In this document: piece by piece, positions 1-56,703 of the stretch | Layout of the letters: each line of letters begins with the position of its first letter | Position numbering within the stretch: the first letter of the stretch is position 1 | NCBI GenBank assembly: GCA_903832205.1 | Contig: CAILAH010000026.1 | Span: forward strand, 1 to 56,703 | Origin: an uncultured Candidatus Micrarchaeota archaeon | Lineage (GTDB): Archaea; Micrarchaeota; Micrarchaeia; CAILAH01 | Reading direction: 5' to 3' | Length of the DNA: 56,703 nucleotides | Position numbers and translations under genes: made by a program | The notes under the pieces: model-generated | What the model was told of the DNA's origin: nothing | The model's database searches: none | The model's input: only the letters and a program-made list of their open reading frames with translations

Positions 1-70
1 ATCCAGGGCAGGCTGCGGCATTGGTAACAGCAAGCAAGCTAAGTCCAATAAGAAAAACCAGCAATAACAA
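1..70 (-). CDS. Partial 5' end of a gene for a signal-peptide protein (continues beyond window start)
   Basis: The minus-strand frame is open to position 1 and reads (TTG)-LLLVFLIGLSLLAVTNAAACPG, a hydrophobic signal-like N terminus. A TATA-like CTATAAAT lies about 35 nt upstream (about 103-110). The start codon is uncertain. Confidence 0.25.
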   Translation of the reverse strand, partial: MLLLVFLIGLSLLAVTNAAACPG

Positions 71-209
71 CTTTGAATTAGGCAGTATCTAATCACGCCC
101 TCATTTATAGCATACTTACAGGTAACGCTTATATATTATCAAGACAAGGAATCGGCAAAAACAATAAAATAAAAATAGAATTTTTTTTATGGCTGCTAGG
201 TTTACTCAG

Positions 210-665
210 CTATTTCTTGAGCGCCGATGTTATCATTGGGACATCGACATCCTCGCCGTTGGCCGCCTTGTAGCCCACATAGATTGCGTAGAGCCACACG
301 AAGAAGCCTATCAGGAATACGGACAGCACCATGCCCACTATGCCCAGCACCGCAGACTGCTTGCAGTGGAACACCGTCTTCTGCTCCTTGTTCAGGAGAT
401 AGAGCACCAGCGAGCCGAGGGGCGCGAAGAAGTACGCACAAAAAATGTCCCATCTTGTGCCGCCGCTAGCCGATTCCTTTTCAGGTTTTGATTCTACTTT
501 GTTTGGTCCTGCCATTTCACCCACCACTACCATTTCGCTCTCGCCCGTGTCGTGCTTGAGCCTGCTCTTTTCGTCCTCAAGGAACCTCCCCGCCATCGGG
601 GAACGCTTCATTTCCTTGGGTTCTGTCTTCTTGAAGTCCGTTTTCCTCTTAAATGTATCAACCAT
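210..665 (-). CDS. Small membrane protein with a charged N-terminal tail and two C-terminal TM helices (DUF4870-like, family call tentative)
   Basis: Starts at an internal ATG (663-665) of ORF 210..1076, just downstream of the pth2 stop. Hydrophobic segments are IFCAYFFAPLGSLVLYLL and AVLGIVGMVLSVFLIGFFVWLYAIYV. The upstream part of that ORF overlaps pth2 in another frame and is not coding. Confidence 0.6.
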   Translation of the reverse strand: MVDTFKRKTDFKKTEPKEMKRSPMAGRFLEDEKSRLKHDTGESEMVVVGEMAGPNKVESKPEKESASGGTRWDIFCAYFFAPLGSLVLYLLNKEQKTVFHCKQSAVLGIVGMVLSVFLIGFFVWLYAIYVGYKAANGEDVDVPMITSALKK

Positions 666-673
666 TTTATCAC

Positions 674-1030
674 CTAAAGGAGCTTGAGATGTTTTGTGAG
701 CGCGTCTATGTCCGCGGATTTTGCGGGCCCGATTGCGAGCGCGGTAATGGTGCCGGGTTCCAATTGAGTGAGGCCAGCGTCCTGTATGAGCGCGCAGGGG
801 AGCCTTGCCTTTTTTGCCTTTGAAAAGATGGACTGCATCTCCGTGAGCGGGGCCTTCACCGCAATCTTCTTCTCGCCCTGCATCTGCCAGTCCGAGACGA
901 CGCGCGGCGTGCTTTCCTGTGCAATTTCGAATGCGCGGATTGCGGAGTGCGCCCCTTGCGCCACTGCCTTGCCTTTGGACATCTCCAGGTCGCTGCGAAT
1001 GATGATGACCTGTTTTATCTCTTCCATCAT
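674..1030 (-). CDS. pth2: Peptidyl-tRNA hydrolase, archaeal Pth2 type
   Basis: The 118-aa product MMEEIKQVIIIRSDLEMSKGKAVAQGAHSAI...LIQDAGLTQLEPGTITALAIGP matches the Pth2 family in length and conserved core. Confidence 0.9.
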   Translation of the reverse strand: MMEEIKQVIIIRSDLEMSKGKAVAQGAHSAIRAFEIAQESTPRVVSDWQMQGEKKIAVKAPLTEMQSIFSKAKKARLPCALIQDAGLTQLEPGTITALAIGPAKSADIDALTKHLKLL

Positions 1031-1124
1031 ATGGGAAAGTATCTCCGTAAAGTGTTAAATACGTTTGAAGGCGCAATAGGATAATACGGGAGTGCGAAAG
1101 ACATACGGTGGAAGTGCGATATTT

Positions 1125-2126
1125 ATGGAAGAGCTGAAGGGGCTCATTGAGGAATTGCAGAGGGTGGAGAAGGCAAGGGTCAGCTGTGCCGGGTTGCTAA
1201 ACGTGCTTGATGGGATAAAGGAGGAGTGCGGGAAGGGGAAAAAGGACGTTAGCATAAGGGTGGGTGCGGTTGATGCGAGCATCATTCTCCAGGAGTTCCA
1301 TGCGTTCGATTTGATGATTACAAAGACGGTTGGCGCGGTTTTTGAGTATGAGAACGGGAAGCTGAAGAATTATGAGTACCTGCCTTCGCCGTTCCCAAAG
1401 GAGAAATTACACGTGCACGGCTCGATGGATTTGATGGAGCTCAATAATTACAGGAATATTGTGAGACTCAAGGAGGAGATTGCGCTTGCTTCCAAGGTTG
1501 CGGAGAAGTGCGACCTGCTTCTTGTGGACGGGTCGCTTGTTCCTCTGCCTGGGGATAAGCCCTCGGGAAAGGAGCTGAGGAAGGAGTATGAGGTGCTGTT
1601 GGAGCTTTACAGGGACCTATTCTCGAAGCATGAGGATAAGGTTGTGGGCGTGGTGAAGGACTCAAGGAGCAGGAGGTTCCTGGAGGAGTACTCCGCGCAT
1701 ATGGACTCGGCAGTAATGGGCAACTCAACGGACAGCACGATGCTGGATTTGGTGCTTGAGAAGGGCGAGATGAGCAGGGTGCTCACCTACTCGAAGGATG
1801 CGCAGAATAACCAGGTGCTCAAGGATTTGCTGCCCTATTCGGAGAGATTGAATTGCGCCTATTTGAAGCCGGGGAAGAATGACAGGCCGGTGAGGATTGA
1901 GTTCTTTGGCGAGAACAGGGAGCTTATTGAGAAGGTGTATGCGCTCTGCAATATTAACGATAATTATTCATATCCGGCAATACTGATTGATGTGGATTTG
2001 CGGGCTTTGATTGACCCGAGAAATGTGGAGAGGATATACAGGGAGATTGAGGTGGCACCGTTCCTGAGGGATGCGAGGATGCTGAGGAGGAATTCCAGGC
2101 CTTTCAGGACCAAGGAGCGCACCTAG
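1125..2126 (+). CDS. nurA: NurA-domain 5'-3' nuclease (DNA end resection)
   Basis: The product has VGAVDASI...LLLVDGSLVP...VVGVVKDSRSRRF..., typical NurA catalytic Asp blocks. The ORF opens at GTG 1092, but ATG 1125 (MEELKGL) is the likelier start. No adjacent herA. Confidence 0.7.
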   Translation: MEELKGLIEELQRVEKARVSCAGLLNVLDGIKEECGKGKKDVSIRVGAVDASIILQEFHAFDLMITKTVGAVFEYENGKLKNYEYLPSPFPKEKLHVHGSMDLMELNNYRNIVRLKEEIALASKVAEKCDLLLVDGSLVPLPGDKPSGKELRKEYEVLLELYRDLFSKHEDKVVGVVKDSRSRRFLEEYSAHMDSAVMGNSTDSTMLDLVLEKGEMSRVLTYSKDAQNNQVLKDLLPYSERLNCAYLKPGKNDRPVRIEFFGENRELIEKVYALCNINDNYSYPAILIDVDLRALIDPRNVERIYREIEVAPFLRDARMLRRNSRPFRTKERT

Positions 2127-2485
2127 GCGCGCCTGGGGCGGCGGGGCCTTGGTGCAGGAAAAATGTATTTATGCTTCAGACGTGGGCCTTTTTTGAAAAA
2201 GGGTAAGATTTTTGCCGAGAGAGGAGCCGTCAGGTGCGGATTTTAACGAGAGAGACTCTGAGAGAGAGCAGTCTATTTAAGCACTAAAACTTATAAATCT
2301 TAGGTTGGAAAGTATTCTGTAGCTCCACTCCGAGTTTGCGGCCATAATTGGTCGCCAAAACGCCACCGCCAGTCCCATGGACTGGCCTAATTCTTTTTTA
2401 GGAATAGGCTAGTGCTAACATGTTTTTAGAAATCTTGATGAAGCCAAGTGTGGGATGGCTTAAATAAAAGAAAAAAGATTCCTGG

Positions 2486-5155
2486 TTATCTTTTCCTGCC
2501 AATCATTGCCTTTGCAAACACCGCAAGGCCCAAGAGCGCGGGAAGTATGAGGCAGGGGGAGGGCGGTTCCTCAGGGCGGACGCATTTGTGGGCTTGGCAC
2601 ACATAGCCTGAGTTGCAGTCGCCGTTTATGTTGCATCCTCCTGTGCCGGGCGGGAAGCCGGTTGTGGTGCCAAGCGGTGTTGGGGAACAGAGATTGTTCC
2701 TGCAGGAGAGCCCCTCGCCGCTGTAGACGCACTGGTAGTCTGCCTGGCAGGAGACGCTCTTTGAGATTGGGACAGTCGCAACATAGGTTCCTATGGGCTT
2801 GCTTCCATCAACCTGGTCGTAGAACTCCTGCGTGGTGATGGTAAACGCATTTGATGCCCTGTTGTTCGTGTTCGGCTGGAACGCGTACATCGAGATTGTG
2901 GCATCGTACTCGCGCGGCGGGTAGGGGACGTTCACCACTCCTTCGCCCACGGGAACATCGTAGGAGTAGGAGAGGTAAGCATTATCTCCGCTGAATTTTA
3001 CATCAACGTGCACCATCACGCCGTCGGAGAGCGTGTTGCCGCTGGAATCGGTGAGGATGAGCGCAACGGTGCTGCCGTTGAGCGCCTCAAGGTCGGTGCG
3101 GTAGGCTGATGCCGCGGTGCCGTTGCCGGAATAGCCGAAGGGCTCGCCCTGGTCCCACTTGCCGTTGCTGTTCAGGTCCTGGTAGGCGCCGTGCATCATG
3201 AATACTTTATCGAGCTGTGTGACTTTGGTATCCTTGTCATAGTATTCAAGCAGAGGCTTGTAGCCGGATGCGTTGAGCGCAATGTAGAGGTCGTGTAAAG
3301 TGATGACGTGCCTCACGCCCTTGCCGTCGCCGAAATCGCGGGATTGAGAGTAGGCGTCCCAGAGCGTTGAGGTTGGGATTACAATGAAGTCGTCATCCAT
3401 ACCGCCGCGGGATTGCGGCGAGTCGCGCAGGTCTTCCAGGAGGGATGCGATTGCCATCTCCTCCATCATGCCAGGGCCGCTGTATTTGTTGGTTACCCTG
3501 AACACCTTCTCGCGCATCTGGTAGTTGAGCTCAAGGTCGAATGCGACACCGCGTATCCTGTAGAGGTCGTAGTCGGGGTTGTCCTTGTAGTAGTTCTTCA
3601 TTTCCCAGGCGCAGTACTCCGCCCAGCCCTCAATGAGGCCGAAGCCGGAATCGGAGTTGCCGTAATAGCCGCCGTGGTCCGAGCCTGCAGGGGCCACCTT
3701 GGTGTTGAATATCTCGTTCTGTATGTGGTGGCAGTACTCGTGGTACATCGTGTCCTCAATGTATGAGGTGGTGAACTGGGAGCTCATTGGGAGGAGGAAC
3801 ATGCCCACATCATTTGGGTTTGTGGCCGCATTGACTTCGTCACCGTGCGAATTGCCGTCATTGCTGTAGACGCTCACCCTTTCTTTTATGGTGGAGGATT
3901 TCTGGAAGACGTTCTCCTTGTAGTCGATTGCCTTTTGAGCGGTCGCATAGACCTTTGCCGCATCCGAAATCTTCTTGGTTTTCATGCTTGTGAGGTCCAT
4001 CTCATAGTTGGAGATGCGGGAGTCGGTTACGGGAACATCCTCTTCATACACATAGTCGAGCGGGGCGTTGGGGCTGCCCTCAACCACGTAGAGCCTGCCC
4101 TTGGATTCGTCAAAGACGATGTCAGTGGTTATCTCATAGCCAGGCTGGAACGCTGCCGGATCATCCCAGGTGAATTTTCCCTCCGCATCTGTCACCAAAT
4201 GGCCGTATGCGTAGATGTGGCTGTCCTTCACTGCGATTGTTTCTATCTTAATGTATTTCAGCGGAACCTTGGTGCCTTTGGAATCGTAGTAGAAGACCTG
4301 GCCGTTCATTTTCACTGCCTTGCATTTGGTGTTATCTTCGCATCCCTGGGGGCACTGCTCCTCCTTGTAGGTGCATTCACCCGTGTCGGAATTGCAGGCG
4401 CCAATGGTGGACATTATGCCGTTTTCGCATTTGTCGGGGCATTCAACGTTTTTGCATTTATCTTCCGCGGGCTGCTGCGCTGCGGGGAGCGAGTTCCTGC
4501 AGTCCAGGCCAGGGTATGTCTCGCCTCCGTTTGGGCAGTTGCAGCTGCAGTCCATCTGCGTGTCCTTGAATATTACGTATGCGACGTATGCGCACTCCGG
4601 GCCAAGCTTGGCCTTGCAGTATTGGTCGCAGTATTCGGTGTATGTCCTGCTGCCGTAGCAGAGGCGCTTCTCCTCAGGTGGCTGTGGTGGAATTACGGCT
4701 TCGCCGCATTTTGCAGCGCAGGCGGTCTGGACGGGCTTGCAGTATTTGTCCTTCAGTACCGTGTAGCAGGTGGATTCCTTTTCCCTGCAGTAATCATCGA
4801 GTGGAGAGTATTCGGCCTGGATTTCGTTTGCGGCCATGCAGTCCATATAGATTTTATCGCAGGTCGCCTCCTTTTCTGCCCTGAATGCCGTTCCGGGCGT
4901 CTCGTAATAGTCGGTGCCGCTCGAGTAGATGCCGCTCTTGCATCCCCTGTAACTCCAGATGCAGTCGAACGCGCACTGCTGCTGCGTGGTCAGGGCGTCG
5001 TATGCGGTCATGTCATAGAGCGAGCAGTAGGAATATTCGCACGCCCAGATGCCGGTCATGGTTTCGCAGTTGGTCGCGCAGTCCATATAGTCCATCTCCG
5101 CGAATGCGAGCGGCGCGCCGAGCAGGAGCAGGATAAGAAAGCAGCGTGAGTACAT
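2486..5155 (-). CDS. Large secreted Cys-rich protein with an HExxH zinc-metallopeptidase-like motif and a C-terminal TM anchor
   Basis: Internal ATG 5155 gives the signal peptide MYSRCFLILLLLGAPLAFA. The N-terminal ~280 aa are very Cys-rich. It carries MYHEYCHH (HExxH), a C-terminal Cys-rich knot, then PCLILPALLGLAVFAKAMIGRKR (TM plus basic tail). Confidence 0.8.
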   Translation of the reverse strand: MYSRCFLILLLLGAPLAFAEMDYMDCATNCETMTGIWACEYSYCSLYDMTAYDALTTQQQCAFDCIWSYRGCKSGIYSSGTDYYETPGTAFRAEKEATCDKIYMDCMAANEIQAEYSPLDDYCREKESTCYTVLKDKYCKPVQTACAAKCGEAVIPPQPPEEKRLCYGSRTYTEYCDQYCKAKLGPECAYVAYVIFKDTQMDCSCNCPNGGETYPGLDCRNSLPAAQQPAEDKCKNVECPDKCENGIMSTIGACNSDTGECTYKEEQCPQGCEDNTKCKAVKMNGQVFYYDSKGTKVPLKYIKIETIAVKDSHIYAYGHLVTDAEGKFTWDDPAAFQPGYEITTDIVFDESKGRLYVVEGSPNAPLDYVYEEDVPVTDSRISNYEMDLTSMKTKKISDAAKVYATAQKAIDYKENVFQKSSTIKERVSVYSNDGNSHGDEVNAATNPNDVGMFLLPMSSQFTTSYIEDTMYHEYCHHIQNEIFNTKVAPAGSDHGGYYGNSDSGFGLIEGWAEYCAWEMKNYYKDNPDYDLYRIRGVAFDLELNYQMREKVFRVTNKYSGPGMMEEMAIASLLEDLRDSPQSRGGMDDDFIVIPTSTLWDAYSQSRDFGDGKGVRHVITLHDLYIALNASGYKPLLEYYDKDTKVTQLDKVFMMHGAYQDLNSNGKWDQGEPFGYSGNGTAASAYRTDLEALNGSTVALILTDSSGNTLSDGVMVHVDVKFSGDNAYLSYSYDVPVGEGVVNVPYPPREYDATISMYAFQPNTNNRASNAFTITTQEFYDQVDGSKPIGTYVATVPISKSVSCQADYQCVYSGEGLSCRNNLCSPTPLGTTTGFPPGTGGCNINGDCNSGYVCQAHKCVRPEEPPSPCLILPALLGLAVFAKAMIGRKR

Positions 5156-5172
5156 GGGTAAGAATGTAATCG

Positions 5173-5189
5173 GAAAATATTTAAACAAT
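5173..5189. promoter_or_regulatory. Shared bidirectional TATA element for the divergent genes starting at 5155 (-) and 5208 (+)
   Basis: AAAATATTTAAACAAT is centred at about 5181. That is 26 nt from ATG 5155 and 27 nt from ATG 5208, which implies leaderless transcripts on both sides. Confidence 0.5.
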
Positions 5190-5207
5190 AGATGGGAATA
5201 GATATGC

Positions 5208-6491
5208 ATGGCGAATAAACTGAAGCCCATCGTTCAGGAAGAAAAGGACTTGCTTGAGATGGCTGATCCTCGCATTAAATACCAGGTTAAGCAGTACACA
5301 AGCGGTGTGAACAAGGACCTGATTGAGAAGGCGCTGGGAAGGGCGCTCGGGAAGGAGTATAATATACAGAAGGCCGTTGAGGGATTCAGGGAGGGGCTGA
5401 TGCGTGCGAATGAGGGCTTGCAGGAGAACAAGAAATTGTCTGATAAGGAGATTGAGAAATTATCATTGCTCGTGTTCATCGCAATACCAGAATCCGGATG
5501 GAACTGGGCGGTGTCAAAGGACATTTGCGTGGGCCCATACCAGTTCAGCAAGGCAACGGGGAAGAAGTACGGCCTCGTGACGGATACGGAGGATAAGAGA
5601 AAGGACATCTACGAATCGGCAAAGGCTGCGGGAAAGTATTTGTGCGACCTTTATGCTGATTTGAACAGGGACATAAGGCTTGCATTGTCAGCGTATAACT
5701 CGGGCATGCCCCTTGAATATAAGAAGACTGCCAGGAAGCCCACCTACGAGGGATACAGGAAGTATTTGGAGAAATTAAAGGTGGATGCGGAGGAGAAGAA
5801 ACTCAGCGGCAATGACAAGCTCAAGGAAGAAGGAGTAAGAAAGCTTAGCAACATTTACCAGAATATCAATTATGTCCCCGGATGCATCGCAGCAATACAG
5901 GTGCTGAAGAGCAAGTATCCGGAGTTCCTGGATTACGCGCAGGGGAAGATTACCTATACCGAATTGGAGAAGAAGGTGGAGAAGTATCAGCTGGCCGCAT
6001 TGGAGCCGAAGATTTACACGAGGGATAATGCGTTCGCGCATAAGGTGAAGAAGGGAGAGGGCCTTGAGGACATACTTAAGATGTATAGGAGGTTCGGGAA
6101 ATATGTTGAAGTTGAGAAGATGAACATCAGGTTCCTGAACAACATGGCGAAGGACGGGGAAGTGACGGCGGGAATGAAAATACTGCTTCCCGAGGATTAC
6201 AGGAGCAGGGTGGGGCCCAAGGTTATTCCCAGGCCTAGCAAGGAGTATGTTGCATTCAAGAATGTCAGGAAGGGCGGGGAGGAGAAGGTTGAGTACAAGG
6301 TCAAGCCGGGCGATTCGCTCTACAAGATCATGGCAGAGTATGACATCCCCAAATGGTTTCTTGACCAGGTGAAGAGGGCGAATAACCTGAAGTCGGACGT
6401 AATCATTGCGGGGCAGACGCTGGTGCTTCCCGCTGATTTGGTTAACAAGTATGCGAAAAGGGAGAAGAAGAAAAAGGACGAAATCAGTTAG
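5208..6491 (+). CDS. Lytic transglycosylase (SLT/goose-lysozyme-like domain) with two C-terminal LysM-like modules
   Basis: SLT signature: ESGWNWAVSKDICVGPYQF...AAGKYLCDLY...LALSAYNSG. LysM-like: HKVKKGEGLEDILKMY...MKILLP and YKVKPGDSLYKIMAEYDIP...VIIAGQTLVLP. No N-terminal signal peptide is visible. Confidence 0.75.
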   Translation: MANKLKPIVQEEKDLLEMADPRIKYQVKQYTSGVNKDLIEKALGRALGKEYNIQKAVEGFREGLMRANEGLQENKKLSDKEIEKLSLLVFIAIPESGWNWAVSKDICVGPYQFSKATGKKYGLVTDTEDKRKDIYESAKAAGKYLCDLYADLNRDIRLALSAYNSGMPLEYKKTARKPTYEGYRKYLEKLKVDAEEKKLSGNDKLKEEGVRKLSNIYQNINYVPGCIAAIQVLKSKYPEFLDYAQGKITYTELEKKVEKYQLAALEPKIYTRDNAFAHKVKKGEGLEDILKMYRRFGKYVEVEKMNIRFLNNMAKDGEVTAGMKILLPEDYRSRVGPKVIPRPSKEYVAFKNVRKGGEEKVEYKVKPGDSLYKIMAEYDIPKWFLDQVKRANNLKSDVIIAGQTLVLPADLVNKYAKREKKKKDEIS

Positions 6492-6542
6492 CAGTTAATG
6501 CGTTTAAAAAAAAGAAATGTGCAAAAAGAAAGAGGATACGGC

Positions 6543-7328
6543 TTAAAGCTGTATGCTGAATTCTAATTTTTTCCTCATTTCTGTCGGGAACGCCATTGCC
6601 ATGAGTTCCTTAGTCATGAGGCCCGCCATCGCAAGGGACACATCCGCCGGCTCCTTTATCCTGTGCAGCGCAATGCCCGCATCGAGCACGTCCCTTTCCA
6701 TGCGCTGGTCCTCTCCCAGGCTGATGAAGACCGACCTTTGCTCCTTGAGCATGCCAAGCAAGCCGTCCTTTACCAGGCCCCAGTTCTGTATGCAGCCATC
6801 GCTTACAAAGACGACGAGCGCCTGGGGAAAGACAAAGGTCCCTTGGGGCTCAACCGCCATATTCTTAGTAAGCGCAGTGAAGAGCTTGCATGCGTCAATT
6901 TCACTGGACTCCATCTGCGGCTTTTCTGCAGCTGCCTGTATCTTCGCCACCTGCTTCAGGCTGTACCAGGGGCTTATGACCGTGTCACGCGAGAAGATTG
7001 CAACGCTTACCTTTGCGTCATTCAGCATGCCCTGCTTCTTCATTCCTTCAAGCGCCAGGAGCGAAACGTTCAGGCCCTCCTGAACATGAAGATATCTATC
7101 TTTATCCATCATGGAACCGGAGCCGTCAAGGACGAACATTATCTTCGGGTCCGTCATGTAGCGGGATGCGAACGCCTTGCCCTTCTTAGGCTGTGCACGG
7201 GAAGCGGCTTTCACGCCCGCAGCATGACTTGAGGCAAATGCCGCACAATCAGCAATCGTGGCGCCTTTTGCAACTTTCTTTTTCTTCTCTGCATCATTTT
7301 GCAGGTTCTTTGTTCTTGTATTAGTCAT
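6543..7328 (-). CDS. von Willebrand factor A (VWA) domain protein
   Basis: MIDAS motif in MFVLDGSGSMMDKDRY, with later VFVSDG. The start is trimmed to ATG 7328, preceded by the SD GGTGAATACT. Confidence 0.8.
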   Translation of the reverse strand: MTNTRTKNLQNDAEKKKKVAKGATIADCAAFASSHAAGVKAASRAQPKKGKAFASRYMTDPKIMFVLDGSGSMMDKDRYLHVQEGLNVSLLALEGMKKQGMLNDAKVSVAIFSRDTVISPWYSLKQVAKIQAAAEKPQMESSEIDACKLFTALTKNMAVEPQGTFVFPQALVVFVSDGCIQNWGLVKDGLLGMLKEQRSVFISLGEDQRMERDVLDAGIALHRIKEPADVSLAMAGLMTKELMAMAFPTEMRKKLEFSIQL

Positions 7329-7352
7329 AGTATTCACCTTGTAGTATTATCG

Positions 7353-7988
7353 TTACTGTTTTGCGCCCGCATTGATGAGCAATATTGCCGCATCGTTGTG
7401 GCGGTGCTCCTTTGCGAGCATTAGCGCGGTGCTCCCAGAGCGGTCCCACAATGTAAAGTCCGCTTTTGCATCCAGGAGCGCGCGGGTAATCCTGAGAACT
7501 GAATCATGGGGCATGAGTGCCATTACCACTATAAGCGCGGTCTGGCCGTACATGTCCCTCATGTTGACGTTTGCCTTGCGCTTAATGAGCAAGTCGACTA
7601 CATCGCAGCATCCCCATTTGGCCGCAGCCATCAGTGCCGTTGCGCCCATATGGTCGGTTGCATCAATATTTGCGCCATTGTCAAGAAGCACTCCCACTAT
7701 TTCCGTTTTCGCATCTTGGGCAGCGCGGATCAGGTGCGTGAGGCCGCCGTTGTTGAGGCGCGTGTTTACCTTTACGCCCTTTCTAATCAGGTCCCTTACC
7801 ACTTCAATATCCCCGCACATAATTGCCTCAGACATTGCATGGTACATCTTCAGGTGCTCCGCATCCTCAAATGCCGGGTTCGCCGGATAAACCTTTTCCG
7901 TTGCGGGCTTCTTGGCGTTGAATTGCACGCCGACGGATTTTACACCTGCTGTCTTTCCATCCTTCTTTTTCGTTTTTGTATCATTCAT
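7353..7988 (-). CDS. Ankyrin-repeat protein (untagged)
   Basis: Repeats of the type GLTHLIRAAQDAKTEIVGVLLDNGANIDATD and GATALMAAAKWGCCDVVDLLIKRKANVN. Starts at ATG 7988 after GGTGAATACT. Confidence 0.85.
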   Translation of the reverse strand: MNDTKTKKKDGKTAGVKSVGVQFNAKKPATEKVYPANPAFEDAEHLKMYHAMSEAIMCGDIEVVRDLIRKGVKVNTRLNNGGLTHLIRAAQDAKTEIVGVLLDNGANIDATDHMGATALMAAAKWGCCDVVDLLIKRKANVNMRDMYGQTALIVVMALMPHDSVLRITRALLDAKADFTLWDRSGSTALMLAKEHRHNDAAILLINAGAKQ

Positions 7989-8010
7989 AGTATTCACCAT
8001 TAGCATAATC

Positions 8011-8844
8011 TTATTCCACGCCACCCACGCCTAAAGCCTCAGAGGGCCGGAGGTTGGCGAGGATGTACCTCTTGCCGCCGAGGTCGTTGTTGCCGCCGCG
8101 AGCCAGAGGTCTTACACCCACTCCACTTATCCTGTAAAAACTGCGCTTCTCTTCATCCGATAATTGGCCCAAGAGTAGCACTTCTGTCTGCAATGGGATG
8201 CGGGTTCTTTCATCAACCTTTCCTACAGTGCCATCCTGAAGCAGGCCGTGGAGGACGATTATTGTTTTGGGGTTAATGATTATGTTTCTGCTTTCCTCAT
8301 GAATCATTCCCGGGTCGATAAATAAGCCTATGCCCTTTTCTCCAATTGCGTTAGGTGGAATGTAACTTGCCGGAAGTGTCCAGCCGGTTTTGGAATCTAC
8401 GATGTCTTTTCCTTGAACAAAGACTCCATCTTCCTCGGGGTATGCGAGTATCTCCCTTGCCCACGCTGAATAATAGTTCCTTTCTTTCAAGGGTTCCCAC
8501 TTTTCAGAATGGACAAGATAATCATCATGAAGAACGTTTGACGGAAGATGAAGGCGATGTGTTGACACAAGCTTGAACGCCCCCAGATAATCAAATCTTA
8601 TGGAGCGATTGGTGACCGGTGCCGCTGCGATTATTATGGAATTGGCAGGACGCCCTGCTGAGAGTATTTTTATTTCCTTTCCTAAATCGTTCTCTGCATA
8701 AGTGGAAACTACATTTGCTTTTTGTAATGGCTTCTCAGGCGCGGGCTTCTCCGCGCAGAATGGGGCCTCATGGCGCCTAATCCTGCCGAGAACTTCGGCC
8801 TTCTTTTTTTGGTCGATCAATGCTCCAAAATATCTTTCTGCCAT
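8011..8844 (-). CDS. Paralogue of the DGR target protein (46551..47351) with a degenerate VR-like C terminus
   Basis: Collinear with the DGR target: NDLGKEIK, HLPSNVLHDDYLV-SEKW, YY-AWAREILAYPE-DG-FVQG, KTIIVL-GL, FYRISG-GVRP-AR, and both end in ..GVGGV. Its N terminus ERYFGALIDQ is a decayed form of the EREGLFGQDV tag. Confidence 0.85.
   Translation of the reverse strand: MAERYFGALIDQKKKAEVLGRIRRHEAPFCAEKPAPEKPLQKANVVSTYAENDLGKEIKILSAGRPANSIIIAAAPVTNRSIRFDYLGAFKLVSTHRLHLPSNVLHDDYLVHSEKWEPLKERNYYSAWAREILAYPEEDGVFVQGKDIVDSKTGWTLPASYIPPNAIGEKGIGLFIDPGMIHEESRNIIINPKTIIVLHGLLQDGTVGKVDERTRIPLQTEVLLLGQLSDEEKRSFYRISGVGVRPLARGGNNDLGGKRYILANLRPSEALGVGGVE
8031..8110 (-). repeat. VR-like segment (remote, degenerate copy of the DGR TR/VR)
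   Basis: The coding strand GCTCGC GGC GGC AAC AAC GAC CTC GGC GGC AAG AGG TAC ATC CTC GCC AAC CTC aligns to the TR GCTCGC GAC AAC AAC AAC CTC AAC AAC AGG AGG AAC ATC AAC TGC AAC AAC. Most differences fall at TR adenines, but several do not. Confidence 0.5.
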
Positions 8845-8863
8845 TAGTATTCACTTCTGGATT

Positions 8864-11044
8864 TTATTCTCCCTTCTTCTCCGCCTCTAGTATTGCGTTC
8901 ATTGTCTTCTTGGTGACGTCAATCATCAGGTTTGCCATGTCCTCATCCTTGTTGATGGGGTCGGTCACGGCATGGCCTGCCGCTGCAAAGTCCGAGGCGG
9001 TGGTGTTGCCGTATGAGCCGAGCCTTACGAAGACCACCTGGTGCCTTTTCATGGAGGCGAGCAGCTCGTCCTTCGCGGTGCTCCAGTTGTATATTTCACC
9101 GTCTGAGAGCAGGATTATCAGTGAGGGGTCCGCCTTGTCGAGCTCGGGGCACAAGACCTTCGGGTCGAGCTGCGTGCCGCCGCTCTGGTAGTTGAACATC
9201 GCCCTGCGGATTGCATCCGCCTGGGAGAAGTCCCTCCATCCGCTCACTACGGTTGCATCCGAGAACGTGACCATCTGTAATTTTATGTACGGGAGTATGC
9301 CCTCGCGCTGCAGCCATTTCATCGTTCCAACTGCGCCAAGCAATGCGAAGTGGTAGCCGCTGCCTTCAGGCCACGGGATTATCGAGTTGCTCCTGCTTCC
9401 GCAGAACATTGAGCCGGATGTGTCCACTATCCACATCACGTTCGGGAATCCCTTTATCCCCTTCATGAACGGGAAGTTCATCTCGTACTTGAACCTGTGT
9501 GCGCCAAGCGTTGGTTCGCCCTCGTCACTTAGCATAGGGCCGAATATGTCCCTCTGCTCGTGCACGTCAGGGTCGAATTCCTCCGGCTTGAACTTCTTCA
9601 CCGGCATGCTCATCCCCTTGTCCTCCTCTTCCGCAGTGATCGGGATGTCTGCCGCCTCAATCTCATAGTAGTATTGCACTGCTTCGGCCGCATCCATAAA
9701 GTGCGGCACGCCTGCGGAGCCTGCGCCCCTGCCGCGTCCCTTTCCCTTTGCGCGGTTGATGCGGTCCTCCATTACTTTCTTTCTCTGGTCGTCCTTCTCC
9801 AGCTCCTTGTCCATGGTGTCGCTGCCTGGGCCGCTTTTCTTCTCGTTTACCTTATCATCCTCGTTTGAGCCGTCCGATATGTCCTTTGAATCGTATTCGT
9901 CGCCGCTGTCTTCAATGTCCCCGTCCGGGCGCTGCTCTTTCTTTCCCGAGCCGCCGCCCTCGCCGTCCTCCTTTTCGCCCTTTTCCTTTTCGTCCTTTTC
10001 CCCTGAGCCCTTGCCGCCATCCTTGTCCTCCTTGCCGTCGCCAGGCTTGTCGGATTTTTCCTTGCCGCCCTTTCCTGCACCTGAGCTTTCGTCAACGTCT
10101 GCCTGGCCTTGGCCCTGGCCTTCTCCTTCTCCCTCGCCCTGCTGGCCTTCCCCCTCACCTTCCTGGGATTCGCCCTGCTCACTCTGGCCCTGGCCGCCAT
10201 CCTTGTTTTTCTTGGGCTTTGAGTTGCCCTTAACTATCTTCACCAAATGATGGGTGTTCTTTGCGAATATCTTCGCCATTGAGACCCAGTTCTTCTCGTT
10301 CATGAGGACCTTGTGCATGTCCTCCTGGGACATGTTTTGAACGCCCCATTCCTTCAGCACGTTCTCCGCGGCGGTCCTTGCCTCTGCAAGCTCGGCGCCT
10401 GAAAGCTTTGAGAAGTTGGGCTGGAGCAGTTTCCTGTCCTCCGCATCGCCCCACACGTGCAGCTGCACGAGCATGTAGGCCGCGAAGAATTTCGTGAAAT
10501 GCCCTGTCTCTGAGTAGAATACGCTGAGCGACCTCTCGCCCTCATACCTGAGGTGCGCGTTATCGGCTATGTCCTCGAAGCAGTTTGCGAGGTGCTGGAT
10601 GAGGCTCTTGCTTTTCTTTCCTGCTGATTTCAAAAAGTCTGCTATGCCGTCCTGTATGTCCACGTGCATGGGGACCGAGTGCGGGCACACCTTCCAGTGG
10701 CCGATCTCGTGGTCGCCTGCAAAGTGGCACGCCTGCTTCACGGGGTCGATTATGCCGTGGTCTGAGCAGTATTTGATTACGATGCCCCTGTCGGGGTTCC
10801 AGAATACGTTGAGGCGCACGTGCGCGTCCCACTGCTCAAGGCCGATTTCAGCCTCGAGCGGGCGGCCCTTGATGTTGGCATTGAGCGGCTCAATCTTGAT
10901 TGTGCCACCAATCATGCCCCTCTCAACCCTCAGGCTGGTGAGGTCCCTGCGGATTTCTTCGAGCATTTGGGGAGTAGTAAAAGCCTTAATTTTGCGCTTA
11001 GGCTTGTCGGATTCTTTCTTTTTGAATATTGAGAACATGCCCAT
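8864..11044 (-). CDS. Metallopeptidase-like (HExxH) N-domain, ~150-aa acidic G/E/K/D low-complexity linker and C-terminal VWA domain (DUF2201/COG3864-like MoxR partner, family call tentative)
   Basis: FAGDHEIGHWKVCPH contains HExxH. The linker is GEGEGQQGEGEGEGQGQGQ...KDEKEKGEKEDGEGGG. VWA MIDAS motif in MWIVDTSGSMF, with later IILLSDGE. Confidence 0.8.
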   Translation of the reverse strand: MGMFSIFKKKESDKPKRKIKAFTTPQMLEEIRRDLTSLRVERGMIGGTIKIEPLNANIKGRPLEAEIGLEQWDAHVRLNVFWNPDRGIVIKYCSDHGIIDPVKQACHFAGDHEIGHWKVCPHSVPMHVDIQDGIADFLKSAGKKSKSLIQHLANCFEDIADNAHLRYEGERSLSVFYSETGHFTKFFAAYMLVQLHVWGDAEDRKLLQPNFSKLSGAELAEARTAAENVLKEWGVQNMSQEDMHKVLMNEKNWVSMAKIFAKNTHHLVKIVKGNSKPKKNKDGGQGQSEQGESQEGEGEGQQGEGEGEGQGQGQADVDESSGAGKGGKEKSDKPGDGKEDKDGGKGSGEKDEKEKGEKEDGEGGGSGKKEQRPDGDIEDSGDEYDSKDISDGSNEDDKVNEKKSGPGSDTMDKELEKDDQRKKVMEDRINRAKGKGRGRGAGSAGVPHFMDAAEAVQYYYEIEAADIPITAEEEDKGMSMPVKKFKPEEFDPDVHEQRDIFGPMLSDEGEPTLGAHRFKYEMNFPFMKGIKGFPNVMWIVDTSGSMFCGSRSNSIIPWPEGSGYHFALLGAVGTMKWLQREGILPYIKLQMVTFSDATVVSGWRDFSQADAIRRAMFNYQSGGTQLDPKVLCPELDKADPSLIILLSDGEIYNWSTAKDELLASMKRHQVVFVRLGSYGNTTASDFAAAGHAVTDPINKDEDMANLMIDVTKKTMNAILEAEKKGE

Positions 11045-11054
11045 TTTATCATCC

Positions 11055-11255
11055 TTAGATATAGAAATTGGCGCTTAACTCATATTTATACCTTCCGCTC
11101 ATCACGAGGAAGGGGTTGTAGACCTTTTGGGGCCATTCCGCCTGAGGATCAAGATTTGCCGGAAAGTGCCTGAATGTGCCTTCCATGCCATCCCAGGTGC
11201 CCGTTGCGTTATCGGGCTCCCTATTCCCTATGCGAATATTGCTATTGATTATCAT
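11055..11255 (-). CDS. Small hypothetical protein (66 aa)
   Basis: A strong SD precedes the start (GGTGAAACGCA-ATG). Its ATG overlaps the upstream stop (ATGA). It ends 10 nt before the metallopeptidase-VWA start. No recognisable family. Confidence 0.55.
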   Translation of the reverse strand: MIINSNIRIGNREPDNATGTWDGMEGTFRHFPANLDPQAEWPQKVYNPFLVMSGRYKYELSANFYI

Positions 11256-11995
11256 TGCGTTTCACCATACTTTTTCTTGATGATGCTTTCTGCAGCAGGG
11301 GAGCCATTGGCAGTAAGCTCTTTCATGCTGTAATCAAACAGGTCGGTTTTCATCAGTTTCGTGATCTCCGCCTCATTGGTTGGCTGGCCGTAGGCGACTG
11401 CTACAACAGCCTTCTGTATACTTTCAAGCTCCTCTATCTTGCGCTTTCCCTTCATGTACATGATTGCGCAGACTGCGGTTAGCCCACTCATAAGCAAAGT
11501 GCCAAAGCCGAGTATCACTGTAATTGCAAATGCGCCGTAAGTCCGGTCAAACAGGCTGACTCCAATCAGATTAAGGGCAAAACCCACGCTGGAGACTGCT
11601 GCGCAGGACGGCATTATATAATAGAACATTGCCTTCCTGAGCCTGTCCTTGAAAATCAGGCTCTCGGCGGCAAGGCGCTCATTTGCAATCATATCGTTAA
11701 TCTTGCCGAGCGCGCCGGCTATTTTCTCATCGCGCGTTTGTTCAAGCTTCTCCGATGCGGCCTTTTCCAGGTCGCCATCCTTCACGGATTGCTCGAGCGA
11801 TTTTACCTCTTTATCGGAAACTTTGACGGTGCCCGGCTTAGTGCCGAGAATCCCCTCTTGTTCATATTTGCTAAGCATCGGGTCTGGGAGCTTTTTCTTG
11901 GCGGATTTTATTGATGCTGCAACCTTGTTCCCCTTTGCTTCCGCTCCCTGCTTGCTTTCTTCGGCGAGCTTTTGCAAAAATGGGTCCTTATTCAT
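11252..11995 (-). CDS. Tagged array protein, membrane-hairpin class
   Basis: Has KDPFLQKLAEE followed by the tag KLPDPMLSKYEQEGILGTKPGTVK. A long hydrophobic pair lies at AMFYYIMPSCAAVSSVGFALNLIGV...AFAITVILGFGTLLMSGLTAVCAIMY. Start is ambiguous between 11995 and 12004. Confidence 0.85.
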   Translation of the reverse strand: MNKDPFLQKLAEESKQGAEAKGNKVAASIKSAKKKLPDPMLSKYEQEGILGTKPGTVKVSDKEVKSLEQSVKDGDLEKAASEKLEQTRDEKIAGALGKINDMIANERLAAESLIFKDRLRKAMFYYIMPSCAAVSSVGFALNLIGVSLFDRTYGAFAITVILGFGTLLMSGLTAVCAIMYMKGKRKIEELESIQKAVVAVAYGQPTNEAEITKLMKTDLFDYSMKELTANGSPAAESIIKKKYGETQ

Positions 11996-12815
11996 CGGCA
12001 TCATCCTCTTTTTCCTCGCCTTCGAAATAGCCAAATTTCATATGCAGCCACCTCTCCGTGAACTTGATTGCCTCCACTGCGGAGGGGAAGCGCTCAAGCT
12101 CTATAAGATCAGAAATAAAATCTGATTTTGTAGATTGAACTGAATCTTGGACCTTTGTATATTTCCGGCTTTCAAATGTAAGCGCTTTCTTCAGGTCTTT
12201 TTCTGAGGCCGGCTGGTTGTCACGGATGGACTTGAGCACGCGTACGCGGGCGCTTTCCGCTTTCATTCTAGCATAAGTTGCCAGCAAAACGAGCGATATT
12301 ATTATTGTTGCAAAACCGCCAAACCAAGCTGCCCCATGCGTAAGCACGTTATCTGGCTGAAAATAGAAAGTTGTTGCAACTGCCGTTGATGTGATTGCAA
12401 TGGATGTCGCCAATCCTTTTGCCAATTGTGTGACCCCATGCCTAAAGCCAGTGACGCCGTTTTCCCTGCTATCAATGAGCTTCTGGGCCTTTGAGTGCAG
12501 TTTTTCCTGCATCCTTGCATTTTTCCTGTCTGTCTCCACCTTTTCGAGTTTAGCCTGCAAGGCGGCTTCCTGTTCGGCCTCAGCGAGCGCATCATCAAGG
12601 GTAATCTCCTTCCCGCGCTCTCCCTTCACGAAGCCGGGCTTTGCGCCAAAGAGGCCTTCGTCGTTGTATTTGCCTATTATGGGGTCGGGGAGGCGGGGCT
12701 TTTTCGATGTTACCATAGTAACATTAGGTTCTTTCGCATTTGTTTTTCCCATATCTGCCTGCGCTTTTGCATCCTTCTCCACTGGCATTTTCGAATTGAT
12801 ATTCATGAGCATCAT
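11988..12815 (-). CDS. Tagged array protein, membrane-hairpin class
   Basis: Tag: NVTMVTSKKPRLPDPIIGKYNDEGLFGAKPGFVKGERGKEITL. A coiled-coil stretch follows, then the hydrophobic pair LATSIAITSTAVATTFYF...AAWFGGFATIIISLVLLATY. Confidence 0.85.
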   Translation of the reverse strand: MMLMNINSKMPVEKDAKAQADMGKTNAKEPNVTMVTSKKPRLPDPIIGKYNDEGLFGAKPGFVKGERGKEITLDDALAEAEQEAALQAKLEKVETDRKNARMQEKLHSKAQKLIDSRENGVTGFRHGVTQLAKGLATSIAITSTAVATTFYFQPDNVLTHGAAWFGGFATIIISLVLLATYARMKAESARVRVLKSIRDNQPASEKDLKKALTFESRKYTKVQDSVQSTKSDFISDLIELERFPSAVEAIKFTERWLHMKFGYFEGEEKEDDADE

Positions 12816-13564
12816 TTCCTGGCATTTCCTATACTAATATAAATTTCCCTAATGCGGTCTCTGCCAGCCACGTTGTTTGTAAGCCATTCATGGAATTCTT
12901 TGTCATCTTTTACGTTCCTTATGTCCTTATCTGTATAGGTGGCGTTAGGCTCCTTGCTTATGTAATCGAGCAGCTTTAATTCCGAATCATACTTGGGCAT
13001 CGTGCGCGCCTTGAGTAGTTTTGTTAACAAAATGTCAAGTGTTAGATAGAGGACCATATATGAGGCTATCCATCCCGTCCATGACCAGAAAGCATTGGGC
13101 ATCTTATCAAATAAATTCTCATATAGGGACATGGCGCCAGGTTTCCACTGGTCTATAATGGTTAAGGAAGAAATGAGACTGGCCATGTGGGCGATATCAT
13201 CGCCCTTCCTTTTCTTCGTATCCCTGTGCTTTTGCACATGGGACTTCATATCGGCAACCATTGGCCGTACATCTTTCATCTCGTTTTTTTCTTTCTCTTC
13301 CTGCGCCTTAAGCGCTTCCTCAAGCTTCTGCGCTTCCAATTCTGACGCTGCCTTTTCTGCCGCTTCGCTTTTCATTTTTTTCGCGGCATCATCAATGCTC
13401 ATCTCTTTCTTGCCGAGTTTTACCATTCCGGGCTTCGCGCCGAGGATTCCCTGCTCTTCGTATTTGCCGAGTATCGGGTCCGGGAGCTTTTTTGTGGCAG
13501 GTTTGTCAGGATTTAAAACAGGCTTCTGCGCGCCATTGAGTTTCTGTAAAACTGCCATGATCAT
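12812..13564 (-). CDS. Tagged array protein, membrane-hairpin class
   Basis: Tag: KLPDPILGKYEEQGILGAKPGMVKLGKKEMSI. An E/K-rich helix follows, then a hydrophobic region AFWSWTGWIASYMVLYLTLDILL. Confidence 0.85.
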   Translation of the reverse strand: MIMAVLQKLNGAQKPVLNPDKPATKKLPDPILGKYEEQGILGAKPGMVKLGKKEMSIDDAAKKMKSEAAEKAASELEAQKLEEALKAQEEKEKNEMKDVRPMVADMKSHVQKHRDTKKRKGDDIAHMASLISSLTIIDQWKPGAMSLYENLFDKMPNAFWSWTGWIASYMVLYLTLDILLTKLLKARTMPKYDSELKLLDYISKEPNATYTDKDIRNVKDDKEFHEWLTNNVAGRDRIREIYISIGNARK

Positions 13565-14442
13565 CAATCCGTGTAGGTAAATTTATACTGCAAGTAGAGG
13601 GCGTCTGCCTGCGGGTTCCCGCAATTGCCCATGTATTCCAGCTTGTATAACAAGTTGTCCCTCCATTCCTTATCTAGGGAGCGGACATCGCGCACCGTCA
13701 CTTTATCCCCTTTCTCAATCCTCTTCAGGAGGCGCTTGTACTTGCGCGCATACCACCAATCGGTAATGCCCCTCAGGCCTGAGCCGCTATCTGACAGCAA
13801 AAATGAAGCCAGGAGCATTGCTGTGGCTGCGCCCCAAAGGCTTACCGTCCAACCAAACCCGTCTTTCAAGTAATTTGGGAGATGCGTTGTCCATTCTGGC
13901 GCAGTTTCGAACATCCTTGTCAACGAGTTGGGCCTTGCCTTGTCAACATCGCAGGCGAAGTACGGGCCGCATATGAATGCTGTAATGCTTGCGGCATAGC
14001 CCAGCTTGCCGGCTATCGTGAAGTAAACCGCGTTTATGCTGCCGTTGGCATCCTTCTTCCATTCCTTAATCTGGCTTTTCAGGTTATAGTAAACGCCAAT
14101 TGCCTTTCTGCCTGCATTCAGATTTTCCTTTAAAGAAACAGCATCATTCTCAATCCGTTCCTCAAACGTCCCTGCCCTTTTTATCTGCGTTTCTTCGTGC
14201 ATAACGTCCTCAAGGGCCACTTCGCCTTTGTCGCGCTTCACCATTCCCGGCGCTGTGCCGAGGATTCCTTCATCATAATACCTGGAGACGATGGGATCAA
14301 CGCGCTTCACAGCGGGGCGAGGCGTAATAGTTGTAGTAGTAACGGAATTCTTCCTCTCCTCCTTACCTCCCTTTTCAGCCTTTTCCTCTTTATCAAGAAT
14401 CGCCATGAACGGGTCTTTGGTGCGGAGTGCTATTGAATTCAT
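13564..14442 (-). CDS. Tagged array protein, membrane class
   Basis: Has KDPFMAILDKEE followed by the tag RVDPIVSRYYDEGILGTAPGMVKRDKGEVAL. Hydrophobic segments are YAASITAFICGPYFA and FGWTVSLWGAATAMLLASFLL. Starts at ATG 14442 after GTGATACTC. Confidence 0.85.
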   Translation of the reverse strand: MNSIALRTKDPFMAILDKEEKAEKGGKEERKNSVTTTTITPRPAVKRVDPIVSRYYDEGILGTAPGMVKRDKGEVALEDVMHEETQIKRAGTFEERIENDAVSLKENLNAGRKAIGVYYNLKSQIKEWKKDANGSINAVYFTIAGKLGYAASITAFICGPYFACDVDKARPNSLTRMFETAPEWTTHLPNYLKDGFGWTVSLWGAATAMLLASFLLSDSGSGLRGITDWWYARKYKRLLKRIEKGDKVTVRDVRSLDKEWRDNLLYKLEYMGNCGNPQADALYLQYKFTYTD

Positions 14443-14450
14443 GAGTATCA

Positions 14451-15272
14451 CTATTTCTTTTCCTTTGCCGCCTTCTCGGCAATCTCCTTTGTCAGCTGCT
14501 TTTCCAGTAATGCAACGAGGTCTTGATTTCTGGGCACAATATTCGATATTAGCGATATTACGTTATTCCCATTATTTTCGCAGATGCCCACGCGCGCTCC
14601 CTTTTCTATGAGCTGCTTGCAGATCTCTAATTGAGATCTGGCCGCGGCGAACATAAGGGCGGTTACGCCATCCTTATCCTGGCTATTTAGCTTGGCTCCC
14701 TTCTCGATGAGCAGCTCGCACATCCTCTTGTTATTGTTACGGGCTGCGCACATGAGGGCAGTCTCATCCTCACGCCCCCTCTTGTTCACATTGGCGCCCC
14801 TCTCTATGAGGAACATTGCCGTGTCGGTACCCTCCTTTGCATGGGCTTCTTTTACATAGGTGGCCAAAATCGTCAGCGGTGTTTGGCCGGTCTCGTTCTT
14901 TGCGTTCACGTCCGCATCCCTTGATGCGAGGAACCTGGCAACATCGAAATGGTTATTGGCCAATGCGCACATGAGCGGCGTTGAGCCCTTTACCCAGTTG
15001 GGGCTGGCCGCATCTATTGAGGCGCCCTTGGCGAACAGGTCCTTTACGGCCTGCAGGTCGCCCTTCTCAGCAGCAGCAAAAAAAGACTGATTTAATGCAT
15101 CCAGGTCGGCAAGCGCCTTTGCCTGAACTTTCCTCACGCCATCCATCACCGCATCGGACCTGGCCTTTTCCTGGTCAAACGGCTTCTTGGTATCAACGGT
15201 AGAAACATCAGTGCCGAACAGGCCTTCCCGTTCTATTGCATCAAGCATTGGGTCTCTCTTTTTTTGCACCAT
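14451..15272 (-). CDS. Tagged array protein, ankyrin-repeat class
   Basis: N terminus is MVQKKRDPMLDAIEREGLFGTDV. Ankyrin repeats follow (GSTPLMCALANNHFDVARFLASRDADVNAKN, ETALMCAARNNNKRMCELLIEKGAKLN, and others). Confidence 0.9.
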   Translation of the reverse strand: MVQKKRDPMLDAIEREGLFGTDVSTVDTKKPFDQEKARSDAVMDGVRKVQAKALADLDALNQSFFAAAEKGDLQAVKDLFAKGASIDAASPNWVKGSTPLMCALANNHFDVARFLASRDADVNAKNETGQTPLTILATYVKEAHAKEGTDTAMFLIERGANVNKRGREDETALMCAARNNNKRMCELLIEKGAKLNSQDKDGVTALMFAAARSQLEICKQLIEKGARVGICENNGNNVISLISNIVPRNQDLVALLEKQLTKEIAEKAAKEKK

Positions 15273-15281
15273 GAGTATCAC

Positions 15282-16811
15282 TTACAAATGCTCGAGCAAA
15301 TCGGCATCCGCCTTTTGCTTCTGTGCGATTAATTGGAGCACCAGGATGTAGGCCTCGTTGACAGTGGTGTCAGCGGGAAGCATGGGCTGCAATGCGACAA
15401 GCGCGTCCGCAAGCAAATCATAGCTTGGTGCACCCTGCAATGCGGCGGAATAGGTGGGCTCGCAGAAAATCAATAGGAATTTTTCAAGGTCCTCAACTAC
15501 ATATTCCTCACTTCCGCGGCGTTCCCCCTTTGGCTTCGGCTTGGTGTAATCGGTTATGAATGGGAGAATCTTTGCTATGAACCTCTCGGGGTTTGTGGCG
15601 ATAAGTTCCCTTAGTACCTTGGCATATGCGGCTTCCTCGTTCGAGCGGCCCATAAAGCCCACAAGCGTGTCAAAGAGCCCGTCAAAATTGCCCTCATTTT
15701 TGAGGGTGCCCATGGAATTCTGGATACTATGTAGGAGTACATTGCGCGCCCAGAGGCTCGGCTGCTGCTTGAGGCGCTCCGTTACGTGGGCGATGAAATC
15801 GTGCGGCCTTTCCACCGCAACCTTTGCGAGCACCGGTATTGCAGTGCCGCATATCTCTTCCCTGTGGCTGAGTGCGATTAGCGCATCCTGCAGCCGGCCG
15901 TACTTTGGCGATGAGGAAAGGTCTGGATGGCACGTATGGAGAATCTTGAATATGCGGTCCATCTTATCATTTGCCCAGGACTGGATAGTACCCTCTTTCG
16001 GGTTTTCGCATTCAAAGAGAAGCTCTTCGAGCACGATGTCCGGGTGGGATATTGACATCTTTTTAATCAAGTTGTAATACAAATTGTAGCCTGCGTTCGG
16101 CGAGTCAATGCCGAGCCTTGTGAAATCCTTTATAAAATGCGCGAATTCATCGGTTTTGTCCAGCGTATCGTAATGCGCTTCCACTGCCTTTAGCACATAA
16201 TCAATGGGGCCGCTAAAGCCCGAGGTGGCTGCGATTTCTGGGAGCTTTTCGCCCAGCTTCAGCAGGAAGCCGCCTGGGTCCCTCTCCATCAGCTCATCAA
16301 CCGCCTTCTCAAGCTTTGTTTCAAGCTTGCTTGGGCCGTCATCTAATTTGGTTGCCGTGCGGTGGAACAATAGGAGCATGGCCCCGGTGCTGCCGGTGCC
16401 GTGTATCAATGCGATATCCAAGAATGAGTCGAGCATTTTCTTATGTGGCTCCTTCTTGTCGCGTTCCTTATTATAATCTGTGACTTGCAGCGCATCCACC
16501 AGGCATGCGGTCGATGATTCCATTATCGCCCTGCTGCGCGCCTGCTGCCTCTCCTGTGCCGAACCTGCCTTTTGATCGGAAATGTTTTCAGGCTTCAGGA
16601 TTATGCCCTCCGCCTTAATGTCGGGAAGCGGCTTTCCAAAGAGCCCCTGCTCGCGCGCCGCTACCACAATGGGGTCCTTAATCTCCCTTAGGGGCTTCTG
16701 CGCCCGTGTATCAATGCCCGGTGCCGGCCTTTTCTGTACGAGCGCCTGTGCACTGCCATTGCCCGCATCCTGTGCGTTTCCATCCGCTGGTTTTGTAGTA
16801 TCATCTTTCAT
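15282..16811 (-). CDS. Tagged array protein, large soluble all-alpha (HEAT/ARM-like, inferred) class
   Basis: The tag EIKDPIVVAAREQGLFGKPLPDIK lies at residues ~45-68. The remaining ~430 aa are helix-rich with no TM segment. The SD GGTGAATACTC precedes ATG 16811. Confidence 0.85.
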   Translation of the reverse strand: MKDDTTKPADGNAQDAGNGSAQALVQKRPAPGIDTRAQKPLREIKDPIVVAAREQGLFGKPLPDIKAEGIILKPENISDQKAGSAQERQQARSRAIMESSTACLVDALQVTDYNKERDKKEPHKKMLDSFLDIALIHGTGSTGAMLLLFHRTATKLDDGPSKLETKLEKAVDELMERDPGGFLLKLGEKLPEIAATSGFSGPIDYVLKAVEAHYDTLDKTDEFAHFIKDFTRLGIDSPNAGYNLYYNLIKKMSISHPDIVLEELLFECENPKEGTIQSWANDKMDRIFKILHTCHPDLSSSPKYGRLQDALIALSHREEICGTAIPVLAKVAVERPHDFIAHVTERLKQQPSLWARNVLLHSIQNSMGTLKNEGNFDGLFDTLVGFMGRSNEEAAYAKVLRELIATNPERFIAKILPFITDYTKPKPKGERRGSEEYVVEDLEKFLLIFCEPTYSAALQGAPSYDLLADALVALQPMLPADTTVNEAYILVLQLIAQKQKADADLLEHL

Positions 16812-16821
16812 GAGTATTCAC

Positions 16822-17799
16822 CTAACCTATCTTCTCCACCCCTGCAAGCAGCAGCAGGATGTTCAGGTAATGCTGCCTTGCATTCGTATCGGTCATGGCA
16901 TTGTTAGTGCTCTGGTCCGCGAATTCCTTCGCGAATCCGGCAAACTCGCGGGATTCCCTAAGTGCATCCACCTTTTCGCTCGTGTTCAGAAGGAACGCAA
17001 GGGTTGATATGGCGCTCAGGTCGTTCACAATCAAAGGAAGCTGTGTTTTCAGGTTGCGCAGGAACGTATCCGGGATATTGTCCCTGGCCCAATCTATTAA
17101 GGCCATATAATTAGTAGTTGCGCAATCATCCGGCATGCACTTCACCAATTTTGCAAAAAGCACCTCAAAGTTCTGGTTGTTAATATTCGGACTGGCCAAA
17201 ATATGAATGCCCTTTGCCAATACCGCGTATATGAAATTGCGGCTTTCGGATTTCCCAAAGTAGACATCCAAATTAGATGAGAGCGCCGTGGTAAATTCCA
17301 CAGGCTCCCTTGCCATAATCTCGGCTATTGCCGATTTGCGCGCTTCATGGAGCGTATTTTGCCAGGAACCTACTCCAGATGAAACTGTAGCCATCCCGGT
17401 TTGGAAGAAAGGATAATAATCAGAATCAAAAAGGGCAACCGCATAACTGCCATTGCCATGCTTCTTTACGATGCTGAGCGCATTGACCGCCTGCTTCACC
17501 AGGGGCACATAGGAATCGAATGTAATCTCGTGGGCCTTTACATAAGGCAGCTGCCTCAGGACGTTAAGCGCAGCTTCCGCAATCTTATCTGAGCTTATGG
17601 TGGTTTGGGGCGCTGTATCCGGTGCCTTGCCCTTGATTATTTCCTCTTTGGAAACGTCCGGGAGCTTGTGGCCGAACAGGCCGTCCTTCTCAACCTGTGC
17701 TACGATGGGGTCCTGCGTCTCCCTCTTCAGCCTCAGCACCTGCGGGCCAGTAGGGGTATCGCCTGCTTTTCCATCTGCGGGTTTATCCTTTTCTGCCAT
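16822..17799 (-). CDS. Tagged array protein, soluble alpha-helical class
   Basis: Tag: ETQDPIVAQVEKDGLFGHKLPDVSKEE. No TM segment. Starts at ATG 17799 after GTGATACTA. Confidence 0.85.
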   Translation of the reverse strand: MAEKDKPADGKAGDTPTGPQVLRLKRETQDPIVAQVEKDGLFGHKLPDVSKEEIIKGKAPDTAPQTTISSDKIAEAALNVLRQLPYVKAHEITFDSYVPLVKQAVNALSIVKKHGNGSYAVALFDSDYYPFFQTGMATVSSGVGSWQNTLHEARKSAIAEIMAREPVEFTTALSSNLDVYFGKSESRNFIYAVLAKGIHILASPNINNQNFEVLFAKLVKCMPDDCATTNYMALIDWARDNIPDTFLRNLKTQLPLIVNDLSAISTLAFLLNTSEKVDALRESREFAGFAKEFADQSTNNAMTDTNARQHYLNILLLLAGVEKIG

Positions 17800-17804
17800 T
17801 AGTA

Positions 17805-18788
17805 TCACTCAACTACTCCGTTGGTTATGTAATTATGAATCTTCTCCGCGCTTGTGCTGCCACTGAGTACCAGGTCGGCAATCTCGTTGCGGAAATCCTT
17901 GTCATATTGCAAGGCATTAAGGGCATCTTTTGACTCAAAAGTGTTTAGGCTGCCATGGATGTTAATCATGCTGTTGAATAGGTTCTTTATTGCCATCTCC
18001 TTTTTCTTGTAAATTTTATTGACAAGCTTGTGGACTAAATAAAATGTGGCGCATGTGGCTACGGCTATGGCAAGGGCACACATGGCTCCGGTACTGCTCT
18101 TAAGGCTGGGCACGTTTTTGACTGTTGCAATTATGCCGCCCATGAAAATAGGAAGGCTTGAAATAAAGGCTGCAAGTGGTGCCGAGCCGAATTCCTTCAT
18201 CTGGTTTTCGTTAAGCAGCCTGTCTCTTGATTTTTCCAGAAGGGTGACGGGCTCGAGAATTATGGCTGAGCCTGCGTTGATTGCTGGAATATTACTCTTA
18301 ATGGGCCCTGCATTGATTGTTGGAATGCTAGTCTGTGTTAATGGGCCCCCTGTTGTTGTTGAAACGTTTGGCGTGGTTGTTCCTGTAAATGTTCCGTTAA
18401 TTTTGAAATTCTTTAACATGTATTCTTCATGGCTTTTGCCCATTTTCGCATCAAAAGCGTTAAAGAAACGCGTTCCAGCCCCGGTCCTGTTTCTGTCTTC
18501 CCGGTTCATTGCGAGCCGCCTTTCCGCCTCCGCCGCGAGCCTCTTTTGCTCTTCGGCCTTGTGCAGGTCCTCCACCGCAATGTCCTTCCCATCGGTTTTT
18601 ACCATGCCTGGCTTAACGCCCAGGAGGCCGTCATCGTTGTATCTGCTTAATATTGGGTCGGGGAGAGCGGGCTTTTTCGATGTTACCATAGTAACATTGC
18701 CCGCTTTCACTGTTGGTTTTTCCACTTTCTCCTCACGCTCTTCAGCGAGCGTCTTCAGGAATGGGTCTTGCTTGTGCGAAACTACCAT
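17805..18788 (-). CDS. Tagged array protein, membrane-hairpin class
   Basis: Has QDPFLKTLAEE followed by NVTMVTSKKPALPDPILSRYNDDGLLGVKPGMVKTDGKDIAV. Hydrophobic pair: APLAAFISSLPIFMGGIIATV...GAMCALAIAVATCATFYLV. Confidence 0.85.
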   Translation of the reverse strand: MVVSHKQDPFLKTLAEEREEKVEKPTVKAGNVTMVTSKKPALPDPILSRYNDDGLLGVKPGMVKTDGKDIAVEDLHKAEEQKRLAAEAERRLAMNREDRNRTGAGTRFFNAFDAKMGKSHEEYMLKNFKINGTFTGTTTPNVSTTTGGPLTQTSIPTINAGPIKSNIPAINAGSAIILEPVTLLEKSRDRLLNENQMKEFGSAPLAAFISSLPIFMGGIIATVKNVPSLKSSTGAMCALAIAVATCATFYLVHKLVNKIYKKKEMAIKNLFNSMINIHGSLNTFESKDALNALQYDKDFRNEIADLVLSGSTSAEKIHNYITNGVVE

Positions 18789-19339
18789 TAGTACCACTTT
18801 ATATCTACGAGCGCCTGCGCAATCGGGTCGCCCAAATCGGCAATCTCCTTAAGATAGCCCATGAGTATTGGGTTGCTCCTCATCAGATCCAGATCCCTGA
18901 CGATGTGCGCCTGCTGCTCACCCGTTTCTATCGCATATAATATGTCCTTCAGTGCGGCAACGTCGCTCTTGCCGTCCAAAAAGGAGCTGATTCTCGATAA
19001 GAATGATTTGTCTTTCATATCGTTCAGCTTTGTGCGAATATCGGTAACCTTTTTGAGTATTAGATTGCGTTTTGCAAGCGCATCCGCCTGGGCTTTTGTG
19101 GCAGCCTTCTCTTCTGTCTCCCGCAGCTCTTTCACTACGCCCTTAACTATCGAGTCAAGCTCTAAGGGATTGAGCGCAGGGGTGCCTGTCCTATCAGGCT
19201 GCGGGATTGCTACAACCGGCATGCTGCCAGCTTTGGGAAGCGGTTTTCCGAATAGCCCGTCTTCCCTCACCCTCTGGAGGATAGGGTCCTCCTTTTTTTC
19301 AGGTTTCTTGGTCTTTTTGTTGAAGATTTTGAAATTCAT
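18788..19339 (-). CDS. Tagged array protein, small soluble class (paralogue of 19345..19923)
   Basis: Tag: KKEDPILQRVREDGLFGKPLP. The C-terminal ~100 aa (GKSDVAALKDILYAIETGEQ...DLGDPIAQAL) are collinear with the next gene. Confidence 0.8.
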   Translation of the reverse strand: MNFKIFNKKTKKPEKKEDPILQRVREDGLFGKPLPKAGSMPVVAIPQPDRTGTPALNPLELDSIVKGVVKELRETEEKAATKAQADALAKRNLILKKVTDIRTKLNDMKDKSFLSRISSFLDGKSDVAALKDILYAIETGEQQAHIVRDLDLMRSNPILMGYLKEIADLGDPIAQALVDIKWY

Positions 19340-19344
19340 AATCA

Positions 19345-19923
19345 TCACTTGGTTGAGATAAGCGCATTTGCAATCGGGTCGCCCAAATCAGCGAGCTCCT
19401 TCAGGAAGCACATCAGGACCGGGTTCTGCCTTACCAATTCCATATCCTTTGCGATATGCACGTACTGCTCGCCCTTCTCTATCGCATATAGTATGTCCTT
19501 CAGTGCGACCACGTCGCTCTTTCCGCCAAGTGCGGATGAAATCTTTGAGAAGAGTGATTTGCCCTCTTTCATCCCGTTCAGCTTCCCGCGTATCTCAGTA
19601 ACCTTTACTAGTATGACGCCGCGTCTCACGGCCGTATCAATCCGGGCCTTTGCGGCCTCCTTGCCGATTTCCTGCTCTTTCAGCCTGTTCATTGCTTCAT
19701 CAACAATCTTGCCAAGAACAGGGACGCCGCTTGTATCAGGTAGCGGGAGTGTCGCTCCCGGTTTTGAGCCAAGTATGCCTTCCCGTTCATACTTGTCAAG
19801 CATCGGGTCCGGCTTCTTCAGCGGGGCTTTTGCCGCGGCCGCCTTGGCCGTCGGGCCCTGAAAGTCGGTGCCCTCCTCTTCAAGTTTCTTGAGGAATGGG
19901 TCTGTGCCTTTTTTCTGCGCCAT
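19345..19923 (-). CDS. Tagged array protein, small soluble class
   Basis: Has TDPFLKKLEEEG followed by KKPDPMLDKYEREGILGSKPG. C terminus: GKSDVVALKDILYAIEKGEQ...DLGDPIANAL. Starts at ATG 19923 after TGGTGCTTAAT. Confidence 0.8.
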   Translation of the reverse strand: MAQKKGTDPFLKKLEEEGTDFQGPTAKAAAAKAPLKKPDPMLDKYEREGILGSKPGATLPLPDTSGVPVLGKIVDEAMNRLKEQEIGKEAAKARIDTAVRRGVILVKVTEIRGKLNGMKEGKSLFSKISSALGGKSDVVALKDILYAIEKGEQYVHIAKDMELVRQNPVLMCFLKELADLGDPIANALISTK

Positions 19924-19924
19924 A

Positions 19925-20725
19925 TTAAGCACCATATTTCGTTGTGATGGCACCAACAATTGCCGCGGAAATCTTTTGGTCCGTCTCATCCTTGAATACG
20001 GCCAGTGCCGCAAAGCTCTCATCAGTATCAATTTCTATAAGCGACCAAACGCATCGCATTTTTATATCGAATATATCCTTCGTAATATCCACGTTTCCCG
20101 TGTTTTTAAGATTCCTGAGCGCAACATCCCTGTAGATGGCAACTATCTGCTCAACTGCCGTTGGGTCTTTTATCACTCCAAGCCCCGCAATTATTTTTCT
20201 CGCATGGAGGCTTAGTGCGGAGACGTCAGCTCCAGTATTTGAGATATCAATGCGGTCCAAGAATCCCTTGACAACACCCGGCATCAGCGGGCACGTGATT
20301 GCCAGGTCCTTATTTAGAAAGTCAACAAGCATTTTTGGATCCAAGCTAAAACTGGAATAATAGTAGGCATACTTTCCCGCCTGGTCCGGAAAGCCAATCT
20401 TCATAAGGGTGTTGAGCGCCGCAATGACATTTGTCTCGCTCATGTTTCCATCCTGCTTGTCCAGCCCCGCTATGAGCGTTTCCGAAAGTATCCTGTTGAT
20501 GCCTCCTGAAAGTACGGGCGCAGCCACCGGGCCCCTAATCTCTCCGCAAACCTTCTTTTGTATTTCCTCAACCTGCGGAATGGCCTTGCCGAAAAGGCCG
20601 TCCTTCTCGACCTGCGCCACTATGGGGTCAACAGTGTCCCTCTTTGGCTTCTGTGCAAATGCCTGTCCGCCAGTGGGAACTGTGCCTCCATTGGCATTTT
20701 CTGGTTTCTTGGTATCTTCTGCCAT
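19925..20725 (-). CDS. Tagged array protein, soluble alpha-helical class
   Basis: Tag: DTVDPIVAQVEKDGLFGKAIPQVEE. No TM segment. Confidence 0.85.
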   Translation of the reverse strand: MAEDTKKPENANGGTVPTGGQAFAQKPKRDTVDPIVAQVEKDGLFGKAIPQVEEIQKKVCGEIRGPVAAPVLSGGINRILSETLIAGLDKQDGNMSETNVIAALNTLMKIGFPDQAGKYAYYYSSFSLDPKMLVDFLNKDLAITCPLMPGVVKGFLDRIDISNTGADVSALSLHARKIIAGLGVIKDPTAVEQIVAIYRDVALRNLKNTGNVDITKDIFDIKMRCVWSLIEIDTDESFAALAVFKDETDQKISAAIVGAITTKYGA

Positions 20726-20727
20726 GA

Positions 20728-21459
20728 TTATTCTACCCCTGCGATTTTCTTCTGTAATCTAATGTGGATTTCCTGTATTATCGGGTCCATATTCCCGATA
20801 TTCGAACAGTCGCCAAGCAGCTTCTTTGCGAAATCCGGATAGTCCTGGCAACCCTTGAACGTGATAAAATGGTCGTCCACTGTTGCATATACCATATATA
20901 GAAGCACCGGAATCTTGGGCGCAGAATAATTGATGAGCAATGTAAGGAGCTCATTCGGCTCGCGAAGCGCGATATCCTCGACTGCCTGTGTAATATTCCT
21001 CCTAATCCTGCGCTGCGCATCAATGACCTTATTGCTTTGCGACCAGGGATTCAGGGCTTTTGGGACCTTATAGCACAGGATATTTGTACCAAGATAATTT
21101 GAAAGATAGAATGCCGACTTTGCATTGCCGTGCTTTTCCAATACCTTTAATGCGTCCGAAAGCTTTTGAAGTTCGGAAAGGCTGTTTTCAATAAAAAATT
21201 TGCTGCTTCCCCAGCCCCTCGTTTTTATATTGACGGATTCAAAGACCGCCTCGGCCGCATCAATTATTGCCTTCCTCTGGTCCTGCGGAAGCTGCTGGAT
21301 TGGAGCAGAAACCGGCGCTGCGGCAGGCTTCGGAACAGGAACACTTTTCATATTGTTAATATCCTGCCCGAATATGCCGTCCTCCCTCACCCTCCTTAGG
21401 ATTGGGTCTTCGGACCTGTCCTTCTTCTTCCCGTCTCCTTTCAATAGTCTCATAACCAT
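20728..21459 (-). CDS. Tagged array protein, soluble alpha-helical class
   Basis: Starts at internal ATG 21459 (MVMRLLKGDGKKKDRSEDPILRRVREDGIFGQDI), preceded by the SD GAGGAAGTGA, 5 nt after the ATPase stop. Confidence 0.8.
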   Translation of the reverse strand: MVMRLLKGDGKKKDRSEDPILRRVREDGIFGQDINNMKSVPVPKPAAAPVSAPIQQLPQDQRKAIIDAAEAVFESVNIKTRGWGSSKFFIENSLSELQKLSDALKVLEKHGNAKSAFYLSNYLGTNILCYKVPKALNPWSQSNKVIDAQRRIRRNITQAVEDIALREPNELLTLLINYSAPKIPVLLYMVYATVDDHFITFKGCQDYPDFAKKLLGDCSNIGNMDPIIQEIHIRLQKKIAGVE

Positions 21460-21464
21460 TTGCT

Positions 21465-22778
21465 TCACTTCCTCGTTGCCGCTGCAAGCGTTGAAAGCCA
21501 CTCTGCAATAGGCGTCCATTCCTTGTCAAGCGCGCTTATCACGTCCGGGTGCAGTGCGCCGTGCTTCAGCTCGGCGAATGCCCTCGTCAATACGGTTTCC
21601 TTGTCCTTGAACCTTGCCTGTATCCTTCCAATGACCTCGTTTGCGAACAGGATGGGGTTGCCTTTGTGGTTTTGCTCAACGAACCTCGGGTCAAAAATGC
21701 CCAGGGGCGGCGCAACTATCCTGAACACCTGGAGGACATCCGCCACATCGTTCTTCATGGTCGGCGTCACTTCGCGCTCGTCATCCTGTGCCTGTGCCAA
21801 GTTCTTCGACTCGGCAACGGCCTGGAGCGCAAGCGTCAGGCGCATTATGTTCTTCATCGCACGGGTTGACGGGGCCTTTACGAAGCCGCAGCCGCCTGCG
21901 AGGTCTTCGCATCCCTTGCACACTATTGAAGGTATGCCGGACTTGATCTTCTTCTTCTCCATCTTCATCTTGCTGCACCAGTTCAGGCCGAACCTGAGGT
22001 ACTGGGCCATGAGAAGCATGTTGGAAGTTGGCTGCAGCTCGCTGATCACCTTTGACATCGCGATGAACTCGTCGTCCCACTTTATCTTCTGCTCCGCCTC
22101 GTAGACGTGGACGCGCGGGTCGTGGTCTCCCGCCAGTATGTGCGAAAAGTCGCTCGGCGAGATCTCAAAGTGGTTGAGGTCGATAATAACGTTAAGGCGG
22201 TCAAGCAGTGCGTCACCCAGCTCGAACGTGCCCGAATGCTCCTTGCCGACGTTTCCCGTAGCCAGCATGACTGCATAGCCGTCGCCAATCCTGTGCTCCT
22301 TTCCCCTGTGCCTGAACACCCCGTTTGCGAGTGAAAGCAGCTGGTTCTGCACGATTGGCGGGCCCCTGGTAATCTCATCAACCACGATGACGTGGGTGTT
22401 GAGGGTTTCGGTTAATTCATGAATATCAGCATCTGTTAATGCCTGCTTGTTGTAGAGCTTTCCGAGGTTCAGCCTCGCATAAAGCTCCTTCACTGACAGG
22501 TCGGGCTCCATCTCCAGGAACACGCCCCTGCCGCCGAATGCGCGGAAGAAGAAGTCGCTCACCGCATCCGTCTTTCCCTCACCGCGGCCTCCTGCCAAAA
22601 AGAGGTTTGACCTTGAAATGAGGCAGGCCTTGATTACGTCCTCCACCTGGAGGGACTGGCCGCGCACGGTTGCGATTACTGCCGAGTTGCGGTACTTGTC
22701 AGGCGTTGGAACCCTGGCAATACGCGGAGCCAACTCGTCAAACACGGCCTGGTTGCTAAGCTTTTGAGCAGTTGTCAT
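21465..22778 (-). CDS. MoxR-like AAA+ ATPase with a C-terminal extension
   Basis: Walker A in LAGGRGEGKT. Walker B in HVIVVDEITR. Sensor or Arg-finger region MLATGNV...GDALLDRLNVIIDL. The ~200-aa C-terminal part includes CKGCEDLAGGC. Confidence 0.85.
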   Translation of the reverse strand: MTTAQKLSNQAVFDELAPRIARVPTPDKYRNSAVIATVRGQSLQVEDVIKACLISRSNLFLAGGRGEGKTDAVSDFFFRAFGGRGVFLEMEPDLSVKELYARLNLGKLYNKQALTDADIHELTETLNTHVIVVDEITRGPPIVQNQLLSLANGVFRHRGKEHRIGDGYAVMLATGNVGKEHSGTFELGDALLDRLNVIIDLNHFEISPSDFSHILAGDHDPRVHVYEAEQKIKWDDEFIAMSKVISELQPTSNMLLMAQYLRFGLNWCSKMKMEKKKIKSGIPSIVCKGCEDLAGGCGFVKAPSTRAMKNIMRLTLALQAVAESKNLAQAQDDEREVTPTMKNDVADVLQVFRIVAPPLGIFDPRFVEQNHKGNPILFANEVIGRIQARFKDKETVLTRAFAELKHGALHPDVISALDKEWTPIAEWLSTLAAATRK

Positions 22779-22797
22779 GGGTTATTTGGCGCATAAC

Positions 22798-22812
22798 CAG
22801 TATAAATACTTT
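22798..22812 (-). promoter_or_regulatory. TATA element for the ATPase-led transcription unit
   Basis: On the minus strand, AAAGTATTTATACT is centred about 27 nt upstream of ATG 22778, in the only 58-nt gap in this part of the array. Confidence 0.5.
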
Positions 22813-22836
22813 ACGGTGCCTCACAATGCCCGAAAA

Positions 22837-23625
22837 TCAGGCTTTGCCAGTAAAATCCGGCTTGGCTTCACTGGCAAAACCAAGCTCGGCCTTCTGGGCA
22901 AAATCAGACTCTAGAGGATTAGATTCCTTCCTTTGGTAAAACATCTTCTCAAGCTCCCACGCCTTTGAGTAGCCCGCAACCGCAAGCTCGTGGAGGCCTT
23001 TCCTTAAATCCGCATCATCCTTGATATCAGTAAGAATAGCGCTATTGAATACCTTCCCATTAGCCAATTCATTGAGTGCGCCTGCAATAAGCTTCGAGTC
23101 CTCCACTGCTTTTTCCATCTGCCGCTCAAGCTCGCGGCCTACAATGATTCCGCTTATTATCATGTTAACGGAAATGCTGCCGGCAAAAACCGATAGCAGG
23201 AAGTGATTGGAAAAAGCCACTGAAAGCCAGGTAATGATGCCCCCTATAACTCCGGCAGTGGTCAAAAAAGGCGCAAGCGCGCTCCTATCTATCAAGGCAA
23301 CCCTCCTCTTCTCCCCTTTCTTCATTATTTCCCCGCCAAGGGCGTCCATCCTCCTGCTCATCGTCATCCGGTATATTGGGTCAGCAGGCTTTTCGCACAG
23401 CTTTTCCCACTCCTTTCCCAACGCCTCCCTTTTCATTATTAGAGCCGCAGTACCAATGCTGACCTGCTTCTCCCCGTCCTTTGCCATCCCCGGCCTTGCC
23501 CCAAGGATGCCTTCCGAATCGTACATATCCAGGATAGGGTCCCTTTTGGGAAATGGCTTTTTTACCTCTGCCGTGGCTGTCCTTGCAGTCTGCGACAATG
23601 GTGCTGCCTTCCCCCTAATAACCAT
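22837..23625 (-). CDS. Tagged array protein, membrane-hairpin class
   Basis: Tag: FPKRDPILDMYDSEGILGARPGMAKDGEKQVSI. Hydrophobic pair: LAPFLTTAGVIGGIITWLSVAF..LLSVFAGSISVNMIISGIIVG. Confidence 0.85.
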   Translation of the reverse strand: MVIRGKAAPLSQTARTATAEVKKPFPKRDPILDMYDSEGILGARPGMAKDGEKQVSIGTAALIMKREALGKEWEKLCEKPADPIYRMTMSRRMDALGGEIMKKGEKRRVALIDRSALAPFLTTAGVIGGIITWLSVAFSNHFLLSVFAGSISVNMIISGIIVGRELERQMEKAVEDSKLIAGALNELANGKVFNSAILTDIKDDADLRKGLHELAVAGYSKAWELEKMFYQRKESNPLESDFAQKAELGFASEAKPDFTGKA

Positions 23626-24428
23626 TACAATCCCTTCATCCTTTGCTGGAGCTGCTGCGCCTCCGCGTGGCCTTGTGAGGCGAGGCCGTTAACGTAATCT
23701 ATGAATACTTTCTCCTTCGCAGCTTTCCTGAGGAGCTTGTCAGAAATGGGCTCCCCCGCCTCAAGCGCCTTTTCGGCATCAAGCGCATTCTTCAGCCCGA
23801 AAAGCGCGATGATGTGAATTATTATCGGCCTGTTAAAGAAGTATATCAGCCCCGTTCCTGCTGTAAGCATTGCCAATGATGCATTGAATGTAACGTGATC
23901 ATCGGCACTGCGAATGAACATCCAGCCCGAAGCCGCCATAAAGCCCGACACAATGCTTGGTATGTCGCTTATGGACAATGCCGCCTTGCTGAATTTAGAC
24001 CCGCCCTTTATCTGCTGGTCTGACTTATCAAAAAATTCCTTCTTCACCTGCGCTATCTTCTCCTTTTTCTCCTTTCCCGCCTGGCAGCGTGAGTGCTGCA
24101 GCGCCCTCTCAATCCTCCTCATCCTGTAATGCCTTTGCAGCTCTGCCTTCTCAAAAGCAACCTGCCTCTGCCAGGCAGCGGCCTCATCAGGGGTCACTAT
24201 TTCGCCCTGGCGCCCCAGCGCCTTTCCCGGCGGGCAGCCAAACAGGCCCTCTTTATTATACCTGTCAAGAATGGGGTCGGGGAGGGAAGCCCTGCGTGAT
24301 GTTACCATAGTAACATTGGCTTCACTCGCTTTCTTTTTTCCAATATCCGCAACCGCTTTTGCATCCTTTCCCCTTTCTCCCTCACCGGAAACGGGCGGGC
24401 TTTTTTGTTTTAGCGAGAGCATCATCAT
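23625..24428 (-). CDS. Tagged array protein, membrane-hairpin class
   Basis: Tag: NVTMVTSRRASLPDPILDRYNKEGLFGCPPGKALGRQGEIVT. Hydrophobic segments IPSIVSGFMAASGWMFI and LAMLTAGTGLIYFF..IIIHIIALFGL. C-terminal ALEAGEPISDKLLRKAA. Confidence 0.85.
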   Translation of the reverse strand: MMMLSLKQKSPPVSGEGERGKDAKAVADIGKKKASEANVTMVTSRRASLPDPILDRYNKEGLFGCPPGKALGRQGEIVTPDEAAAWQRQVAFEKAELQRHYRMRRIERALQHSRCQAGKEKKEKIAQVKKEFFDKSDQQIKGGSKFSKAALSISDIPSIVSGFMAASGWMFIRSADDHVTFNASLAMLTAGTGLIYFFNRPIIIHIIALFGLKNALDAEKALEAGEPISDKLLRKAAKEKVFIDYVNGLASQGHAEAQQLQQRMKGL

Positions 24429-24434
24429 ATGCAC

Positions 24435-25241
24435 CTACATGCGGCCGATGTTTCTTTCCCTTCTCTTTTTTGCATCGTAAAGTTTTTCATTTAAGACAGC
24501 ACTCATGCGCCCGTACAGCTCGGCCGCTTCTGCGGAGCCTTCATCTTCGAGCTTCTTAAAGCAGTCATGCAGCTCCTCACCATAATAGTTACAGTTGAGT
24601 ATGTTGCTGTCCCTGCACATGGCCACCGCGGCCTTGAGGGCATCATCGCTTATCTTCTCGCCTTTCTCAAACGCATCCAGCACCCTGATGCCAGCCATGG
24701 CCGCCGTGCGGCGCTTTCGCGACCACACTACATCCGGCTTATCAAATGTCATCGCTATCCGCACGGTTGCTGCAAAAAGGATCAGGCCGCCAGCGGCGTA
24801 GAGAGGGACACTTAGCCACCAGCTCTTCTGTGGCAATGCTAACACGACCAGCGACGCCCCCATTCCCATGATTACTGCGCCAATTTTCCAAAAGCTCCGT
24901 ATCTGCTTGGTTGCATTCTCGACCTGCATTTCCAACATGCGCCTGGTATCGCTCAGTAACTCTTCCCTTTTCCTGCGCTTCGTATCTTCGTCACTCACCA
25001 GCTTTTCCTGCACCGTCTTCTCAGCGAGCTCACCCGCCACGTCAAGCGTCACTTCCTTCCCTTTCACTGCCACCATTCCTGGTTTTGCTCCAAGAATCCC
25101 CTCTTCCCTGTATTTGTCTAATATGGGGTCGGGGAAGCGGGGCTTTTTCGATGTTACTATAGTAACATTGGCTTCACTTGCCTTCCTATTATTAGTATTA
25201 GTTAGTACCGGCTTTTTCTGAATATCCTTCAGCCCTGCCAT
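24435..25241 (-). CDS. Tagged array protein, membrane-hairpin class
   Basis: Tag: NVTIVTSKKPRFPDPILDKYREEGILGAKPGMVAVKGKEVTL. Hydrophobic pair: IGAVIMGMGASLVVLAL..LSVPLYAAGGLILFAATV. C-terminal LDAFEKGEKISDDALKAAV. Confidence 0.85.
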   Translation of the reverse strand: MAGLKDIQKKPVLTNTNNRKASEANVTIVTSKKPRFPDPILDKYREEGILGAKPGMVAVKGKEVTLDVAGELAEKTVQEKLVSDEDTKRRKREELLSDTRRMLEMQVENATKQIRSFWKIGAVIMGMGASLVVLALPQKSWWLSVPLYAAGGLILFAATVRIAMTFDKPDVVWSRKRRTAAMAGIRVLDAFEKGEKISDDALKAAVAMCRDSNILNCNYYGEELHDCFKKLEDEGSAEAAELYGRMSAVLNEKLYDAKKRRERNIGRM

Positions 25242-25261
25242 CGTTGAAAATTGGGATAATT

Positions 25262-25277
25262 AGATGTTTTAAACCTT
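25262..25277 (-). promoter_or_regulatory. Internal TATA element of the array
   Basis: On the minus strand, AAGGTTTAAAACATC is centred about 29 nt upstream of ATG 25241. It lies in a 181-nt non-coding gap (25242-25422). Confidence 0.45.
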
Positions 25278-25422
25278 CTGATTATAGACGGGCTGCATAA
25301 TGCCTCAATTGACGAAAGTTATAGAAAAGTATAACTTTGGTCGTTTCATCAAAAATCGCTTACGACTGAACAATCTGCCTGGCGCTTTAAGCCCTCATCA
25401 GCCGGATGCTTAAGCCTTGCCA

Positions 25423-26178
25423 TCACGGGTAGGGAGGGAAGGGGAACTTTCCCGCGCCCCTCATTCCCGCCGTGCTGAGGAGCTTGACCTGTTCCTGAAA
25501 TTCCTTATCCTTTTCCACCAGCTTTATGTCCTTTGCATCCGGCTCAAGATCGCCCTGGATGTTTTTTAGGATGCGCAGCTTATTCTCGACATGGGCGATT
25601 TCTGCTTTACAATTAACCCGGCCAAGGGACGTGTAATAAGTATAGACTAGCATTCCCATGAATGTCAGCACGCCTAATAAATCAGTAAGAACATAATGCT
25701 CGGACCCGAACCTAACCACGATGCTTACTATGGGCGCAACAGTCCCGATAGCGCCGCACCAAAGCGACGCATTAAACCGCCTGTGGTCCTTGCGCTCGGA
25801 TTCAAGCTCCAAGCCAACCTCCCTGAAAATATGATCAAATAAAACCGGCCCTGCATTCTGCTTGAATGCATCATCCGCCCTTCCTGACCTAAGCATCCTT
25901 CCTGACCTAAGCATGCTTATTATTTGCCGTATATTCTCTTTTTCTGCGCGCTCTCTCGCTTCAGCCATCTCTTCATCATGCGCCTTTGCATCCTTGAGCG
26001 TAATCTCCTTCCCGTCCTTGTCCTTTACCATGCCGGGCTTTACGCCAAGAATTCCCTCATCATTATATCTGGAAAGCATCGGGTCAATCCTATGAATAGA
26101 GGTCCTTTTACTCCCTGCATCCGCTGCCGTTTCCTTGCTGAAAACCTTTCTAATGCCCGCAAACCTAGGGCTGTGCAT
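25423..26178 (-). CDS. Tagged array protein, membrane-hairpin class
   Basis: Tag: HRIDPMLSRYNDEGILGVKPGMVKDKDGKEITL. Hydrophobic pair: LWCGAIGTVAPIVSIVV...LLGVLTFMGMLVYTYY. Start is 26178 or 26187. Confidence 0.85.
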   Translation of the reverse strand: MHSPRFAGIRKVFSKETAADAGSKRTSIHRIDPMLSRYNDEGILGVKPGMVKDKDGKEITLKDAKAHDEEMAEARERAEKENIRQIISMLRSGRMLRSGRADDAFKQNAGPVLFDHIFREVGLELESERKDHRRFNASLWCGAIGTVAPIVSIVVRFGSEHYVLTDLLGVLTFMGMLVYTYYTSLGRVNCKAEIAHVENKLRILKNIQGDLEPDAKDIKLVEKDKEFQEQVKLLSTAGMRGAGKFPFPPYP

Positions 26179-26899
26179 CGTCTTCATCCTCGGTCATCTC
26201 ATACTCGTACAGTGCGCGGGCTTCCGCGGCTCCCTTGACATCCGCCTTCTCAAGCTTGTTCAGGACTTCTACCATTTCATCCAGGCCCCTTGTCTTTGCA
26301 ATGTCCTTGGTGTCCACAACCGCCCCTTCCTTCATTGATTTTACCACGCGCATCGCCGCTTCCATTTTTCTCTTCTTGAATATTGGAAAGCCCAACTTCT
26401 TCAGTAATGCTACTGCACAAATCGCGCAAAATCCCGAGGCAATATATAGGCCGCAATCCACCAGGAACAGTATGGGCACGCGCAATACTGCTTCAGAGGC
26501 GTTGAGGAAACCCCCGGCAGTGCCGGTTACAACTGCTGCTCCGGAAAGCCAGGATATCCCGTTTACAGCAAACTGCATTTTCTCATGCTTCTCGGCCAGA
26601 TCTCCCTCAACCGATTTGAATACAAACACCAATTTCATCCTAGTTAACTCGTTTAATTGCGCCTCCGTCTCAGCCTTCTCTTCGGCTTTTTGCGTTGCAA
26701 TTTTCTCTTCCTTCTCCTTTGCAAAAAGCTCCTTTGCCCTCTCGACCGTAATCTCTTCGCCCCCCTTTCCCTTCACAAGGCCCGGTTTTGCCCCAAGTAT
26801 CCCTTCATTATCATACTTATCAAGAATAGGGTCAACCTTGCGGATAGGCTTCTTGTTGTCTTTTTTCTCCGCTGGCTTTCCATCCTTGAATATTGGCAT
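26165..26899 (-). CDS. Tagged array protein, membrane-hairpin class (MxI[LF]K..KPAEK subfamily)
   Basis: MPIFKDGKPAEKKDNKKPIRKVDPILDKYDNEGILGAKPGLVKGKGGEEITV. Hydrophobic pair: ISWLSGAAVVTGTAGGFL...VPILFLVDCGLYIASGFCAICAVALL. Confidence 0.85.
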   Translation of the reverse strand: MPIFKDGKPAEKKDNKKPIRKVDPILDKYDNEGILGAKPGLVKGKGGEEITVERAKELFAKEKEEKIATQKAEEKAETEAQLNELTRMKLVFVFKSVEGDLAEKHEKMQFAVNGISWLSGAAVVTGTAGGFLNASEAVLRVPILFLVDCGLYIASGFCAICAVALLKKLGFPIFKKRKMEAAMRVVKSMKEGAVVDTKDIAKTRGLDEMVEVLNKLEKADVKGAAEARALYEYEMTEDEDDAQP

Positions 26900-26904
26900 G
26901 AAAA

Positions 26905-27651
26905 TCATTCCTCTTTTATCGCCTCGATCTTCTTCCCCAGAATATTTTCTACGCGCTCACGCAATTTTTTGGCCTCATCAGTGCCGGTTTCCTCCGCTAA
27001 CCGCGCAATGGATTGGTTCAGCTTGTAATTAAAGGACAGGGCTTTGATAAGGTCTTTTTCAGATATTTTTTCACCTTTTTCATAAGCATCAAGAATCTTC
27101 AGCCCAGCTTTCCAGCCGGAGAAATGCTCTATACACCACCGTGTCCCGGACTCATCATCATCGTTCATATCGCCCATGTCAAAAATGACCCGAAATGCTG
27201 CGCTGCCAGCCACAAGGGTCATTATAACACCTATTATGCCCAGTGGGATAAGTATCACAACATCAGAAAAATAATACGCCGCTCCGGCTAAAGACGGCCC
27301 CATGACTCCTAAAATGAAATTAAAACGCAGGAAAGACTTAGCATGGCCCTTGTACCCTTCTTGATCCTCTTTTATGGAATTCCTCGCCTCGTTTATTATC
27401 TCAAGCTCCCGTGCACGCCGTTCCTTGAGCGCCATTTCTTTTTTCTCAAGCTCCAATTCTGCGCTTTCCTTTTTTGCTGCAATCTCCGCCTGCTCGATTG
27501 TCAGCTGCTCGCCTTTCTTTCCTTTCACAAGGCCGGGCCGTGTACCTAGAATTCCTTCCTCCCTATACTTATCAATAATAGGGTCAACCCTGCGGATAGG
27601 CTTCTTATCTGCATTCTTCTCCGCTGGCTTTCCATTCTTCAATATTTCCAT
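26905..27651 (-). CDS. Tagged array protein, membrane-hairpin class (MxI[LF]K..KPAEK subfamily)
   Basis: MEILKNGKPAEKNADKKPIRRVDPIIDKYREEGILGTRPGLVKGKKGEQLTI. Hydrophobic pair: FNFILGVMGPSLAGAAYYF..VVILIPLGIIGVIMTLVAGSAAF. C-terminal LDAYEKGEKISEKDLIKAL. Confidence 0.85.
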   Translation of the reverse strand: MEILKNGKPAEKNADKKPIRRVDPIIDKYREEGILGTRPGLVKGKKGEQLTIEQAEIAAKKESAELELEKKEMALKERRARELEIINEARNSIKEDQEGYKGHAKSFLRFNFILGVMGPSLAGAAYYFSDVVILIPLGIIGVIMTLVAGSAAFRVIFDMGDMNDDDESGTRWCIEHFSGWKAGLKILDAYEKGEKISEKDLIKALSFNYKLNQSIARLAEETGTDEAKKLRERVENILGKKIEAIKEE

Positions 27652-27662
27652 AATCATTTCCC

Positions 27663-28445
27663 CTATTCCATGAGAATTTTTTTGATGCGATTGTGCAGCG
27701 CCAGTGCTTTCTCATTGCCCGTGGTTTCCGCAAGCTCCTTCATGCAACGCACAAGTTTCGAATCTGTTTCCAGGCCAAAAAGCTCTTTCAGCAACTTGTG
27801 GTCCAGGTCAAGCGCAGTCCTAAGCTTCTCATCGCTGATTTCCTCGCCCTTTTCGTAGGCGCCAAGCACCTCCAGCGCCGCTTTGCTGCTGTATATATTG
27901 CTGATTGAGTTTCTAGCATTTTCTATTTTATAGCGGTCCTGCCGGTCATCTGCTGTGCCAAAGACCATTTCTTTCATATAACCCAGCGTTCCAACAACTG
28001 TTAAAACCCCCAAAATGCCGACAAATCCCCACGACCAATGGGACATGAAATGGGCCGTTGTGAACAGTGCTGCACTAACCGAATTTATGATGCTAATATC
28101 CCTCAGGAACACGCGGGCTTCCTTTCTCCCTTCATTATAATCGCTGGTTATGGAATTCCTTGCATTGCTTAGTATATCCGCCGCTCTTTTGCTCAGCTCC
28201 ATCTCCTTGGCACGCTGCACCTGAAGTGCTTCCTCTCTCGCAATCCTCTCCAAATCCTCCTTCTCTTTCCTTTCCGCATCCTTTGCCTCTTCGACGGTCA
28301 GCTCCTTTCCATTCCTCTTTATCTTGCCTGGCCTCACTCCAAAAAGGCCTTCCTCCCTATACTTATCAATAATAGGGTCAACCCTGCGGATAGGCTTTTT
28401 CTCTGCAATCTTTTCCGCTGGTTTTTCACTCTTTAATATTGGCAT
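27663..28445 (-). CDS. Tagged array protein, membrane-hairpin class (MxI[LF]K..KPAEK subfamily)
   Basis: MPILKSEKPAEKIAEKKPIRRVDPIIDKYREEGLFGVRPGKIKRNGKELTV. The 5' end overlaps the upstream gene by ~20 nt. C-terminal LGAYEKGEEISDEKLRTAL. Confidence 0.85.
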   Translation of the reverse strand: MPILKSEKPAEKIAEKKPIRRVDPIIDKYREEGLFGVRPGKIKRNGKELTVEEAKDAERKEKEDLERIAREEALQVQRAKEMELSKRAADILSNARNSITSDYNEGRKEARVFLRDISIINSVSAALFTTAHFMSHWSWGFVGILGVLTVVGTLGYMKEMVFGTADDRQDRYKIENARNSISNIYSSKAALEVLGAYEKGEEISDEKLRTALDLDHKLLKELFGLETDSKLVRCMKELAETTGNEKALALHNRIKKILME

Positions 28446-29235
28446 TGGAATCATCCTTGCTATTGTAGATTTCAATCTTGCACTTTTTCTTCTCGAGTAT
28501 AATCGCTTGCGCGCGCTCAAGCAGGGCTTTCGCTTCTGTAGAGTCCGCCTCCTCCGCTAGCGCTTTCAGGCAACTGCGCAAATCCCCATCGAGATTAACC
28601 GCCTTCATAAGGTCCCTATCGGTTATGGGTTCGCCCTTTTCGAACGCATCAAGCACCCTCTGTTCCACTTTCCAGGCGGAATATTTGCCAAAAGCATTCC
28701 TTGCTTGGGAGAAATCATTCTTATGATAGTAATCGAAATTATCGTCGAAGAAAGCAGCGTAAAGCATTTTATAGGTTGTACTAATACATGCAAACCCAAC
28801 GATACATAGAAGCGGTGTCCATACTAGGTGGGAAGCATATAATCCCCCTGCAATAACTCCTGGACCTGACAAGCCGACGAATGTTGCCAGAAGCGAAAAA
28901 TTCCGTATCTCCTCTTTCCCTTCCTTTATGTTGTCTTCAATGGAGCTCTTTGCCGTGCTTATTATCTCAAGCTTCCTTTTGCCCTGCTCCATCTCCTTGG
29001 CACGCTGCTCAAGCAACGCCTCTTCCCTCGCCGCTTTCTCCAAATCCTCCTTTTCCTTCTTTTCTGCGGCCGTTAATTCCTGAACGGTCAGCTCTTTCCC
29101 GTTCTTTGTTACCATTCCTGGCTTTGTGCCAAGGATTCCCTGTTCATCGTATTTGCCCAGAATAGGGTCAATCCTGCGGATAGCCTTCTTATCTGCAATC
29201 TTTTCCGCTGGTTTTTCACTCTTCAATATTGCCAT
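28426..29235 (-). CDS. Tagged array protein, membrane-hairpin class (MxI[LF]K..KPAEK subfamily)
   Basis: MAILKSEKPAEKIADKKAIRRIDPILGKYDEQGILGTKPGMVTKNGKELTV. Hydrophobic pair: LLATFVGLSGPGVIAGGLY...TPLLCIVGFACISTTY. C-terminal LDAFEKGEPITDRDLMKAV. Confidence 0.85.
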   Translation of the reverse strand: MAILKSEKPAEKIADKKAIRRIDPILGKYDEQGILGTKPGMVTKNGKELTVQELTAAEKKEKEDLEKAAREEALLEQRAKEMEQGKRKLEIISTAKSSIEDNIKEGKEEIRNFSLLATFVGLSGPGVIAGGLYASHLVWTPLLCIVGFACISTTYKMLYAAFFDDNFDYYHKNDFSQARNAFGKYSAWKVEQRVLDAFEKGEPITDRDLMKAVNLDGDLRSCLKALAEEADSTEAKALLERAQAIILEKKKCKIEIYNSKDDSNANIKE

Positions 29236-29240
29236 AATCA

Positions 29241-29975
29241 TCAGTTCACATTCCTTAGAAGCGCCTCTGTGCGCGCGAACAGGATCTTGGCGCGTTCGGA
29301 ATTTGCCTGTGCAAGGTCCTTGATACAGGTGTAGAGGTAGCCCGTGTGGTAAATCCCCTCACGCAGCTCCCCATCACTGATCTCCTTCCCCTTCTCAAGC
29401 GCATCAAGGGCTTTCAGCGCCGTCTCCAACGACCTCATCTCCCTTCGGGTGTGGAAAATGTCGGGAAGAAAAGTTCCTGACCTCATATAGGAGCCAACGA
29501 CAACAGAAAAATTCCACATGCCCGTTATGAATGCTTGAAGGGCCGATATGGCTTCTAGTATTGGGCTTTCTGTCGTAAATGCCAAAACGGTTGATTCAAC
29601 AAATAAGAATGCAAAAGTGGAGCAGAGGATTATGTTTCTCTTCCATTCACTGGTTTTTCCCTTAAGCGTGACTTTCATATTATTCCTTGCATCTGCGATT
29701 ATATCTTGCTCCCTGGCGTTTTGCTCCCGGGCTGCCTTCGCTTTTTCCACATTCTCCATGTGCGCTTCCAGTTTCCTATCAAGCGCGGCATCCTTTTTTA
29801 CAAATGCATCTGCCTGCTCGGCTGTCATCTCCTTTCCGTTTACCTTAACCATTCCCGGCTTCACGCCGAGAATACCTTCCTCGCCATACTTGCTCAGGAG
29901 CGGGTCCAGGGGCTTTCGGCCTTTCCCGTTATTGGAATTCAGCGACAATGTGGTTGATTTTTGTGTGATTGCCAT
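29241..29975 (-). CDS. Tagged array protein, membrane-hairpin class
   Basis: MAITQKSTTLSLNSNNGKGRKPLDPLLSKYGEEGILGVKPGMVKVNGKEMTA. The middle is hydrophobic. C-terminal LDALEKGKEISDGEL. Confidence 0.85.
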   Translation of the reverse strand: MAITQKSTTLSLNSNNGKGRKPLDPLLSKYGEEGILGVKPGMVKVNGKEMTAEQADAFVKKDAALDRKLEAHMENVEKAKAAREQNAREQDIIADARNNMKVTLKGKTSEWKRNIILCSTFAFLFVESTVLAFTTESPILEAISALQAFITGMWNFSVVVGSYMRSGTFLPDIFHTRREMRSLETALKALDALEKGKEISDGELREGIYHTGYLYTCIKDLAQANSERAKILFARTEALLRNVN

Positions 29976-29986
29976 CCACTTACACC

Positions 29987-30772
29987 TTACGTATCAATTA
30001 CGGGTTTGGATTTCATCCATCTCTTCCTGCCATCCGCGTCGTCAATGTCAAGGACCAGGCCACCCTGCTTGAACATCTCGCCCCTGATGTAATACGCCGC
30101 CCTGCTGCCCTTCGCCATAAACTCATGAAGCGTTTCTATAAATTTCCAATCATTCTTCAGAACGCTAATTTCCTTCTGGAGATTCATGCAGTTGTCTGCT
30201 TCTATCGCCCCAATCAGTTTTTTCATCGCCTTGATTTCTTGGTTTAGCCGCCTTTGCATAAGCTCTTCAACTGCAATTATGGCAAATATCCCGCTACCAA
30301 AGAATGCGGGTATGCTAAGGGTTGCAAACAACGCCGGAAAATCAAGCAAAATGGATGCTGTAACTATGCTTCCCGCCGTCAAGCCGCCGGCTATTAGTGA
30401 CTTAATTATTGTTGAATTTGATAAGGCATCTGGAACTTTCTTTTCTGGAAGAACCCCGCTCAGGAATGACCGCGCCTTGCTTGATATTTCATTTGGATCG
30501 CCAACATTATGCCCCATTGTCTTGAGCCCTTCCTCTGCCTCGGCTAGAATCTCCATATTGAATTTTTCCGGCGGTCTTTCTTTTGCCTTCTTCTCTGCAA
30601 TCTTATTTGCCTCTTTGAGCGTGAGTTCCTTTCCCCTCTCTCCCTTAACCATTCCTGGCTTGGCGCCGAGTATTCCCTCAGCAGTATACTTATCGAGTAT
30701 CGGGTCGGGAAGCTTCCTGCCTTTCCCGTTACCAGAATTCAGCGACAATGCGATTGGTTTTTGTGACAACAC
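29987..30772 (-). CDS. Tagged array protein, membrane-hairpin class
   Basis: GTG/TTG start. (M)LSQKPIALSLNSGNGKGRKLPDPILDKYTAEGILGAKPGMVKGERGKELTL. ~50-aa bilobed hydrophobic block: IIKSLIAGGLTAGSIVTASILLDFPALFATLSIPAFFGSGIFAIIAV. Confidence 0.8.
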   Translation of the reverse strand: MLSQKPIALSLNSGNGKGRKLPDPILDKYTAEGILGAKPGMVKGERGKELTLKEANKIAEKKAKERPPEKFNMEILAEAEEGLKTMGHNVGDPNEISSKARSFLSGVLPEKKVPDALSNSTIIKSLIAGGLTAGSIVTASILLDFPALFATLSIPAFFGSGIFAIIAVEELMQRRLNQEIKAMKKLIGAIEADNCMNLQKEISVLKNDWKFIETLHEFMAKGSRAAYYIRGEMFKQGGLVLDIDDADGRKRWMKSKPVIDT

Positions 30773-30781
30773 ATTATCAAC

Positions 30782-31615
30782 TCAGGGGATTATTGGGCCA
30801 TGCCCTTTTGGTAGCTGCGCTTGGCGTTGGAGATCTTCCTTGCGCTCGTTCACGAACGCCCTGTTATCGAGCTTCTCAAGCTCGTCGAGTATCATCTTGG
30901 CGGTGGCAATGCCTCCCATAGTGCTTTCAGGCACGAATGAACGGTAGCCGTTCTTCAGTTTCTTGAGAATCTGCCTCAAATCATCATCGTGCATTACCTG
31001 TGGGAGCTTGTCCTTAATGCCTTCAATTCCTTTGTTCTGCTTCACTGCCTCAATAATTTCGCGCTTGATTTTAGACTCATTTTTCATTTTCGCCTCATAG
31101 CGCATGAACATAAGCGCTGTAACCAGTAGTGTCGCAAGGGCGGCATAAATCTTTGGGAATGAATAAAAATGATGCGTGATTGCAAGCGGAACAAAACAAA
31201 AGATGCCTGAAATACCAACGGATTTCGTGGTGTTGAATACCCTGCGGGCAGTTTTCTTATCGGCTTCAGCCGAGTACAACTCCGTCTTTGCTTTCCTTAT
31301 CATCGCATTGATGTGGATTTCGGACGGGACTTCAAGCCCCGAAAGCACCTGGGTTTCATTATACTTTTCAATCTCTTCCGCCACCGGCTTGTATACAATT
31401 GTGGCCTGCACTTCAGCCTCTTCCTTTTTCGCCTGCTCTTTTGCCTGCTTAACTGTGAGCATTTCGCCCTTCTTTCCCTTCACCATTCCCGGCTTTGCAC
31501 CGAGGATTCCCTCATCATCGTACATGCCGAGGATTGGGTCGGGCAGCTTTTGCGCAGCCTTAGGTTTCTTATTAGGAATACGGAAGATCTTGTGTAGCAT
31601 ATCCTTTGCTGCCAT
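30782..31615 (-). CDS. Tagged array protein, membrane-hairpin class (first gene of the array)
   Basis: Tag: QKLPDPILGMYDDEGILGAKPGMVKGKKGEMLTV. Hydrophobic pair: VGISGIFCFVPLAIT...IYAALATLLVTALMFM. Confidence 0.85.
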   Translation of the reverse strand: MAAKDMLHKIFRIPNKKPKAAQKLPDPILGMYDDEGILGAKPGMVKGKKGEMLTVKQAKEQAKKEEAEVQATIVYKPVAEEIEKYNETQVLSGLEVPSEIHINAMIRKAKTELYSAEADKKTARRVFNTTKSVGISGIFCFVPLAITHHFYSFPKIYAALATLLVTALMFMRYEAKMKNESKIKREIIEAVKQNKGIEGIKDKLPQVMHDDDLRQILKKLKNGYRSFVPESTMGGIATAKMILDELEKLDNRAFVNERKEDLQRQAQLPKGHGPIIP

Positions 31616-31634
31616 GAAGGATTAGGCGCTTAAG

Positions 31635-31650
31635 TAGTATATATACATTA
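31635..31650 (-). promoter_or_regulatory. TATA element at the head of the array
   Basis: On the minus strand, TAATGTATATATACT is centred about 28 nt upstream of ATG 31615 (leaderless geometry). Confidence 0.5.
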
Positions 31651-31690
31651 CTTTACTCACTTCTGAGGCTATTCGGAGAAATGCCCTTCC

Positions 31691-32020
31691 TTACTTTCTG
31701 GGCTTGGTGCCCTGAATAACCCACTTTTCGAATTCAGGAATTGCGGTTGAGTTCCAGGAAAGGATGTCCGGAAGCTCATAGGGGTGGGACTTCTTGATTA
31801 GCGCGATTGCCGCCTTCTTCTTCTTTGGCGTGGTCTTGGCAATCAGTATGAACTCAAACGTCTCCTGGAGCGCGCCCTTCCACTCGTAGAAGCTGCGGGA
31901 CTTAAGGATGTTTGCGCATGCGGCGGCGCGCGCCGTAAGGAGGCGCCTTGCGGCCACCTTTGCGGACTTGAAATTGGGAAACGGCGAATACACGATTGCA
32001 ATCATGGCATTCTGATGCAT
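31691..32020 (-). CDS. cutA: CutA1 divalent-cation tolerance protein
   Basis: The 109-aa product has ..AACANILKSRSFYEWKGALQETFEFILIAKTT...IKKSHPYELPDILSW.., the CutA1 signature and length. Confidence 0.85.
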   Translation of the reverse strand: MHQNAMIAIVYSPFPNFKSAKVAARRLLTARAAACANILKSRSFYEWKGALQETFEFILIAKTTPKKKKAAIALIKKSHPYELPDILSWNSTAIPEFEKWVIQGTKPRK

Positions 32021-32117
32021 CTAAAAGAATAAAAGCCTGAGCAGTCATAAAAAATTCACGCAGTATTTTTCGCGTCTGCAAAAATACGGGGGTTGAAGGG
32101 GCACATGTTGCCCGAAG

Positions 32118-32204
32118 GGCTCCTGGGGTTGCAGGGGCACTCATTTGCGTAAGCAAATGGTGTCGCTTTTTGCCTTCGGGCAAAAATGCGCGGAAGATCC
32201 CCTG
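32118..32204 (+). repeat. Conserved pre-tRNA upstream module (copy 1): G-rich block plus two A/T-armed hairpins
   Basis: CTCCTGGGGTTGCAGGGGCACTCATTTGCGTAAGCAAATGGTGTCGCTTTTTGCCTTCGGGCAAAAATGCG..CCCCTGC aligns base-for-base with 51891-51978, upstream of tRNA-Ser. The hairpin TTTTTGCC-TTCG-GGCAAAAA is identical in both. Confidence 0.7.
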
Positions 32205-32412
32205 CGCCGAGGTGGCAGATAGGCTATGCGACTGGCTGCAGAACACCTTCTTTTGGTGCGCACGAGCTGATCACGGTTCCGTGCTCTCCTAAAGAAGCTG
32301 TACCAAGAAACTCCAATTTTTGTGGCTTGCCACAAAAATACCGGGGGTGATAGGGGGCGGATGCGCCCCTATGCAGTGACCGGTAGAGAGGGGTTCAATT
32401 CCCTTCCTCGGC
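32205..32412 (+). tRNA. tRNA-Cys(GCA) interrupted by a 137-nt intron at the canonical 37/38 position (intron about 32241-32377)
   Basis: Acceptor GCCGAGG/CCTCGGC is a perfect 7 bp, with discriminator U73 (the Cys identity base). D arm GCA-GATAGGCTA-TGC. Anticodon stem ACTGG/CCGGT with loop CTGCAGA. T arm AGGGG-TTCAATT-CCCTT. CTGCA (32235-39) pairs with TGCAG (32371-75), leaving a 3-nt bulge TGA, which is BHB-like. Confidence 0.7.
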
Positions 32413-32505
32413 TTGTACTTTTTCTTTCGGTTTGTGGCTTGCAGCCACAATATCCAAAGAAAACCTACACTAAAAGAAAACGCGGAAGAAAAAAGAGACG
32501 AATTC

Positions 32506-33339
32506 TTATTCGGTAACGATGATTACTTTGTTGACTTTTCCCTTCATACCAGAAGGCATGCATGCGATGTTTGAGCTTTGGCTCGGGCGCAGGCAGAGAT
32601 GGTTATCAACAATGGTAATGCGCGGGTCTTTCAGCTCGCCATTCCTGGAGATGGCCTCGGACAGGTCATCACACCATATCTCTATTTTTCCGCCTGAAGT
32701 TTCACCGATGAAATAGACGTTCCTGAACCCTTTGGCGGTAAAAAGGACACCCTGGGATGTCGGCTCAAGGGAGGGGTTTGTAACCTTCCCGTTTGGGCCT
32801 TCGTTATCCAGGACTTTTTCTATTGGGATCCTCTTTATGTACTTTGATTTGAGGTCCAAAACAAGCAGGAAATCCGCATCCTCGGACATTATGAAAGCCT
32901 TCCCGTTGCGCGCGGCAATTGAAGGGTTCTTCAGCTTGACACCAAGGTCAAAGCCCTCAATGGTCTCATCAGCCTTATTGAAAAGGACGAGCCTGCTGCC
33001 GCCATCATAGGTAATAAAGACTTCATTGCGGTCAACTGCAATCACCGCATTCTTGCCTTCCACCCTGCCGACCTTGTAGAGCTTTGGTGTCTTGTCCACG
33101 GTCATTACGAGCATGGCACTTTCCCCGTTAATGTCAACGTGGTAAAACTCCTTCCCGTTAATGAAAGAGGATTTGGGATGGAACAGCTTCCACATTTTGC
33201 CGGGCTCCTGCTTAGAGAGGGCCTCTGAGGAAACGGGCTTTGCCGTATCGCACGCGCCGAGTGTTGCTGCAAGGAATACTGCGGACACTGCCGCTGCCGT
33301 TTTCTTTAATCCGTGCTTTTCCGCATGCTTTTTCTGCAT
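32506..33339 (-). CDS. Secreted or lipoprotein-like hypothetical protein (beta-rich)
   Basis: N terminus KKTAAAVSAVFLAATLGAC is a signal peptide with a lipobox-like LGAC. No recognisable family. Confidence 0.75.
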   Translation of the reverse strand: MQKKHAEKHGLKKTAAAVSAVFLAATLGACDTAKPVSSEALSKQEPGKMWKLFHPKSSFINGKEFYHVDINGESAMLVMTVDKTPKLYKVGRVEGKNAVIAVDRNEVFITYDGGSRLVLFNKADETIEGFDLGVKLKNPSIAARNGKAFIMSEDADFLLVLDLKSKYIKRIPIEKVLDNEGPNGKVTNPSLEPTSQGVLFTAKGFRNVYFIGETSGGKIEIWCDDLSEAISRNGELKDPRITIVDNHLCLRPSQSSNIACMPSGMKGKVNKVIIVTE

Positions 33340-33795
33340 TTACGCCCACCGCCCTTTTGGACGAACGGTTGTTTTTTCGTCGGGGTTCTTGAAATTGAAC
33401 TCGGCGGATGCAATCACGGTGCCCTGGGGAGCGCCTGCCTTTGCCATATCTGTCAGGACCTTTGCCTTTTCATCCCCGCCTTCGGCATACTTGTTCAGCT
33501 CATACCTGCTTCCCTTAAAGCGCAGGTAATACTCCGGGACATTTTCCTTATTTAGCACGACCACGATTGAGACGTTTTTAATGAGGTCTTCGTGCGTCTT
33601 GAGCGCTGCAAGCACCTCATTCCCGCCTTTAATGCGGGATGCAAATTCCCTAAGGCTGGGGTCAGTAAGATTTTGCTCTTTGAGCATGTTATTAACCGTG
33701 CTCTTAAAGCTTGGCGACAGGGCGGCCACATAGGGCACCTGCTTTTCAGTTAATTCCGCAACCGATTTTCCTTTTACCATATAATTCTCTGCCAT
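33340..33795 (-). CDS. Hypothetical protein
   Basis: Starts at ATG 33795 after the SD GAGGTG. Its stop abuts the downstream gene start. No recognisable family. Confidence 0.7.
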   Translation of the reverse strand: MAENYMVKGKSVAELTEKQVPYVAALSPSFKSTVNNMLKEQNLTDPSLREFASRIKGGNEVLAALKTHEDLIKNVSIVVVLNKENVPEYYLRFKGSRYELNKYAEGGDEKAKVLTDMAKAGAPQGTVIASAEFNFKNPDEKTTVRPKGRWA

Positions 33796-33841
33796 CAAGA
33801 ACACCTCGTTTACGTAATATTATCTTTCTGTCCACCGCTAT

Positions 33842-34402
33842 TTAAACGTATCTATCAAGGGTGGATTTGAGAGATTTCAACGCCTTAATTCTCCCATCCA
33901 CAAGCGATGACAGCTCACTGGCACTGTGCTTGAGCTCTCCCGCAAGGAGCTTCTTGCCCTTCACATCGCCCGCAATCTCAACAAGCTTTTTTGTGATAAG
34001 TGCAAACTGCGCCTCTTCGGGAATGGAAAGCTCCTCCTGCATCCACTTAACGGCTGCGCGCATGGCACGCTCCTCCTCGCTGCCGCCGGCCATCCCCCTC
34101 GTTGTCGAGGTCGTGGAGGCGCCGCTTATATGCAAATCCAGATAGCGGAAATCCTCTTCAAGGAGCGCTGAGCCCGGTTTCGTGTTTGCGTCATCCCAGT
34201 GCCTTGAAAGCTTTGTGCGCAGCACCTCAATGAGCGCCAGCGCCTGAAGCCTGGATTTTGTAGGTATGGGGGCAGAACGCGCATATTTCTCTTCTGAATC
34301 CAGCCACTCGAGAAGCGTTTTTGCGTCGATTTTTGTGGGCTTGGCTAGCGGCTTCCCGAGCGAGCCCGCCTTTATGTAATAGTCCTGCCATTCATCTGCC
34401 AT
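33842..34402 (-). CDS. Hypothetical helical protein
   Basis: MADEWQDYYIKAG.... Starts at ATG 34402 (GTG 34411 is an alternative). A TATA-like AAAAGTATTTATGC lies at 34433-34446. Confidence 0.7.
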   Translation of the reverse strand: MADEWQDYYIKAGSLGKPLAKPTKIDAKTLLEWLDSEEKYARSAPIPTKSRLQALALIEVLRTKLSRHWDDANTKPGSALLEEDFRYLDLHISGASTTSTTRGMAGGSEEERAMRAAVKWMQEELSIPEEAQFALITKKLVEIAGDVKGKKLLAGELKHSASELSSLVDGRIKALKSLKSTLDRYV

Positions 34403-34539
34403 CGTGAACACCGTATGAAGACATTGGTGGGAAAAGTATTTATGCTGTTGATTCCCAAGGAGTTCAGACGGAATACTGGAAGTGTGGCTGTAGAAACGTT
34501 TATAAATCTTGCCAAAGAAAGTATAACCTGCCCAGTTAT

Positions 34540-34555
34540 CTTTATATTATTATTG
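34540..34555 (+). promoter_or_regulatory. TATA element of tfb
   Basis: CTTTATATTATTATTG is centred 27 nt upstream of ATG 34574. Confidence 0.5.
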
Positions 34556-34573
34556 CAAAATGAAGGTGTGAAT

Positions 34574-35500
34574 ATGACTACCGTAAAAGAATGTCCCGAG
34601 TGTAAGGGCTCTAAAATCATACAGGACTATGAGCGCGGAGAGCTCATATGCGCAACCTGCGGGCTCGTCATAAGCGACAGCATGGTCGACGAGGGCCCCG
34701 AATGGAGGGCTTTTGACAGCGACCAGAGGGACAAGAGGGCGAGGACGGGAGCGCCGATAAAGCTGATGAGGCCGAACAAGGGCCTGTCGACTGAGATAGA
34801 CCAGTACAACAGGGACATTCGCGGGGTAAAAATCAACACCAAGAAGCAGGCACAGCTCTACAGGATGAGGAAGTGGCACAAGAGAAGCAGCATCCAGAGC
34901 TCTGTCGAGAGGAATTTGGCAATCGCATTAACCGAGTTGGACAAGATCGCATCATACCTCGGGCTGCACGAATCCATAAGGGAGGAGGCGGCACTGATGT
35001 ACAGGCGATGCATCGAGAAGGGAGTCCGCGGCAAGAATATTGAAGCATTAGTTGCTGCTGTCATATATGCAGTGTGCAGGCAGAGGAACATGCCCAGGAC
35101 GCTCGCAGAGATAGCACAGGTATCTGGAGTAAAGAGAAAGGACATCGGAAGGACCTACAGGATCCTCGTGCAGGAATTAAGCATCGGCGTGCCCCTGGCA
35201 AACCCGCTGCATTATGTCCCCAGGTTCGTTACCGGGCTCGGCCTCAGCGGCAGGGTGCAGGAAACGGCCATGGACATACTCAAGGATGCCATTGACAGGA
35301 AGCTCATTTCTGGAAGGGGCCCCACTGGACTGGCGGCTGCTGCGGTTTACGCATCATGCCTCCGCCATGCGGAGCACAGGACGCAGAAAGAGGTTGCCGA
35401 GGCTGCCGGAATCACTGAGGTCACAATCAGAAACAGGTTCAAGGAGCTGAAGGACACGCTCAAGCTGGACCTCCCGGAGATTGAAAGCCCCTATGCATAA
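34574..35500 (+). CDS. tfb: Transcription initiation factor IIB (TFB)
   Basis: Has the N-terminal Zn ribbon CPECKGSKIIQDYERGELICATCGLV, the B-reader/linker EGPEWRAF, and two cyclin-fold repeats. The ORF's upstream 53 codons are non-coding leader. Confidence 0.95.
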   Translation: MTTVKECPECKGSKIIQDYERGELICATCGLVISDSMVDEGPEWRAFDSDQRDKRARTGAPIKLMRPNKGLSTEIDQYNRDIRGVKINTKKQAQLYRMRKWHKRSSIQSSVERNLAIALTELDKIASYLGLHESIREEAALMYRRCIEKGVRGKNIEALVAAVIYAVCRQRNMPRTLAEIAQVSGVKRKDIGRTYRILVQELSIGVPLANPLHYVPRFVTGLGLSGRVQETAMDILKDAIDRKLISGRGPTGLAAAAVYASCLRHAEHRTQKEVAEAAGITEVTIRNRFKELKDTLKLDLPEIESPYA

Positions 35501-35506
35501 ATCGCC

Positions 35507-36238
35507 ATGATACAAGATATTTTGAACAAGATACGCCACGAATGCGACGTAATACTCATGGTTGCGGACGCCCGCAGCCCGGGTTCGATTTTTCCTTTTC
35601 GCACATATAGGGGCAACAAGGTAATCCTGATAATCAACAAGATTGACCTGTGCACCGATTCTGAAATCAACGGGATGAGGGAGAAATACAGGAACGCCAT
35701 ACTCATGTCCGCAAAGACAAGGAAGGGGAAGGGGCACCTGCTGCACACGCTCATCTGGATTGCAAAGGAGAAGAAGCACCTCATAAGGGTAGGCGTAATC
35801 GGCGTGCCCAACGTTGGGAAATCATCAATCATTAACCTGCTGAGGGGAAAAAGGAGCGCCAGGACAAGCCCGACGCCGGGCGAGACAAAGGGCCTGCAGT
35901 GGGTCAAGCTGAAGAAGGACATTCTGCTCTACGATTCGCCGGGGGTATTCATCAGGGACGTGAAGGAGCAGGCGCTCGCAAGGGTATCCACCATTGCCGC
36001 TGAGAAGATGAAGGACCCGGAGAGCGCGGCAGTCAAGCTGCTGGAGCACTTGATAGGCATCAGGGGCAGGAAGCACATCGCAGCGCATTATGAAATACAG
36101 CTTGATGAGGGCGATGACGAGTTCGTTATACTTGAGAAGATTGCAACAAGGAACGGCATGCTGCTAAAGGGCGGCGAGCTGGACGTGAACAGGGCGGCAA
36201 AGAGGATAATACACGACTGGCAGACAGGAAAAATCTAA
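35507..36238 (+). CDS. Circularly permuted GTPase (YlqF/RbgA/MJ1464-like ribosome-biogenesis GTPase)
   Basis: The motif order is permuted: G4 INKIDL, then G1 GVPNVGKSS, then G3 YDSPGV. Confidence 0.8.
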   Translation: MIQDILNKIRHECDVILMVADARSPGSIFPFRTYRGNKVILIINKIDLCTDSEINGMREKYRNAILMSAKTRKGKGHLLHTLIWIAKEKKHLIRVGVIGVPNVGKSSIINLLRGKRSARTSPTPGETKGLQWVKLKKDILLYDSPGVFIRDVKEQALARVSTIAAEKMKDPESAAVKLLEHLIGIRGRKHIAAHYEIQLDEGDDEFVILEKIATRNGMLLKGGELDVNRAAKRIIHDWQTGKI

Positions 36239-36270
36239 AAGAATATAATTGTTCACGTCGTAATTTTATC

Positions 36271-37566
36271 ATGAGAAAAGCACTTATGTTCGCATTTTTC
36301 CTACTGTTTGCGGCATCACTGTTCGCACTGTGGACCGAGAAGGTGGAGGTCCATGTGGTTGACAAGAGCTTAAGGCCGATCAAGGGCGCAGTTGTCACCG
36401 TGCTCTACCAGAGGAGCAGCTGGCCCATTACCGACAAGGACACCTCTTTTGACGGCATAGGAATATTCATCACAAATGAGAGCGGCAAGGTGAGTTTCTC
36501 ATTCGCAAACCAGGTTGATTTTGCGGCACACCAGATTTACTACTATAAGGTGAAGGCCAACTTCAGCACGATGCTGCAGCAGAGCGAGAAGGTGCTTTGC
36601 ACGGTCGTTGAGGGCACGTGCCACGATTTCCAGCCCTACCCTGTGACATTCAAGTTCGACGCATACAGGATTAACATGAAGGTGCAGGACCAGAATGGCG
36701 AGCCCATTGAGGGCGCGAAGGTTTACACTGCATTGGGCAATTTCACAACCGATGAAAAGGGGGAAGCGTGGGTAAACATGCCCAACGGCGCATCCTACTC
36801 AATCATAGTGGAGTACGGCGGCAAGAAGAGGACGCTCACGGGAAAAATCGCAAGCAAGGATGAGAACCCGGTGGTGGTGCTCAGCAGGTTTGATTTGAAG
36901 TTCAGGGTAATCAATGACAAGGGGGACCCGGTGCCCGCGGATGTTTTGGTGGACGGCAGCAGCCAGCACACCGACGACCAGGGATATGTGCAGTTCAAGA
37001 ACATCATCAGCGACAATGTGGAGGTATTCCTGAGATATGCTGATGGCTCAAGGTATTACAACATCAGCCTTACTTCAAACATAGACAGCGAGCTTGTGAT
37101 TGATGAGAACCCGCCCGTAGTGACAATCTCCGGAAAGAGGGCGGATGAGAAGCTGAAGGCAATATTCATAACGGCCATGGTCACCGACCCAAACCCCAAG
37201 GCGAGCGGGATGCGCACAACCGAGCCTGTTGTTTTGAAATACAATGCGGGTGAGGGATGGAAATCGCTTGACATGTACAAGACGGGGAAGGATACCTACC
37301 AGGCAACAATACCCCTAATTTACGACACGAACATTTTGTTTGAGATAACCGCCTATGATGCGCAGGATAACGAGAAGACCGTAAGCGACAGCATCTTTGT
37401 GAAGAAGGAGGGCGGGGTTGTGACGAACAATACCAATACTACGCAGCCGCCGGCAGATGGCGGGCAGCCGCAGGGCGGGCTGGATATCGTCACGCTTGCG
37501 GCAGGGGTGATTGTGGTGCTGATCGTGCTGCTCATACTCTACAAGAAATATACTGGGGAGATTTAG
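36271..37566 (+). CDS. Surface protein with repeated beta-sandwich (carboxypeptidase-regulatory-like, inferred) modules, signal peptide and C-terminal TM anchor
   Basis: Signal peptide MRKALMFAFFLLFAASLFA. Recurring VxVxDxxGxPIxGAxV-type modules. C-terminal IVTLAAGVIVVLIVLLILYKKY. Confidence 0.75.
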   Translation: MRKALMFAFFLLFAASLFALWTEKVEVHVVDKSLRPIKGAVVTVLYQRSSWPITDKDTSFDGIGIFITNESGKVSFSFANQVDFAAHQIYYYKVKANFSTMLQQSEKVLCTVVEGTCHDFQPYPVTFKFDAYRINMKVQDQNGEPIEGAKVYTALGNFTTDEKGEAWVNMPNGASYSIIVEYGGKKRTLTGKIASKDENPVVVLSRFDLKFRVINDKGDPVPADVLVDGSSQHTDDQGYVQFKNIISDNVEVFLRYADGSRYYNISLTSNIDSELVIDENPPVVTISGKRADEKLKAIFITAMVTDPNPKASGMRTTEPVVLKYNAGEGWKSLDMYKTGKDTYQATIPLIYDTNILFEITAYDAQDNEKTVSDSIFVKKEGGVVTNNTNTTQPPADGGQPQGGLDIVTLAAGVIVVLIVLLILYKKYTGEI

Positions 37567-37605
37567 CTCCCCTAATTTTTCATTTTATTTAAAGAAAGAA
37601 AAAGA

Positions 37606-38616
37606 TTAGTCGATTTTGTACGCCCTTACTTTCAAGCCCGCCTCGTCAAGGAGCGCACGCGCGCTCTCAGCGAGCGGGTATTTCTCGTTGAAGACCACTT
37701 CCACAATGCCTGCGTTGATTATCATCTTTGCGCAGATCAGGCAGGGCGAGAACGTTGTGTAGATGGTGCACCCTTTGGTGCTCACGCCATTGTAGGCTGC
37801 CTGCACGATTGCGTTCTCCTCGCCGTGGGAGCAGTAGCAGTCCTCCAGGTTTTTGCCGCCCTCCTCAAAATTGTTGCAGCGCGGGCAGCCGCCCTCGCCG
37901 CAGTTCCTCGTCCTCCTGGGCGTCCCATTGTATCCAGTGGAGATTATCTGCTTCTCGCGCACAAGCAGCGCCGCCACCTTCCTCTTGACGCAGATGCTCC
38001 TTGCGGCCACCTGCTTTGCGATGTTCATGAAATAGGCGTCCCAGGTCGGCCTCTCCATCTTGAACTCCTTGGAGAACGCGCTGAGCGCGCCGTTGAGCTG
38101 CTCGTAGTACTGCTCGAACGTGCCGTTGTTTTCCACCTTCCTGTCGGCAAGCACAAACGTGCCGCTCAGGTTCTGCTTTGTCCTCTCCGCATTCTCCATC
38201 TCAAGCTGCTCCATCTCCTTGAACGCCTCGAACGTGGTGGCGTCCTCCTCCCTGCCGCGCCTCTTCTGCCTTTCAAAGCGGGCCTTGGCATCGGCGGTCA
38301 CGTATACAAGAAAGAAATTGCCAAGGCGCTTGAGCTCCTCCACTTCGGCAGGGTTGCGTATGGAATCTATGACGTAGTTTTTGTCCTTGCCCATCTTCTC
38401 CTTTGCGCGCATCGCAAGGACGGCTGGGCCGAACTTCTCGCGCAGCTCGTTGCCCTTCTGGATGAGGTTTTCCCTCGTCACCGCCTTGTCCTCTTCCTTC
38501 AGCGCCTCCCTTATCATGTCCGAGAGGGAGATGGGATAGAAGCTCTTTTTCGTGAGATAATCAATGGCGACGGTCTTGCCTGCGCAATTTTCACCTGTGA
38601 ACCCAATGACTAGCAT
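37606..38616 (-). CDS. Fusion of a P-loop nucleotide kinase-like domain with a dCMP/CMP deaminase domain
   Basis: N-terminal GFTGENCAGKT (P-loop). C-terminal CSHGEENAI (H-x-E) and FSPCLICAKMI (PCxxC). Starts at ATG 38616 (MLVIGFTG). Confidence 0.8.
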   Translation of the reverse strand: MLVIGFTGENCAGKTVAIDYLTKKSFYPISLSDMIREALKEEDKAVTRENLIQKGNELREKFGPAVLAMRAKEKMGKDKNYVIDSIRNPAEVEELKRLGNFFLVYVTADAKARFERQKRRGREEDATTFEAFKEMEQLEMENAERTKQNLSGTFVLADRKVENNGTFEQYYEQLNGALSAFSKEFKMERPTWDAYFMNIAKQVAARSICVKRKVAALLVREKQIISTGYNGTPRRTRNCGEGGCPRCNNFEEGGKNLEDCYCSHGEENAIVQAAYNGVSTKGCTIYTTFSPCLICAKMIINAGIVEVVFNEKYPLAESARALLDEAGLKVRAYKID

Positions 38617-38635
38617 AGGGATATTGCAAATGATA

Positions 38636-38652
38636 ATGCTAATAAATATTCC
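38636..38652. promoter_or_regulatory. Shared bidirectional TATA element for the 38616 (-) gene and tRNA-Asp (+)
   Basis: TGCTAATAAATATTCC is centred at about 38645, which is 29 nt from ATG 38616 and 29 nt from the tRNA 5' end at 38674. Confidence 0.45.
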
Positions 38653-38673
38653 TTTGTTTAAAAACACTAGCAG

Positions 38674-38745
38674 GCTCCGGTAGTGTAGCGGCTAGCATTC
38701 AGCCCTGTCACGGCTGCGACCCGGGTTCGAATCCCGGCCGGGGCG
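38674..38745 (+). tRNA. tRNA-Asp(GUC)
   Basis: Acceptor GCTCCGG/CCGGGGC. Anticodon arm CAGCC-CTGTCAC-GGCTG. T arm CCGGG-TTCGAAT-CCCGG. Discriminator G. No encoded CCA. Confidence 0.9.
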
Positions 38746-38820
38746 CTCTTTTAGGGTGATTTTGTAAAGTCTAACAAAGATGCTATTTACTCGCAACCTG
38801 CAAGAAAGGTAAAAGACGTA

Positions 38821-40047
38821 ATGTCGGAGCACCCATTGACAATCTCACCAAAAACCAGCATTCGAGAACTAAAAGAAATTTTTAAAAAACATTCTTATTG
38901 GAGCGTATATGTAATCAATAAAGGCAGACTAGTTGGAATAATCACTAGAGGTGATCTGAGGCAAAGAGCAAAAAATCTTAATCCGAATGTTGCTTCTGAG
39001 AAAATAATGTCAAAAGAGGTTAAAACGATAGATTCAAATGAAGACGTCTTGATTGCCCGACGCAAATTAAAAGAACAAAAAATTAACGGTTTGGCTGTAA
39101 TGGATAATGACGAACTTGTTGGAATAATTACTAGGTATGACATTAAAACCAAATATCGTTCAAGTAGTAAATTACGAGGGCGAGGTGTGCTGCAAATATC
39201 TGACAAAACAAAAGTCAAAAGTACACCATCAAATAATCAAGGTAAAGTAGTGTCTAAACTCATTCTGCAACCTAGATCCAACACAAATATCCTAGAGAAC
39301 GTCAAATCAAAGTATGAAAATGGATATGTTCCTAAATATTTGGGAGCGTCAGTTATTAGCAAATTGTTTTGGTGCCATCAAGAATTTGTATACAGATCGA
39401 TTGAAAAAGAAGATATGTTTAAAGCAGAATCAAAGAGAAGTCTGAGATTAGATACGGCTGGGAAATTTATAGACGTAAGTTCGTCTGCAATTAATCGTTA
39501 TAAACAAATGGGCATTAAATGTGCAACAACCGAGGGTAAAGAATCTGTTGGGTTTATTGATGAAGATCCTTTTCTTAAAGAATCCCGTCAGCACGTACTA
39601 GAGCAAGCAAGTGATTTTCAAAGAGGGAAGTTTTTGCATGATTATTATTCAAAGCAATCTAACTTTGTTCAAGTTGTCTTGGATTACAAAGGTTATTCCA
39701 TCATAGCTGCGCCAGATGCAGTGTTTGATGAATATATACATGAGTTCAAATCTACGAAATACAATGCATTAGTACGTTATGTTAAACCTTGCGCAATTTA
39801 TCAGGCTAAAATTTATGCATACATATTCGGTAGAAAGAATTACGAAGTGGTAGTTCATAGTTTAGAGAGTGAAGAAAATTACACAGATAAAGGCACAGTG
39901 GATAATTCAGAGGTTGAAGAAAAATTAGACATTGCAATAAATCTTTTAGAGAGGAAGATGAATCCTTGGCCACCTAAGGGTTGGAAATGTAAAATATGTG
40001 ATTTCTTAACTATTTGCCCACTAGGTGCTAAATCTGTGAAAAAATAG
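38821..40047 (+). CDS. CBS-pair domain fused to a Cas4/RecB-like PD-(D/E)xK nuclease with a Cx2Cx5C cluster
   Basis: Two CBS modules (..RLVGIITRGDL, ..ELVGIITRYDI). Nuclease core AAPDAVFDEYIHEFKS and the QxxxY-like YQAKIYAY. C-terminal WKCKICDFLTIC. The gene is visibly AT-rich compared with its flanks. Confidence 0.7.
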   Translation: MSEHPLTISPKTSIRELKEIFKKHSYWSVYVINKGRLVGIITRGDLRQRAKNLNPNVASEKIMSKEVKTIDSNEDVLIARRKLKEQKINGLAVMDNDELVGIITRYDIKTKYRSSSKLRGRGVLQISDKTKVKSTPSNNQGKVVSKLILQPRSNTNILENVKSKYENGYVPKYLGASVISKLFWCHQEFVYRSIEKEDMFKAESKRSLRLDTAGKFIDVSSSAINRYKQMGIKCATTEGKESVGFIDEDPFLKESRQHVLEQASDFQRGKFLHDYYSKQSNFVQVVLDYKGYSIIAAPDAVFDEYIHEFKSTKYNALVRYVKPCAIYQAKIYAYIFGRKNYEVVVHSLESEENYTDKGTVDNSEVEEKLDIAINLLERKMNPWPPKGWKCKICDFLTICPLGAKSVKK

Positions 40048-40294
40048 TTTCAGCGATTTGTTCCGCCTCAGTTTTTTCCTTTGCCTTCTTGATGATTGCC
40101 TTGCCGCGGCGGTAGAGCGCGACCTCGACCTCGCCCTTTGTCCCGATAACCAGGATGTCGCTTTTCATCTTTATCTTGAACCCCGCCTTTTCCATAATGG
40201 AGGACATCCGCTCAGGAGATAATTCAACCTCGCCTTCGGGCACAGCATCGAACGTGTTGCTTCCCCTGCAGGGCGAGCTTAGACGGTACTTCAT
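40028..40294 (-). CDS. Small hypothetical protein (88 aa)
   Basis: An intact ORF with normal GC, whose stop overlaps the next gene's start (ATGA-type junction with 40291..40890). No confident family. Confidence 0.55.
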   Translation of the reverse strand: MKYRLSSPCRGSNTFDAVPEGEVELSPERMSSIMEKAGFKIKMKSDILVIGTKGEVEVALYRRGKAIIKKAKEKTEAEQIAETIFSQI

Positions 40295-40890
40295 CGTCTT
40301 TTACTATAATTCATAACAAATATAAACCTCTGCAAAAATGCGATTACTGAGAGGAGCGCGCAAAACGTGAGGAGATACATTGAGTAGAGCGGGCTCAGGA
40401 GATAGAGCAGGAGCGCCACGAATATGAAGAACGTGCGCTCGGTCCTTTCAAAGAGGCACTGCATTTTATCAAGGGATTTCCTGTCCACCGCACCGCGGTG
40501 GTCCGCGTAGGCCTTCGCAAACGAGGTGAGAAATGTGCCGAACGCGATTATGAAAAGGATTGAGTAGAGCGCGAGCGCCGGGTTGGGCCATGCAAGGTTG
40601 GCCATGGAGACGAGAATGAAGAACTCGACTATGCGGTCCGAGATGCCGTCCATGTAGGCGCCGAATTTTGTGGCCTGCTTTTTTGCGCGCGCAACTATCC
40701 CGTCAATGCCGTCAAGAGCCAGGGCAAGGAATGAGAAGGCGGCGCCGTAGACGACATTCGAGTTGAATATGAAATAGGCGGCGATGAGCGCGAGCAGCAG
40801 CGAGAAGAATGTGATGGTGTTGGGGCTGAACGGGATTAGTTTTGCAACCGGCTCAAGGCCCTTGGTGGAGATGGATTTCTTAATGCCCAT
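40291..40890 (-). CDS. CDP-alcohol phosphatidyltransferase (archaeal phospholipid head-group synthase)
   Basis: Signature DGIDGIVARAKKQATKFGAYMDGISDRIVE (D-G-x2-A-R-x8-G-x3-D-x3-D), plus multiple TM helices. Confidence 0.9.
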   Translation of the reverse strand: MGIKKSISTKGLEPVAKLIPFSPNTITFFSLLLALIAAYFIFNSNVVYGAAFSFLALALDGIDGIVARAKKQATKFGAYMDGISDRIVEFFILVSMANLAWPNPALALYSILFIIAFGTFLTSFAKAYADHRGAVDRKSLDKMQCLFERTERTFFIFVALLLYLLSPLYSMYLLTFCALLSVIAFLQRFIFVMNYSKRR

Positions 40891-40926
40891 AAAATAAATT
40901 GGCGGGTAAGAGATAAAAACTGCTAT

Positions 40927-41484
40927 TTAGCCATTGGCGCTGAGCCCGGCGAGAAGCTCAACTATTTCCCTGTGGCCGCGGTTGCGCGCGAATGTGAGCG
41001 CGGTCTTCAGGGGGTCGCCGTTATCGCTGTGGGCAGTGAGGTTGACATCCGCGCCCTTTTCAATGAGGAGCATTACCAGCCCCTTGTTGCCGTTCCATGC
41101 AGCGAGCATCAATGCGGTCCAGCCAAATTCGCTCTGGGCATTGATATGTATCCGGGGGACTGAAAGGAGATATTCAACTATTTCCCTGTTGCCTGCGTCG
41201 CTAGCGTGCATGAGCGGTGTCCAGCCGCTGGCGTAAATCAGGTTAACATCCGCGCCCTTATCGATTGCATCCTTAACGTAATAGAGGTCACTTCTAGAAA
41301 AATCACGCAGCTGCTTGTTGGCAGATGCCTTATCCTTTGTTACAATTGCCGCGCCTGCTGGAGGTTCGGGCGAGGGCTTTTTCTTTATCCACACCACGCC
41401 CTTCACGACTCTCTTCTTGCCTTTTTCTTTGGCTAATTTCTTTGCCTCTTCGGCCCGTTTCTTTACACTAGAGTATTTTACCAC
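40927..41484 (-). CDS. Ankyrin-repeat protein with a basic N-terminal tail
   Basis: GWTPLMHASDAGNREIVEYLL and GWTALMLAAWNGNKGLVMLLIEKGADVN. N-terminal K-rich segment. Confidence 0.85.
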   Translation of the reverse strand: MVKYSSVKKRAEEAKKLAKEKGKKRVVKGVVWIKKKPSPEPPAGAAIVTKDKASANKQLRDFSRSDLYYVKDAIDKGADVNLIYASGWTPLMHASDAGNREIVEYLLSVPRIHINAQSEFGWTALMLAAWNGNKGLVMLLIEKGADVNLTAHSDNGDPLKTALTFARNRGHREIVELLAGLSANG

Positions 41485-41519
41485 GGCTAATTTCTAGAAA
41501 TCAGAAAATAAAAACATTT

Positions 41520-42500
41520 CTATGCGGGGGCGTCTTCAATCCGATATTTAGGATTAATTGAGTATTCCTTGTCAGGGTAATTGCCCTTGTACTTATTGTG
41601 CAGGTAGTATGCAGTGTAGGCAATCATCGCCCCGTTGTCCCTGTTGTAGGGGTTGCTGGCCACGCCGAATTTCACTTTATTCTCTTCTGACATTGCGCGC
41701 ACCATCTCCTGCAGGCGCGAGTTCTGCGCAACACCGCCGCACAGGAGAACCTCATCCTTTTTCACGAGCATGAGCGCGCGCTCGGCCGCCTCGCACAGCA
41801 TGGCGAACGCGGTTTCCTGGAATGAATAGGCAATATCTGCCGGCGTGCTTTTGGGAAGCAATTGCGCACAGCGCGTGACAAGGCCGGAGAATGCGAAATC
41901 CATCCCCTTCACCGTATAGGGAAGCTCGATGTATTTTCCAGTTTTTGCGATGCGCTCAATCTCGCCGCCGTGCGCCTTCTCAAGGTTCATCTCGCGGGCG
42001 AGCGTGTCAATCGCATTTCCCATCCCAATGTCCAATGTTTCGCCTAGGACTGTGTAGTGATCGTTCTTCTTCACGAGCAATTGGGTGTTGCCGCCGCTCA
42101 CGTAGACAACCAGCGGGTCCTTGAACTTGCATTCGTGCACGCCAATCTCTATGTGCGCAACACTGTGGTGCACAGGAACCAGAGGGATTTTGTAGTGAGT
42201 TGAAAGGAGAAGCGCGCCCGTGCGCGAGATGCGCAGGCAGGGCGCCATCCCGGGGCCTTTTGAGTAGCCAATGAGATTTAGCTGGGACAGCTCTACATTG
42301 GCCTTTGAAAGCGCTGCATTCAGCAGCTCATCAAAATTTACCGAATGAAAATCTGCGGCATCGCCTGGCTTCATGCCGCCGAACGGCTGGGAATAGGACT
42401 TGTACTCGTTTGCAAGGATAGCACCATCCTTACAGATGCCGATCCCAAGCGTGTGCGCAGTGCTTTCAATTCCCAAGCAAATCATGCCATCATATCCCAT
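41520..42500 (-). CDS. kae1: tRNA N6-adenosine threonylcarbamoyltransferase Kae1
   Basis: MICLGIESTAHTLGIGI...VPVHHSVAHIE...VSGGNTQ...LCGGVAQN are Kae1/Gcp family blocks. Start may be 42500 or 42485. Confidence 0.9.
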   Translation of the reverse strand: MGYDGMICLGIESTAHTLGIGICKDGAILANEYKSYSQPFGGMKPGDAADFHSVNFDELLNAALSKANVELSQLNLIGYSKGPGMAPCLRISRTGALLLSTHYKIPLVPVHHSVAHIEIGVHECKFKDPLVVYVSGGNTQLLVKKNDHYTVLGETLDIGMGNAIDTLAREMNLEKAHGGEIERIAKTGKYIELPYTVKGMDFAFSGLVTRCAQLLPKSTPADIAYSFQETAFAMLCEAAERALMLVKKDEVLLCGGVAQNSRLQEMVRAMSEENKVKFGVASNPYNRDNGAMIAYTAYYLHNKYKGNYPDKEYSINPKYRIEDAPA

Positions 42501-42589
42501 GCACCTGTGATTTCATTCCACAAGTGAAATCATTATTATCACTAAATCAAGCTGTGTGAGAATCTTAAGAAAAACAACTATTATGAACC

Positions 42590-43330
42590 TTACGCAAACC
42601 TCATCATGTAGAGCGAGCCCGCGTTTATTAGCATGTGCGCGAACACCGCGGTCTTAAGGTCGCCTGAATAGCGGTAGACAAGGTAGAGGAATATTCCCAA
42701 ACCGAACGCGCCCACAATCTCATATACCGAGCCGTAGGAAAAGTGGGCGAATGCAAACAGGAGATTCGCAAATACGGGGTTCATGTAGCGCGAAAGGAAC
42801 GAGCGGAAGAAGACCTCCTCGGCCAGCGGCCCCACAGTAATCGCATAAAGCAGGACGTAGAATGGGAGCTCCGTGATTTTCTGGTCAACTTTCTGCGCAT
42901 CGTTGAATCCAAGGAAGTACGCGGCGTATGAAAGTATAATCATGAAAAATAATGCGGGAACCATGGACAAGACCGCAAGCAGGAACGTGCGAATTGGATG
43001 GCCGTGGAACCCTAAATCGGAAAGCACTTTCGCCAGTGAGTCGCCCCTGTGCATGAGCACGCAAATGGGGGTTAGAAGCATCACCATTGAGAAGACAATC
43101 GGAGTGAAATAGGTAATCTCGCGCATGCAAATCGTAAGAAGTGCAGTGATTAGAAAGAGCAAAAAGGGATCGGTTGCCTTGCGTGCAAAGTAGAGCGCGG
43201 GCAAGGTGAGAACTGCAGCCGAGTAATAGATGGGGATATGTGAGAAATAGGTTAAGACCGCCGCGGCGAGCACTAGGCAGGCCGCAATAAGCAGTGCCAG
43301 GAGAGATTTCCTAACCAGTCTTTTTCTCAT
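42590..43330 (-). CDS. CPBP-family intramembrane glutamic endopeptidase (CAAX protease-like)
   Basis: Motifs [18 protein letters not shown] and HMLINA, with multiple TM helices. The real start is ATG 43330 (MRKRLVRK). The longer ORF's N-terminal extension overlaps rps27ae. Confidence 0.8.
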
Positions 43331-43460
43331 AGTAACCGCATTTGCCGCAGGAGAACCTGTCCTTGTGCTCTGCAAGCCTGGTTCCTGAGCCGCATCTCGG
43401 GCAGCCGCGGCCCTTCTTGTATATGCGCAGCTTCTTTTTCTTCTTCTTTGTTTCTGCCAT
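43311..43460 (-). CDS. rps27ae: Ribosomal protein S27ae (eS31), 49 aa; not in the ORF track because it is under 60 aa
   Basis: Hand translation gives [49 protein letters not shown], a C4 zinc ribbon. It lies directly downstream of rps24e, as in most archaea. Confidence 0.85.
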
Positions 43461-43469
43461 CGTTTACAC

Positions 43470-43790
43470 CTACTTCTTCTCTTCGGTTGCGGCTTCTGCG
43501 GGCTTCGCCTTGCCGAGCGACTTTGCCGCGCGCGCAAGCAGGTGCTTGGGCTCCATCTGCATGTCCTGCTCGGATTTGTATATCCTTGCCCTGCCGAAGC
43601 ACATCTTCTTGCCGAACGGCTGCTTTATGTACTCAACCACAACGAGATTCTCGTCGGCCTTGAGTGCGCCCGCAATCTCCCTTATCACGCTTGTGCGCGA
43701 AGGGGTCTCTGCATCGTGCCTTATCTCAAAAGCGACCTCCGTCCTTTTGAAAAAGGGGTTCACGTTCTTGTTTGTAATATCCAGCTTCAT
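43470..43790 (-). CDS. rps24e: Ribosomal protein S24e
   Basis: MKLDITNKNVNPFFKRTEVAFEIRHDAETPSR..VVVEYIKQPFGK...ARIYKS. Starts at ATG 43790 after GGTG. Confidence 0.9.
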   Translation of the reverse strand: MKLDITNKNVNPFFKRTEVAFEIRHDAETPSRTSVIREIAGALKADENLVVVEYIKQPFGKKMCFGRARIYKSEQDMQMEPKHLLARAAKSLGKAKPAEAATEEKK

Positions 43791-43810
43791 ATTAAACACC
43801 ATGATTATCG

Positions 43811-44206
43811 TTAATCCTTGCCTATCCTCATGACCAGTCTCCTGCCCATGGTCTCGATATAATCGATTTCCTTGCCCGCTTCCGCGGTGCCCTCCATGTC
43901 AGGCGGGATTGCAATGTCGAAGTTCTCAAATGAGACGAGGTCCATCACCACCATGCTGTCGCCATTCACGGAGATTACCTGGCCCCTCTTGCGCTCAAGA
44001 AGGGGTGCCTCCACATCCTCGCCGGAGTGGGAGAAAAGCATGCGCTTCTGCCCGTCGAAGATGCCGATGCCCGTAATCTGCACCTTGGCGGAACCGTGCT
44101 TACCTGGCTTTGAGGAGCTGACATCAACTACCTTACTCGGGAAACCGTCGATCATTATGAATTTACCAGCCTTGATATCCCTAACATTGACAAATACTGT
44201 GCTCAT
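43811..44206 (-). CDS. eif5a: Translation initiation factor 5A (aIF5A)
   Basis: Carries the hypusine loop SKPGKHGSAK. 131 aa from ATG 44206. The rest of the 297-aa ORF is a spurious extension. Confidence 0.95.
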   Translation of the reverse strand: MSTVFVNVRDIKAGKFIMIDGFPSKVVDVSSSKPGKHGSAKVQITGIGIFDGQKRMLFSHSGEDVEAPLLERKRGQVISVNGDSMVVMDLVSFENFDIAIPPDMEGTAEAGKEIDYIETMGRRLVMRIGKD

Positions 44207-44236
44207 GGCTGAACTTGAGCTTAATAAAATATATAA

Positions 44237-45040
44237 ATGGTAACAATAAGCGTGATAGACGCCCACTGCCACCTTATGGACATGAAAAATGCGGATTTTG
44301 CCTCTTTTTCCAGCCCTGAGACTATTGACAACAGTGACGATGGCTGCAGAGGGGTGCGGGGCCGGCGCGGGCGGCCCTGCCTTGAGGCCATCGTTAACTG
44401 CGGCTATGATGCCAATTCGAGCACAAAAGCCGTTGAGATGAAGAAGGGAAAGTTGGCGGGAAACGTTAAGCTCTACGCCAATGTGGGGATTGGGCCGCAG
44501 AAGTGCATGGGCCCAGATGCGATGCAAAAAGTCGCTGAGATTGAAAGGATAGCCAGGGAAGATGAGAGAGCGATTGATGCGATAGGCGAGGTGGGATTGG
44601 ATTACCACTGGGGAGACACTACGGAAAAGAGGAATATGCAGAAAGTGGCGTTTGATGCACTGATAGCGCTTGCAAACGAGCTTCAGAAGCCCATTGTGAT
44701 ACATTCAAGGGAAACGACAAGCGAGTGCATACAATTGCTTGATGACGCGAAGTTCGAGCACGGGGTGATGTTCCATTTCTTCTCGGGAAATTCGCAGGAG
44801 GCGAAGGCGATTGCCGATAGGGGATGGCTGATTTCACTGCCGCCTTTGAGAGGGGGCAAAATGGGCATTGCAAGGGCGGTTGATTTGGAGAATCTTGTTG
44901 CGGAGACCGATGCGCCCTATGTCGGGAAGACGCCGCTTGACGTGAGAAAATCCATGGTGATGATTGCAGAGGCCAAGGGAATTAGTTTTGAGGAAGTGGA
45001 AAAGGAAACGAGCACAAACGTGAAGGAATTCTTTGGATGA
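44237..45040 (+). CDS. tatD: TatD-family metal-dependent hydrolase/DNase
   Basis: VIDAHCHL, GEVGLDYH, PIVIHSRE and ETDAPY are TatD blocks. GTG 44252 is an alternative start. Confidence 0.85.
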   Translation: MVTISVIDAHCHLMDMKNADFASFSSPETIDNSDDGCRGVRGRRGRPCLEAIVNCGYDANSSTKAVEMKKGKLAGNVKLYANVGIGPQKCMGPDAMQKVAEIERIAREDERAIDAIGEVGLDYHWGDTTEKRNMQKVAFDALIALANELQKPIVIHSRETTSECIQLLDDAKFEHGVMFHFFSGNSQEAKAIADRGWLISLPPLRGGKMGIARAVDLENLVAETDAPYVGKTPLDVRKSMVMIAEAKGISFEEVEKETSTNVKEFFG

Positions 45041-45054
45041 ACAAGAAAACGAAA

Positions 45055-46158
45055 CTAAGGAATGCGCAGCCAAAGCACACCCTGCCAATTATGGTTAACA
45101 AAAAGCCGGTTAAATTCTGCAGCAACTTTCCTTCTAAAATTATATGTGTTGGCAAACCGCGCATAGGCAAGCCATCCACAAAAGCTATGCACCGTCTGCT
45201 CTCTTGTAACTGCACACCTATCAAGTTTGCGCCTCAACCGCTCAAGGTGCTTCCAAATCCTATTGGCATTACTTTTCTTTAGAAGCCTGTAAGAAAAGAA
45301 AATCCTGAAGCCAAGTAGCGTTATTCCCTTTCTTAACGGGACAACTTTTGACTTTTCAGGGTGCAGTTCTATTTTCAGGCAGGCTGCGAGGAATTCATTT
45401 ATCTTTTTTAGCCACCCCATCAGAATCTCCTTCCTTGCATGCAACAGCACAAAATCATCAACATAACGGAGATAGTGCCTTGCCTTCAACTCGTGCTTCA
45501 CGAAATGGTCAAGCTCGTTCAGGTAGACGTTGGCAAAGAATTGGGAGGTTAAATTCCCAAGCGGCATTCCCTTTCCAGGTATGGAAGCCTTGTGGTTTTG
45601 CAGTATTTTTCTTACAAGGCAGATTACCCGTGCATCCCTAATCTTCCGCTCAAGTATGCCAATCAGGACTTCGTTGTCTACCGTGTCAAAATAGCGCCGT
45701 ATGTCTGCCTTTAGGGCATAGCCCATTATGGCATTCCTGTTTGTCTGGTCTGGCAATAGTCTTCCATTTCCGGATACTTTTCGCACGAATCCTTCAAAGC
45801 GAATTATCGCTGGGTGTGTGCCCTTGCCCTTCCGGTTGGCAAACGAATCGTAGATAAAGCTCTTTTCAAAAATCGGCTCAAGAATATTGCATATGGCGTG
45901 GTGCACAACCCTGTCCCTGAAATGGGAGGCACTGATTACCCTTGTCTTCGGGTCCCTTATCACAAAGGTGGTTAGCGACCTTGGGAAATATGCACTGGTC
46001 TCCAGCTCATGCTGAAGCTCTTTTAGGTTCTTCTCCAGGTCCCTTTCAAACTCCTTAACATAATCCTTGTTTGTTTTTCTTTTTCTTGCTTTTTTGTAGG
46101 CGAGAAGGAGATTCTCATAAGAACAGAGGTTTGAATACAGGTTTTTGTAGGTCTTCAT
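45055..46158 (-). CDS. DGR-type reverse transcriptase
   Basis: Starts at ATG 46158 (MKTYKNLYSNL). RT blocks ADIRRYFDTVD, MPLGNLTSQFFANVYL ([IL]GxxxSQ, the DGR hallmark, versus QGxxxSP in group II introns) and RYVDDFVLL. 367 aa, with no maturase or endonuclease tail. Confidence 0.85.
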   Translation of the reverse strand: MKTYKNLYSNLCSYENLLLAYKKARKRKTNKDYVKEFERDLEKNLKELQHELETSAYFPRSLTTFVIRDPKTRVISASHFRDRVVHHAICNILEPIFEKSFIYDSFANRKGKGTHPAIIRFEGFVRKVSGNGRLLPDQTNRNAIMGYALKADIRRYFDTVDNEVLIGILERKIRDARVICLVRKILQNHKASIPGKGMPLGNLTSQFFANVYLNELDHFVKHELKARHYLRYVDDFVLLHARKEILMGWLKKINEFLAACLKIELHPEKSKVVPLRKGITLLGFRIFFSYRLLKKSNANRIWKHLERLRRKLDRCAVTREQTVHSFCGWLAYARFANTYNFRRKVAAEFNRLFVNHNWQGVLWLRIP

Positions 46159-46211
46159 AATATCCCAGAGAAAGGTAGTAAATCTCCGGAATGCAAGCCA
46201 AAAGAGCCATT

Positions 46212-46289
46212 CGAAACCAGAGCCGGGGTCGTTGTTGCAGTTGATGTTCCTCCTGTTGTTGAGGTTGTTGTTGTCGCGAGCCACGGGCC
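46212..46289 (-). repeat. DGR template repeat (TR)
   Basis: The coding strand is GGCCCGTGGCTCGC GAC AAC AAC AAC CTC AAC AAC AGG AGG AAC ATC AAC TGC AAC AAC GACCCCGGCTCTGGTTTCG. It has nine AAC codons and lies 54 nt upstream of the RT ATG. It is read through only artefactually by ORF 45055..46335. Confidence 0.8.
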
Positions 46290-46482
46290 CAAATGGTAAC
46301 CCGCCTACTAAAATGGCACGAAGTGCCCTCACCACAGCTTCACGTTTCAGCTTGCAAAACCTACTAAATGTCGCCGTTGAATTTCATGTCCGGCATGCAT
46401 TAAGCGTCCGGCACTGCAGGCAGGTGTGTGGCTCCAGGCTTGCACCCGGAGGAAACTAAATGAAGGAGAATCTTTTTATTCA

Positions 46483-46526
46483 TTGCAAAAATCGCGCGAA
46501 GCCCTTTCGGGCTCCTTTTTTTGCAA
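46483..46526 (-). promoter_or_regulatory. Long hairpin downstream of the VR (DGR target-recognition stem-loop and/or terminator candidate)
   Basis: TTGCAAAAA/TTTTTGCAA outer arms enclose GAGCCC-GAAA-GGGCTT. It begins ~25 nt after the target-gene stop and is followed on the minus strand by a T run. Confidence 0.5.
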
Positions 46527-46550
46527 CGTGGTTATTTTAGCTGAGGCGTA

Positions 46551-47351
46551 TTAAACGCCACCCACCCCGAAACCAGAGCCGGGGTCGCCGCTGCAGCCGA
46601 TGTTCCTCCTGCCGTCGAGGAGGCCGTCGCCGTCGCGAGCCACGGGCCTAACACCTATCCCGCTTATCCTGTAAAACCAGCGCTTTTCATTATCATTCAA
46701 TTGGGCGAATATTTGGGCGCCAACCTGTAATGGGACGCGCGTGTTTGGGTCAACCTGGCCTGCACCTCCTGATTCTTGTATTAGTCCGCTAAGAACAATT
46801 ATTGTTTTTGGAATCACGACCATCTTTCCATTTTCTTCTTTTACTTCTTCGGGGTCTATGAATAATCCTGCTCCCTTCACGCCTAGTGCTTGCAGTGGAA
46901 CATTCTTCGCCTCAAGTGTCCAGCCGCTTTCACTGTCAATGACATCCAGGCCCTGGACAAACATTCCATCTTTTTCTGGATATGCAAGTATCTCCCTTGC
47001 CCATGCAGCATAGTAGCCCTTCTTGTTCAGCTCTTTCCATTTCTCAGAGCCGACTAAATAATCATCGTGAAGGACGATTGAGGGGAGATGAAGGCCTTGT
47101 GCTGCAACGAGCCTTACTGATTCAAGGTAGCCTGCGTTTATTACCTTGTCACCTGTTCCCGTGATTAGCTTAATTTCCTTGCCTAAGTCGTTTGCCAAAT
47201 ATGTGGATGAGGGCAGGATTACCCTTCCCGGTTCTGGTGTGGGCTTCACCTCTTTGAACGGCTTGCTAAGGTCAACGCTGCGGACATCCTGGCCGAATAG
47301 GCCTTCCCTTTCAATCGCATCCAGTATCGGGTCCCTTAGTTTTGGAGCCAT
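46551..47351 (-). CDS. DGR target (variable) protein carrying the array-type N-terminal tag
   Basis: N terminus MAPKLRDPILDAIEREGLFGQDV, near-identical to the ankyrin array member's tag. The C terminus ..FYRISGIGVRPVARDGDGLLDGRRNIGCSGDPGSGFGVGGV* contains the VR. Starts at ATG 47351 after AGGTG. Confidence 0.85.
   Translation of the reverse strand: MAPKLRDPILDAIEREGLFGQDVRSVDLSKPFKEVKPTPEPGRVILPSSTYLANDLGKEIKLITGTGDKVINAGYLESVRLVAAQGLHLPSIVLHDDYLVGSEKWKELNKKGYYAAWAREILAYPEKDGMFVQGLDVIDSESGWTLEAKNVPLQALGVKGAGLFIDPEEVKEENGKMVVIPKTIIVLSGLIQESGGAGQVDPNTRVPLQVGAQIFAQLNDNEKRWFYRISGIGVRPVARDGDGLLDGRRNIGCSGDPGSGFGVGGV
46568..46648 (-). repeat. DGR variable repeat (VR)
   Basis: Aligns to the TR over 78 nt plus one extra CTC codon. 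All 13 substitutions sit at TR adenines (AAC to GGC, GAC or AGC). The invariant 3' block GACCCCGGCTCTGGTTTCG (IMH-like) is identical in both. Confidence 0.8.
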
Positions 47352-47472
47352 AAGCATTGCACCTAAGTTATGTAGTATTAGGTAAATAAGAAGTATTTAA
47401 ACATTGCTACGATAGGCAGGAAGGCGTTTAGCTCGGTCAGAAATATAAACTTCGGATGCCATAATAATAGTT

Positions 47473-47676
47473 ATGTCTGGTGCGAACATAAACCTGATTG
47501 AAAAAAGGCTTGAGAGGCTTGAGAAAAAGATAGATGTGGTTACTTCTTTTATTGAAGACGTGACCATGACAAAGGCACAGCATAAGCGCTACTTATCGGC
47601 ACTTGCGGCAATAAGGTCTGGAAAGGCTAAAAAATGGGTGAGGGCAGAAGACTTCTATAAAGAGTTGAACAAGTAA
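47473..47676 (+). CDS. Small basic helical protein (67 aa), function unknown
   Basis: MSGANINLIEKRLERLEKKIDVV... is coiled-coil-like. A TATA-like AAATATAAAC is centred ~27 nt upstream of the ATG. Confidence 0.5.
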   Translation: MSGANINLIEKRLERLEKKIDVVTSFIEDVTMTKAQHKRYLSALAAIRSGKAKKWVRAEDFYKELNK

Positions 47677-47759
47677 AAACCAGGGCTTGTCAATTATGTC
47701 CTTATTATATAGATTGCATTCGCAACTTATCGATAATCTCCGTATCCTAGCTGTAGCAC

Positions 47760-50700
47760 TTACAATTTGTCGATGATGTCCCTTACCCTGTCGGCCGCCT
47801 TCTTCATTGTGAGCAGGACGAATCCCAAATCCTCATCGGGCTTGATGATTGCCAGGATGAGCGACTGCTCACCTGCACGCACGACTATCTGCCTGCCGAG
47901 CTTTGCATTGAACGCAACGTAGGTCACGTCGCCGCGATTGAGCGCCTTTGATGCCGCTTCCGCCTTCTGCATTGCCGTGGCGCTGCCTGCAGCTACTGAT
48001 TCTGCGTTTCCACCCATGGGCAGGTTGGAACTGATTACAAGGCCGTCCTTACGGAGAATCATGCCGCCCAGTATGCGCTTGGTATCAATCATCTCCTTCA
48101 TGATGTTCTCCAAGTCTGACTTGCCCATGCCCTTTATCGCCTTGAGCTTCACGATTGTGTTGCCCTCTAGAGTCACAGGGAGGTCGGTTTCGGAAACGAA
48201 GCGCTCCACCACCCAGGGCCTCCACTCTGGAGGTATGGCGCTGAGCATTGCAGGGTCAACGCGCTCCTGCCTGCGCAGTAAGCCTTCAATCGACGATTTC
48301 CAGCCAGGCCATGCGGAGAGCACCTCGCTCTTCCTGCGCAGCGTTAATAGTATGGAGTCCGCCTTTGTGTTAAGCGAGATTATGTCATTCTTTATTGATT
48401 CTGCCTCGTCAAGGCCGAACGACTCAATCCTGTCGCGGACTGGTTCCGTGCTCGTGGCATAGAGGCGTTCCATCTCCTCGAAAGGCGCCAGCCCGTTCTT
48501 CTTGCATACCTCAACAAGCGTGTTCGCCTCGTTCAATTTCCCGTCAACGGTGTTGAGCTGCTCGGTGAACTGCTGCGCCGCCGCGACTTTCTTCTTAAGC
48601 TCTGCGGCCATGTCGGAAAGGATGGTCACGGAATTGTTGAGCTCCTTCTCATCAATCTCATTTTTCTCTATCGCCTCAATGATGGAGTCCACGTTGAGGC
48701 CGCCAAGGCGCTTTGAATAGTCCTCCGTGCCCAGGCCGTACCCCTTGCCGCGGGTTATGAGCGTTGAGATTTCTGTGAACAATTCATTTACGCGCTCGAA
48801 CGCATTCACCGATACCATGAATTTCGCAATGGTGTTCTTGATGTCGGACTCGATTTGCGCAAAGCTGTCCGCGAGCTCCTTGCTCCTGGTGACGGATTCC
48901 TCAAGCGGCAGCGATGCGATGGGCGCCATGGCCTCCTTGCCGCCGAATGCCAGGAACCTCTTTTCGTAAATGGAAACATCTATGCTGTTCTCCTTTGCTT
49001 GTGCTATGAGCGCGGGGATTGACTCGAGATGCCTGTCGATTTCTGCAAGATGCGACCTCATCTCGCCTTCCTCGGAAATGGTCCTGCCCAGCACTTCCTG
49101 TATGTGCTTCATCTTCTCATCAATGGTGGTGATGAGCTCCGATGACTTGTCAAACTGCTTGGACCTCATGTTCTCGTTCATGTGCACGAGCAGCGTCTCA
49201 ACCGACGTTATGAGGCGGTCGCCGCGCGCAATCTTCTTTGCCTTGAGCTCCATGGCGAGCGATTCGAGCTCGTGCCTCAGGTCAGTATGCTTTGCCATGA
49301 ACCCCTCATCAAGCGATACGCCGCAGCTGTCGCATTTGTCTGAAGCGAGCGTGGTGGTGCGGCCGCACACGGGGCAGGGGAACTTGGTGAGCATGAGGTG
49401 CTCCACATCTGACATCTTTGCCTGGATTGAATTGCGCTCCAGCTTCAGGTTCTCCGCTATTGCATCAAGGTATTTCTTGGCCGCAATGAACCCCTGGCCG
49501 GAGTATATGATCGGGTAGCGGTTTGCCTCAATGCGCCACTCCTTCTTTTCGAACTTTACGCCGTAATTTGAGAACTTGCGGTAGAGCGACTCAATCTGGT
49601 CTATCTCATCCTCCACCTCTTCGCGCATCTTCTCAAGCACCTTCTCCTGGTCCATGCTCACGGAAAGCATCCCGTGCAGCGCCGCATATTCCTTGCGCAG
49701 CGTCTTTTCAATCATAAGCTCCGCATCCTCAAGCTCGCCGCGGGACATCTTTGTCTCAACGGCCGAGAGGTAGGCGAAGAACAGGTCGGCGCGCTTTGCA
49801 TCGAACGCCGTGCCCGCAACCGCCGCGCTTTCCCTGAGGCCCATGATTTCGGTGCGCATCTTCTGCACCTCATCCTTCATCTCCTTCTCAACAACCACCT
49901 TGCGGATGCCCTGCTCGACTGGGGCGCGCAAATAGCGCTCGCCAATCAGGCGCGCCTTGATGATGTCCTCCAAAACGAAGCCGAAGAGAATCAATCCCAC
50001 GAGCAGGACGGAAGAGCCGAGAAGTATGTTCGTGTTGGTTGAGAGCACCTGTATGGGGTCGTCTATTATGGGCTCGCCCGCCGAAAATACCAGGTAGCCG
50101 CCGAGCGCGAGCGCAATGACCGCGGCAATCAGGAACTCGTTCCTGCCTCGGCCGCCATAGCCTGCAATCCTGTAGAATGCCTCCGCAATGGGCTCGTGCT
50201 TCCCCGCGCTGGCGAACAGGCTCAGCACAAGGCGGACCACCGTGTACGCAAGATAGAGCACGAGAACGAGCGCGAACGCAACAAGGGCGAGCGCAAACCC
50301 GAACCCCACGTATGCGTGCAATGAGAGGAGCAGCGAAGTGAAGAATGCGCGGAACTGCACGAACGCGCCGATGTTCTCAAGGTTGAGCACCTTGATTGAG
50401 CCGGAGGGATAGGTTATCTTCTGCATCTCCAGGTCCCAGTTTGCCGGGCCCGAGGCTGCCTTGTAGCCGAAGTCGGAATTTATCTGTGAGATTTTCTTGA
50501 AGTCAAGCCTGTACCTCACAGTGAGCGGCACCGAATCCGAAATGTAAATCGGCGGGACCGTGAGGAAAGTCACCGAGGATTGGCGGGTCGCGAATGATTC
50601 CGGGATAATCTCGTCGACCTCTATTACCGCATTCTCATTATAGGTATAGGACGTCTTGGATGTGATTTCGAATTTTGAATATGCGGAGAAATACTGCACC

Positions 50701-51416
50701 TTCGTGGCGTTCTCATCCTGCTCATAGATGTCCTGCAGCAGGTTGAGCTGCTCGCGCGCAACCACGAACTCGTTCTGCGAGCAGATGCTCAGATCGAACG
50801 CCTTTTCCGTGATGAGCTTGTTCAGCGCCTTGTTCAAGTCGTCCCGCTGGAGCATTATTGCGTCCACTTCGCCCTGGCTGGGCTGGCTGTTTGATGCGAT
50901 TGCGGTGCGCAGGTCGGACGCCTTCTTCTTCACGTTTGAGAAATCGACTGCCGTCGGATATAGAGTGCCGTTGAGCTGCGGATACTTGTTGAGCCCGTTG
51001 TTGCAGCGCACGTTTGAAGTGCAGAGGCTCTGGCACTCCGGCTCGGTGCTGCAGATGGGAAGCACCTCGTCAAGGCCGTAGTTGCAGTTGAGCGTTATGG
51101 TCGCCAGGTTGGTTAGAAGATCATAATAGGTGTTTGCATAGGTCTCGTCGCGCCTGTAGGACGCCTGTGAGATGAAATCCGGGTTCTTTTCTGTTCCTGT
51201 GATGGTGATTTCCTTCTTCATCTGGAGGAAGCCCTCGCTCTGCTGCGCGAACGTATACTTCCAGACGTTGGGAATCCCGTCGCCGTCTGTGTCTGAGGAA
51301 ATGGATTTCTCAATTACGGCCTTTTTCTGCGTGATGGGCGTGGAGCTCTCAAGGCAGCCCATGTTTATTACGAATAGGGCAACCAAAAAGAGCAGGACCG
51401 CTCCACGGTAATTCAT
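47760..51416 (-). CDS. Giant membrane protein: signal or lipobox-like N terminus, ~330-aa extracellular domain, TM bundle, ~700-aa cytoplasmic coiled coil with a zinc ribbon, and a C-terminal Roadblock/LC7 (MglB-like) domain
   Basis: Starts at ATG 51416 (MNYRGAVLLFLVALFVINMGC), 27 nt from a TATA element. TM segments lie around FVQFRAFFTSLLL...LVLVLYLAY, FLIAAVIALALGGYLVF and ILLGSSVLLVGLILFGFVL. Zinc ribbon CPVCGRTTTLASDKCDSCG. C terminus ILGGMILRKDGLVISSNLP...TYVAFNAKLGRQIVVRAG..LILAIIK. Confidence 0.8.
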   Translation of the reverse strand: MNYRGAVLLFLVALFVINMGCLESSTPITQKKAVIEKSISSDTDGDGIPNVWKYTFAQQSEGFLQMKKEITITGTEKNPDFISQASYRRDETYANTYYDLLTNLATITLNCNYGLDEVLPICSTEPECQSLCTSNVRCNNGLNKYPQLNGTLYPTAVDFSNVKKKASDLRTAIASNSQPSQGEVDAIMLQRDDLNKALNKLITEKAFDLSICSQNEFVVAREQLNLLQDIYEQDENATKVQYFSAYSKFEITSKTSYTYNENAVIEVDEIIPESFATRQSSVTFLTVPPIYISDSVPLTVRYRLDFKKISQINSDFGYKAASGPANWDLEMQKITYPSGSIKVLNLENIGAFVQFRAFFTSLLLSLHAYVGFGFALALVAFALVLVLYLAYTVVRLVLSLFASAGKHEPIAEAFYRIAGYGGRGRNEFLIAAVIALALGGYLVFSAGEPIIDDPIQVLSTNTNILLGSSVLLVGLILFGFVLEDIIKARLIGERYLRAPVEQGIRKVVVEKEMKDEVQKMRTEIMGLRESAAVAGTAFDAKRADLFFAYLSAVETKMSRGELEDAELMIEKTLRKEYAALHGMLSVSMDQEKVLEKMREEVEDEIDQIESLYRKFSNYGVKFEKKEWRIEANRYPIIYSGQGFIAAKKYLDAIAENLKLERNSIQAKMSDVEHLMLTKFPCPVCGRTTTLASDKCDSCGVSLDEGFMAKHTDLRHELESLAMELKAKKIARGDRLITSVETLLVHMNENMRSKQFDKSSELITTIDEKMKHIQEVLGRTISEEGEMRSHLAEIDRHLESIPALIAQAKENSIDVSIYEKRFLAFGGKEAMAPIASLPLEESVTRSKELADSFAQIESDIKNTIAKFMVSVNAFERVNELFTEISTLITRGKGYGLGTEDYSKRLGGLNVDSIIEAIEKNEIDEKELNNSVTILSDMAAELKKKVAAAQQFTEQLNTVDGKLNEANTLVEVCKKNGLAPFEEMERLYATSTEPVRDRIESFGLDEAESIKNDIISLNTKADSILLTLRRKSEVLSAWPGWKSSIEGLLRRQERVDPAMLSAIPPEWRPWVVERFVSETDLPVTLEGNTIVKLKAIKGMGKSDLENIMKEMIDTKRILGGMILRKDGLVISSNLPMGGNAESVAAGSATAMQKAEAASKALNRGDVTYVAFNAKLGRQIVVRAGEQSLILAIIKPDEDLGFVLLTMKKAADRVRDIIDKL

Positions 51417-51434
51417 GAAGCATACATCGTTGAT

Positions 51435-51450
51435 AATGTTTAAATACATT
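51435..51450. promoter_or_regulatory. Shared bidirectional TATA element for the giant gene (-) and SRP RNA (+)
   Basis: AATGTTTAAATACATT is near-palindromic and centred at about 51443. That is 27 nt from ATG 51416 and 28 nt from the proposed SRP RNA 5' end at 51471. Confidence 0.5.
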
Positions 51451-51470
51451 CCAATATCTAAAGTAGGAAC

Positions 51471-51784
51471 GGATAGGCCGGGGGGCCAGGGGTCCCTTGT
51501 TACCGCAAATCCCCTTTAGGCGGGGCCGAAAAGCCGGAAGAGGCTTCGAGTTCGTGAGCGGGTCCGCAGGTTCCGCGTCGATCTCCTGCCTTACGCGGCG
51601 GTTCACTGTGTGAACCGGGTCAGATCGGAAGAAGCAGCCCTAAACTCTGTGTGCCGTGCCGTGAGTCTACAGGAGGGAGTTGGCCTGCGGGGTGCCTTAA
51701 CACGGATTCCCTGTCCATTCCGGTGAATCCACTCACTGATGAAAGGGGGAGGGCCCCCTTTCCTCGTGTGGTCTACACCTATCC
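51471..51784 (+). ncRNA. Signal recognition particle (7S/SRP) RNA, archaeal type
   Basis: Helix-8 signature GGGTCAGATCGGAAGAAGCAGCCCTAA at 51616-51642. Helix-5 pairing CCGCAGG (51565-71) with CCTGCGG (51693-99). Terminal GGATAGG/CCTATCC pairing. About 314 nt. The exact 3' end is uncertain. Confidence 0.75.
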
Positions 51785-51890
51785 CCCCTTGCGGGAGGCT
51801 GGTTTATACCATATGGCGAAAGGAAACTCCTTATCCAATAGTGAAATAAATCGTTGCGCATTCCCAGGACGTGTTTTTGCGATAGCAAAA

Positions 51891-51978
51891 CTCGCTGGGG
51901 GTGCGGGGGTGACCTTTTGCATCTGCAAAAGGCATCGCTTTTTGCCTTCGGGCAAAAATGCGGTGTAAAACCCCCTGC
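51891..51978 (+). repeat. Conserved pre-tRNA upstream module (copy 2)
   Basis: CTCGCTGGGGGTGCGGGGGTGACCTTTTGCATCTGCAAAAGGCATCGCTTTTTGCCTTCGGGCAAAAATGCGG..CCCCCTGC. It is collinear with 32118-32204. The first hairpin has compensatory arm changes and the second is identical. Confidence 0.7.
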
Positions 51979-52062
51979 GCTGGGGTCGCCTAGTCCGGTA
52001 GGGCGGCAGGTTGCTAACCTGTTGCGGGAAACCGTCCGGGAGTTCAAATCTCCCCCCTAGCG
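51979..52062 (+). tRNA. tRNA-Ser(GCU), class II with a long variable arm
   Basis: Acceptor GCTGGGG/CCCTAGC. D stem GCC/GGC. Anticodon arm GCAGG-TTGCTAA-CCTGT. Variable arm CGG-GAAA-CCG. T arm GGGAG-TTCAAAT-CTCCC. Discriminator G. Confidence 0.85.
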
Positions 52063-52095
52063 CTCTTTTATTTTTATTAGCACTAAAATGATTGC

Positions 52096-53505
52096 ATGAA
52101 AATCCTTTGCTTTTCAGACTGGAGAACGCAAAGAGTATCATCTGTGTTAGAGTTCATAGAGTTCTATAACACAACAAGAAATTATTCTATCGATCTAGCT
52201 TTATATGGTGGTGACGACACATTAAGATTCAAAGAAGATTGGAGCAATATCGCAGAAAAAACTTCGCTGAAAAAAGTTCTAGCAGTAATTGGAAACGATG
52301 AAGATGATGACGCTAGAAATGTTCTGATTAATAACTGCGTCGTTGATCTCCATAAAAAGAGTTATGCTTTTGAAGGCATTTCCTTTATAGGATTGGAAGC
52401 AATGAGCATTGGAATAGATGGGATAAGATATACCGAACGGAAAATTCACGAGATGTTGCGGAGCAAACTTTCCCAGATACCTAAGGATAATATGAAAATA
52501 CTATTAACGCACACTCCTCCAAAAAATCACCTTGATTTAGCAATACGTTATGGTCACAAGCATATTGGTTCTGTGTCAATTTCGAAGATGCTTGAGAATT
52601 TTGATTTTGTTATTTGTGGACATGTGCATAATCAAGGCGGAAGAAAGGAACTTTTTGGTAAAACCCAAATAGTCAATGTAGCTTCGATGGAGGAACACCC
52701 TGGTATTTTTGCTGTAATTGATACAGAGACAAGAGAAATAGAGATATTTAACGAAGAGGATGTAATACGCGAAAAGCAATTGCGGAAACTAAAGGATGTT
52801 TCAGTAAATCGAATAAAGAAACTGGAAGAATTAGGGATCCATGACCTTTCAGACGTTACAGCTGAGAATAAAAAAATACTAATGAAAACGAATGCGGGAG
52901 AACGTCTTGTTAATTATTGGATAGAACAAGCCGCATTGATAAAAGCTAACAAAATGAATCTTAACCCCAAACAATTGAAAAAATATATTGGCGAAAGATA
53001 TATTTTATACGATGTGGAAACTGATTTAACGCAAAAAAAGATATTTTTGGTTGGATGCTATTGCTCTGTAAACAACGAAGAGATGCAATTCTTTGAAAAG
53101 AAAAATGAACGCAAATTATTCAGAGAATTTAGTAGCTACTGCAAATCGTTTGAAGACATCAAGCTTGTAAGCTACAGCAATTGTAAACTAGAGAAAAGGC
53201 TTTTTTGCGCATTAGCAACGAAATATAAAGATAAGGAATTCTACCAGTTAGTACAGAATGAAATCGATTTGGGGATATACATAAGGGACTTAATAATTGG
53301 TGATTTACCGTCTACCCATTTAAAAGATTTGGCAGCTTTTTTTGGATATAAATCACAGACTAATCTTTCCGGAGCGGAAGTTGGATTTATGTATAGTGAC
53401 TATTTAATAGATAAAGTTGAACCAAACTGGAAAAAGATTAAAAAATATAACCACGACGATGTTTTTTCGCTTAAACTTGTAATTGACAAAATCAATGGAA
53501 AATGA
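52096..53505 (+). CDS. Fusion protein: calcineurin-like metallophosphoesterase, helix-hairpin-helix, and RNase H-fold (DEDD-like, YprB/COG3359-like) exonuclease
   Basis: MPE motifs CFSDW, GGDD, GNDED, THTPP and GHVH. HhH in NRIKKLEELGIHDLSDV. Exonuclease blocks ILYDVETD and NHDDVFSL. The gene is visibly AT-rich compared with its flanks. Confidence 0.7.
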   Translation: MKILCFSDWRTQRVSSVLEFIEFYNTTRNYSIDLALYGGDDTLRFKEDWSNIAEKTSLKKVLAVIGNDEDDDARNVLINNCVVDLHKKSYAFEGISFIGLEAMSIGIDGIRYTERKIHEMLRSKLSQIPKDNMKILLTHTPPKNHLDLAIRYGHKHIGSVSISKMLENFDFVICGHVHNQGGRKELFGKTQIVNVASMEEHPGIFAVIDTETREIEIFNEEDVIREKQLRKLKDVSVNRIKKLEELGIHDLSDVTAENKKILMKTNAGERLVNYWIEQAALIKANKMNLNPKQLKKYIGERYILYDVETDLTQKKIFLVGCYCSVNNEEMQFFEKKNERKLFREFSSYCKSFEDIKLVSYSNCKLEKRLFCALATKYKDKEFYQLVQNEIDLGIYIRDLIIGDLPSTHLKDLAAFFGYKSQTNLSGAEVGFMYSDYLIDKVEPNWKKIKKYNHDDVFSLKLVIDKINGK

Positions 53506-53534
53506 ACCTCTTTGCACTCTTTTGAAGATTACGT

Positions 53535-53598
53535 GAGAGGGGAGGTGTAGACCACACGAGGAGGGGAGACGCTTCTCCCCTCATCAGTGAGCGCTCTT
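53535..53598 (-). repeat. Inverted partial copy of the 3' segment of the SRP RNA locus
   Basis: The reverse complement reads CTCACTGATGA-GGGGAGAAGCGTCTCCCC-TCCTCGTGTGGTCTACACCT. The copy at 51731-51780 reads CTCACTGATGA-AAGGGGGAGGGCCCCCTTT-CCTCGTGTGGTCTACACCT. Flanks are identical, and the internal hairpin differs but is still self-complementary. Confidence 0.65.
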
Positions 53599-53687
53599 TT
53601 CTTTTTTTCATCCACCCCTGTGGAGTGGCTCAAAATTCGAACATTTATATTAAAAGGGCGGGCTAATAGTAATGAGGTGTGTTGTGC

Positions 53688-54074
53688 ATGATGAAACAAA
53701 TAACCGTGGTTGTGCAGAATAAGGTAGGCATACTTTCCGATGTGACGGAAGTATTGGGCCGCAGCGGCATAAACATAATCTCGATTTCTGCGCAGGGATT
53801 TGAGAATAACGCGGTCGTTAGGGTGCTGACCACCGATATGAACACCGCGCTGCATGATTTGGGCAAGGCAGGCTACAACGCGATTGTCAACGACATTATC
53901 GTGCTCAAGCTGCCGGACAGGCCTGGGGAGCTCTACAAGATTACGAAGAAGATGTCAAAGGAGGGCCTCAACCTGAGGGCGGTTTACATCATAGGAAAGG
54001 AGAACGACAGGACGATTGTGGCAATCGACCCAGAGGACTATGCAAAGGCAGTGAGGGTTCTCGAAAAACAATAG
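53688..54074 (+). CDS. ACT-domain protein (two ACT-like modules)
   Basis: ITVVVQNKVGILSDVTEVLGRSGINIISISAQ and IVLKLPDRPGELYKITKKMSKEGLNL. Starts at ATG 53688 after GAGGTG. Confidence 0.8.
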   Translation: MMKQITVVVQNKVGILSDVTEVLGRSGINIISISAQGFENNAVVRVLTTDMNTALHDLGKAGYNAIVNDIIVLKLPDRPGELYKITKKMSKEGLNLRAVYIIGKENDRTIVAIDPEDYAKAVRVLEKQ

Positions 54075-54098
54075 CAAATTGCAGTTGATTTGCTAGCT

Positions 54099-54118
54099 GG
54101 CAAACACCTGTGTTTGCC
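54099..54118. terminator. Hairpin plus T-run between convergent genes (bidirectional terminator candidate)
   Basis: GGCAAACAC-CT-GTGTTTGCC is followed by ATAATTCCTTTTTTTAT. A second hairpin, GCAAAT..ATTTGC, lies at 54074-54093. Confidence 0.4.
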
Positions 54119-54144
54119 ATAATTCCTTTTTTTATCTTAATTTT

Positions 54145-54516
54145 CTACTGTGTTATTAGAAGCGAATTCCCGCCATTGGCTATTTTGAATTCCCCGTCAA
54201 GATTTTCTGTTAGCGATGTCGTATACTGTTCGGGCGTTATGCACAGGTAGGATTCGGCAATGTAGATTTCCTTTGATGTGCCGTTGAATGTGAGCGGGAT
54301 CCTGGAGTAGAACGATTCCACTGCTCCGTTGCCGTTTAATTTTGCCGAGACTAATTTCTGGGAGATGATTTCACAGGTGCGCTCCATCACCAGCTTTGAT
54401 GCCTGGGATGAGGACTGCTGGTTCTGCACGTATGCGACAGAGATTAGCGCGGTGAAAAGGACTGCGAGCGCGCTGAGCGCAACAAGGAAATCGAATGCAA
54501 CCTGTCCCTTAGACAT
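54145..54516 (-). CDS. Archaeal type IV pilin-like protein (class III signal peptide)
   Basis: MSKGQVAFDFLVALSALAVLFTALISVAYV has a KGQ cleavage-type motif followed by a hydrophobic helix. Confidence 0.75.
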   Translation of the reverse strand: MSKGQVAFDFLVALSALAVLFTALISVAYVQNQQSSSQASKLVMERTCEIISQKLVSAKLNGNGAVESFYSRIPLTFNGTSKEIYIAESYLCITPEQYTTSLTENLDGEFKIANGGNSLLITQ

Positions 54517-54518
54517 AA

Positions 54519-55187
54519 CTAAGACACCTTCACGGTTATTGTTTCTGATTCGCCGCTCGTGCTCGTGAGCCTTACTGTTCCCGATGATGCGGCTGTGATT
54601 TTCAATTGCGCGTCCTTTCCCGCGTCAATTTTCTGCGAAGACCAGTCGAGCGTTATGCCCGAGTCAGGAAGCGCCGTGATTATTGTTTCCTTTTGGCCGG
54701 GGTTTTTTATCGTTATTGTGCGCTCTGCATTTGGCTGTAAATATATGAGCGTTTCTGTTGTGAGCAGCGACGGATTTTCAGTAATGAAGACATAGCCTGT
54801 GTGCGACGCAGCATAGACATCATAGTCGCCAGGCTCGAACGTGAGGTCGCCGCGCAGCGGGACTTCAAACGGCTGGGGGATGTCCTTGACGCCGTACTTG
54901 TGCTCAACCTGCATGTTGATTAGTGTGGAAGAGATGTAGGACTCGTTCTGCACTATTGTGTTGGGGACGTGCAGTGTTGTCCTCTGCAGTGAGCCGGGCC
55001 CGCTCTCATAGGCGAGCTTTGCAAGCGAGGAGAGCTCGCTGAGGCTGCGCTCCGCAAGCTGGGAGTCAAGCGATGTCTGCATGTCCTCAAAAGCCGAGCG
55101 CGATGTCGCAATAAGAATCCCAAGAACCAGTAGAGCAACGGCAAGTATTGAGATCAGTTCAATGGATGCCTGGCCCTTCTTATACAT
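54519..55187 (-). CDS. Archaeal type IV pilin-like protein (class III signal peptide)
   Basis: Starts at internal ATG 55187: MYKKGQASIELISILAVALLVLGILIATS. The upstream 56 codons of the ORF are not coding. Confidence 0.75.
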   Translation of the reverse strand: MYKKGQASIELISILAVALLVLGILIATSRSAFEDMQTSLDSQLAERSLSELSSLAKLAYESGPGSLQRTTLHVPNTIVQNESYISSTLINMQVEHKYGVKDIPQPFEVPLRGDLTFEPGDYDVYAASHTGYVFITENPSLLTTETLIYLQPNAERTITIKNPGQKETIITALPDSGITLDWSSQKIDAGKDAQLKITAASSGTVRLTSTSGESETITVKVS

Positions 55188-55284
55188 ATAATAGAGAGTA
55201 TGCGGGAAAAAATATAAATGAAGAATGGAACGGGTGGGAAGCAAATCGCAAGGTATAAGAACGGGCCCACTATAGAATAACCAT

Positions 55285-55809
55285 ATGGCAAATGTTACTA
55301 AAGAGAGGATTGTTACTGCATTTGAGCTCGGAAAGAGGAGAATGAGTGAGTTCAAGGCAAAAGACCCGAAGGCAGCGGGGATTATTGAAAAGGAGCTTTC
55401 ACATGACTTTTACGTTGGATACGGTGCGGAGAGGCTTGAGATGCCTATGATGGCATACAGCATATTCGCAGTGAGCCCCAGGGGCGGGGATGACATGGGC
55501 GCGTACGGGACTTCCTGCGGCATTGTGGGAAACCTTTGTTTTGGCAAGGCCGCGGTGATGGCGTTCCTCAAGCTGCACAACAATGTGTTTGGCGTGACGA
55601 CGAGCGGTGATGTGCCGCAAGGCGATATGGACAGGGAAGTGCTTGAGCACTGCACCAGCGAGGGGGGCATAAGGTTCTCTTCTGCCATTCTCAAGCTGTC
55701 TTCCATGAGAGCCGCCTATATGTTCGCGAAGCTTGTTGAAAAGGCGGATGGCTCGCTGAGGCCCGATAATTCCGAGGCAGAAGGCTACGTGTGGTTTGAG
55801 TCCGAGTAA
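55285..55809 (+). CDS. Hypothetical protein
   Basis: An intact 174-aa ORF with typical composition. No recognisable motif. Confidence 0.6.
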   Translation: MANVTKERIVTAFELGKRRMSEFKAKDPKAAGIIEKELSHDFYVGYGAERLEMPMMAYSIFAVSPRGGDDMGAYGTSCGIVGNLCFGKAAVMAFLKLHNNVFGVTTSGDVPQGDMDREVLEHCTSEGGIRFSSAILKLSSMRAAYMFAKLVEKADGSLRPDNSEAEGYVWFESE

Positions 55810-55828
55810 AACCTAAACGAAAATAAAT

Positions 55829-56305
55829 TTAGTAAGACCTTCCATTCATCCTTTTCCACTTCTCAAAGGGCACAAGGCATTCGTTGCGCATGAATGCAGG
55901 GGTTATTTTTGTCTTTAGGTGCCCGAGCATCTTGAGCTTGAGATTGTGGATCTTAAACTCGTGAAAACCGTAGTGCGCGGCGTCCTCGATTGTCGCACCG
56001 AAGTAGATGTCCCTTATCCTCGCCCAGTGTATCGCCGTGAAGCACATGGGGCAGGGTTCCGCCGTCGAATAGATAGTGCAGCCGGTGAGGTCGATGGAGC
56101 CGAGCTTTTTTGCCGCCTTGCTTATCGCATTCATCTCAGCATGAGCGGTTGGAGTGCAGCTCTTCCACACGGTGTTATGCGCCACGGCGAGCAGTTTGCC
56201 GTTCTTGTCAACGATTGCGGCACCGAACGGCCCGCCTTCCTTCTTTGTGATGCCCGCGATTGCGGACTTGATTGCTAGTTTCATGTAATGCTCATGAGTT
56301 GCCAT
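55829..56305 (-). CDS. CMP/dCMP-type zinc deaminase (TadA or guanine-deaminase-like)
   Basis: HAEMNAI (H-A-E) and EPCPMCFTAI (PCxxC). Confidence 0.85.
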   Translation of the reverse strand: MATHEHYMKLAIKSAIAGITKKEGGPFGAAIVDKNGKLLAVAHNTVWKSCTPTAHAEMNAISKAAKKLGSIDLTGCTIYSTAEPCPMCFTAIHWARIRDIYFGATIEDAAHYGFHEFKIHNLKLKMLGHLKTKITPAFMRNECLVPFEKWKRMNGRSY

Positions 56306-56357
56306 GGTGATAGGTCGCTGCCAAAATTAAAAAGCGTTGGATGCGAGTCTAATAGCG

Positions 56358-56703
56358 ATGGAAAAACCAGATTGGCTGAAAAAAGGACAGGACGCAATTG
56401 GGAAACCGGACTGGCTGAAGATAGGGCTGCCAAGCAAGGAGTATGCAAATACAAAAAAGCTGCTTTCTTCCCTTAATATTACAACTGTGTGCAGGGAGGC
56501 CAAATGCCCCAATGTGAATGAGTGCTGGGGAAGAGGCACTGCAACGCTAATGATTCTGGGAGATACATGCACGAGGGGATGCAAGTTCTGCAATACGAAA
56601 ACCGCGATGAAAGGAAGAAAGGTTGATGCAACAGAACCAAAAAGGATTGCACTGGGCGTCCGTTTGCTTGGCCTTCGTTATGTTGTAATTACAAGCGTTG
56701 ACA
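56358..56703 (+). CDS. lipA: Lipoyl synthase LipA, N-terminal part (runs off the window end)
   Basis: Hand translation gives MEKPDWLKKGQDAIGKPDWLKIGLPSKEY...VCREAKCPNVNECWGRGTATLMILGDTCTRGCKFCNTKT. It shows the CxxxxCxxxxxC and radical-SAM CxxxCxxC motifs. Confidence 0.9.
   Translation, partial: MEKPDWLKKGQDAIGKPDWLKIGLPSKEYANTKKLLSSLNITTVCREAKCPNVNECWGRGTATLMILGDTCTRGCKFCNTKTAMKGRKVDATEPKRIALGVRLLGLRYVVITSVD

Follow-up and report, generated by a model that had tools for sequence, protein, structure and literature searches.

What does a short peptide do when it stands near the N terminus of two dozen proteins whose remaining parts differ? The question is raised by an array at positions 6543-31615 of a 56,703-nucleotide archaeal stretch (the window), which the first-pass annotation had described as 23 consecutive genes with one shared N-terminal motif. 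As claimed, every real gene from 31615 down to 6543 lies on the minus strand. The junctions overlap or are short, with three larger gaps (58, 181 and 75 nt), although the short ones reach 19 nt and not 12 nt as described. The 23 tagged genes are present, but "consecutive" is not exact: the array holds 29 ORFs, six of them untagged, since a MoxR AAA+ ATPase gene (21465-22778) splits the tagged run and the other five untagged genes form the low-coordinate end (6543-11255). The six include two VWA proteins, each with its MIDAS motif intact. Neighbouring tagged genes have near-identical N termini, and tandem duplication within the array is evident from such comparisons. Outside the array, at a distance of 15 kb, is a 24th tagged gene. 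The genes are as follows, class A being a family of membrane-hairpin paralogs.

6543-7337, minus, small untagged VWA protein, 264 aa, MIDAS DGSGS (weak Pfam VWA_2 match)
7353-8024, minus, untagged ankyrin-repeat protein (Pfam Ank families, E 7e-22; HMM finds no tag)
8011-8844, minus, 277-aa untagged paralog of tagged 46551-47357, N terminus degenerate at the tag position (BLASTP, alignment A6)
8864-11044, minus, 726-aa VWA adaptor in three parts (alignment A4, invariant columns)
11055-11255, minus, conserved untagged 66-aa ORF (49/67 positions the same as in the co-located L005 ORF)
11252-12034, minus, class A, tag 11843-11884, upstream half-copy DPFLQKLAEE
11988-12815, minus, class A, tag 12645-12686
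12812-13567, minus, class A, tag 13439-13480, ortholog in L001
13564-14451, minus, class A, tag 14257-14298, L001 ortholog P0006
14451-15281, minus, tagged ankyrin-repeat protein (Pfam Ank, E 4e-31), tag 15213-15254
15282-16811, minus, tagged all-alpha protein, 509 aa, tag 16635-16676, weak HMM link to the 20728/16822 family
16822-17808, minus, tagged all-alpha protein, tag 17671-17712
17805-18797, minus, class A, tag 18618-18659
18788-19348, minus, tagged small helical protein, tag 19247-19288, 56% identical to paralog 19345-20031
19345-20031, minus, tagged small helical protein with upstream half-copy, tag 19768-19809
19925-20725, minus, tagged alpha-helical protein, no relatives detected in the set, tag 20588-20629
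20728-21519, minus, tagged alpha-solenoid ("third component"), the gene immediately after MoxR, tag 21367-21408, true start probably 21459
21465-22778, minus, untagged MoxR-class AAA+ ATPase, 437 aa (Pfam bpMoxR, AAA_5, AAA_3; Walker A GEGKT, Walker B DE)
22837-23625, minus, class A, tag 23500-23541
23625-24434, minus, class A, tag 24237-24278
24435-25241, minus, class A, tag 25089-25130
25423-26187, minus, class A, tag 26044-26085
26165-26908, minus, class A, tag 26792-26833
26905-27657, minus, class A, AF2-modelled, tag 27544-27585
27663-28520, minus, class A, tag 28338-28379
28426-29241, minus, class A, tag 29128-29169
29241-29975, minus, class A, tag 29865-29906
29987-30772, minus, class A, tag 30665-30706
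30782-31615, minus, class A, first gene of the array, tag 31499-31540
46551-47357, minus, 24th tagged gene, outside the array, globular body, paralog of 8011-8844, tag 47292-47333

A six-frame scan with the relaxed expression DP[ILMFV][ILVMF]x5-6G[ILV][LFI]G gave 24 matches in the window and none in 50 shuffles. All 24 copies of the motif, DP[IML][LIV]xx[YVIA]xx[EDQ]G[IL][LF]G, are on the minus strand, and 23 of them fall within 11252-31615, which confirms the shared motif of the array. The Y...PG subtype, searched as a back-translated DNA pattern, matched 17 times against 0 expected. Measured on the longest ORFs, 9-75 residues separate the N terminus from the start of the tag; several tagged proteins also have a degenerate half-copy DPFLxKLxEE upstream of the tag and/or an "NVTMVTSKKP" box. 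The codons for the invariant residues D, P, G and G have scrambled wobble bases (proline is CCG 7, CCC 7, CCT 6 and CCA 4 times); the tag is conserved, and under selection, as a peptide and not as DNA. Profile searches matched no family in Pfam, NCBIfam, PADLOC, PHROG or PDB, and the first-pass annotation had likewise not recognised it as a described archaeal motif; about 18 further clusters with the tag were found among 1.84 billion representatives. No signal-like hydrophobic segment was found near the tag, so that the tag does not resemble a Sec, Tat or class III signal, again as proposed. The tag is best explained as a modular, lineage-specific peptide, about 14-35 residues long, in which Asp-Pro caps an amphipathic helix of nine residues, Gly serves as its C-cap and [IL][LF]G forms a hydrophobic hook.

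The bodies behind the tag had been placed in unrelated classes, and this was supported in part. At least six body types could not be related by BLAST or HMM comparison, but 16 of the 23 tagged array products are membrane-hairpin paralogs (alignment A2). Much of the array is therefore paralogy, and the suggestion of a signal "rather than plain paralogy" was overstated for what is largely a single tandemly duplicated family. The remaining bodies are ankyrin, alpha-solenoid, small helical and others, with weak mutual relatedness of the alpha-solenoid members in HMM comparison. Within the class A alignment (16-25 membrane-class paralogs) all seven invariant columns lie inside the tag, and the bodies are about 20% identical. 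One ankyrin protein (P0007) has three tandem tags ahead of a single ankyrin domain, and another protein (P0034) combines tag, ankyrin and membrane hairpin. Conversely, two ankyrin proteins have no tag, and the untagged 8011-8844 product is 52% identical over 250 aa to that of the tagged 46551-47357 (BLASTP). These results support the tag as an autonomous peptide module, separate from the fold of each body.

Structure prediction by AF2 gave the tag as a capped helix, with a setting that differed between classes. In the solenoid 20728-21519 the body was modelled with pLDDT 85-94 and the tag as an isolated helix with pLDDT about 50; in this class about 25 disordered residues separate the tag helix from the confident body, which again supports a module outside the fold. 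The membrane class departs from this, with tag pLDDT of 72-90. The model of 26905-27657 (pLDDT 84.6), for which no fold match was found in PDB, has the tag as a helix (26-34) and a beta-hairpin (43-53), followed by long helices that span the membrane region and by a C-terminal helical domain, suggesting that the membrane-class tag may be a mini-domain and not an extended peptide. The class A hairpins are flanked by K/R on both sides, which predicts an N-in/C-in topology and so places the tag, MoxR and the VWA proteins all in the cytoplasm.

MoxR is encoded mid-array and the two VWA proteins at the array's end; the central role of the MoxR-VWA pair had been missed by the first-pass annotation. 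The MoxR profile (A3) matched the MoxR-family structure 2r44, and the match to Pfam PF20030 bpMoxR was borderline (27.2 bits, cut-off 27). The N-domain of the 726-aa VWA protein carries a conserved signature, HExxH...CP...H...NxFED..N, in which H116, C120, P121 and D158 are invariant among 16 homologs (alignment A4) and E113 is present in 13/16. This domain matched no peptidase family in Pfam, NCBIfam or PDB, permissive thresholds included. It is followed by an acidic linker of about 200 aa, rich in Gly, Glu and Lys, and by a VWA domain with MIDAS DTSGS...T...D. Homologs of the protein adjoin MoxR in 27 other loci. No propeller was found on the array VWA proteins, which end directly after the VWA domain.

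The tag keeps its place beside this pair in the nearest relative (L006/L007). There MoxR is 50% identical, the gene directly 3' of it has a variant tag, ENPIIKQAAQDGVFGKKLPEV, and an ortholog of the 726-aa VWA follows. The variant in L006 has N-P in place of D-P, and position 10 is Q in 3/24 copies in the window. Since helix N-cap/N1 pairing is a good enough account of D-P, none of the acidic positions stands out as a strictly conserved MIDAS ligand. Between strains, L005 carries one extra tagged gene, and some members of the repertoire share only 47-56% identity, against 78-90% for their neighbours. Eleven more distant DPANN loci have 1-10 co-directional genes between MoxR and the VWA adaptor, whereas in related bacterial loci that retain the VWA gene it lies 0-0.5 kb after MoxR. 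The tandem paralogs of multi-gene slots share an N-terminal peptide specific to their own lineage; the best case is one locus, L038, where identity among ten slot paralogs is 79% over the first 30 columns and about 30% in the bodies. The tag itself was found in 0/45 more distant MoxR-VWA loci and has no profile similarity to the peptides of other lineages, so that the case for a general principle is one of analogy. Tagged genes also lie on other, short contigs from this sample, with no MoxR or VWA gene visible beside them, and the same is true of 46551-47357.

Address, docking and processing had all been offered as roles for the tag. Docking is favoured among them because the MoxR-VWA pair is the only conserved genomic partner of the tag. 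In known pairs the VWA protein captures a target peptide or acidic patch and ATP-driven remodelling follows (PMC7159879, section "The MoxR and vWA components"); in NorD a disordered linker joins an N-domain to a VWA domain whose MIDAS binds the target (PMC9976466). Occurrence on at least six unrelated kinds of protein around MoxR and its VWA partner makes the tag most likely the recognition handle of this machine or of the complex that it builds. We tentatively regard it as a docking handle that couples fast-diversifying membrane hairpins, ankyrin proteins and alpha-solenoids, all facing the cytoplasm, to the array-encoded MoxR AAA+/VWA machine; the tag is thus best read as the adaptor or client handle of such a system. 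We infer that the receptor is a VWA protein: the 726-aa protein, with its NorD/CbbO-like layout of specificity N-domain, charged flexible linker and MIDAS-bearing VWA, would capture the tag, and the MoxR hexamer would then spend ATP so that the tagged protein is remodelled, assembled or released. The cluster would be a hyper-expanded archaeal form of the MoxR-VWA "ternary" systems, with tagged clients or effectors filling the slot between ATPase and VWA and the region upstream of MoxR. Counted against docking were the unusual number of clients for one chaperone (at least 24), the 45/45 distant loci that lack the tag, the tagged genes at 46551-47357 and on other contigs that have no visible MoxR/VWA neighbour, the absence of an evident, strictly conserved acidic ligand for the MIDAS, and the possible mini-domain of the membrane class.

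Several known systems resemble the proposed docking handle in part. NorQ/NorD and CbbQ/CbbO (PMC9976466, PMC4660213) likewise pair a MoxR AAA+ with a VWA adaptor that has an N-terminal specificity domain, a disordered charged linker and, at the C terminus, a VWA domain whose intact MIDAS (DxSxS...T...D) is the expected target binder. Each has a single defined enzyme as its client (cNOR, rubisco), reached through an acidic patch on the surface, unlike the 24 or more putative clients with a common linear peptide here, and no family match to the array was found at the sequence level. The MoxR-vWA-beta-propeller systems (PF20030) share a variable membrane-associated third component but have the propeller that the array VWA proteins lack, and the bpMoxR match is borderline. 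Midasin/Rea1, a MoxR-clade AAA+ with a MIDAS, recognises an N-terminal module of the assembly factors Ytm1 and Rsa4 and uses ATP to remove or remodel them (cited in PMC7159879). This too is a small conserved N-terminal module common to different proteins, but it folds as a ubiquitin-like domain in which one Glu is key, and the system is eukaryotic with two clients against dozens here.

The effector-associated domains (EADs) of MoxR-vWA ternary conflict systems (Kaur, Burroughs, Iyer and Aravind 2020, PMC7159879) suggest another role, in which the tag would be a homotypic coupling adaptor and the solenoid copy beside MoxR the "core" that recruits the others into a hetero-oligomer regulated by MoxR-VWA. 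Like the tag, EADs are small, non-enzymatic, lineage-specific and N-terminal, are common to a conserved MoxR-vWA neighbour (here the solenoid, which retains its tag in L006) and to many adjacent or dispersed proteins with differing bodies, often repeat or scaffold proteins, and may occur in several copies per protein, as in P0007. The helix and beta-hairpin of the membrane class would also suit a domain. We nevertheless consider a homotypic role rather unlikely, as 14-35 residues fall short of a typical domain, the solenoid-class tag is a lone low-confidence helix, neither MoxR nor VWA is fused to a tag copy, and the solenoid is not recognisable as VMAP or iSTAND (no Pfam match). EAD hosts are multicellular bacteria and this host is archaeal and DPANN-like; no VMAP, iSTAND, FtsH component or VWA-fused beta-propeller was detected here, there are no enzymatic effectors, two-helix membrane hairpins predominate among the bodies, and the array, with 23 genes in cis, is far larger. 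It is improbable that the tag is a processing site, with the basic leader of 8-74 residues a propeptide that the HExxH N-domain of the 726-aa VWA cleaves to activate or mature the proteins. The leaders are indeed variable and poorly conserved, the N-domain bears the conserved H-E-x-x-H...C-P...H...N-x-F-E-D signature, and MoxR-vWA conflict systems commonly have peptidases as accessories (PMC7159879); yet the N-domain matches no peptidase family, the catalytic Glu is missing in 3/16 homologs, and leader cleavage fits poorly with three tandem tags or with a tag 9 residues from the start (14451-15281 and 46551-47357).

That the array reflects plain paralogy with occasional exon-like shuffling, the peptide being only the best-conserved structural element of a single expanded family of this lineage (for example a membrane-proximal or oligomerisation helix) with no addressing role, seems very unlikely. 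The common architecture of the 16 class A products, the weakly interrelated solenoids and the duplicated N termini favour it, but the tag is also on ankyrin, solenoid, small helical and 46551-type globular bodies, is tripled in P0007, is dispensed with by a close paralog (8011-8844), is the only invariant part of the membrane class and is kept in variant form beside a MoxR of 50% identity. Least likely of all is a putative export or host-targeting signal on effectors (ankyrin, solenoid and membrane-inserting proteins) that would pass from a DPANN episymbiont to its host, with the AAA+ ATPase powering loading. PEXEL, RxLR and encapsulin cargo-loading peptides do place one short near-terminal peptide on many unrelated or fast-evolving bodies, often from clustered genes; PEXEL and RxLR work with signal peptides and proteases, whereas a shell protein is the partner of encapsulin peptides. 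Neither signal peptide, shell nor translocon was found here, nor any sequence similarity to these peptides, and no translocon or pore gene is evident within the cluster. In favour are the diversifying, strain-variable repertoire, the ankyrin bodies typical of symbiont effectors, the concentration of the MoxR family in DPANN and other candidate phyla with small genomes, and the gene for an SLT/LysM wall hydrolase beside the array. However, MoxR ATPases are remodellers and are not known as threading translocases, and two thirds of the tagged proteins are membrane hairpins with both ends predicted to be cytoplasmic.

The small VWA protein (6543-7337) is 29% identical to the VWA of 8864-11044, and its ortholog in L005 is 81% identical.

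Every real gene between positions 6543 and 31615 lies on the minus strand, as the first-pass annotation had stated. The junctions overlap or measure 19 nt or less except at three gaps, which had also been noted and which we measured as follows.

Larger gaps in the minus-strand array
58 nt, before the ATPase gene
25241-25423, 181 nt
75 nt, before the first gene of the array

A relaxed regular expression applied to the six-frame translation of the whole window gave 24 matches to the tag (the short peptide shared near the N terminus), all on the minus strand; 23 fall within 11252-31615 and the remaining one is at 47292-47333. The same expression matched nothing in shuffled sequence, and the commonest subtype, searched as a back-translated DNA pattern, matched 17 times against 0 expected. 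The earlier count of 23 tagged array genes was exact. Their description as consecutive was not, since the interval holds 29 ORFs, six of which lack the tag, and the MoxR gene breaks the tagged run.

Untagged genes of the array
6543-7337, minus strand, VWA protein of 264 aa with DGSGS and a weak VWA_2 match
7353-8024, minus strand, ankyrin protein
8011-8844, minus strand, 277-aa protein
8864-11044, minus strand, VWA protein of 726 aa
11055-11255, minus strand, conserved ORF of 66 aa
21465-22778, minus strand, MoxR-class AAA+ ATPase, which splits the tagged run

The contig is archaeal, encoding TFB, Kae1 and NurA, and its MoxR relatives suggest a DPANN host. A provirus or mobile element was considered and rejected: base composition was uniform, a PHROG search matched only one generic ATPase, viral contigs gave no match, and synteny with L005, a related Logan contig, crosses the left boundary of the array.

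Among the 24 copies of the tag, D and P were invariant at positions 1 and 2 (24/24 each). Position 3 was I (19), M (4) or L (1), position 4 L, V or I, position 7 Y (17) or otherwise V, I or A, and position 10 E (16), D (5) or Q (3); positions 5, 6, 8 and 9 were variable. The last four positions (11-14) read G (24/24), I or L, L or F, and G (24/24). The tag of class A, the membrane-hairpin family, had the form DPILxKYxxEGILGxKPGMVKxxGKExT, and that of class B the form DPIVAQVEKDGLFGKxLPDV or DPxLDAIEREGLFGxDV. Some tagged proteins carry an additional upstream degenerate half-copy (DPFLxKLxEE), an NVTMVTSKKP box, or both. The box, as NVT[MI]VTS[KR][KR], stood three residues upstream of the tag in 11988-12815, 17805-18797, 23625-24434 and 24435-25241, in the database protein P0007 and in the Logan contig L001; half-copies lay further upstream in the products of the genes starting at 11252, 13564, 17805 and 19345 and in the database protein P0026. 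Codons for the invariant residues were scrambled at third positions (Pro was CCG 7 times, CCC 7, CCT 6 and CCA 4), so the tag is conserved as a peptide and not as DNA. This excludes gene conversion or a regulatory DNA or RNA element as the cause of its conservation.

In AF2 models the tag helix begins at Pro, with D as N-cap and P as N1, and stops at Gly; modeled in this way, the tag reads as a capped nine-residue amphipathic helix plus a hydrophobic hook. The models explain D-P adequately as a helix cap. We do not claim it as a MIDAS ligand because the cap suffices and because the tag on the related JGI contig L006 has N-P in place of D-P. In the alpha-solenoid protein 20728-21459 the tag formed an isolated helix (pLDDT about 50) flanked by disordered segments, about 25 residues from a confident body (pLDDT 85-94). 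In the membrane protein 26905-27657 a small beta-hairpin (pLDDT 72-90) came after the tag helix and led into a long helix.

The earlier view that the tag is not a Sec, Tat or class III signal was borne out. No h-region or twin-Arg motif was present within about 30 N-terminal residues, and a Kyte-Doolittle scan found no hydrophobic segment near the tag, the first being at residue 115 or beyond in class A and none occurring in class B. Nor did any described Pfam family match over the tag at E<=0.1 in the tagged proteins scanned, in keeping with the earlier remark that the motif was not recognized as a described archaeal one. The class A hairpins have K/R on both flanks, which implies that the tag and the C-domain of the hairpin proteins are both cytoplasmic.

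One architecture, made up of tag, charged helix, hydrophobic hairpin and C-terminal helical domain, is common to 16 tagged products. Identity between their bodies is about 20%, and the seven invariant columns all fall inside the tag. Because they can be aligned end to end, we regard these 16 as paralogs. The other tagged products have different bodies, listed here by start coordinate where one applies.

Tagged products with bodies other than the membrane hairpin
An ankyrin protein
20728, 16822 and 15282, divergent alpha-solenoid family
19925, protein without detectable relatives
18788 and 19345, pair of small helical proteins
46551, globular body type

The proposal that one peptide sits on unrelated bodies and does not reflect plain paralogy therefore stood in part: there are at least six body types, and 16 of the products belong to a single paralogous family. 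Searches of Pfam, NCBIfam, PADLOC, PHROGs and PDB sequences with the 726-aa VWA protein, the 8011/46551 family and representatives of the tagged bodies matched no families beyond Ank, VWA_2 and AAA. Foldseek compared the models of the class A and solenoid proteins with the PDB and returned nothing at E<=1e-3. The untagged protein 8011-8844 is 52% identical to that of 46551, and at the position of the tag its N terminus is merely degenerate. This N terminus (MAERYFGALIDQKKKAEVLGRIRRHEAPF) aligns with the tag and lacks DP and EG; relative to the L005 gene 3853-4662 it shows one substitution in the first 38 residues, the remainder being 56% identical. It may be a tag that has decayed and is now under new constraint, or else a mimic of the tag.

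The ATPase of the array matched Pfam bpMoxR, AAA_5 and AAA_3 (E about 1e-6). In A3, the alignment of its homologs, the Walker A and B motifs (GEGKT and DE) were invariant, and the A3 profile matched the MoxR-family structure 2r44 (E 4.8e-6). We assign the enzyme to the MoxR clade of AAA+ proteins on these matches. The 726-aa VWA protein opens with an N-domain whose conserved signature is H-E-x-x-H...C-P...H...N-x-F-E-D..N, continues through about 200 residues of acidic linker rich in Gly, Glu and Lys, and ends in a VWA domain whose MIDAS (D-x-S-x-S, T, D) was invariant in 16 homologs at D541, S543, S545, T624 and D648. The same domain layout is found in NorD (PMC9976466). In the HExxH-bearing signature of the N-domain, H112, H116 and E157/D158 were conserved and E113 was present in 13/16 homologs; no peptidase family or PDB match was found that would mark the domain as a zincin-type metallopeptidase. 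Both sequence hallmarks of a MoxR-VWA pair, a MoxR ATPase and a VWA protein with an intact MIDAS (DxSxS...T...D), are encoded together here.

The nearest MoxR homologs (50% identical) were found on the JGI contigs L006 and L007. On both, the gene directly after MoxR encodes a product that starts ...KKENPIIKQAAQDGVFGKKLPEV, a variant of the class B tag, and is followed by an ortholog of the 726-aa VWA protein (45-52% identical). MoxR, a tagged solenoid and the VWA adaptor therefore look like the ancestral core, which the lineage of the window looks to have inflated on both sides of MoxR. Genes for a prenyltransferase-like alpha/alpha-toroid protein and a 585-aa dynamin-like GTPase precede MoxR on these contigs (L006 2121-4752, L007 2678-5309), and neither occurs near the window array.

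A scan of GTDB species genomes with the MoxR alignment yielded 45 loci, all 35% identical or less, in archaea (Woese-, Pace-, Nano-, Micr- and Aenigmatarchaeota) and bacteria (Aerophobetes, WOR-3, Clostridia and Paceibacterota). The tag was found in none of the 45. Where a VWA gene was found in the bacterial loci it lay 0-0.5 kb after MoxR. In 11 DPANN loci the distance was 0.7-8.4 kb, and in 10 of the 11 this slot between MoxR and VWA held 1-10 co-directional genes. Tandem paralogs within a slot shared an N-terminal peptide of their own: ten copies of MTINKGKTNEELVQKYLARLKAREQEP in L038 (first 30 columns 79% identical, bodies about 30%), three of MSSELSAYDKRIVERILAKRS in L035 and three of IKPFIAGKEPV in L014. 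One peptide type was common to L038, L023 and L036, from three MAGs. These Woesearchaeota slots (L038 7367-15719, L023 4945-5871, L036 11251-12162) contain as many as ten tandem paralogs, which carry the peptide MTI(N)xGKTxEELVxxYLAR, and the Nanoarchaeota slot gene L014 4745-5719 places a GXGXG (glutamate-synthase-type beta-helix) domain behind IKPFLAGKEPV. Comparison of the window tag with the Woesearchaeota peptide by hhalign revealed no similarity, and homology among the lineage-specific peptides was rejected for now on the lack of profile similarity; judged from sequence, they appear parallel in design, with homology not demonstrable. A limited literature search returned no description of the tagged array or of the slot pattern (1-10 genes, a lineage-specific peptide on tandem paralogs), which is, as far as these searches show, undescribed.

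The tag profile gave 44 matches at E<=1e-3 among 1.84 billion cluster representatives: 20 window proteins, six repeat-protein false positives and 18 other tag-bearing clusters, among them membrane hairpins, solenoids and six ankyrin proteins. One protein (P0034) combined tag, ankyrin and membrane hairpin, another (P0041) had the tag on a new soluble body, and P0007 had three tandem tags ahead of an ankyrin domain. The tagged proteins outside the window came from the sample that also yielded the window (ENA ERZ1426812), from one Logan run and from a few JGI contigs of small size. The class A tag DNA pattern had 0 matches in GTDB species genomes and 0 in IMG/VR; two matches in JGI metagenomes were discarded as high-GC contigs without a tag-bearing ORF. 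A tag-only profile found nothing at E<=0.01 in a word-indexed set of 5.8 billion proteins, a database for which the profile is too short. Two Logan contigs, L001 and L005, show synteny with the window at 78-90% protein identity. L005 has one extra tagged solenoid gene, located between the ORF of 66 aa and the gene for the 726-aa VWA protein, and identity drops to 47-56% for two of its members, from which we infer that array content turns over between close strains. An array that varies by strain in this way may also serve as an indicator of conflict between symbiont and host, or between virus and host, in DPANN.

To our knowledge, the substrates and recognition rule of most MoxR-VWA pairs are not known. 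Established MoxR-VWA pairs act on a target that VWA has captured by a peptide or an acidic patch, and then remodel it with ATP (PMC7159879); in NorQD the target is bound by MIDAS, and specificity has been suggested for the N-domain (PMC9976466). Given this precedent, and the conserved linkage, cytoplasmic co-location, modularity and peptide-level selection of the tag, the best-supported reading of our analysis is that the tag is a candidate handle by which the MoxR-VWA machine recognizes its clients or effectors. Equally, it may be a handle for recognition by a complex that the machine assembles. The VWA protein would recognize the tag and MoxR would remodel with ATP; the contact could be heterotypic, through the VWA MIDAS or N-domain, or homotypic, in the manner of an effector-associated domain (EAD). 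Candidate substrates are encoded beside the machine, and the short linear peptide common to them can be synthesized, mutated and used as bait, which makes MoxR-VWA recognition directly testable. A bolder and rather speculative proposal sees in the tag a "client code" of a MoxR-VWA machine, the first that can be read: the DPANN slot of tandem, fast-evolving, peptide-sharing genes, with at least 24 tagged proteins here, would hold an anti-invader or host-directed arsenal that is loaded, activated or inserted via the peptide. The DPANN slot pattern itself would carry the logic of a "ternary system with adaptor-coupled effectors" from multicellular bacteria over to ultra-small archaea.

Four other explanations were weighed against the handle. 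A homotypic, EAD-like adaptor matches the architecture rule of Kaur et al., yet the marked shortness of the tag and its absence from the core enzymes speak against it, and we hold this possible at a low probability. Plain paralogy accounts for 16 genes and leaves the other bodies, the triple tag and the untagged paralogs without explanation, which makes it improbable. Conservation of the HExxH motif would suit a propeptide cleaved by that domain, although triple tags and near-terminal tags fit such processing poorly and a peptidase family match is absent; we consider cleavage unlikely. Least probable, and in our judgment quite doubtful, is an export or host-targeting signal: the repertoire does vary by strain and the ankyrin bodies are effector-like, but no translocon is evident in the cluster and the predicted topology faces the cytoplasm.

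The closest described concept is the EAD coupling of bacterial MoxR-vWA ternary conflict systems (Kaur et al. 2020), and the closest mechanistic models are NorQ/NorD, CbbQ/CbbO and Midasin-UBL. As in EAD-type modules, the tag is small, non-enzymatic (a helix or helix plus hairpin in AF2 models) and lineage-specific, only about 18 clusters outside the window having been found among the 1.84 billion representatives. Its copies number 23 adjacent and one distal on at least six body types, with more on other contigs. In the window and in L006/L007 it is present on the alpha-solenoid directly after MoxR, which had no Pfam match as VMAP, iSTAND or GAP1, and it was found on neither the MoxR nor the VWA proteins. 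No described EAD matched over the tag (Pfam, E<=0.1; the Pfam copy may not hold all ten EAD models), and the array proteins scanned had no Pfam match to VMAP, inactive STAND or FtsH. The window VWA proteins end after the VWA domain with no fused propeller, and the bpMoxR score was borderline. With these diagnostic components absent from the proteins scanned, the locus lies outside the VMAP, iSTAND, FtsH and beta-propeller subtypes, and we rate it as a putative MoxR-VWA system of archaea whose adaptor is the size of a peptide and whose cis array is unusually large.

Several neighboring genes deserve mention. Adjoining the array, 5208-6491 (plus strand) encodes an SLT lytic transglycosylase fused to LysM that is 85% identical in L005. 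The presence of a murein hydrolase in an archaeon may point to horizontal transfer, to a bacterial partner or to bacterial prey. The 914-aa product of 2486-5230 (minus strand) is Cys-rich, has a hydrophobic segment at the N-terminal end and an anchor at the C-terminal end, and contains the HExxH-like motif YHEYCHH; it had no Pfam match and is kept in L005 (897 aa). A reverse transcriptase gene (RVT_1; 45055-46451, minus strand), flanked on its 5' side by an RT-16 RNA (Rfam, 73 bits), is the immediate downstream neighbor of 46551-47357, the 24th tagged gene. The SRP RNA at 51471-51730 (plus strand) scored best with the bacterial large SRP model (81 bits) and not the archaeal one, despite the archaeal contig. 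The 1229-aa membrane protein of 47760-51449 (minus strand) has long coiled regions, a zinc-ribbon-like CPVCGR...CDSCG and a C-terminal Roadblock/LC7 domain (Pfam E 2e-9). Two unusual fusions are encoded on the plus strand: 38821-40047 joins a CBS pair to a Cas4-like nuclease bearing a C-terminal Cys cluster, and 52096-53505 joins a metallophosphoesterase to an RNase H-like domain.

Follow-up and report, generated by a model that had tools for sequence, protein, structure and literature searches.

MoxR-vWA-centric conflict systems combine variable effectors, DGR-diversified FGS/C-type-lectin sensors and short N-terminal adaptor domains (Kaur, Burroughs, Iyer and Aravind 2020, PMC7159879). The locus analysed here lies in a 56,703-nucleotide stretch of DNA from an uncultured Candidatus Micrarchaeota archaeon, referred to as the window. 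It resembles these systems in pairing a MoxR AAA+ ATPase with a vWA protein, in the highly variable, effector-like proteins encoded alongside, in the short N-terminal module common to these proteins, in a DGR-diversified lectin-like protein and in a peptidase element. It differs from them in the following respects: (i) it belongs to a DPANN archaeon and not to a multicellular bacterium; (ii) no third component of the VMAP, iSTAND, FtsH or beta-propeller kind was found; (iii) the vWA domain shares its polypeptide with a novel HExxH domain; (iv) the core proteins do not carry the N-terminal module; (v) the effector-like proteins are a 16-member TM-hairpin family plus ankyrin-repeat and helical proteins, with no recognisable toxins; (vi) among the components here, Pfam and PADLOC models match MoxR only.

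MIDAS-mediated docking is known from other MoxR/vWA pairs, i.e., CbbQ-CbbO with Rubisco, NorQ-NorD, and Rea1/Midasin with the UBL domains of Ytm1 and Rsa4. Common to these pairs and the present locus are an AAA_5/MoxR ATPase, a vWA adaptor with a complete MIDAS motif, and clients whose conserved N-terminal element contains an invariant acidic residue. Those pairs serve one or very few specific clients, whereas here 24 or more diverse putative clients carry a linear tag.

Two groups of exported proteins also invite comparison. PEXEL and RxLR motifs mark hundreds of exported proteins in Plasmodium and oomycetes; in Plasmodium, a protease reads the motif and an AAA+ ATPase powers export. As here, a short conserved N-terminal motif stands on fast-evolving proteins including 2-TM families. 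However, it follows a eukaryotic ER signal peptide, which is absent here, and is served by unrelated machinery. The parallel is purely one of analogy. Chlamydial Inc proteins and the ankyrin effectors of intracellular bacteria likewise come from obligate symbionts and include a large paralogous family with coiled coils, bilobed hydrophobic hairpins and a non-Sec signal region at the N-terminus, along with co-encoded ankyrin-repeat proteins. Unlike the tag, the N-terminal signals of Inc proteins show no sequence conservation, and their reader is a type III secretion system; no secretion system was seen here, and there is no homology.

A conserved tag on 24 proteins

A six-frame regular-expression scan for the N-terminal motif DP-h-h-x-x-[Y|VIAL]-x-x-x-G-h-h-G identified 24 ORFs in the window, 23 of them in a co-directional array on the minus strand (11252-31615) and one encoding the DGR target (46551-47357; Table 1). 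All matches are in frame on the minus strand and close to the N-termini of long ORFs, the distant one at 47333. A tag HMM retrieved the same 24 window ORFs with E values of 1e-12 to 3e-20 and no 25th, the runner-up having E = 2.8. The degenerate DNA pattern of one version of the tag (dialect 1, see below) was found at 17 sites versus 0.00 expected (100 shuffles). Among 1.84 billion representative proteins the tag was matched 42 times, about four of these matches being false. The array member at 21465-22778, which lacks the tag, is the MoxR ATPase; neither this protein nor the zincin-vWA protein encoded next to the array carries it according to regular-expression scan and HMM.

Table 1. Tagged genes, MoxR/zincin-vWA block and DGR in the window (aa, amino acids; DP, position of the DP codon of the tag)
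Position	Strand	Feature	Dialect	DP	Remarks
6543-7337	-	Small second vWA protein			DGSGSM MIDAS motif; Pfam VWA_2 E 0.0016 (below gathering cut-off); 81% identical in L001
7353-8024	-	Untagged ankyrin-repeat protein, conserved core block			Pfam Ank_2 E 7e-22; 84% identical in L001
8011-8844	-	Body paralogue of DGR target, no DP tag			L082-type N-terminal peptide YFGALIDQKKKAEVLGRIRRHEAPF; A9 profile E 1.5e-21
8864-11044	-	Zincin-vWA core protein, 726 aa			Adjoins array end; 90% identical in L001
11055-11255	-	Conserved 66-aa ORF in gap between array and zincin-vWA gene			73% identical to L001 618-818
11252-12004	-	TM-hairpin	1	11884	Half-tag KDPFLQKLAEE; last array gene; L001 partial orthologue 45% identical
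11988-12815	-	TM-hairpin	1	12686	Upstream NVTMVTSKKP
12812-13564	-	Hydrophobic segment, marginal hairpin	1	13480	
13564-14442	-	Hydrophobic segment, marginal hairpin	1	14298	Upstream half-tag KDPFMAILDKEE
14451-15272	-	Ankyrin-repeat	2a	15254	Pfam Ank E 4e-31
15282-16811	-	Soluble, 509 aa	2b	16676	
16822-17799	-	Soluble	2b	17712	
17805-18788	-	TM-hairpin	1	18659	Upstream half-tag QDPFLKTLAEE and NVTMVTSKKP
18788-19345	-	Small soluble	2b	19288	Body paralogue of 19345
19345-19923	-	Small soluble	1 without MVK	19809	Upstream half-tag TDPFLKKLEEEG; body paralogue of 18788
19925-20725	-	Soluble	2b	20629	
20728-21519	-	Soluble	2 (2a-like)	21408	Relative P0039
21465-22778	-	MoxR-type AAA+ ATPase, inside array	untagged		Pfam bpMoxR E 2.4e-6, AAA_5 E 2.8e-6
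22837-23625	-	TM-hairpin	1	23541	
23625-24425	-	TM-hairpin	1	24278	PPGKAL variant; upstream NVTMVTSRR
24435-25241	-	TM-hairpin	1	25130	Upstream NVTIVTSKKP
25423-26187	-	TM-hairpin	1	26085	
26165-26899	-	TM-hairpin	1	26833	
26905-27657	-	TM-hairpin	1	27585	Modelled with AlphaFold2
27663-28454	-	TM-hairpin	1	28379	Start as in gene caller's protein P0002
28426-29241	-	TM-hairpin	1	29169	
29241-29975	-	TM-hairpin	1	29906	
29987-30772	-	TM-hairpin	1	30706	
30782-31615	-	TM-hairpin, marginal support	1	31540	First array gene, just downstream of CutA1
45055-46335	-	DGR reverse transcriptase			Pfam RVT_1 E 1.3e-20; PADLOC RT E 1.5e-50
46212-46264	-	DGR template repeat (TR)			
46291-46451		RT-16 RNA			
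46551-47357	-	DGR target, lectin-like	2a	47333	Variable repeat at 3' end
46568-46620	-	DGR variable repeat (VR)			85% identical to TR

The tag is strongly charged and is located 10-75 residues from the N-terminus. It may represent a portable recognition module of about 30-35 residues, in which a basic patch would precede an invariant Asp-Pro capping a short amphipathic helix, followed by the G-h-h-G turn and a class-specific extension. Identity among tags is 0.54 at the amino acid level versus 0.39 at third codon positions, and the same codon is used at 42% of identical residues. Gene conversion was rejected on these grounds as the cause of tag similarity. The sequences indicate that both dialects of the tag are kept by protein-level purifying selection while the bodies behind them diverge very fast. 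The tag is also modular. Near-identical tags of type 2a occur on two different bodies, the ankyrin protein 14451 and the DGR target (genes are cited by their lowest coordinate), and type 2b tags occur on helical bodies, on a small soluble body and on the ankyrin protein P0037. In P0001, a soluble ankyrin protein, three tags stand in tandem, a full DPIVEAYSNEGILGAKPGMVK unit being flanked by two dialect-2 units.

Two dialects and their distribution

In the preliminary description, the shared tag had been divided into two dialects said to segregate perfectly with cargo type. The division is borne out. All 29 dialect-1 tags combine Tyr7 with Pro-Gly at positions 17-18, a combination found in none of the 16 dialect-2 tags (relatives counted), and by this measure of sequence the dialects form two discrete versions, each co-adapted internally, without intermediates. 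In the window, dialect 1 (Y7 and x[KR]PG) was found, as previously assigned, on 16 proteins with an uncharged hydrophobic segment of roughly 40-50 residues and on the soluble protein 19345, whose tag has KPGATL and lacks MVK. The assignment of dialect 2 to 14451 (ankyrin), 15282, 16822, 18788, 19925, 20728 and the DGR target also holds. Four of these (15282, 16822, 19925 and 20728), putative all-alpha repeat proteins in the preliminary description, have no Pfam domain, with a sub-threshold HEAT match for 19925 only. Dialect 2 indeed lacks KPGMVK but has two extensions of its own, G[IL]FGxD[VI]SxVDxSKPF in type 2a and GLFG[KH]xLPD[VI] in type 2b. The split by cargo is near-clean and not perfect, 19345 being soluble with a dialect-1 tag, as the preliminary description itself conceded.

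Hydropathy supports the hairpin strongly in about 13 of the 16 proteins and marginally in 12812, 13564 and 30782. Dialect 1 is present on all 25 known TM-hairpin proteins (16 in the window, eight in relatives, and the ankyrin-hairpin chimera P0036). Free mixing of the dialects across body types, which would have spoken against the split, was not seen in relatives; all nine TM-hairpin proteins from related organisms have dialect 1. The common architecture of these proteins consists of the tag, a K/E coiled coil, the TM hairpin and a C-terminal 'LxALEKGExIS' helical domain. They form, P0036 included, one paralogous family, and for their association with dialect 1 this means roughly a single evolutionary event instead of 16 or 25 independent ones. 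Soluble carriers of dialect 1 also exist, namely 19345 and P0001, and the bodies of 19345 and 18788 are 59% identical whereas their dialects differ. The earlier view that the extension carries information, for example on membrane insertion versus soluble delivery, is supported in part: the tag is a real module under selection and its dialects are discrete, but the hairpin association loses weight as a single event with these exceptions.

Four window proteins (11252, 13564, 17805, 19345) carry a second upstream motif, KDPF[LM]xxLxEE, previously taken for a duplicated half-tag. It corresponds to the first half of the complete dialect-2a tag of P0001 (RDPFLQKLEEEGIFGKDISKVDLSKPF), in agreement with that view. 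Parts of both dialects stand in tandem in these four proteins and in P0030, which argues against an either/or address code.

An AlphaFold2 model of the 26905-27657 product (mean pLDDT 78) places the tag helix at residues 26-34, a beta-hairpin at 43-45/51-53, a helix at 54-129, TM2 at 134-159 and the C-terminal helical domain at 171-249. In this model the dialect-1 extension is a small beta-hairpin that runs straight into the long stalk helix of the family, and its role may be structural rather than that of a signal. Dialect 1 with its Y7 and KPGMVK beta-hairpin would have become established in the progenitor of a single TM-hairpin family that expanded in tandem, so that its segregation with 'membrane cargo' would be mostly inheritance; dialect 2 would be the one that has been moved between unrelated soluble bodies. 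Shared ancestry accounts for most of the match between tag version and protein type. A genuine functional code would likewise be compatible with the perfect coupling of Y7 and PG and with dialect 1 on 25 of 25 hairpin proteins.

MoxR/zincin-vWA block, DGR and relatives

In the protein encoded by 8864-11044, DHEIGHWxxCP (HExxH zincin motif) lies in the N-terminal domain; an acidic, G/E/K-rich linker connects this domain to the vWA domain at the C-terminus, where the MIDAS motif is complete (D541, S543, S545, T624, D648). The HExxH motif and all five MIDAS residues are invariant in six zincin-vWA homologues of 22-90% identity. Pfam, NCBIfam, PHROG, PADLOC and PDB contained no sequence match. By its motifs the protein is a novel HExxH-zincin/acidic-linker/vWA protein, the protease fold being predicted from the motif and not from a structure model (pLDDT 38). 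The tagged genes are linked to the MoxR and zincin-vWA genes by synteny. Any functional connection is putative, and synteny is the evidence that suggests it.

In the DGR, every position at which VR and TR differ is a template adenine on the coding strand. DGRs of DPANN and CPR organisms similarly have a reverse transcriptase, TR and VR with adenine-specific mismatches, an RT-16 RNA and a small target with a C-terminal VR. Unlike in those, the target here has the N-terminal tag of the array and an undiversified paralogue within the MoxR/zincin-vWA block, both of which tie the DGR to the tagged system.

In close relatives CutA1 is 94% and the zincin-vWA protein 90% identical, and the MoxR/zincin-vWA block is kept in locus L001. 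Positional counterparts of the hairpin genes are 53-74% identical in N-terminus and tag versus 22-36% in the body (53% and 22%, respectively, for 30782-31615 and its counterpart in L090). Most tagged relatives come from the two ENA samples of the window itself and hence represent few independent lineages. In four distant loci (L082, L083, L084, L088; 26-31% identity), MoxR and zincin-vWA genes again lie beside ankyrin and lectin-like genes, which have a common N-terminal peptide different from the DP tag. Profile-profile comparison of this peptide and the tag revealed no similarity (hhalign probability 0.1%), so that the generalisation is by analogy and not by homology. Around the zincin-vWA homologues of L087 and L089, no N-terminal peptide common to neighbour genes was found.

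Possible function of the tag

The best reading, which we hold tentatively, is that of a portable recognition tag for clients of the MoxR/zincin-vWA machine. Three other explanations were considered.

An unlikely but possible one is a putative membrane-versus-soluble sorting code, in which dialect 1 (Y7, KPGMVK) would specify membrane insertion or destination and dialect 2 soluble delivery. Two receptors may read it, e.g. the vWA proteins 8864-11044 and 6543-7337. The discreteness of the dialects, the purifying selection on both, the invariable dialect 1 of the hairpin proteins and the presence of two MIDAS-bearing vWA genes next to the array are in line with such a code. It is weakened by the effective sample of about one that the hairpin family provides, by dialect 1 on soluble 19345 and P0001, by the tandem elements of both dialects in five proteins, by the extension being modelled as a structural hairpin continuous with the stalk helix, and by a similar GLxVxxPxxPGVTMEDA segment on soluble lectin-like proteins of the L082 lineage.

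Quite unlikely is a host-targeting or export signal that would license effector-like proteins for export from the episymbiont to its Thermoplasmatales host or to the contact site, the nearest analogies being PEXEL with plasmepsin V and the PTEX AAA+ ATPase, and the chlamydial Inc and ankyrin effectors. The cargo does resemble effector sets of intracellular bacteria (a bilobed coiled-coil TM-hairpin family, ankyrin and helical proteins, a DGR-diversified binder), and its bodies change extremely fast whereas the N-terminus is conserved. Hydropathy and sequence inspection detected no Sec-type hydrophobic signal peptide in any tagged protein, the locus encodes a protease motif and an AAA+ ATPase, and DPANN Micrarchaeota are obligate episymbionts (PMC8975820, PMC5498576). 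On the other hand, the window revealed no recognisable translocon or secretion ATPase, MoxR ATPases are established as chaperones or remodellers and not as translocation motors (PMC7159879), and the charge and the internal position of the tags do not favour export.

Improbable to a similar degree is a homotypic adaptor, or simply a conserved small N-terminal domain, that MoxR/vWA would not read: tags binding each other or a scaffold would bring array products into one complex, by analogy with effector-associated domains of bacterial MoxR-vWA systems, where the concept is established (PMC7159879), and multi-tag proteins (P0001 with three; five with half-tag and full tag) and a modelled helix plus beta-hairpin that could pair would suit it, but MoxR and zincin-vWA are untagged although an adaptor on a core component would be expected under that model, the zincin-vWA N-terminus seems only loosely like the other tag type, and structural comparison gave no match to Death-like or other adaptor folds.

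In the preferred reading as a client tag, the marked set comprises fast-evolving, client- or effector-like proteins (the TM-hairpin family, ankyrin and helical proteins, and the DGR-diversified lectin-like binder) of a DPANN Micrarchaeota symbiont. We infer that the tag would be read by the co-encoded MoxR AAA+ ATPase and zincin-vWA adaptor, possibly by contact of its invariant Asp with the vWA MIDAS site, and that it might then be clipped by the zincin domain. Remodelling, assembly or release of the client at the membrane or a host-contact site would follow, with a putative role in host interaction. No description of this tagged system was found in the libraries and literature searched. The 23 neighbouring genes and the distant one look like an undescribed client- or effector-tagging system.

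Occurrence and rarity of the DP tag

The array consists of 24 tightly packed co-oriented minus-strand genes, 23 of which start with a short peptide, the DP tag, of consensus [basic patch]-D-P-[ILMF]-[LIV]-x-x-[Y or V/I/A/L]-x-x-[EDQ]-G-[ILV]-[LF]-G. The sole array gene without the tag encodes a MoxR-type AAA+ ATPase, and a 24th copy is present on the target protein of a diversity-generating retroelement (DGR) 15 kb away. Recurrence of the tag in the window exceeds chance. A six-frame regular-expression search of the window returned 24 matches, each in frame and close to the N-terminus of a long minus-strand ORF, and a profile HMM of the tag recovered exactly those 24 from the window ORFs (E < 1e-12; next ORF E = 2.8). 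A degenerate DNA pattern for dialect 1, one of the two classes of tag, had 17 sites in the window versus 0.00 expected.

Coordinates of features in and around the tagged array
Feature	Position	Strand	Remarks
914-aa Cys-rich protein	2486-5230	-	N-terminal hydrophobic leader, C-terminal TM anchor, HEYCH zincin motif; no family match
SLT lytic transglycosylase plus LysM	5208-6491	+	Peptidoglycan-directed enzyme
Small vWA protein	6543-7337	-	
Ankyrin-repeat gene	7353-8024	-	No DP tag
3' end of DGR-target paralogue	8011-8200	-	Degenerate VR-like copy of the TR (AACAACGACCTC...)
DGR-target paralogue, lectin-like	8011-8844		No DP tag
Zincin-vWA protein	8864-11044		726 aa
Conserved 66-aa ORF	11055-11255	-	L001 counterpart at 618-818
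Tagged array	11252-31615	-	
MoxR-type AAA+ ATPase	21465-22778	-	Pfam bpMoxR 27.2 bits (cut-off 27), AAA_5 27.8 bits (cut-off 22)
Modelled hairpin protein	26905-27657	-	
Ankyrin-repeat gene	40927-41484	-	No DP tag
DGR reverse transcriptase (RT)	45055-46335	-	RVT_1, E 1.3e-20
Template repeat (TR)	46212-46264		
Rfam RT-16 RNA motif	46291-46451	-	73 bits; between VR and TR, just upstream of TR
DGR target	46551-47357	-	24th tag copy
Variable repeat (VR)	46568-46620		Every mismatch at a template adenine, coding strand
1229-aa protein	47760-51449	-	N-terminal hydrophobic segment, C-terminal Roadblock/LC7; directly upstream of DGR target
SRP RNA	51471-51730	+	Best score with Bacteria_large_SRP model, 81 bits

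Globally the tag is very rare. Scanned exhaustively with HMMER, 1.84 billion representative proteins gave 42 matches, of which about 21 were the window's own proteins and 4 were repeat artefacts. Word-indexed protein searches started from alignments of the tag and of whole hairpin proteins, and from the zincin domain, gave nothing useful. The dialect-1 DNA pattern had 0 matches in GTDB genomes, JGI metagenome contigs and IMG/VR, so that close relatives must be absent from those collections or lie below their length cut-offs. Pfam, NCBIfam, PHROGs, PADLOC and PDB held nothing matching the tag, the hairpin family, the putative helical and lectin-like bodies (body denoting the protein minus its tag) or the zincin-vWA protein, and literature searches found no description of the tagged array/MoxR/zincin-vWA system.

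Sec, Tat and class III signal peptides were not found, the N-terminal 40-110 residues being charged and without an uncharged run of at least 17 residues. Likewise, no encapsulin or microcompartment shell gene (encapsulin, HK97 or BMC domain) was detected among the ORFs scanned in the 56.7-kb window. A motif NVT[MI]VTS[KR][KR]P, which includes an N-x-T sequon, directly precedes the dialect-1 tag in genes 11988, 17805, 23625 and 24435 and in P0001, a tagged ankyrin protein from the protein search. Many array genes start with M[IMV][ILP]M (GTG/TTG, with ATG three codons later) at overlapping stop/start junctions; such starts recur in the distant L082 and L083 loci, which suggests a conserved translational-coupling junction.

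Two dialects of the tag and their relation to cargo

For classification, 45 tag units were used, comprising those of the window, those of 17 tagged proteins from related organisms and one partial gene on the related contig L090. They fell into two discrete classes with zero intermediates: Tyr at position 7 and Pro-Gly at positions 17-18 were each present in 29/29 dialect-1 units and 0/16 dialect-2 units. The gene-by-gene assignment in the preliminary description was correct, and two discrete classes exist as it stated, but the split by cargo, called perfect in its heading and near-clean in its text, is near-clean. One exception is provided by 19345 (dialect 1) and 18788 (dialect 2), whose bodies are 59% identical, another by the soluble P0001, in which a full DPIVEAYSNEGILGAKPGMVK unit lies between two dialect-2 units.

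Dialect 2 had been described as lacking the extension of dialect 1; it bears two extensions of its own. Type 2a, G[IL]FGxD[VI]SxVDxSKPF, is found on ankyrin, lectin-like and DGR-target proteins and in a weaker form on 20728, while type 2b, GLFG[KH]xLPD[VI], is found on putative helical proteins, the small protein 18788 and one ankyrin protein, P0037. The upstream motif KDPF[LM]xxLxEE of 11252, 13564, 17805, 19345 and the related protein P0030 had been taken for a duplicated half-tag, and it does correspond to the first half of a complete 2a tag in P0001 (RDPFLQKLEEEGIFGKDISKVDLSKPF).

Dialect 1 is present on every known TM-hairpin protein, namely 16 in the window, 8 in relatives and an ankyrin+hairpin chimera, P0036. 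Hydropathy support for the hairpin is strong in about 13 of the 16 window proteins and marginal in 12812, 13564 and 30782. These proteins are built alike, the tag being followed by a K/E-rich coiled coil, a hydrophobic hairpin of two helices and a helical C-terminal domain that bears an LxALEKGExIS...DL motif, and a subset is detectably homologous by BLAST. The hairpin proteins therefore form one paralogous family, and the correlation of dialect with cargo amounts essentially to one evolutionary event. Near-identical dialect-2 tags are found on unrelated bodies, e.g. ankyrin 14451 and the DGR target, which shows that the tag is a portable module. The membrane-versus-soluble sorting code proposed earlier is supported in part: the dialects do exist as separate classes under selection, but descent of one expanded family mainly accounts for the way they segregate with cargo type.

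One hairpin protein was modelled with AlphaFold2 using an alignment of the 16 window paralogues (mean pLDDT 78). The tag is predicted to form an Asp-Pro-capped helix at residues 26-34 (PIIDKYREE) followed by a GILGxxPG loop, and the dialect-1 extension a short beta-hairpin (43-45 and 51-53). In the model a long helix (54-129) leads into TM1, TM2 spans 134-159, and a four-helix C-terminal domain is predicted with confidence. Foldseek searches of PDB and BFVD with this model gave only non-significant helical-bundle matches, SMODS/SLOG-associated 2TM effectors among them (E above 1).

Selection and turnover in the array

Among the 17 dialect-1 tags, amino-acid identity was 0.54 versus 0.39 identity at third codon positions, and the same codon was used at only 42% of identical residues. 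Saturation of the synonymous sites speaks against gene conversion as the source of tag similarity, and that explanation was rejected. When tag and body distances in the hairpin family were compared by a Mantel test, r was 0.02, an uninformative value given how little phylogenetic signal the tag carries.

Positional counterparts were compared directly with two closely related contigs, L090 and L001. Genes around the array were well conserved, with 94% identity for the flanking gene CutA1 (L090), 90% for the zincin-vWA protein, 81-84% for ankyrin g7353, small vWA g6543 and the 914-aa protein, 73% for the 66-aa ORF and 54% for lectin-like paralogue g8011 (all L001). Bodies of hairpin genes were only 22-36% identical to their L090 counterparts, compared with 53-74% for the N-terminus plus tag; for the partial hairpin gene on L001, body identity was 45%. 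On L001 there is in addition a dialect-2b gene, P0032, which the window lacks. The contrast between body and tag together with this extra gene indicates a fast-evolving locus prone to gene turnover, with a conserved N-terminal handle. Proteins engaged in interaction or conflict typically show such a handle on fast-evolving bodies.

A viral or mobile-element origin was rejected, since synteny with CutA1 and the core block is kept in relatives and viral matches are lacking: IMG/VR had no viral relatives for the dialect-1 pattern or the zincin-vWA protein, and PHROG matches were confined to a generic ATPase family, for MoxR.

The MoxR and zincin-vWA genes, their neighbors and the retroelement

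The array is followed by the 66-aa ORF, the zincin-vWA gene, the untagged DGR-target paralogue, an ankyrin gene and the small vWA gene, and this block is also conserved in L001. In the zincin-vWA protein an acidic G/E/K linker joins a domain with an invariant DHEIGHWxxCP (HExxH) motif to a vWA domain whose MIDAS motif is complete; the DxSxS...T...D residues of the latter motif are invariant in 6 homologues. The Pfam vWA model gave no match at threshold for the window protein, and the homologue on contig L087 matched VWA at E 0.015. A single-sequence AlphaFold model was unusable (pLDDT 38). Residues ~24-41 of the zincin-vWA protein (TPQMLEEIRRDLTSLRV) loosely resemble the tag of the proteins neighboring its distant homologue on L082 (DPKKRELVREAIRRKDVSLL), and that homologue has LDPSKMSQY at the matching place; were this resemblance real, an adaptor-like peptide would be present on the core protein.

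The SLT/LysM gene, located within the conserved block on the other strand, has a counterpart in L001 and may be compared with the report 'Archaea produce peptidoglycan hydrolases that kill bacteria' (PMC12352652). The 914-aa protein, judged from its sequence features, is probably a surface metalloprotease adjoining the system.

The retroelement was recognised as a DGR by its RT, a TR/VR pair with adenine-only mismatches and the RT-16 RNA. Its target protein matched nothing in Pfam or NCBIfam. The untagged paralogue, with its degenerate repeat copy, could be a past DGR target or a weak second one.

Distant loci and a candidate reader of the tag

A metagenome scan with the zincin-vWA protein identified distant homologues at 26-31% identity. 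Contigs L082, L083, L084 and L088 all have the order MoxR, ankyrin, (lectin-like), zincin-vWA, lectin-like, and the ankyrin and lectin-like proteins have another N-terminal peptide in common, MKLNSLVDPKKRELVREAIRRKDVSLL; the window's lectin-like paralogue bears a peptide of this type. Profile comparison detected no homology between this peptide and the DP tag. On L087 and L089 (96 and 64 kb, GC 36%) no N-terminal peptide is common to neighboring genes; there the zincin-vWA homologues lie amid AAA ATPases, large coiled-coil proteins and tandem Lrp/AsnC-like regulators, and these loci may represent another variant of the module.

What recurs is a MoxR and zincin-vWA pair next to variable proteins that share a lineage-specific N-terminal peptide. 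This supports, by association only, the view that the tag is read by the pair. If the established MIDAS cases CbbQ-CbbO, NorQ-NorD and Rea1-MIDAS (summarised in PMC7159879) are a guide, the invariant Asp of the tag might dock on the MIDAS metal, after which the tag might be clipped by the zincin domain.

Comparison with known systems

Among described systems the nearest are the bacterial MoxR-vWA-centric conflict systems, in which variable effectors occur with lectin sensors diversified by DGRs and with short adaptor domains (PMC7159879). Common to these and the window locus are a MoxR-type AAA+ ATPase and a vWA partner with a MIDAS motif. The third component that defines the ternary systems is missing, however: no VMAP, iSTAND, FtsH or beta-propeller was found in any window ORF scanned against Pfam. 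Further, the adaptor of those systems is present on a core component as well as on effectors, whereas the tag HMM matched only the 24 variable proteins and neither MoxR nor either vWA protein. The window locus also differs in its novel zincin-vWA fusion and in belonging to a DPANN archaeon.

Polymorphic toxin/effector-immunity systems pair a conserved N-terminal trafficking region with a variable C-terminal toxin domain and a neighboring immunity gene. The array proteins do combine a conserved N-terminus with a fast-evolving body; no recognisable toxin or immunity domain was found with Pfam, PADLOC or PHROGs. The hairpin recalls chlamydial Inc-like proteins, but the window has no type III secretion component and the organism is archaeal. 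Functional likenesses to ankyrin effectors, to Inc proteins and to PEXEL, which works with a protease and an AAA+ ATPase, are suggestive and are to be read as analogies only.

Host and biological implications

TFIIB, aIF5A, Kae1 and NurA are encoded in the window, and Kae1 is 74-77% identical to that of Candidatus Micrarchaeota/Micrarchaeum MAGs; the organism is therefore assigned to the DPANN Micrarchaeota, small-genome episymbionts of Thermoplasmatales (PMC8975820, PMC5498576). The SRP RNA with its bacterial best model, despite the archaeal genome, could mislead domain assignment; the bacterial origin that it suggests is ruled out by these four genes and the relatives of Kae1.

In this one locus about 20 kb of genome is given to 23 co-oriented, fast-evolving tagged genes, physically linked to an AAA+ ATPase, a putative protease-vWA adaptor and a DGR-diversified binder. 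We consider it rather improbable that the DP tag is the first sequence-defined archaeal effector-targeting signal, recognised and perhaps clipped by MoxR AAA+/zincin-vWA, which would hand a rapidly evolving arsenal of Inc-like hairpins, ankyrin and helical proteins and the DGR-diversified binder to the symbiont-host contact site or the host cell, with the dialects as membrane and soluble routes and a tag of its own for each DPANN lineage. If the tag is a recognition signal, it would offer a sequence handle for cataloguing the Micrarchaeota interaction proteome, a testable peptide-receptor pair, and an archaeal counterpart to the effector-tagging logic of bacteria and eukaryotic parasites. Micrarchaeum-Thermoplasmatales co-cultures exist (PMC8975820, PMC5498576), which makes the question experimentally accessible.

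Even conservatively, the MoxR/zincin-vWA/ankyrin/lectin module is kept across divergent contigs and matches no family in the libraries searched. The system as a whole, in which an array of tagged, fast-evolving proteins of a Micrarchaeota symbiont is linked to MoxR/zincin-vWA and to a DGR, is worth experimental follow-up, and it bears on how DPANN archaea, with genomes of roughly 1 Mb, manipulate or attach to their hosts.

Follow-up and report, generated by a model that had tools for sequence, protein, structure and literature searches.

A lineage-restricted array of helical-hairpin membrane proteins in an uncultured Candidatus Micrarchaeota archaeon and its putative coupling to MoxR/vWA genes

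The genome of an uncultured Candidatus Micrarchaeota archaeon (1.11 Mb at 82% completeness) contains a tandem array of genes encoding tagged proteins with a two-lobed hydrophobic domain, a plan that a sequence-only reading had likened to that of chlamydial inclusion-membrane (Inc) proteins. This raises the question of whether the encoded proteins are inserted into a membrane at a host contact or into that of the archaeon itself, and of what the shared tag is for.

Gene organization of the array

Positions 22837-31615 of the window (the whole 56,703-nt stretch of DNA analyzed here, GCA_903832205.1 CAILAH010000026.1) contain 11 minus-strand ORFs of 244-285 aa, all in one direction, which overlap or are separated by gaps of no more than 11 nt, with the single exception of one 181-nt gap. 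All 11 carry the tag DP[ILMV]..[KR]Y..EG[IL][LF]G.[KR]PG. The tag had been described as common to 16 membrane members, and this holds for the complete set of proteins (~250 aa each), as it is also present in four minus-strand ORFs between 11252 and 14451 (11252-12034, 11988-12815, 12812-13567 and 13564-14451) and in a sixteenth, 330-aa member on the same strand (17805-18797), which has a longer Thr/Gly-rich linker. Two additional tagged minus-strand genes (18788-19348 and 19345-20031) encode soluble proteins without a hydrophobic block, whose C-terminal ends resemble a same-genus gene matched by the C-domain profile. An untagged MoxR-type AAA+ ATPase of 437 aa is encoded between these tagged soluble genes and the 11-gene array (21465-22778, minus strand). 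Furthermore, the minus strand encodes a 726-aa von Willebrand factor A (vWA) protein with a zincin-like N-domain (8864-11044) and a small stand-alone vWA protein of 264 aa (6543-7337). The MoxR gene and both vWA genes are the untagged members of a 25-kb co-directional cluster, of which 6543-7337 is the last gene.

Architecture of the membrane members

The 16 members share a five-part plan. A basic N terminus is followed by the conserved DP-leader and a long charged helix, after which come a hydrophobic hairpin with two lobes and a C-domain of four helices. The segment preceding the tag is basic (4-16 K+R vs 0-7 D+E), and the reported lack of a signal peptide was confirmed for 16/16, the highest 12-residue Kyte-Doolittle (KD) mean within the first 35 residues being -0.61 to 1.14. 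The bilobed hydrophobic block was likewise recovered, with two uncharged lobes of 14-30 aa in 12/16 members and one uncharged block of 41-49 aa in 3/16; the remaining member (29241-29975) has three Glu within its first lobe. Among the 12 two-lobed members, the lobes are 1-17 residues apart, or 30 in the case of 13564-14451. The first lobes are often weakly hydrophobic (mean KD 0.75-1.85), and the two 15-residue flanks of the hydrophobic block contain 0-6 and 1-6 K/R. Topology, which was deduced from hydropathy and flanking charge, points to an arrangement that is not single-pass.

The array begins with a 277-aa member (30782-31615; lobes at residues 132-154 and 156-171), which adjoins CutA1 (31691-32020). 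It is followed by a 261-aa member (29987-30772; lobes 125-143 and 145-168), in which the example sequence quoted by the earlier reading was found, and by the 244-aa member 29241-29975 (second lobe 142-164). The next two genes encode members with single hydrophobic blocks, one of 44 aa at residues 114-157 (28426-29241; 271 aa) and one of 41 aa (27663-28520; 285 aa from a TTG start, or 263 aa in the database call from 28454). These are followed by 26905-27657 (250 aa), 26165-26908 (247 aa, database call starting at 26899; tag at residue 26, lobes 111-138 and 152-169), 25423-26187 (254 aa; tag at 35, lobes 138-158 and 170-189), 24435-25241 (268 aa; tag at 38, lobes 120-138 and 140-160) and 23625-24434 (269 aa, database call starting at 24425; tag at 53, lobes 158-174 and 180-201). 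The last member (22837-23625; 262 aa) has its tag at residue 29 and a single uncharged hydrophobic block of 49 aa (115-163). The C-terminal motif LDA[FY]EKGE[KE]IS[DE]xxL had been described as frequent, which is an overstatement: the strict form occurs in just 2/16 members (24435-25241 and 26905-27657), and a relaxed form in 6/16, including 29241-29975, 28426-29241, 27663-28520 and 23625-24434 (ALEAGEPISD).

AlphaFold2 modeling of 26905-27657 with 28 family rows (pLDDT 84.4, pTM 0.68) predicted a helix (residues 26-34) at the tag and a beta-hairpin (43-53), followed by one helix (54-130) in which the charged linker continues unbroken into lobe 1 and, after a tight turn, a helix (133-159) corresponding to lobe 2. 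The C-domain, modeled as four helices (172-249; pLDDT 95-98), is the best-modeled part of the protein and agrees with the helical C-terminal domain proposed before. The linkers after the tag contain 17-39% E+K, and that of the modeled member forms a helix. The description of this region as a coiled coil was not borne out: a crude heptad score reached z>=2 over shuffles in 2/16 linkers, and the linker may instead be a single charged helix. Taken together, the array codes for a lineage-restricted protein family whose members have a helical hairpin as membrane domain.

A portable N-terminal leader

The DP-leader comprises ~30-40 aa, which the model folds into a short helix and a beta-hairpin. Between pairs of members, the tag is on average 56% identical vs 14-19% for the other regions of the protein, which indicates that the leader is under constraint. 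A profile of the tag yielded 49 matches in this genome and one match, at chance level, in 150 other genomes of the class. A regex search over 1094 crude ORFs identified ~92 leaders (25 T1Y, 23 T1V, 39 T2 and 5 T3), which in addition to the membrane members are found on ankyrin-repeat proteins and on proteins resembling targets of diversity-generating retroelements (DGRs). The leader is thus a portable module, occurring in three variants on ~92 ORFs with unrelated payloads. The Y-type variant is preferentially associated with hairpins: 19/25 T1Y-tagged ORFs are bilobed vs 63/1002 untagged ORFs. A half-profile covering hairpin and C-domain matched 25 ORFs, of which the regex assigned 19 to T1Y, 3 to T3 and 1 to T2, leaving 2 with none.

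Genetic linkage to MoxR and vWA genes

The ATPase encoded by 21465-22778 was recognized by the Pfam models AAA_5 (27.8 bits, cut-off 22) and bpMoxR (27.2 bits, cut-off 27), and its Walker A (GGRGEGKT) and Walker B (VVDE) motifs are readable. The vWA metal-site motifs are present in 8864-11044 (DTSGSM...SDGE) and 6543-7337 (DGSGSM...SDG) and conserved in the orthologue of another genome (G202), although Pfam VWA_2 scored 6543-7337 at 19.5 bits, under its cut-off of 27, and gave no match in the C-terminal part of 8864-11044. Neither the MoxR protein nor the putative vWA-peptidase has hydrophobic blocks in our scan, and both therefore look cytoplasmic.

The predicted protein of 8864-11044 consists of an N-domain containing HEIGHW..CP, a ~200-aa acidic Gly/Lys-rich linker and a C-terminal vWA domain. 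The motif HExGHW..CP is invariant in 7/7 homologues. In the model of the N-domain (pLDDT 68), three strands precede a helix (101-118) bearing the motif, and its best VIA matches are mostly zincin-like (Z 6.4 to 5.2, below the tool's secure level), including HtpX, a DPC-repair protease entry (6mdx) and jannalysin. Foldseek matches to this model had E-values of 0.13 or worse, and Pfam recognized nothing in the N-domain.

A second MoxR + HExxH-vWA pair is encoded on contig C24 of the same genome, beside T2-tagged ankyrin genes. In G202, which belongs to a different genus, the gene order is MoxR, ankyrin, HExxH-vWA, ankyrin, and both ankyrin genes begin with ..SFIDPKI.EKVKRA..LAREGK. Leader-like N termini flank the MoxR/vWA pair also in G082, G323, G274, G318 and G064; this similarity between genera was judged by eye, as those genomes give no match to the T1 or T2 profile at E<=0.01. 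Including the genome analyzed here, 22/401 genomes of the phylum encode the HExxH-vWA protein, and a MoxR homologue was present in the fetched locus of 10/11 genomes. The closest MoxR homologues (35-37% identity; G274 contig 13 and G312) neighbor a 355-aa gene without an obvious DP-leader. As judged from gene neighborhoods, the leader appears to be genetically linked, both in this genome and in other genera, to a MoxR AAA+ ATPase and a vWA protein with a zincin-like N-domain. Within the genus, this coupling rests on one genome, because two same-genus genomes (93% and 64% complete) lack the MoxR gene as well as the tag and the family.

Distribution of the family

The family is almost confined to this organism, which contributes 22 of the 32 matches found among 1.84 billion representative proteins. 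Findings that had been named as evidence against an Inc-like role (a cleavable signal, single-pass topology or common homologues in free-living archaea) did not emerge, and a full-length profile retrieved 1 weak partial match from 200 other genomes of the phylum. No Pfam family reached its cut-off for any of the 11 array proteins, and NCBIfam and PADLOC gave no match for the two members tested. The C-domain is present in a same-genus genome that is entirely without the leader.

Proposed role and alternative explanations

We tentatively propose, as a reading that falls somewhat short of probable, that the hairpin anchors the proteins in the archaeon's own cell membrane and that a MoxR/vWA-peptidase machine handles their leader. 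The two soluble ends would most likely remain on the cytoplasmic side of the archaeon's own membrane (N-in/C-in), because the proteins lack a signal peptide, their charged N-domain exceeds 100 residues and the hairpin is flanked on either side by K/R-rich stretches. The leader would serve as the handle by which the machine recognizes tagged proteins, and the vWA metal site may bind its invariant Asp; according to Kaur (2020; PMC7159879), MIDAS sites of MoxR-partner vWA proteins bind extended peptides. The zincin domain may then cleave off the leader or degrade the protein, and the variable C-domains of the hairpin members would lie along the cytoplasmic surface of the membrane, controlled by this machine. 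This proposal is favored by the constraint on the leader, its portability, the MoxR/vWA linkage, the zincin lead and the architecture. Counted against it are the dependence on one genome within the genus, the leader likeness judged by eye, the hydropathy-based topology and the closest MoxR homologues, which lie beside a gene without an obvious DP-leader; against its peptidase part stand fold scores below the secure level and an N-domain to which Pfam is blind. In addition, ~92 clients would be far above the number known for any MoxR system.

Of the two locations put forward earlier, the cell's own membrane fits the evidence better: the leader is linked to MoxR and a putative vWA-peptidase here and in other genera, neither a translocon nor the FHIPEP export gate was found in the 82%-complete genome, the 11 array proteins match no Pfam family at its cut-off, and the DP-leader, with its conserved sequence, differs from Inc signals. 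Export and insertion into a host membrane found no positive support. An Inc-like reading would take the leader as an export or host-targeting signal and place the hairpins in the host membrane at a contact site, both ends facing the host cytoplasm, with the MoxR/vWA-peptidase recognizing or removing the leader. Inc proteins have been defined (Dehoux 2011; PMC3048545) by a 40-60-aa hydrophobic domain with two helices of 15-32 residues and a short loop of <30 residues, which the two-lobed members (12/16; gaps of 1-30) and the single blocks (3/16) resemble in geometry. The likeness extends to the helical soluble parts, the lack of a cleavable signal peptide and the many clustered, lineage-specific and fast-diverging paralogues, a repertoire that is large and nearly species-specific. 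The small genome and the weakly hydrophobic first lobes also fit, as does the presence of the same leader on ankyrin-repeat and DGR-diversified proteins. Such payloads are typical of symbiont host-interaction proteins. However, the defining traits of Inc proteins are type III secretion and inclusion-membrane localization, and FHIPEP (PF00771) had 0 matches in the 82%-complete genome, with the control positive in 4/14 known genomes. The N-terminal signals of Inc proteins are not known to share a conserved sequence, and their hairpin is usually close to the N terminus, whereas the hairpin of the present family comes after a strictly conserved leader and a stalk of 64-107 residues. Moreover, type IV-filament genes adjoin one tagged array on C24 but were not found at the 11 other loci, none of the 11 array proteins is related to Inc families by Pfam, and a bilobed domain alone does not guarantee translocation, as stated in the publication on Inc proteins (PMC3048545). 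The resemblance to Inc proteins is one of architecture only, and we consider such effectors unlikely.

In a self-assembling membrane scaffold, the leader of one protein would bind the C-domain of a membrane member, the hairpin proteins would gather soluble tagged proteins (ankyrin, DGR-target) into a specialized membrane patch, and MoxR/vWA would act as an assembly chaperone only. The ~25 hairpin-plus-C-domain ORFs and ~92 leaders in one genome, the well-modeled C-domain and the tracking of hairpin payloads by the Y-type leader are consistent with docking, but the C-domain also exists in the leader-free same-genus genome, and a single profile matches the C-domains of T1Y-, T2- and T3-tagged proteins, so that leader type does not visibly co-vary with C-domain type. 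A scaffold seems slightly less probable than host-directed effectors. Least probable, in our estimation, are latent membrane-disrupting proteins whose release or activation would follow removal of the leader by the MoxR/vWA-peptidase; such a mechanism has been proposed for transmembrane effectors in MoxR-vWA conflict systems of bacteria. With bpMoxR as the ATPase's top Pfam match, the leader on a DGR target and an internal hydrophobic hairpin also in the leader-tagged ankyrin giant of G323, there are points of contact with such systems, in which DGR-diversified sensors occur according to Kaur (2020; PMC7159879). The same source places them in multicellular prokaryotes, however, PADLOC models gave no match at E<=0.01, and sixteen tandem paralogues with long structured cytoplasmic domains are, in our judgement, unlike small pore-forming effectors.

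Comparison with other known systems

MoxR/vWA pairs are known to serve one or a few clients, whereas the putative clients here number ~92 and share an N-terminal leader. Leader-marked repertoires with a dedicated protease include Plasmodium PEXEL with plasmepsin V, oomycete RxLR and double-glycine leaders with C39 peptidase exporters. These share with the present family a short conserved N-terminal motif on many unrelated lineage-specific proteins, and a candidate peptidase is encoded alongside here as well; in those repertoires, in contrast, the leader comes after a signal peptide or is directed to an ABC exporter, features that were not seen in the present case. As in RavA-ViaA, CbbQ-CbbO, NorQ-NorD and the vWA-MoxR ternary systems covered by Kaur (2020; PMC7159879), the genes for a MoxR-type ATPase and for predicted vWA proteins with a readable DxSxS metal-site motif occur together, but the vWA partner here bears a zincin-like N-domain and a long acidic linker. 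A further difference is that the window showed no VMAP, STAND or beta-propeller component.

In fold comparison, the complete AlphaFold2 model matched ESCRT-III CHMP3 best (PDB 2gd5; Z 8.1, rmsd 2.9 A over 115 residues, model residues 83-234), a score within the range that the tool calls common for helical models. In both proteins, shorter helices pack against the open end of a long helical hairpin, but they share 10% sequence identity, and the hairpin tip of the archaeal protein is hydrophobic and membrane-like. The match appears to be one of arrangement, not kinship, and S. islandicus CdvB (Z 6.2) ranks among many unrelated helical proteins at Z 6-7.5.

Genomic setting of the tagged gene cluster

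The window corresponds to contig C26 of the source genome, a 1.11-Mb assembly of 70 contigs that is 82% complete. Its DNA is archaeal, as judged from the presence of the core genes for TFIIB, NurA, Kae1/TsaD and aIF5A, and parts of it are contained in four DNA runs from one freshwater-sediment study as short fragments at a depth of 2-5, near-identical to the window. Every long ORF from 6543 to 31615 lies on the minus strand. This stretch includes a tightly packed array of 11 ORFs (22837-31615) encoding proteins of 244-285 aa, which share the tag DP[ILMV]..[KR]Y..EG[IL][LF]G.[KR]PG with five further ORFs (11252-14451 and 17805-18797). Four genes of the cluster, all on the minus strand, are clearly untagged and encode a MoxR-type AAA+ ATPase (21465-22778), a 726-aa HExxH-vWA protein (8864-11044), a 264-aa vWA protein (6543-7337) and an ankyrin protein (7353-8024). 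The 16 tagged hairpin proteins, hereafter the membrane members, make up one of several payload classes in a broader leader-tagged system linked to this putative MoxR/vWA-peptidase module.

Architecture and predicted topology of the hairpin proteins

The membrane members carry the tag within residues 23-53, preceded by a basic tail and followed by a charged linker of 64-107 residues with 28-48% D/E/K/R. As the sequence-only reading had proposed, they lack a signal peptide: an N-terminal hydrophobic core is absent in all 16, and no 12-residue stretch within their first 35 residues exceeds a hydropathy of 1.14. The bilobed hydrophobic block that it described was likewise recovered, as two uncharged lobes of 14-30 residues each in 12 of the 16 proteins; three others contain a single uncharged hydrophobic block of 41-49 residues, and 29241-29975 has three Glu within its first lobe.

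An AlphaFold2 model of 26905-27657, built with 28 family rows (pLDDT 84.4, pTM 0.68), predicts a tag helix (residues 26-34), a beta-hairpin (43-53), a long helix that joins the charged linker to lobe 1 (54-130), a two-residue turn, a second helix corresponding to lobe 2 (133-159), a loop, and four C-terminal helices (172-249). The last are modelled at pLDDT 95-98, in agreement with the anticipated helical C-domain. The proposed coiled coil is unsupported, because a crude heptad test exceeded shuffled sequences at z>=2 in just two of 16 linkers, and a single charged helix is an equally credible description of this region. The C-terminal motif LDA[FY]EKGE[KE]IS[DE]xxL does occur, in strict form in two and in relaxed form in six of the 16 proteins, but does not hold as a general family feature. 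K/R residues are found on both hairpin flanks (0-6 and 1-6 per 15 residues) and the inter-lobe loops are short. Given these flanks and loops, the missing signal peptide and a charged N-domain longer than 100 residues, both soluble parts are predicted to lie on the cytoplasmic side.

A Foldseek search of the membrane-member model against the PDB returned no match at E <= 0.001 (best 0.71), and the fold match of the whole model to CHMP3 (Z 8.1) is of the size commonly seen among helical models. Apart from AAA and weak vWA matches, no usable family assignment came from Pfam, NCBIfam or PADLOC, either for the membrane members or for the untagged partner proteins. The hairpin-anchor architecture of this nearly orphan family is well supported.

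A portable leader with diverse payloads

The tag is far better conserved than the proteins that carry it, with 56% mean identity among the 16 members versus 14-19% outside the tag. A tag profile matched 49 times in the source genome; a set of 150 further genomes from the class, with two congeneric genomes and six from the same family among them, gave a single match at chance level. Two further N-terminal leaders emerged among the neighbours of a second MoxR gene. The T2 leader (..LIDPKKKE.VLQRIKDGKAPFCAEKP.PE) also gave 49 profile matches in the source genome (69 candidates, 49 scored) and one chance-level match in the same 150 genomes. At least 36 ORFs, frequently arranged in tandem and predominantly encoding ankyrin proteins, begin directly with this leader, and it is found on contigs C1, C10-C14, C19, C24, C27, C29, C36 and C57 and in the window at 8716-8835. 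The T3 leader (FFDPKKK.AMM.R.KKG.PPP.F) is present on five ORFs, located on C12 (3785-4492, 4486-5190 and 7548-8234), C65 (345-1223) and C30 (10696-11349); the products of the three C12 genes are hairpin membrane proteins and are also recognized by the C-domain profile. By eye, T2 and T3 look similar to the first tag in its V-type form, DPI[LV].[KR]V[KR].EG[LI]FG, and the common pattern consists of DP, an amphipathic stretch, and G followed by a hydrophobic pair.

Regular expressions detected a leader on 92 of 1094 crude ORFs of at least 90 aa (about one in 12), comprising 25 with the Y-type (T1Y) and 23 with the V-type (T1V) first tag, 39 with T2 and five with T3. The payloads include many ankyrin-repeat proteins, two proteins resembling targets of a diversity-generating retroelement (DGR; 8011-8844 and 46551-47357) and the hairpin family. 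A half-profile covering hairpin plus C-domain matched 25 ORFs in the genome, of which 19 carry T1Y, three T3, one T2 and two no leader by regular expression; 26165-26908 is a 26th that was left out by the ORF picker. A bilobed-only hydropathy profile is shown by 19/25 T1Y, 3/5 T3, 1/39 T2, 1/23 T1V and 63/1002 untagged ORFs. On many contigs the tagged arrays sit between housekeeping-looking genes, as judged by first residues alone, and therefore look chromosomal.

The DGR target 46551-47357 neighbours a reverse transcriptase gene (45055-46335) and an RT-16 RNA (46291-46451). Its paralogue 8011-8844 shares stretches such as HLPS.VLHDDYLV.SEKW; this paralogue bears a T2 leader, whereas the DGR target bears one of the first type.

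Linkage to a putative MoxR/vWA-peptidase module

In the HExxH-vWA protein 8864-11044, an N-domain containing the motif HEIGHW..CP is joined by roughly 200 residues of acidic, Gly/Lys-rich linker to a putative C-terminal vWA domain that carries DTSGSM and SDGE. All seven homologues compared share an unchanged HExGHW..CP motif and N...D...N stretch. In a model of the N-domain (pLDDT 68), three strands precede the motif-bearing helix, and its best VIA matches (Z 6.4 to 5.2) are mostly zincin-like proteins, among them TTHA0227, an HtpX domain, a DPC-repair protease entry, jannalysin and a predicted zincin. Foldseek probabilities reached 0.92 (selecase), yet with an E of 0.13; a PDB sequence search with 8864-11044 gave zero matches, and the Atlas lead for the N-domain amounts to just 0.87 to DUF2201_N and 0.90 to CobT clusters. 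The motif, the N-domain model and its zincin-like matches fit a minimal zinc peptidase, short of proof.

Contig C24 encodes a paralogous MoxR and HExxH-vWA pair directly downstream of T2-tagged ankyrin genes. The co-directional cluster (9255-19576; fetched loci L025, L081 and L099) comprises a T2SSE ATPase, two T2SSF proteins, a 106-aa ORF, three T2-leader-like genes (two with ankyrin repeats), the second MoxR and the second HExxH-vWA gene. The type IV-filament genes upstream of this MoxR (T2SSE and both T2SSF) were considered as a possible exporter and rejected because they were not found at 11 other fetched MoxR/vWA loci.

Of 401 genomes sampled from the phylum, 22 encode the HExxH-vWA protein, counting the source genome. 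A MoxR homologue is present at 10 of 11 fetched HExxH-vWA loci, the eleventh being an 8981-base contig. In six genomes (G202, G082, G323, G274, G318 and G064), flanking genes start with N termini that are leader-like by eye, the basis on which likeness was judged across genera (for example SFIDPKIEKKVKRA, PLIDPKARQEILEAF, ALIDPKTRDDIAGAF, SLFDPQRRKAVRDAI and ILIDPNRTFAGKPIG), and often form paralogous sets on both sides of the vWA gene. This recurrence in other genera implies that the order MoxR, tagged gene, vWA-peptidase, tagged gene predates the source species, and what is special to the source genome is the growth to about 92 leader genes and the hairpin payload. The closest MoxR homologues are encoded in G312 and on contig 13 of G274; at both of these loci the 355-aa gene in between has no obvious DP-leader.

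On contig C15 of G274 (L093, 4814-13347), at least eight small genes starting ..[AS][LI]FD[KP].RR..IR.AI..G surround an HExGHW-vWA gene; here, a leader-tagged set has expanded independently. On contig C1 of G323 (L090, 11981-15889), a 1302-aa leader-like ankyrin protein is encoded between MoxR and the vWA-peptidase. It contains a pair of internal hydrophobic segments near residues 948 and 990, so hairpin anchoring of tagged proteins is not limited to the source genome.

Distribution and origin of the hairpin family

Searching 1.84 billion cluster representatives with the 16-row family profile yielded 32 proteins at E <= 0.001, of which 22 are identical to products of the source genome. Nine others are 31-99.6% identical to its products; seven of these were looked up and are singletons or pairs, five of them seen solely on JGI contigs of 1.2-3.5 kb. 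Two relatives are each encoded on one 2254-bp contig, perhaps the same one, which hints at tandem copies elsewhere. The roughly 25 hairpin proteins of the source genome have no relatives beyond a few metagenome fragments. An 8-row tag alignment searched against species-representative genomes and JGI metagenomes returned just one 21-residue chance match, on one bacterial MAG contig present in both collections.

The sole family match in 200 other genomes of the phylum is in the same-genus genome G030 and covers the C-domain alone (24.8 bits); the printed sequence has neither tag nor hydrophobic block. This gene is placed between a transglycosylase-like gene and CutA1, and the 25-kb cluster of the window is likewise flanked by an SLT/LysM gene (5208-6491) and CutA1 (31691-32020). 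Owing to these shared flanks, the array appears to have expanded, or to have been inserted, where a single ancestral gene once stood. The C-terminal sequence of that gene persists in two soluble tagged genes, 18788-19348 and 19345-20031.

The remaining profile match is a spurious repeat protein. P0029, a repetitive Gly/Asn/Thr-rich giant of 1910 aa from a metagenome with tag-core-like repeats (..QYNDDGILGGNPGM.FDEG..), matched at E 8e-7 over three stretches and was taken as chance convergence.

Possible functions of the leader-tagged system

The architecture, restricted distribution, modular leader and gene linkage being established, we tentatively favor, at somewhat below even confidence, a mechanism confined to the archaeon itself. 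The membrane members would insert N-in/C-in into its own membrane, and the MoxR/vWA-peptidase pair would recognize the leader. The vWA metal site may take the leader's invariant Asp, given that such sites bind extended peptides (Kaur 2020, PMC7159879); the leader may be removed, or the protein degraded.

The array had been compared with chlamydial inclusion-membrane (Inc) proteins. The likeness is one of plan, and the hairpin proteins are not counted as Inc members, which are defined by type III secretion and by localization to the inclusion membrane. An Inc-like role is unlikely in our estimate: the geometry fits, the repertoire is tandem and species-specific, and ankyrin and DGR proteins keep it company, but no exporter was found in the 82%-complete genome, the proteins have no homology to Inc proteins, and a host-membrane location is hypothetical. 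We consider it slightly less likely still that the DP-leader defines a hitherto undescribed archaeal targeting pathway with hairpin insertion into a host membrane in an Inc-like manner, in which the MoxR ATPase and vWA-zincin would recognize and process one leader on about 8% of the symbiont's genes and deliver ankyrin proteins, DGR-diversified binders and hairpin proteins to the host contact site. A scaffold in which the leader docks on the C-domain is a similarly long shot, and effectors of a conflict system are the least probable of these readings.

By its gene content, the system belongs to the broad kind of MoxR-vWA systems with putative clients. Literature on MoxR, vWA, ankyrin, DGR and bilobed archaeal proteins in Micrarchaeota and DPANN archaea yielded no counterpart of the vWA-zincin fusion or of so many leader-bearing genes. 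This analysis newly identifies two more leader types, a zincin lead and the presence of the module in other genera. If the leader is a MoxR recognition tag, this would be, to our knowledge, the first MoxR machine serving dozens of clients. Little is known at the protein level about host attachment and manipulation by DPANN archaea, and the conserved leader with its ATPase/vWA-peptidase pair provides a biochemical handle, assayable for peptide binding, cleavage and localization, on a repertoire that resembles a host-interaction or membrane-remodeling toolkit.

Additional features of the window

In many array ORFs (22837-31615), translation from the listed GTG gives V[MI][IL]M. The likely reason is a GGTGAT-like ribosome-binding site that immediately precedes the genuine ATG, and the listed starts would therefore be a few codons too long. 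Adjoining the DGR locus, 47760-51449 encodes a 1229-aa protein whose sole Pfam match is a C-terminal Roadblock/LC7 domain.
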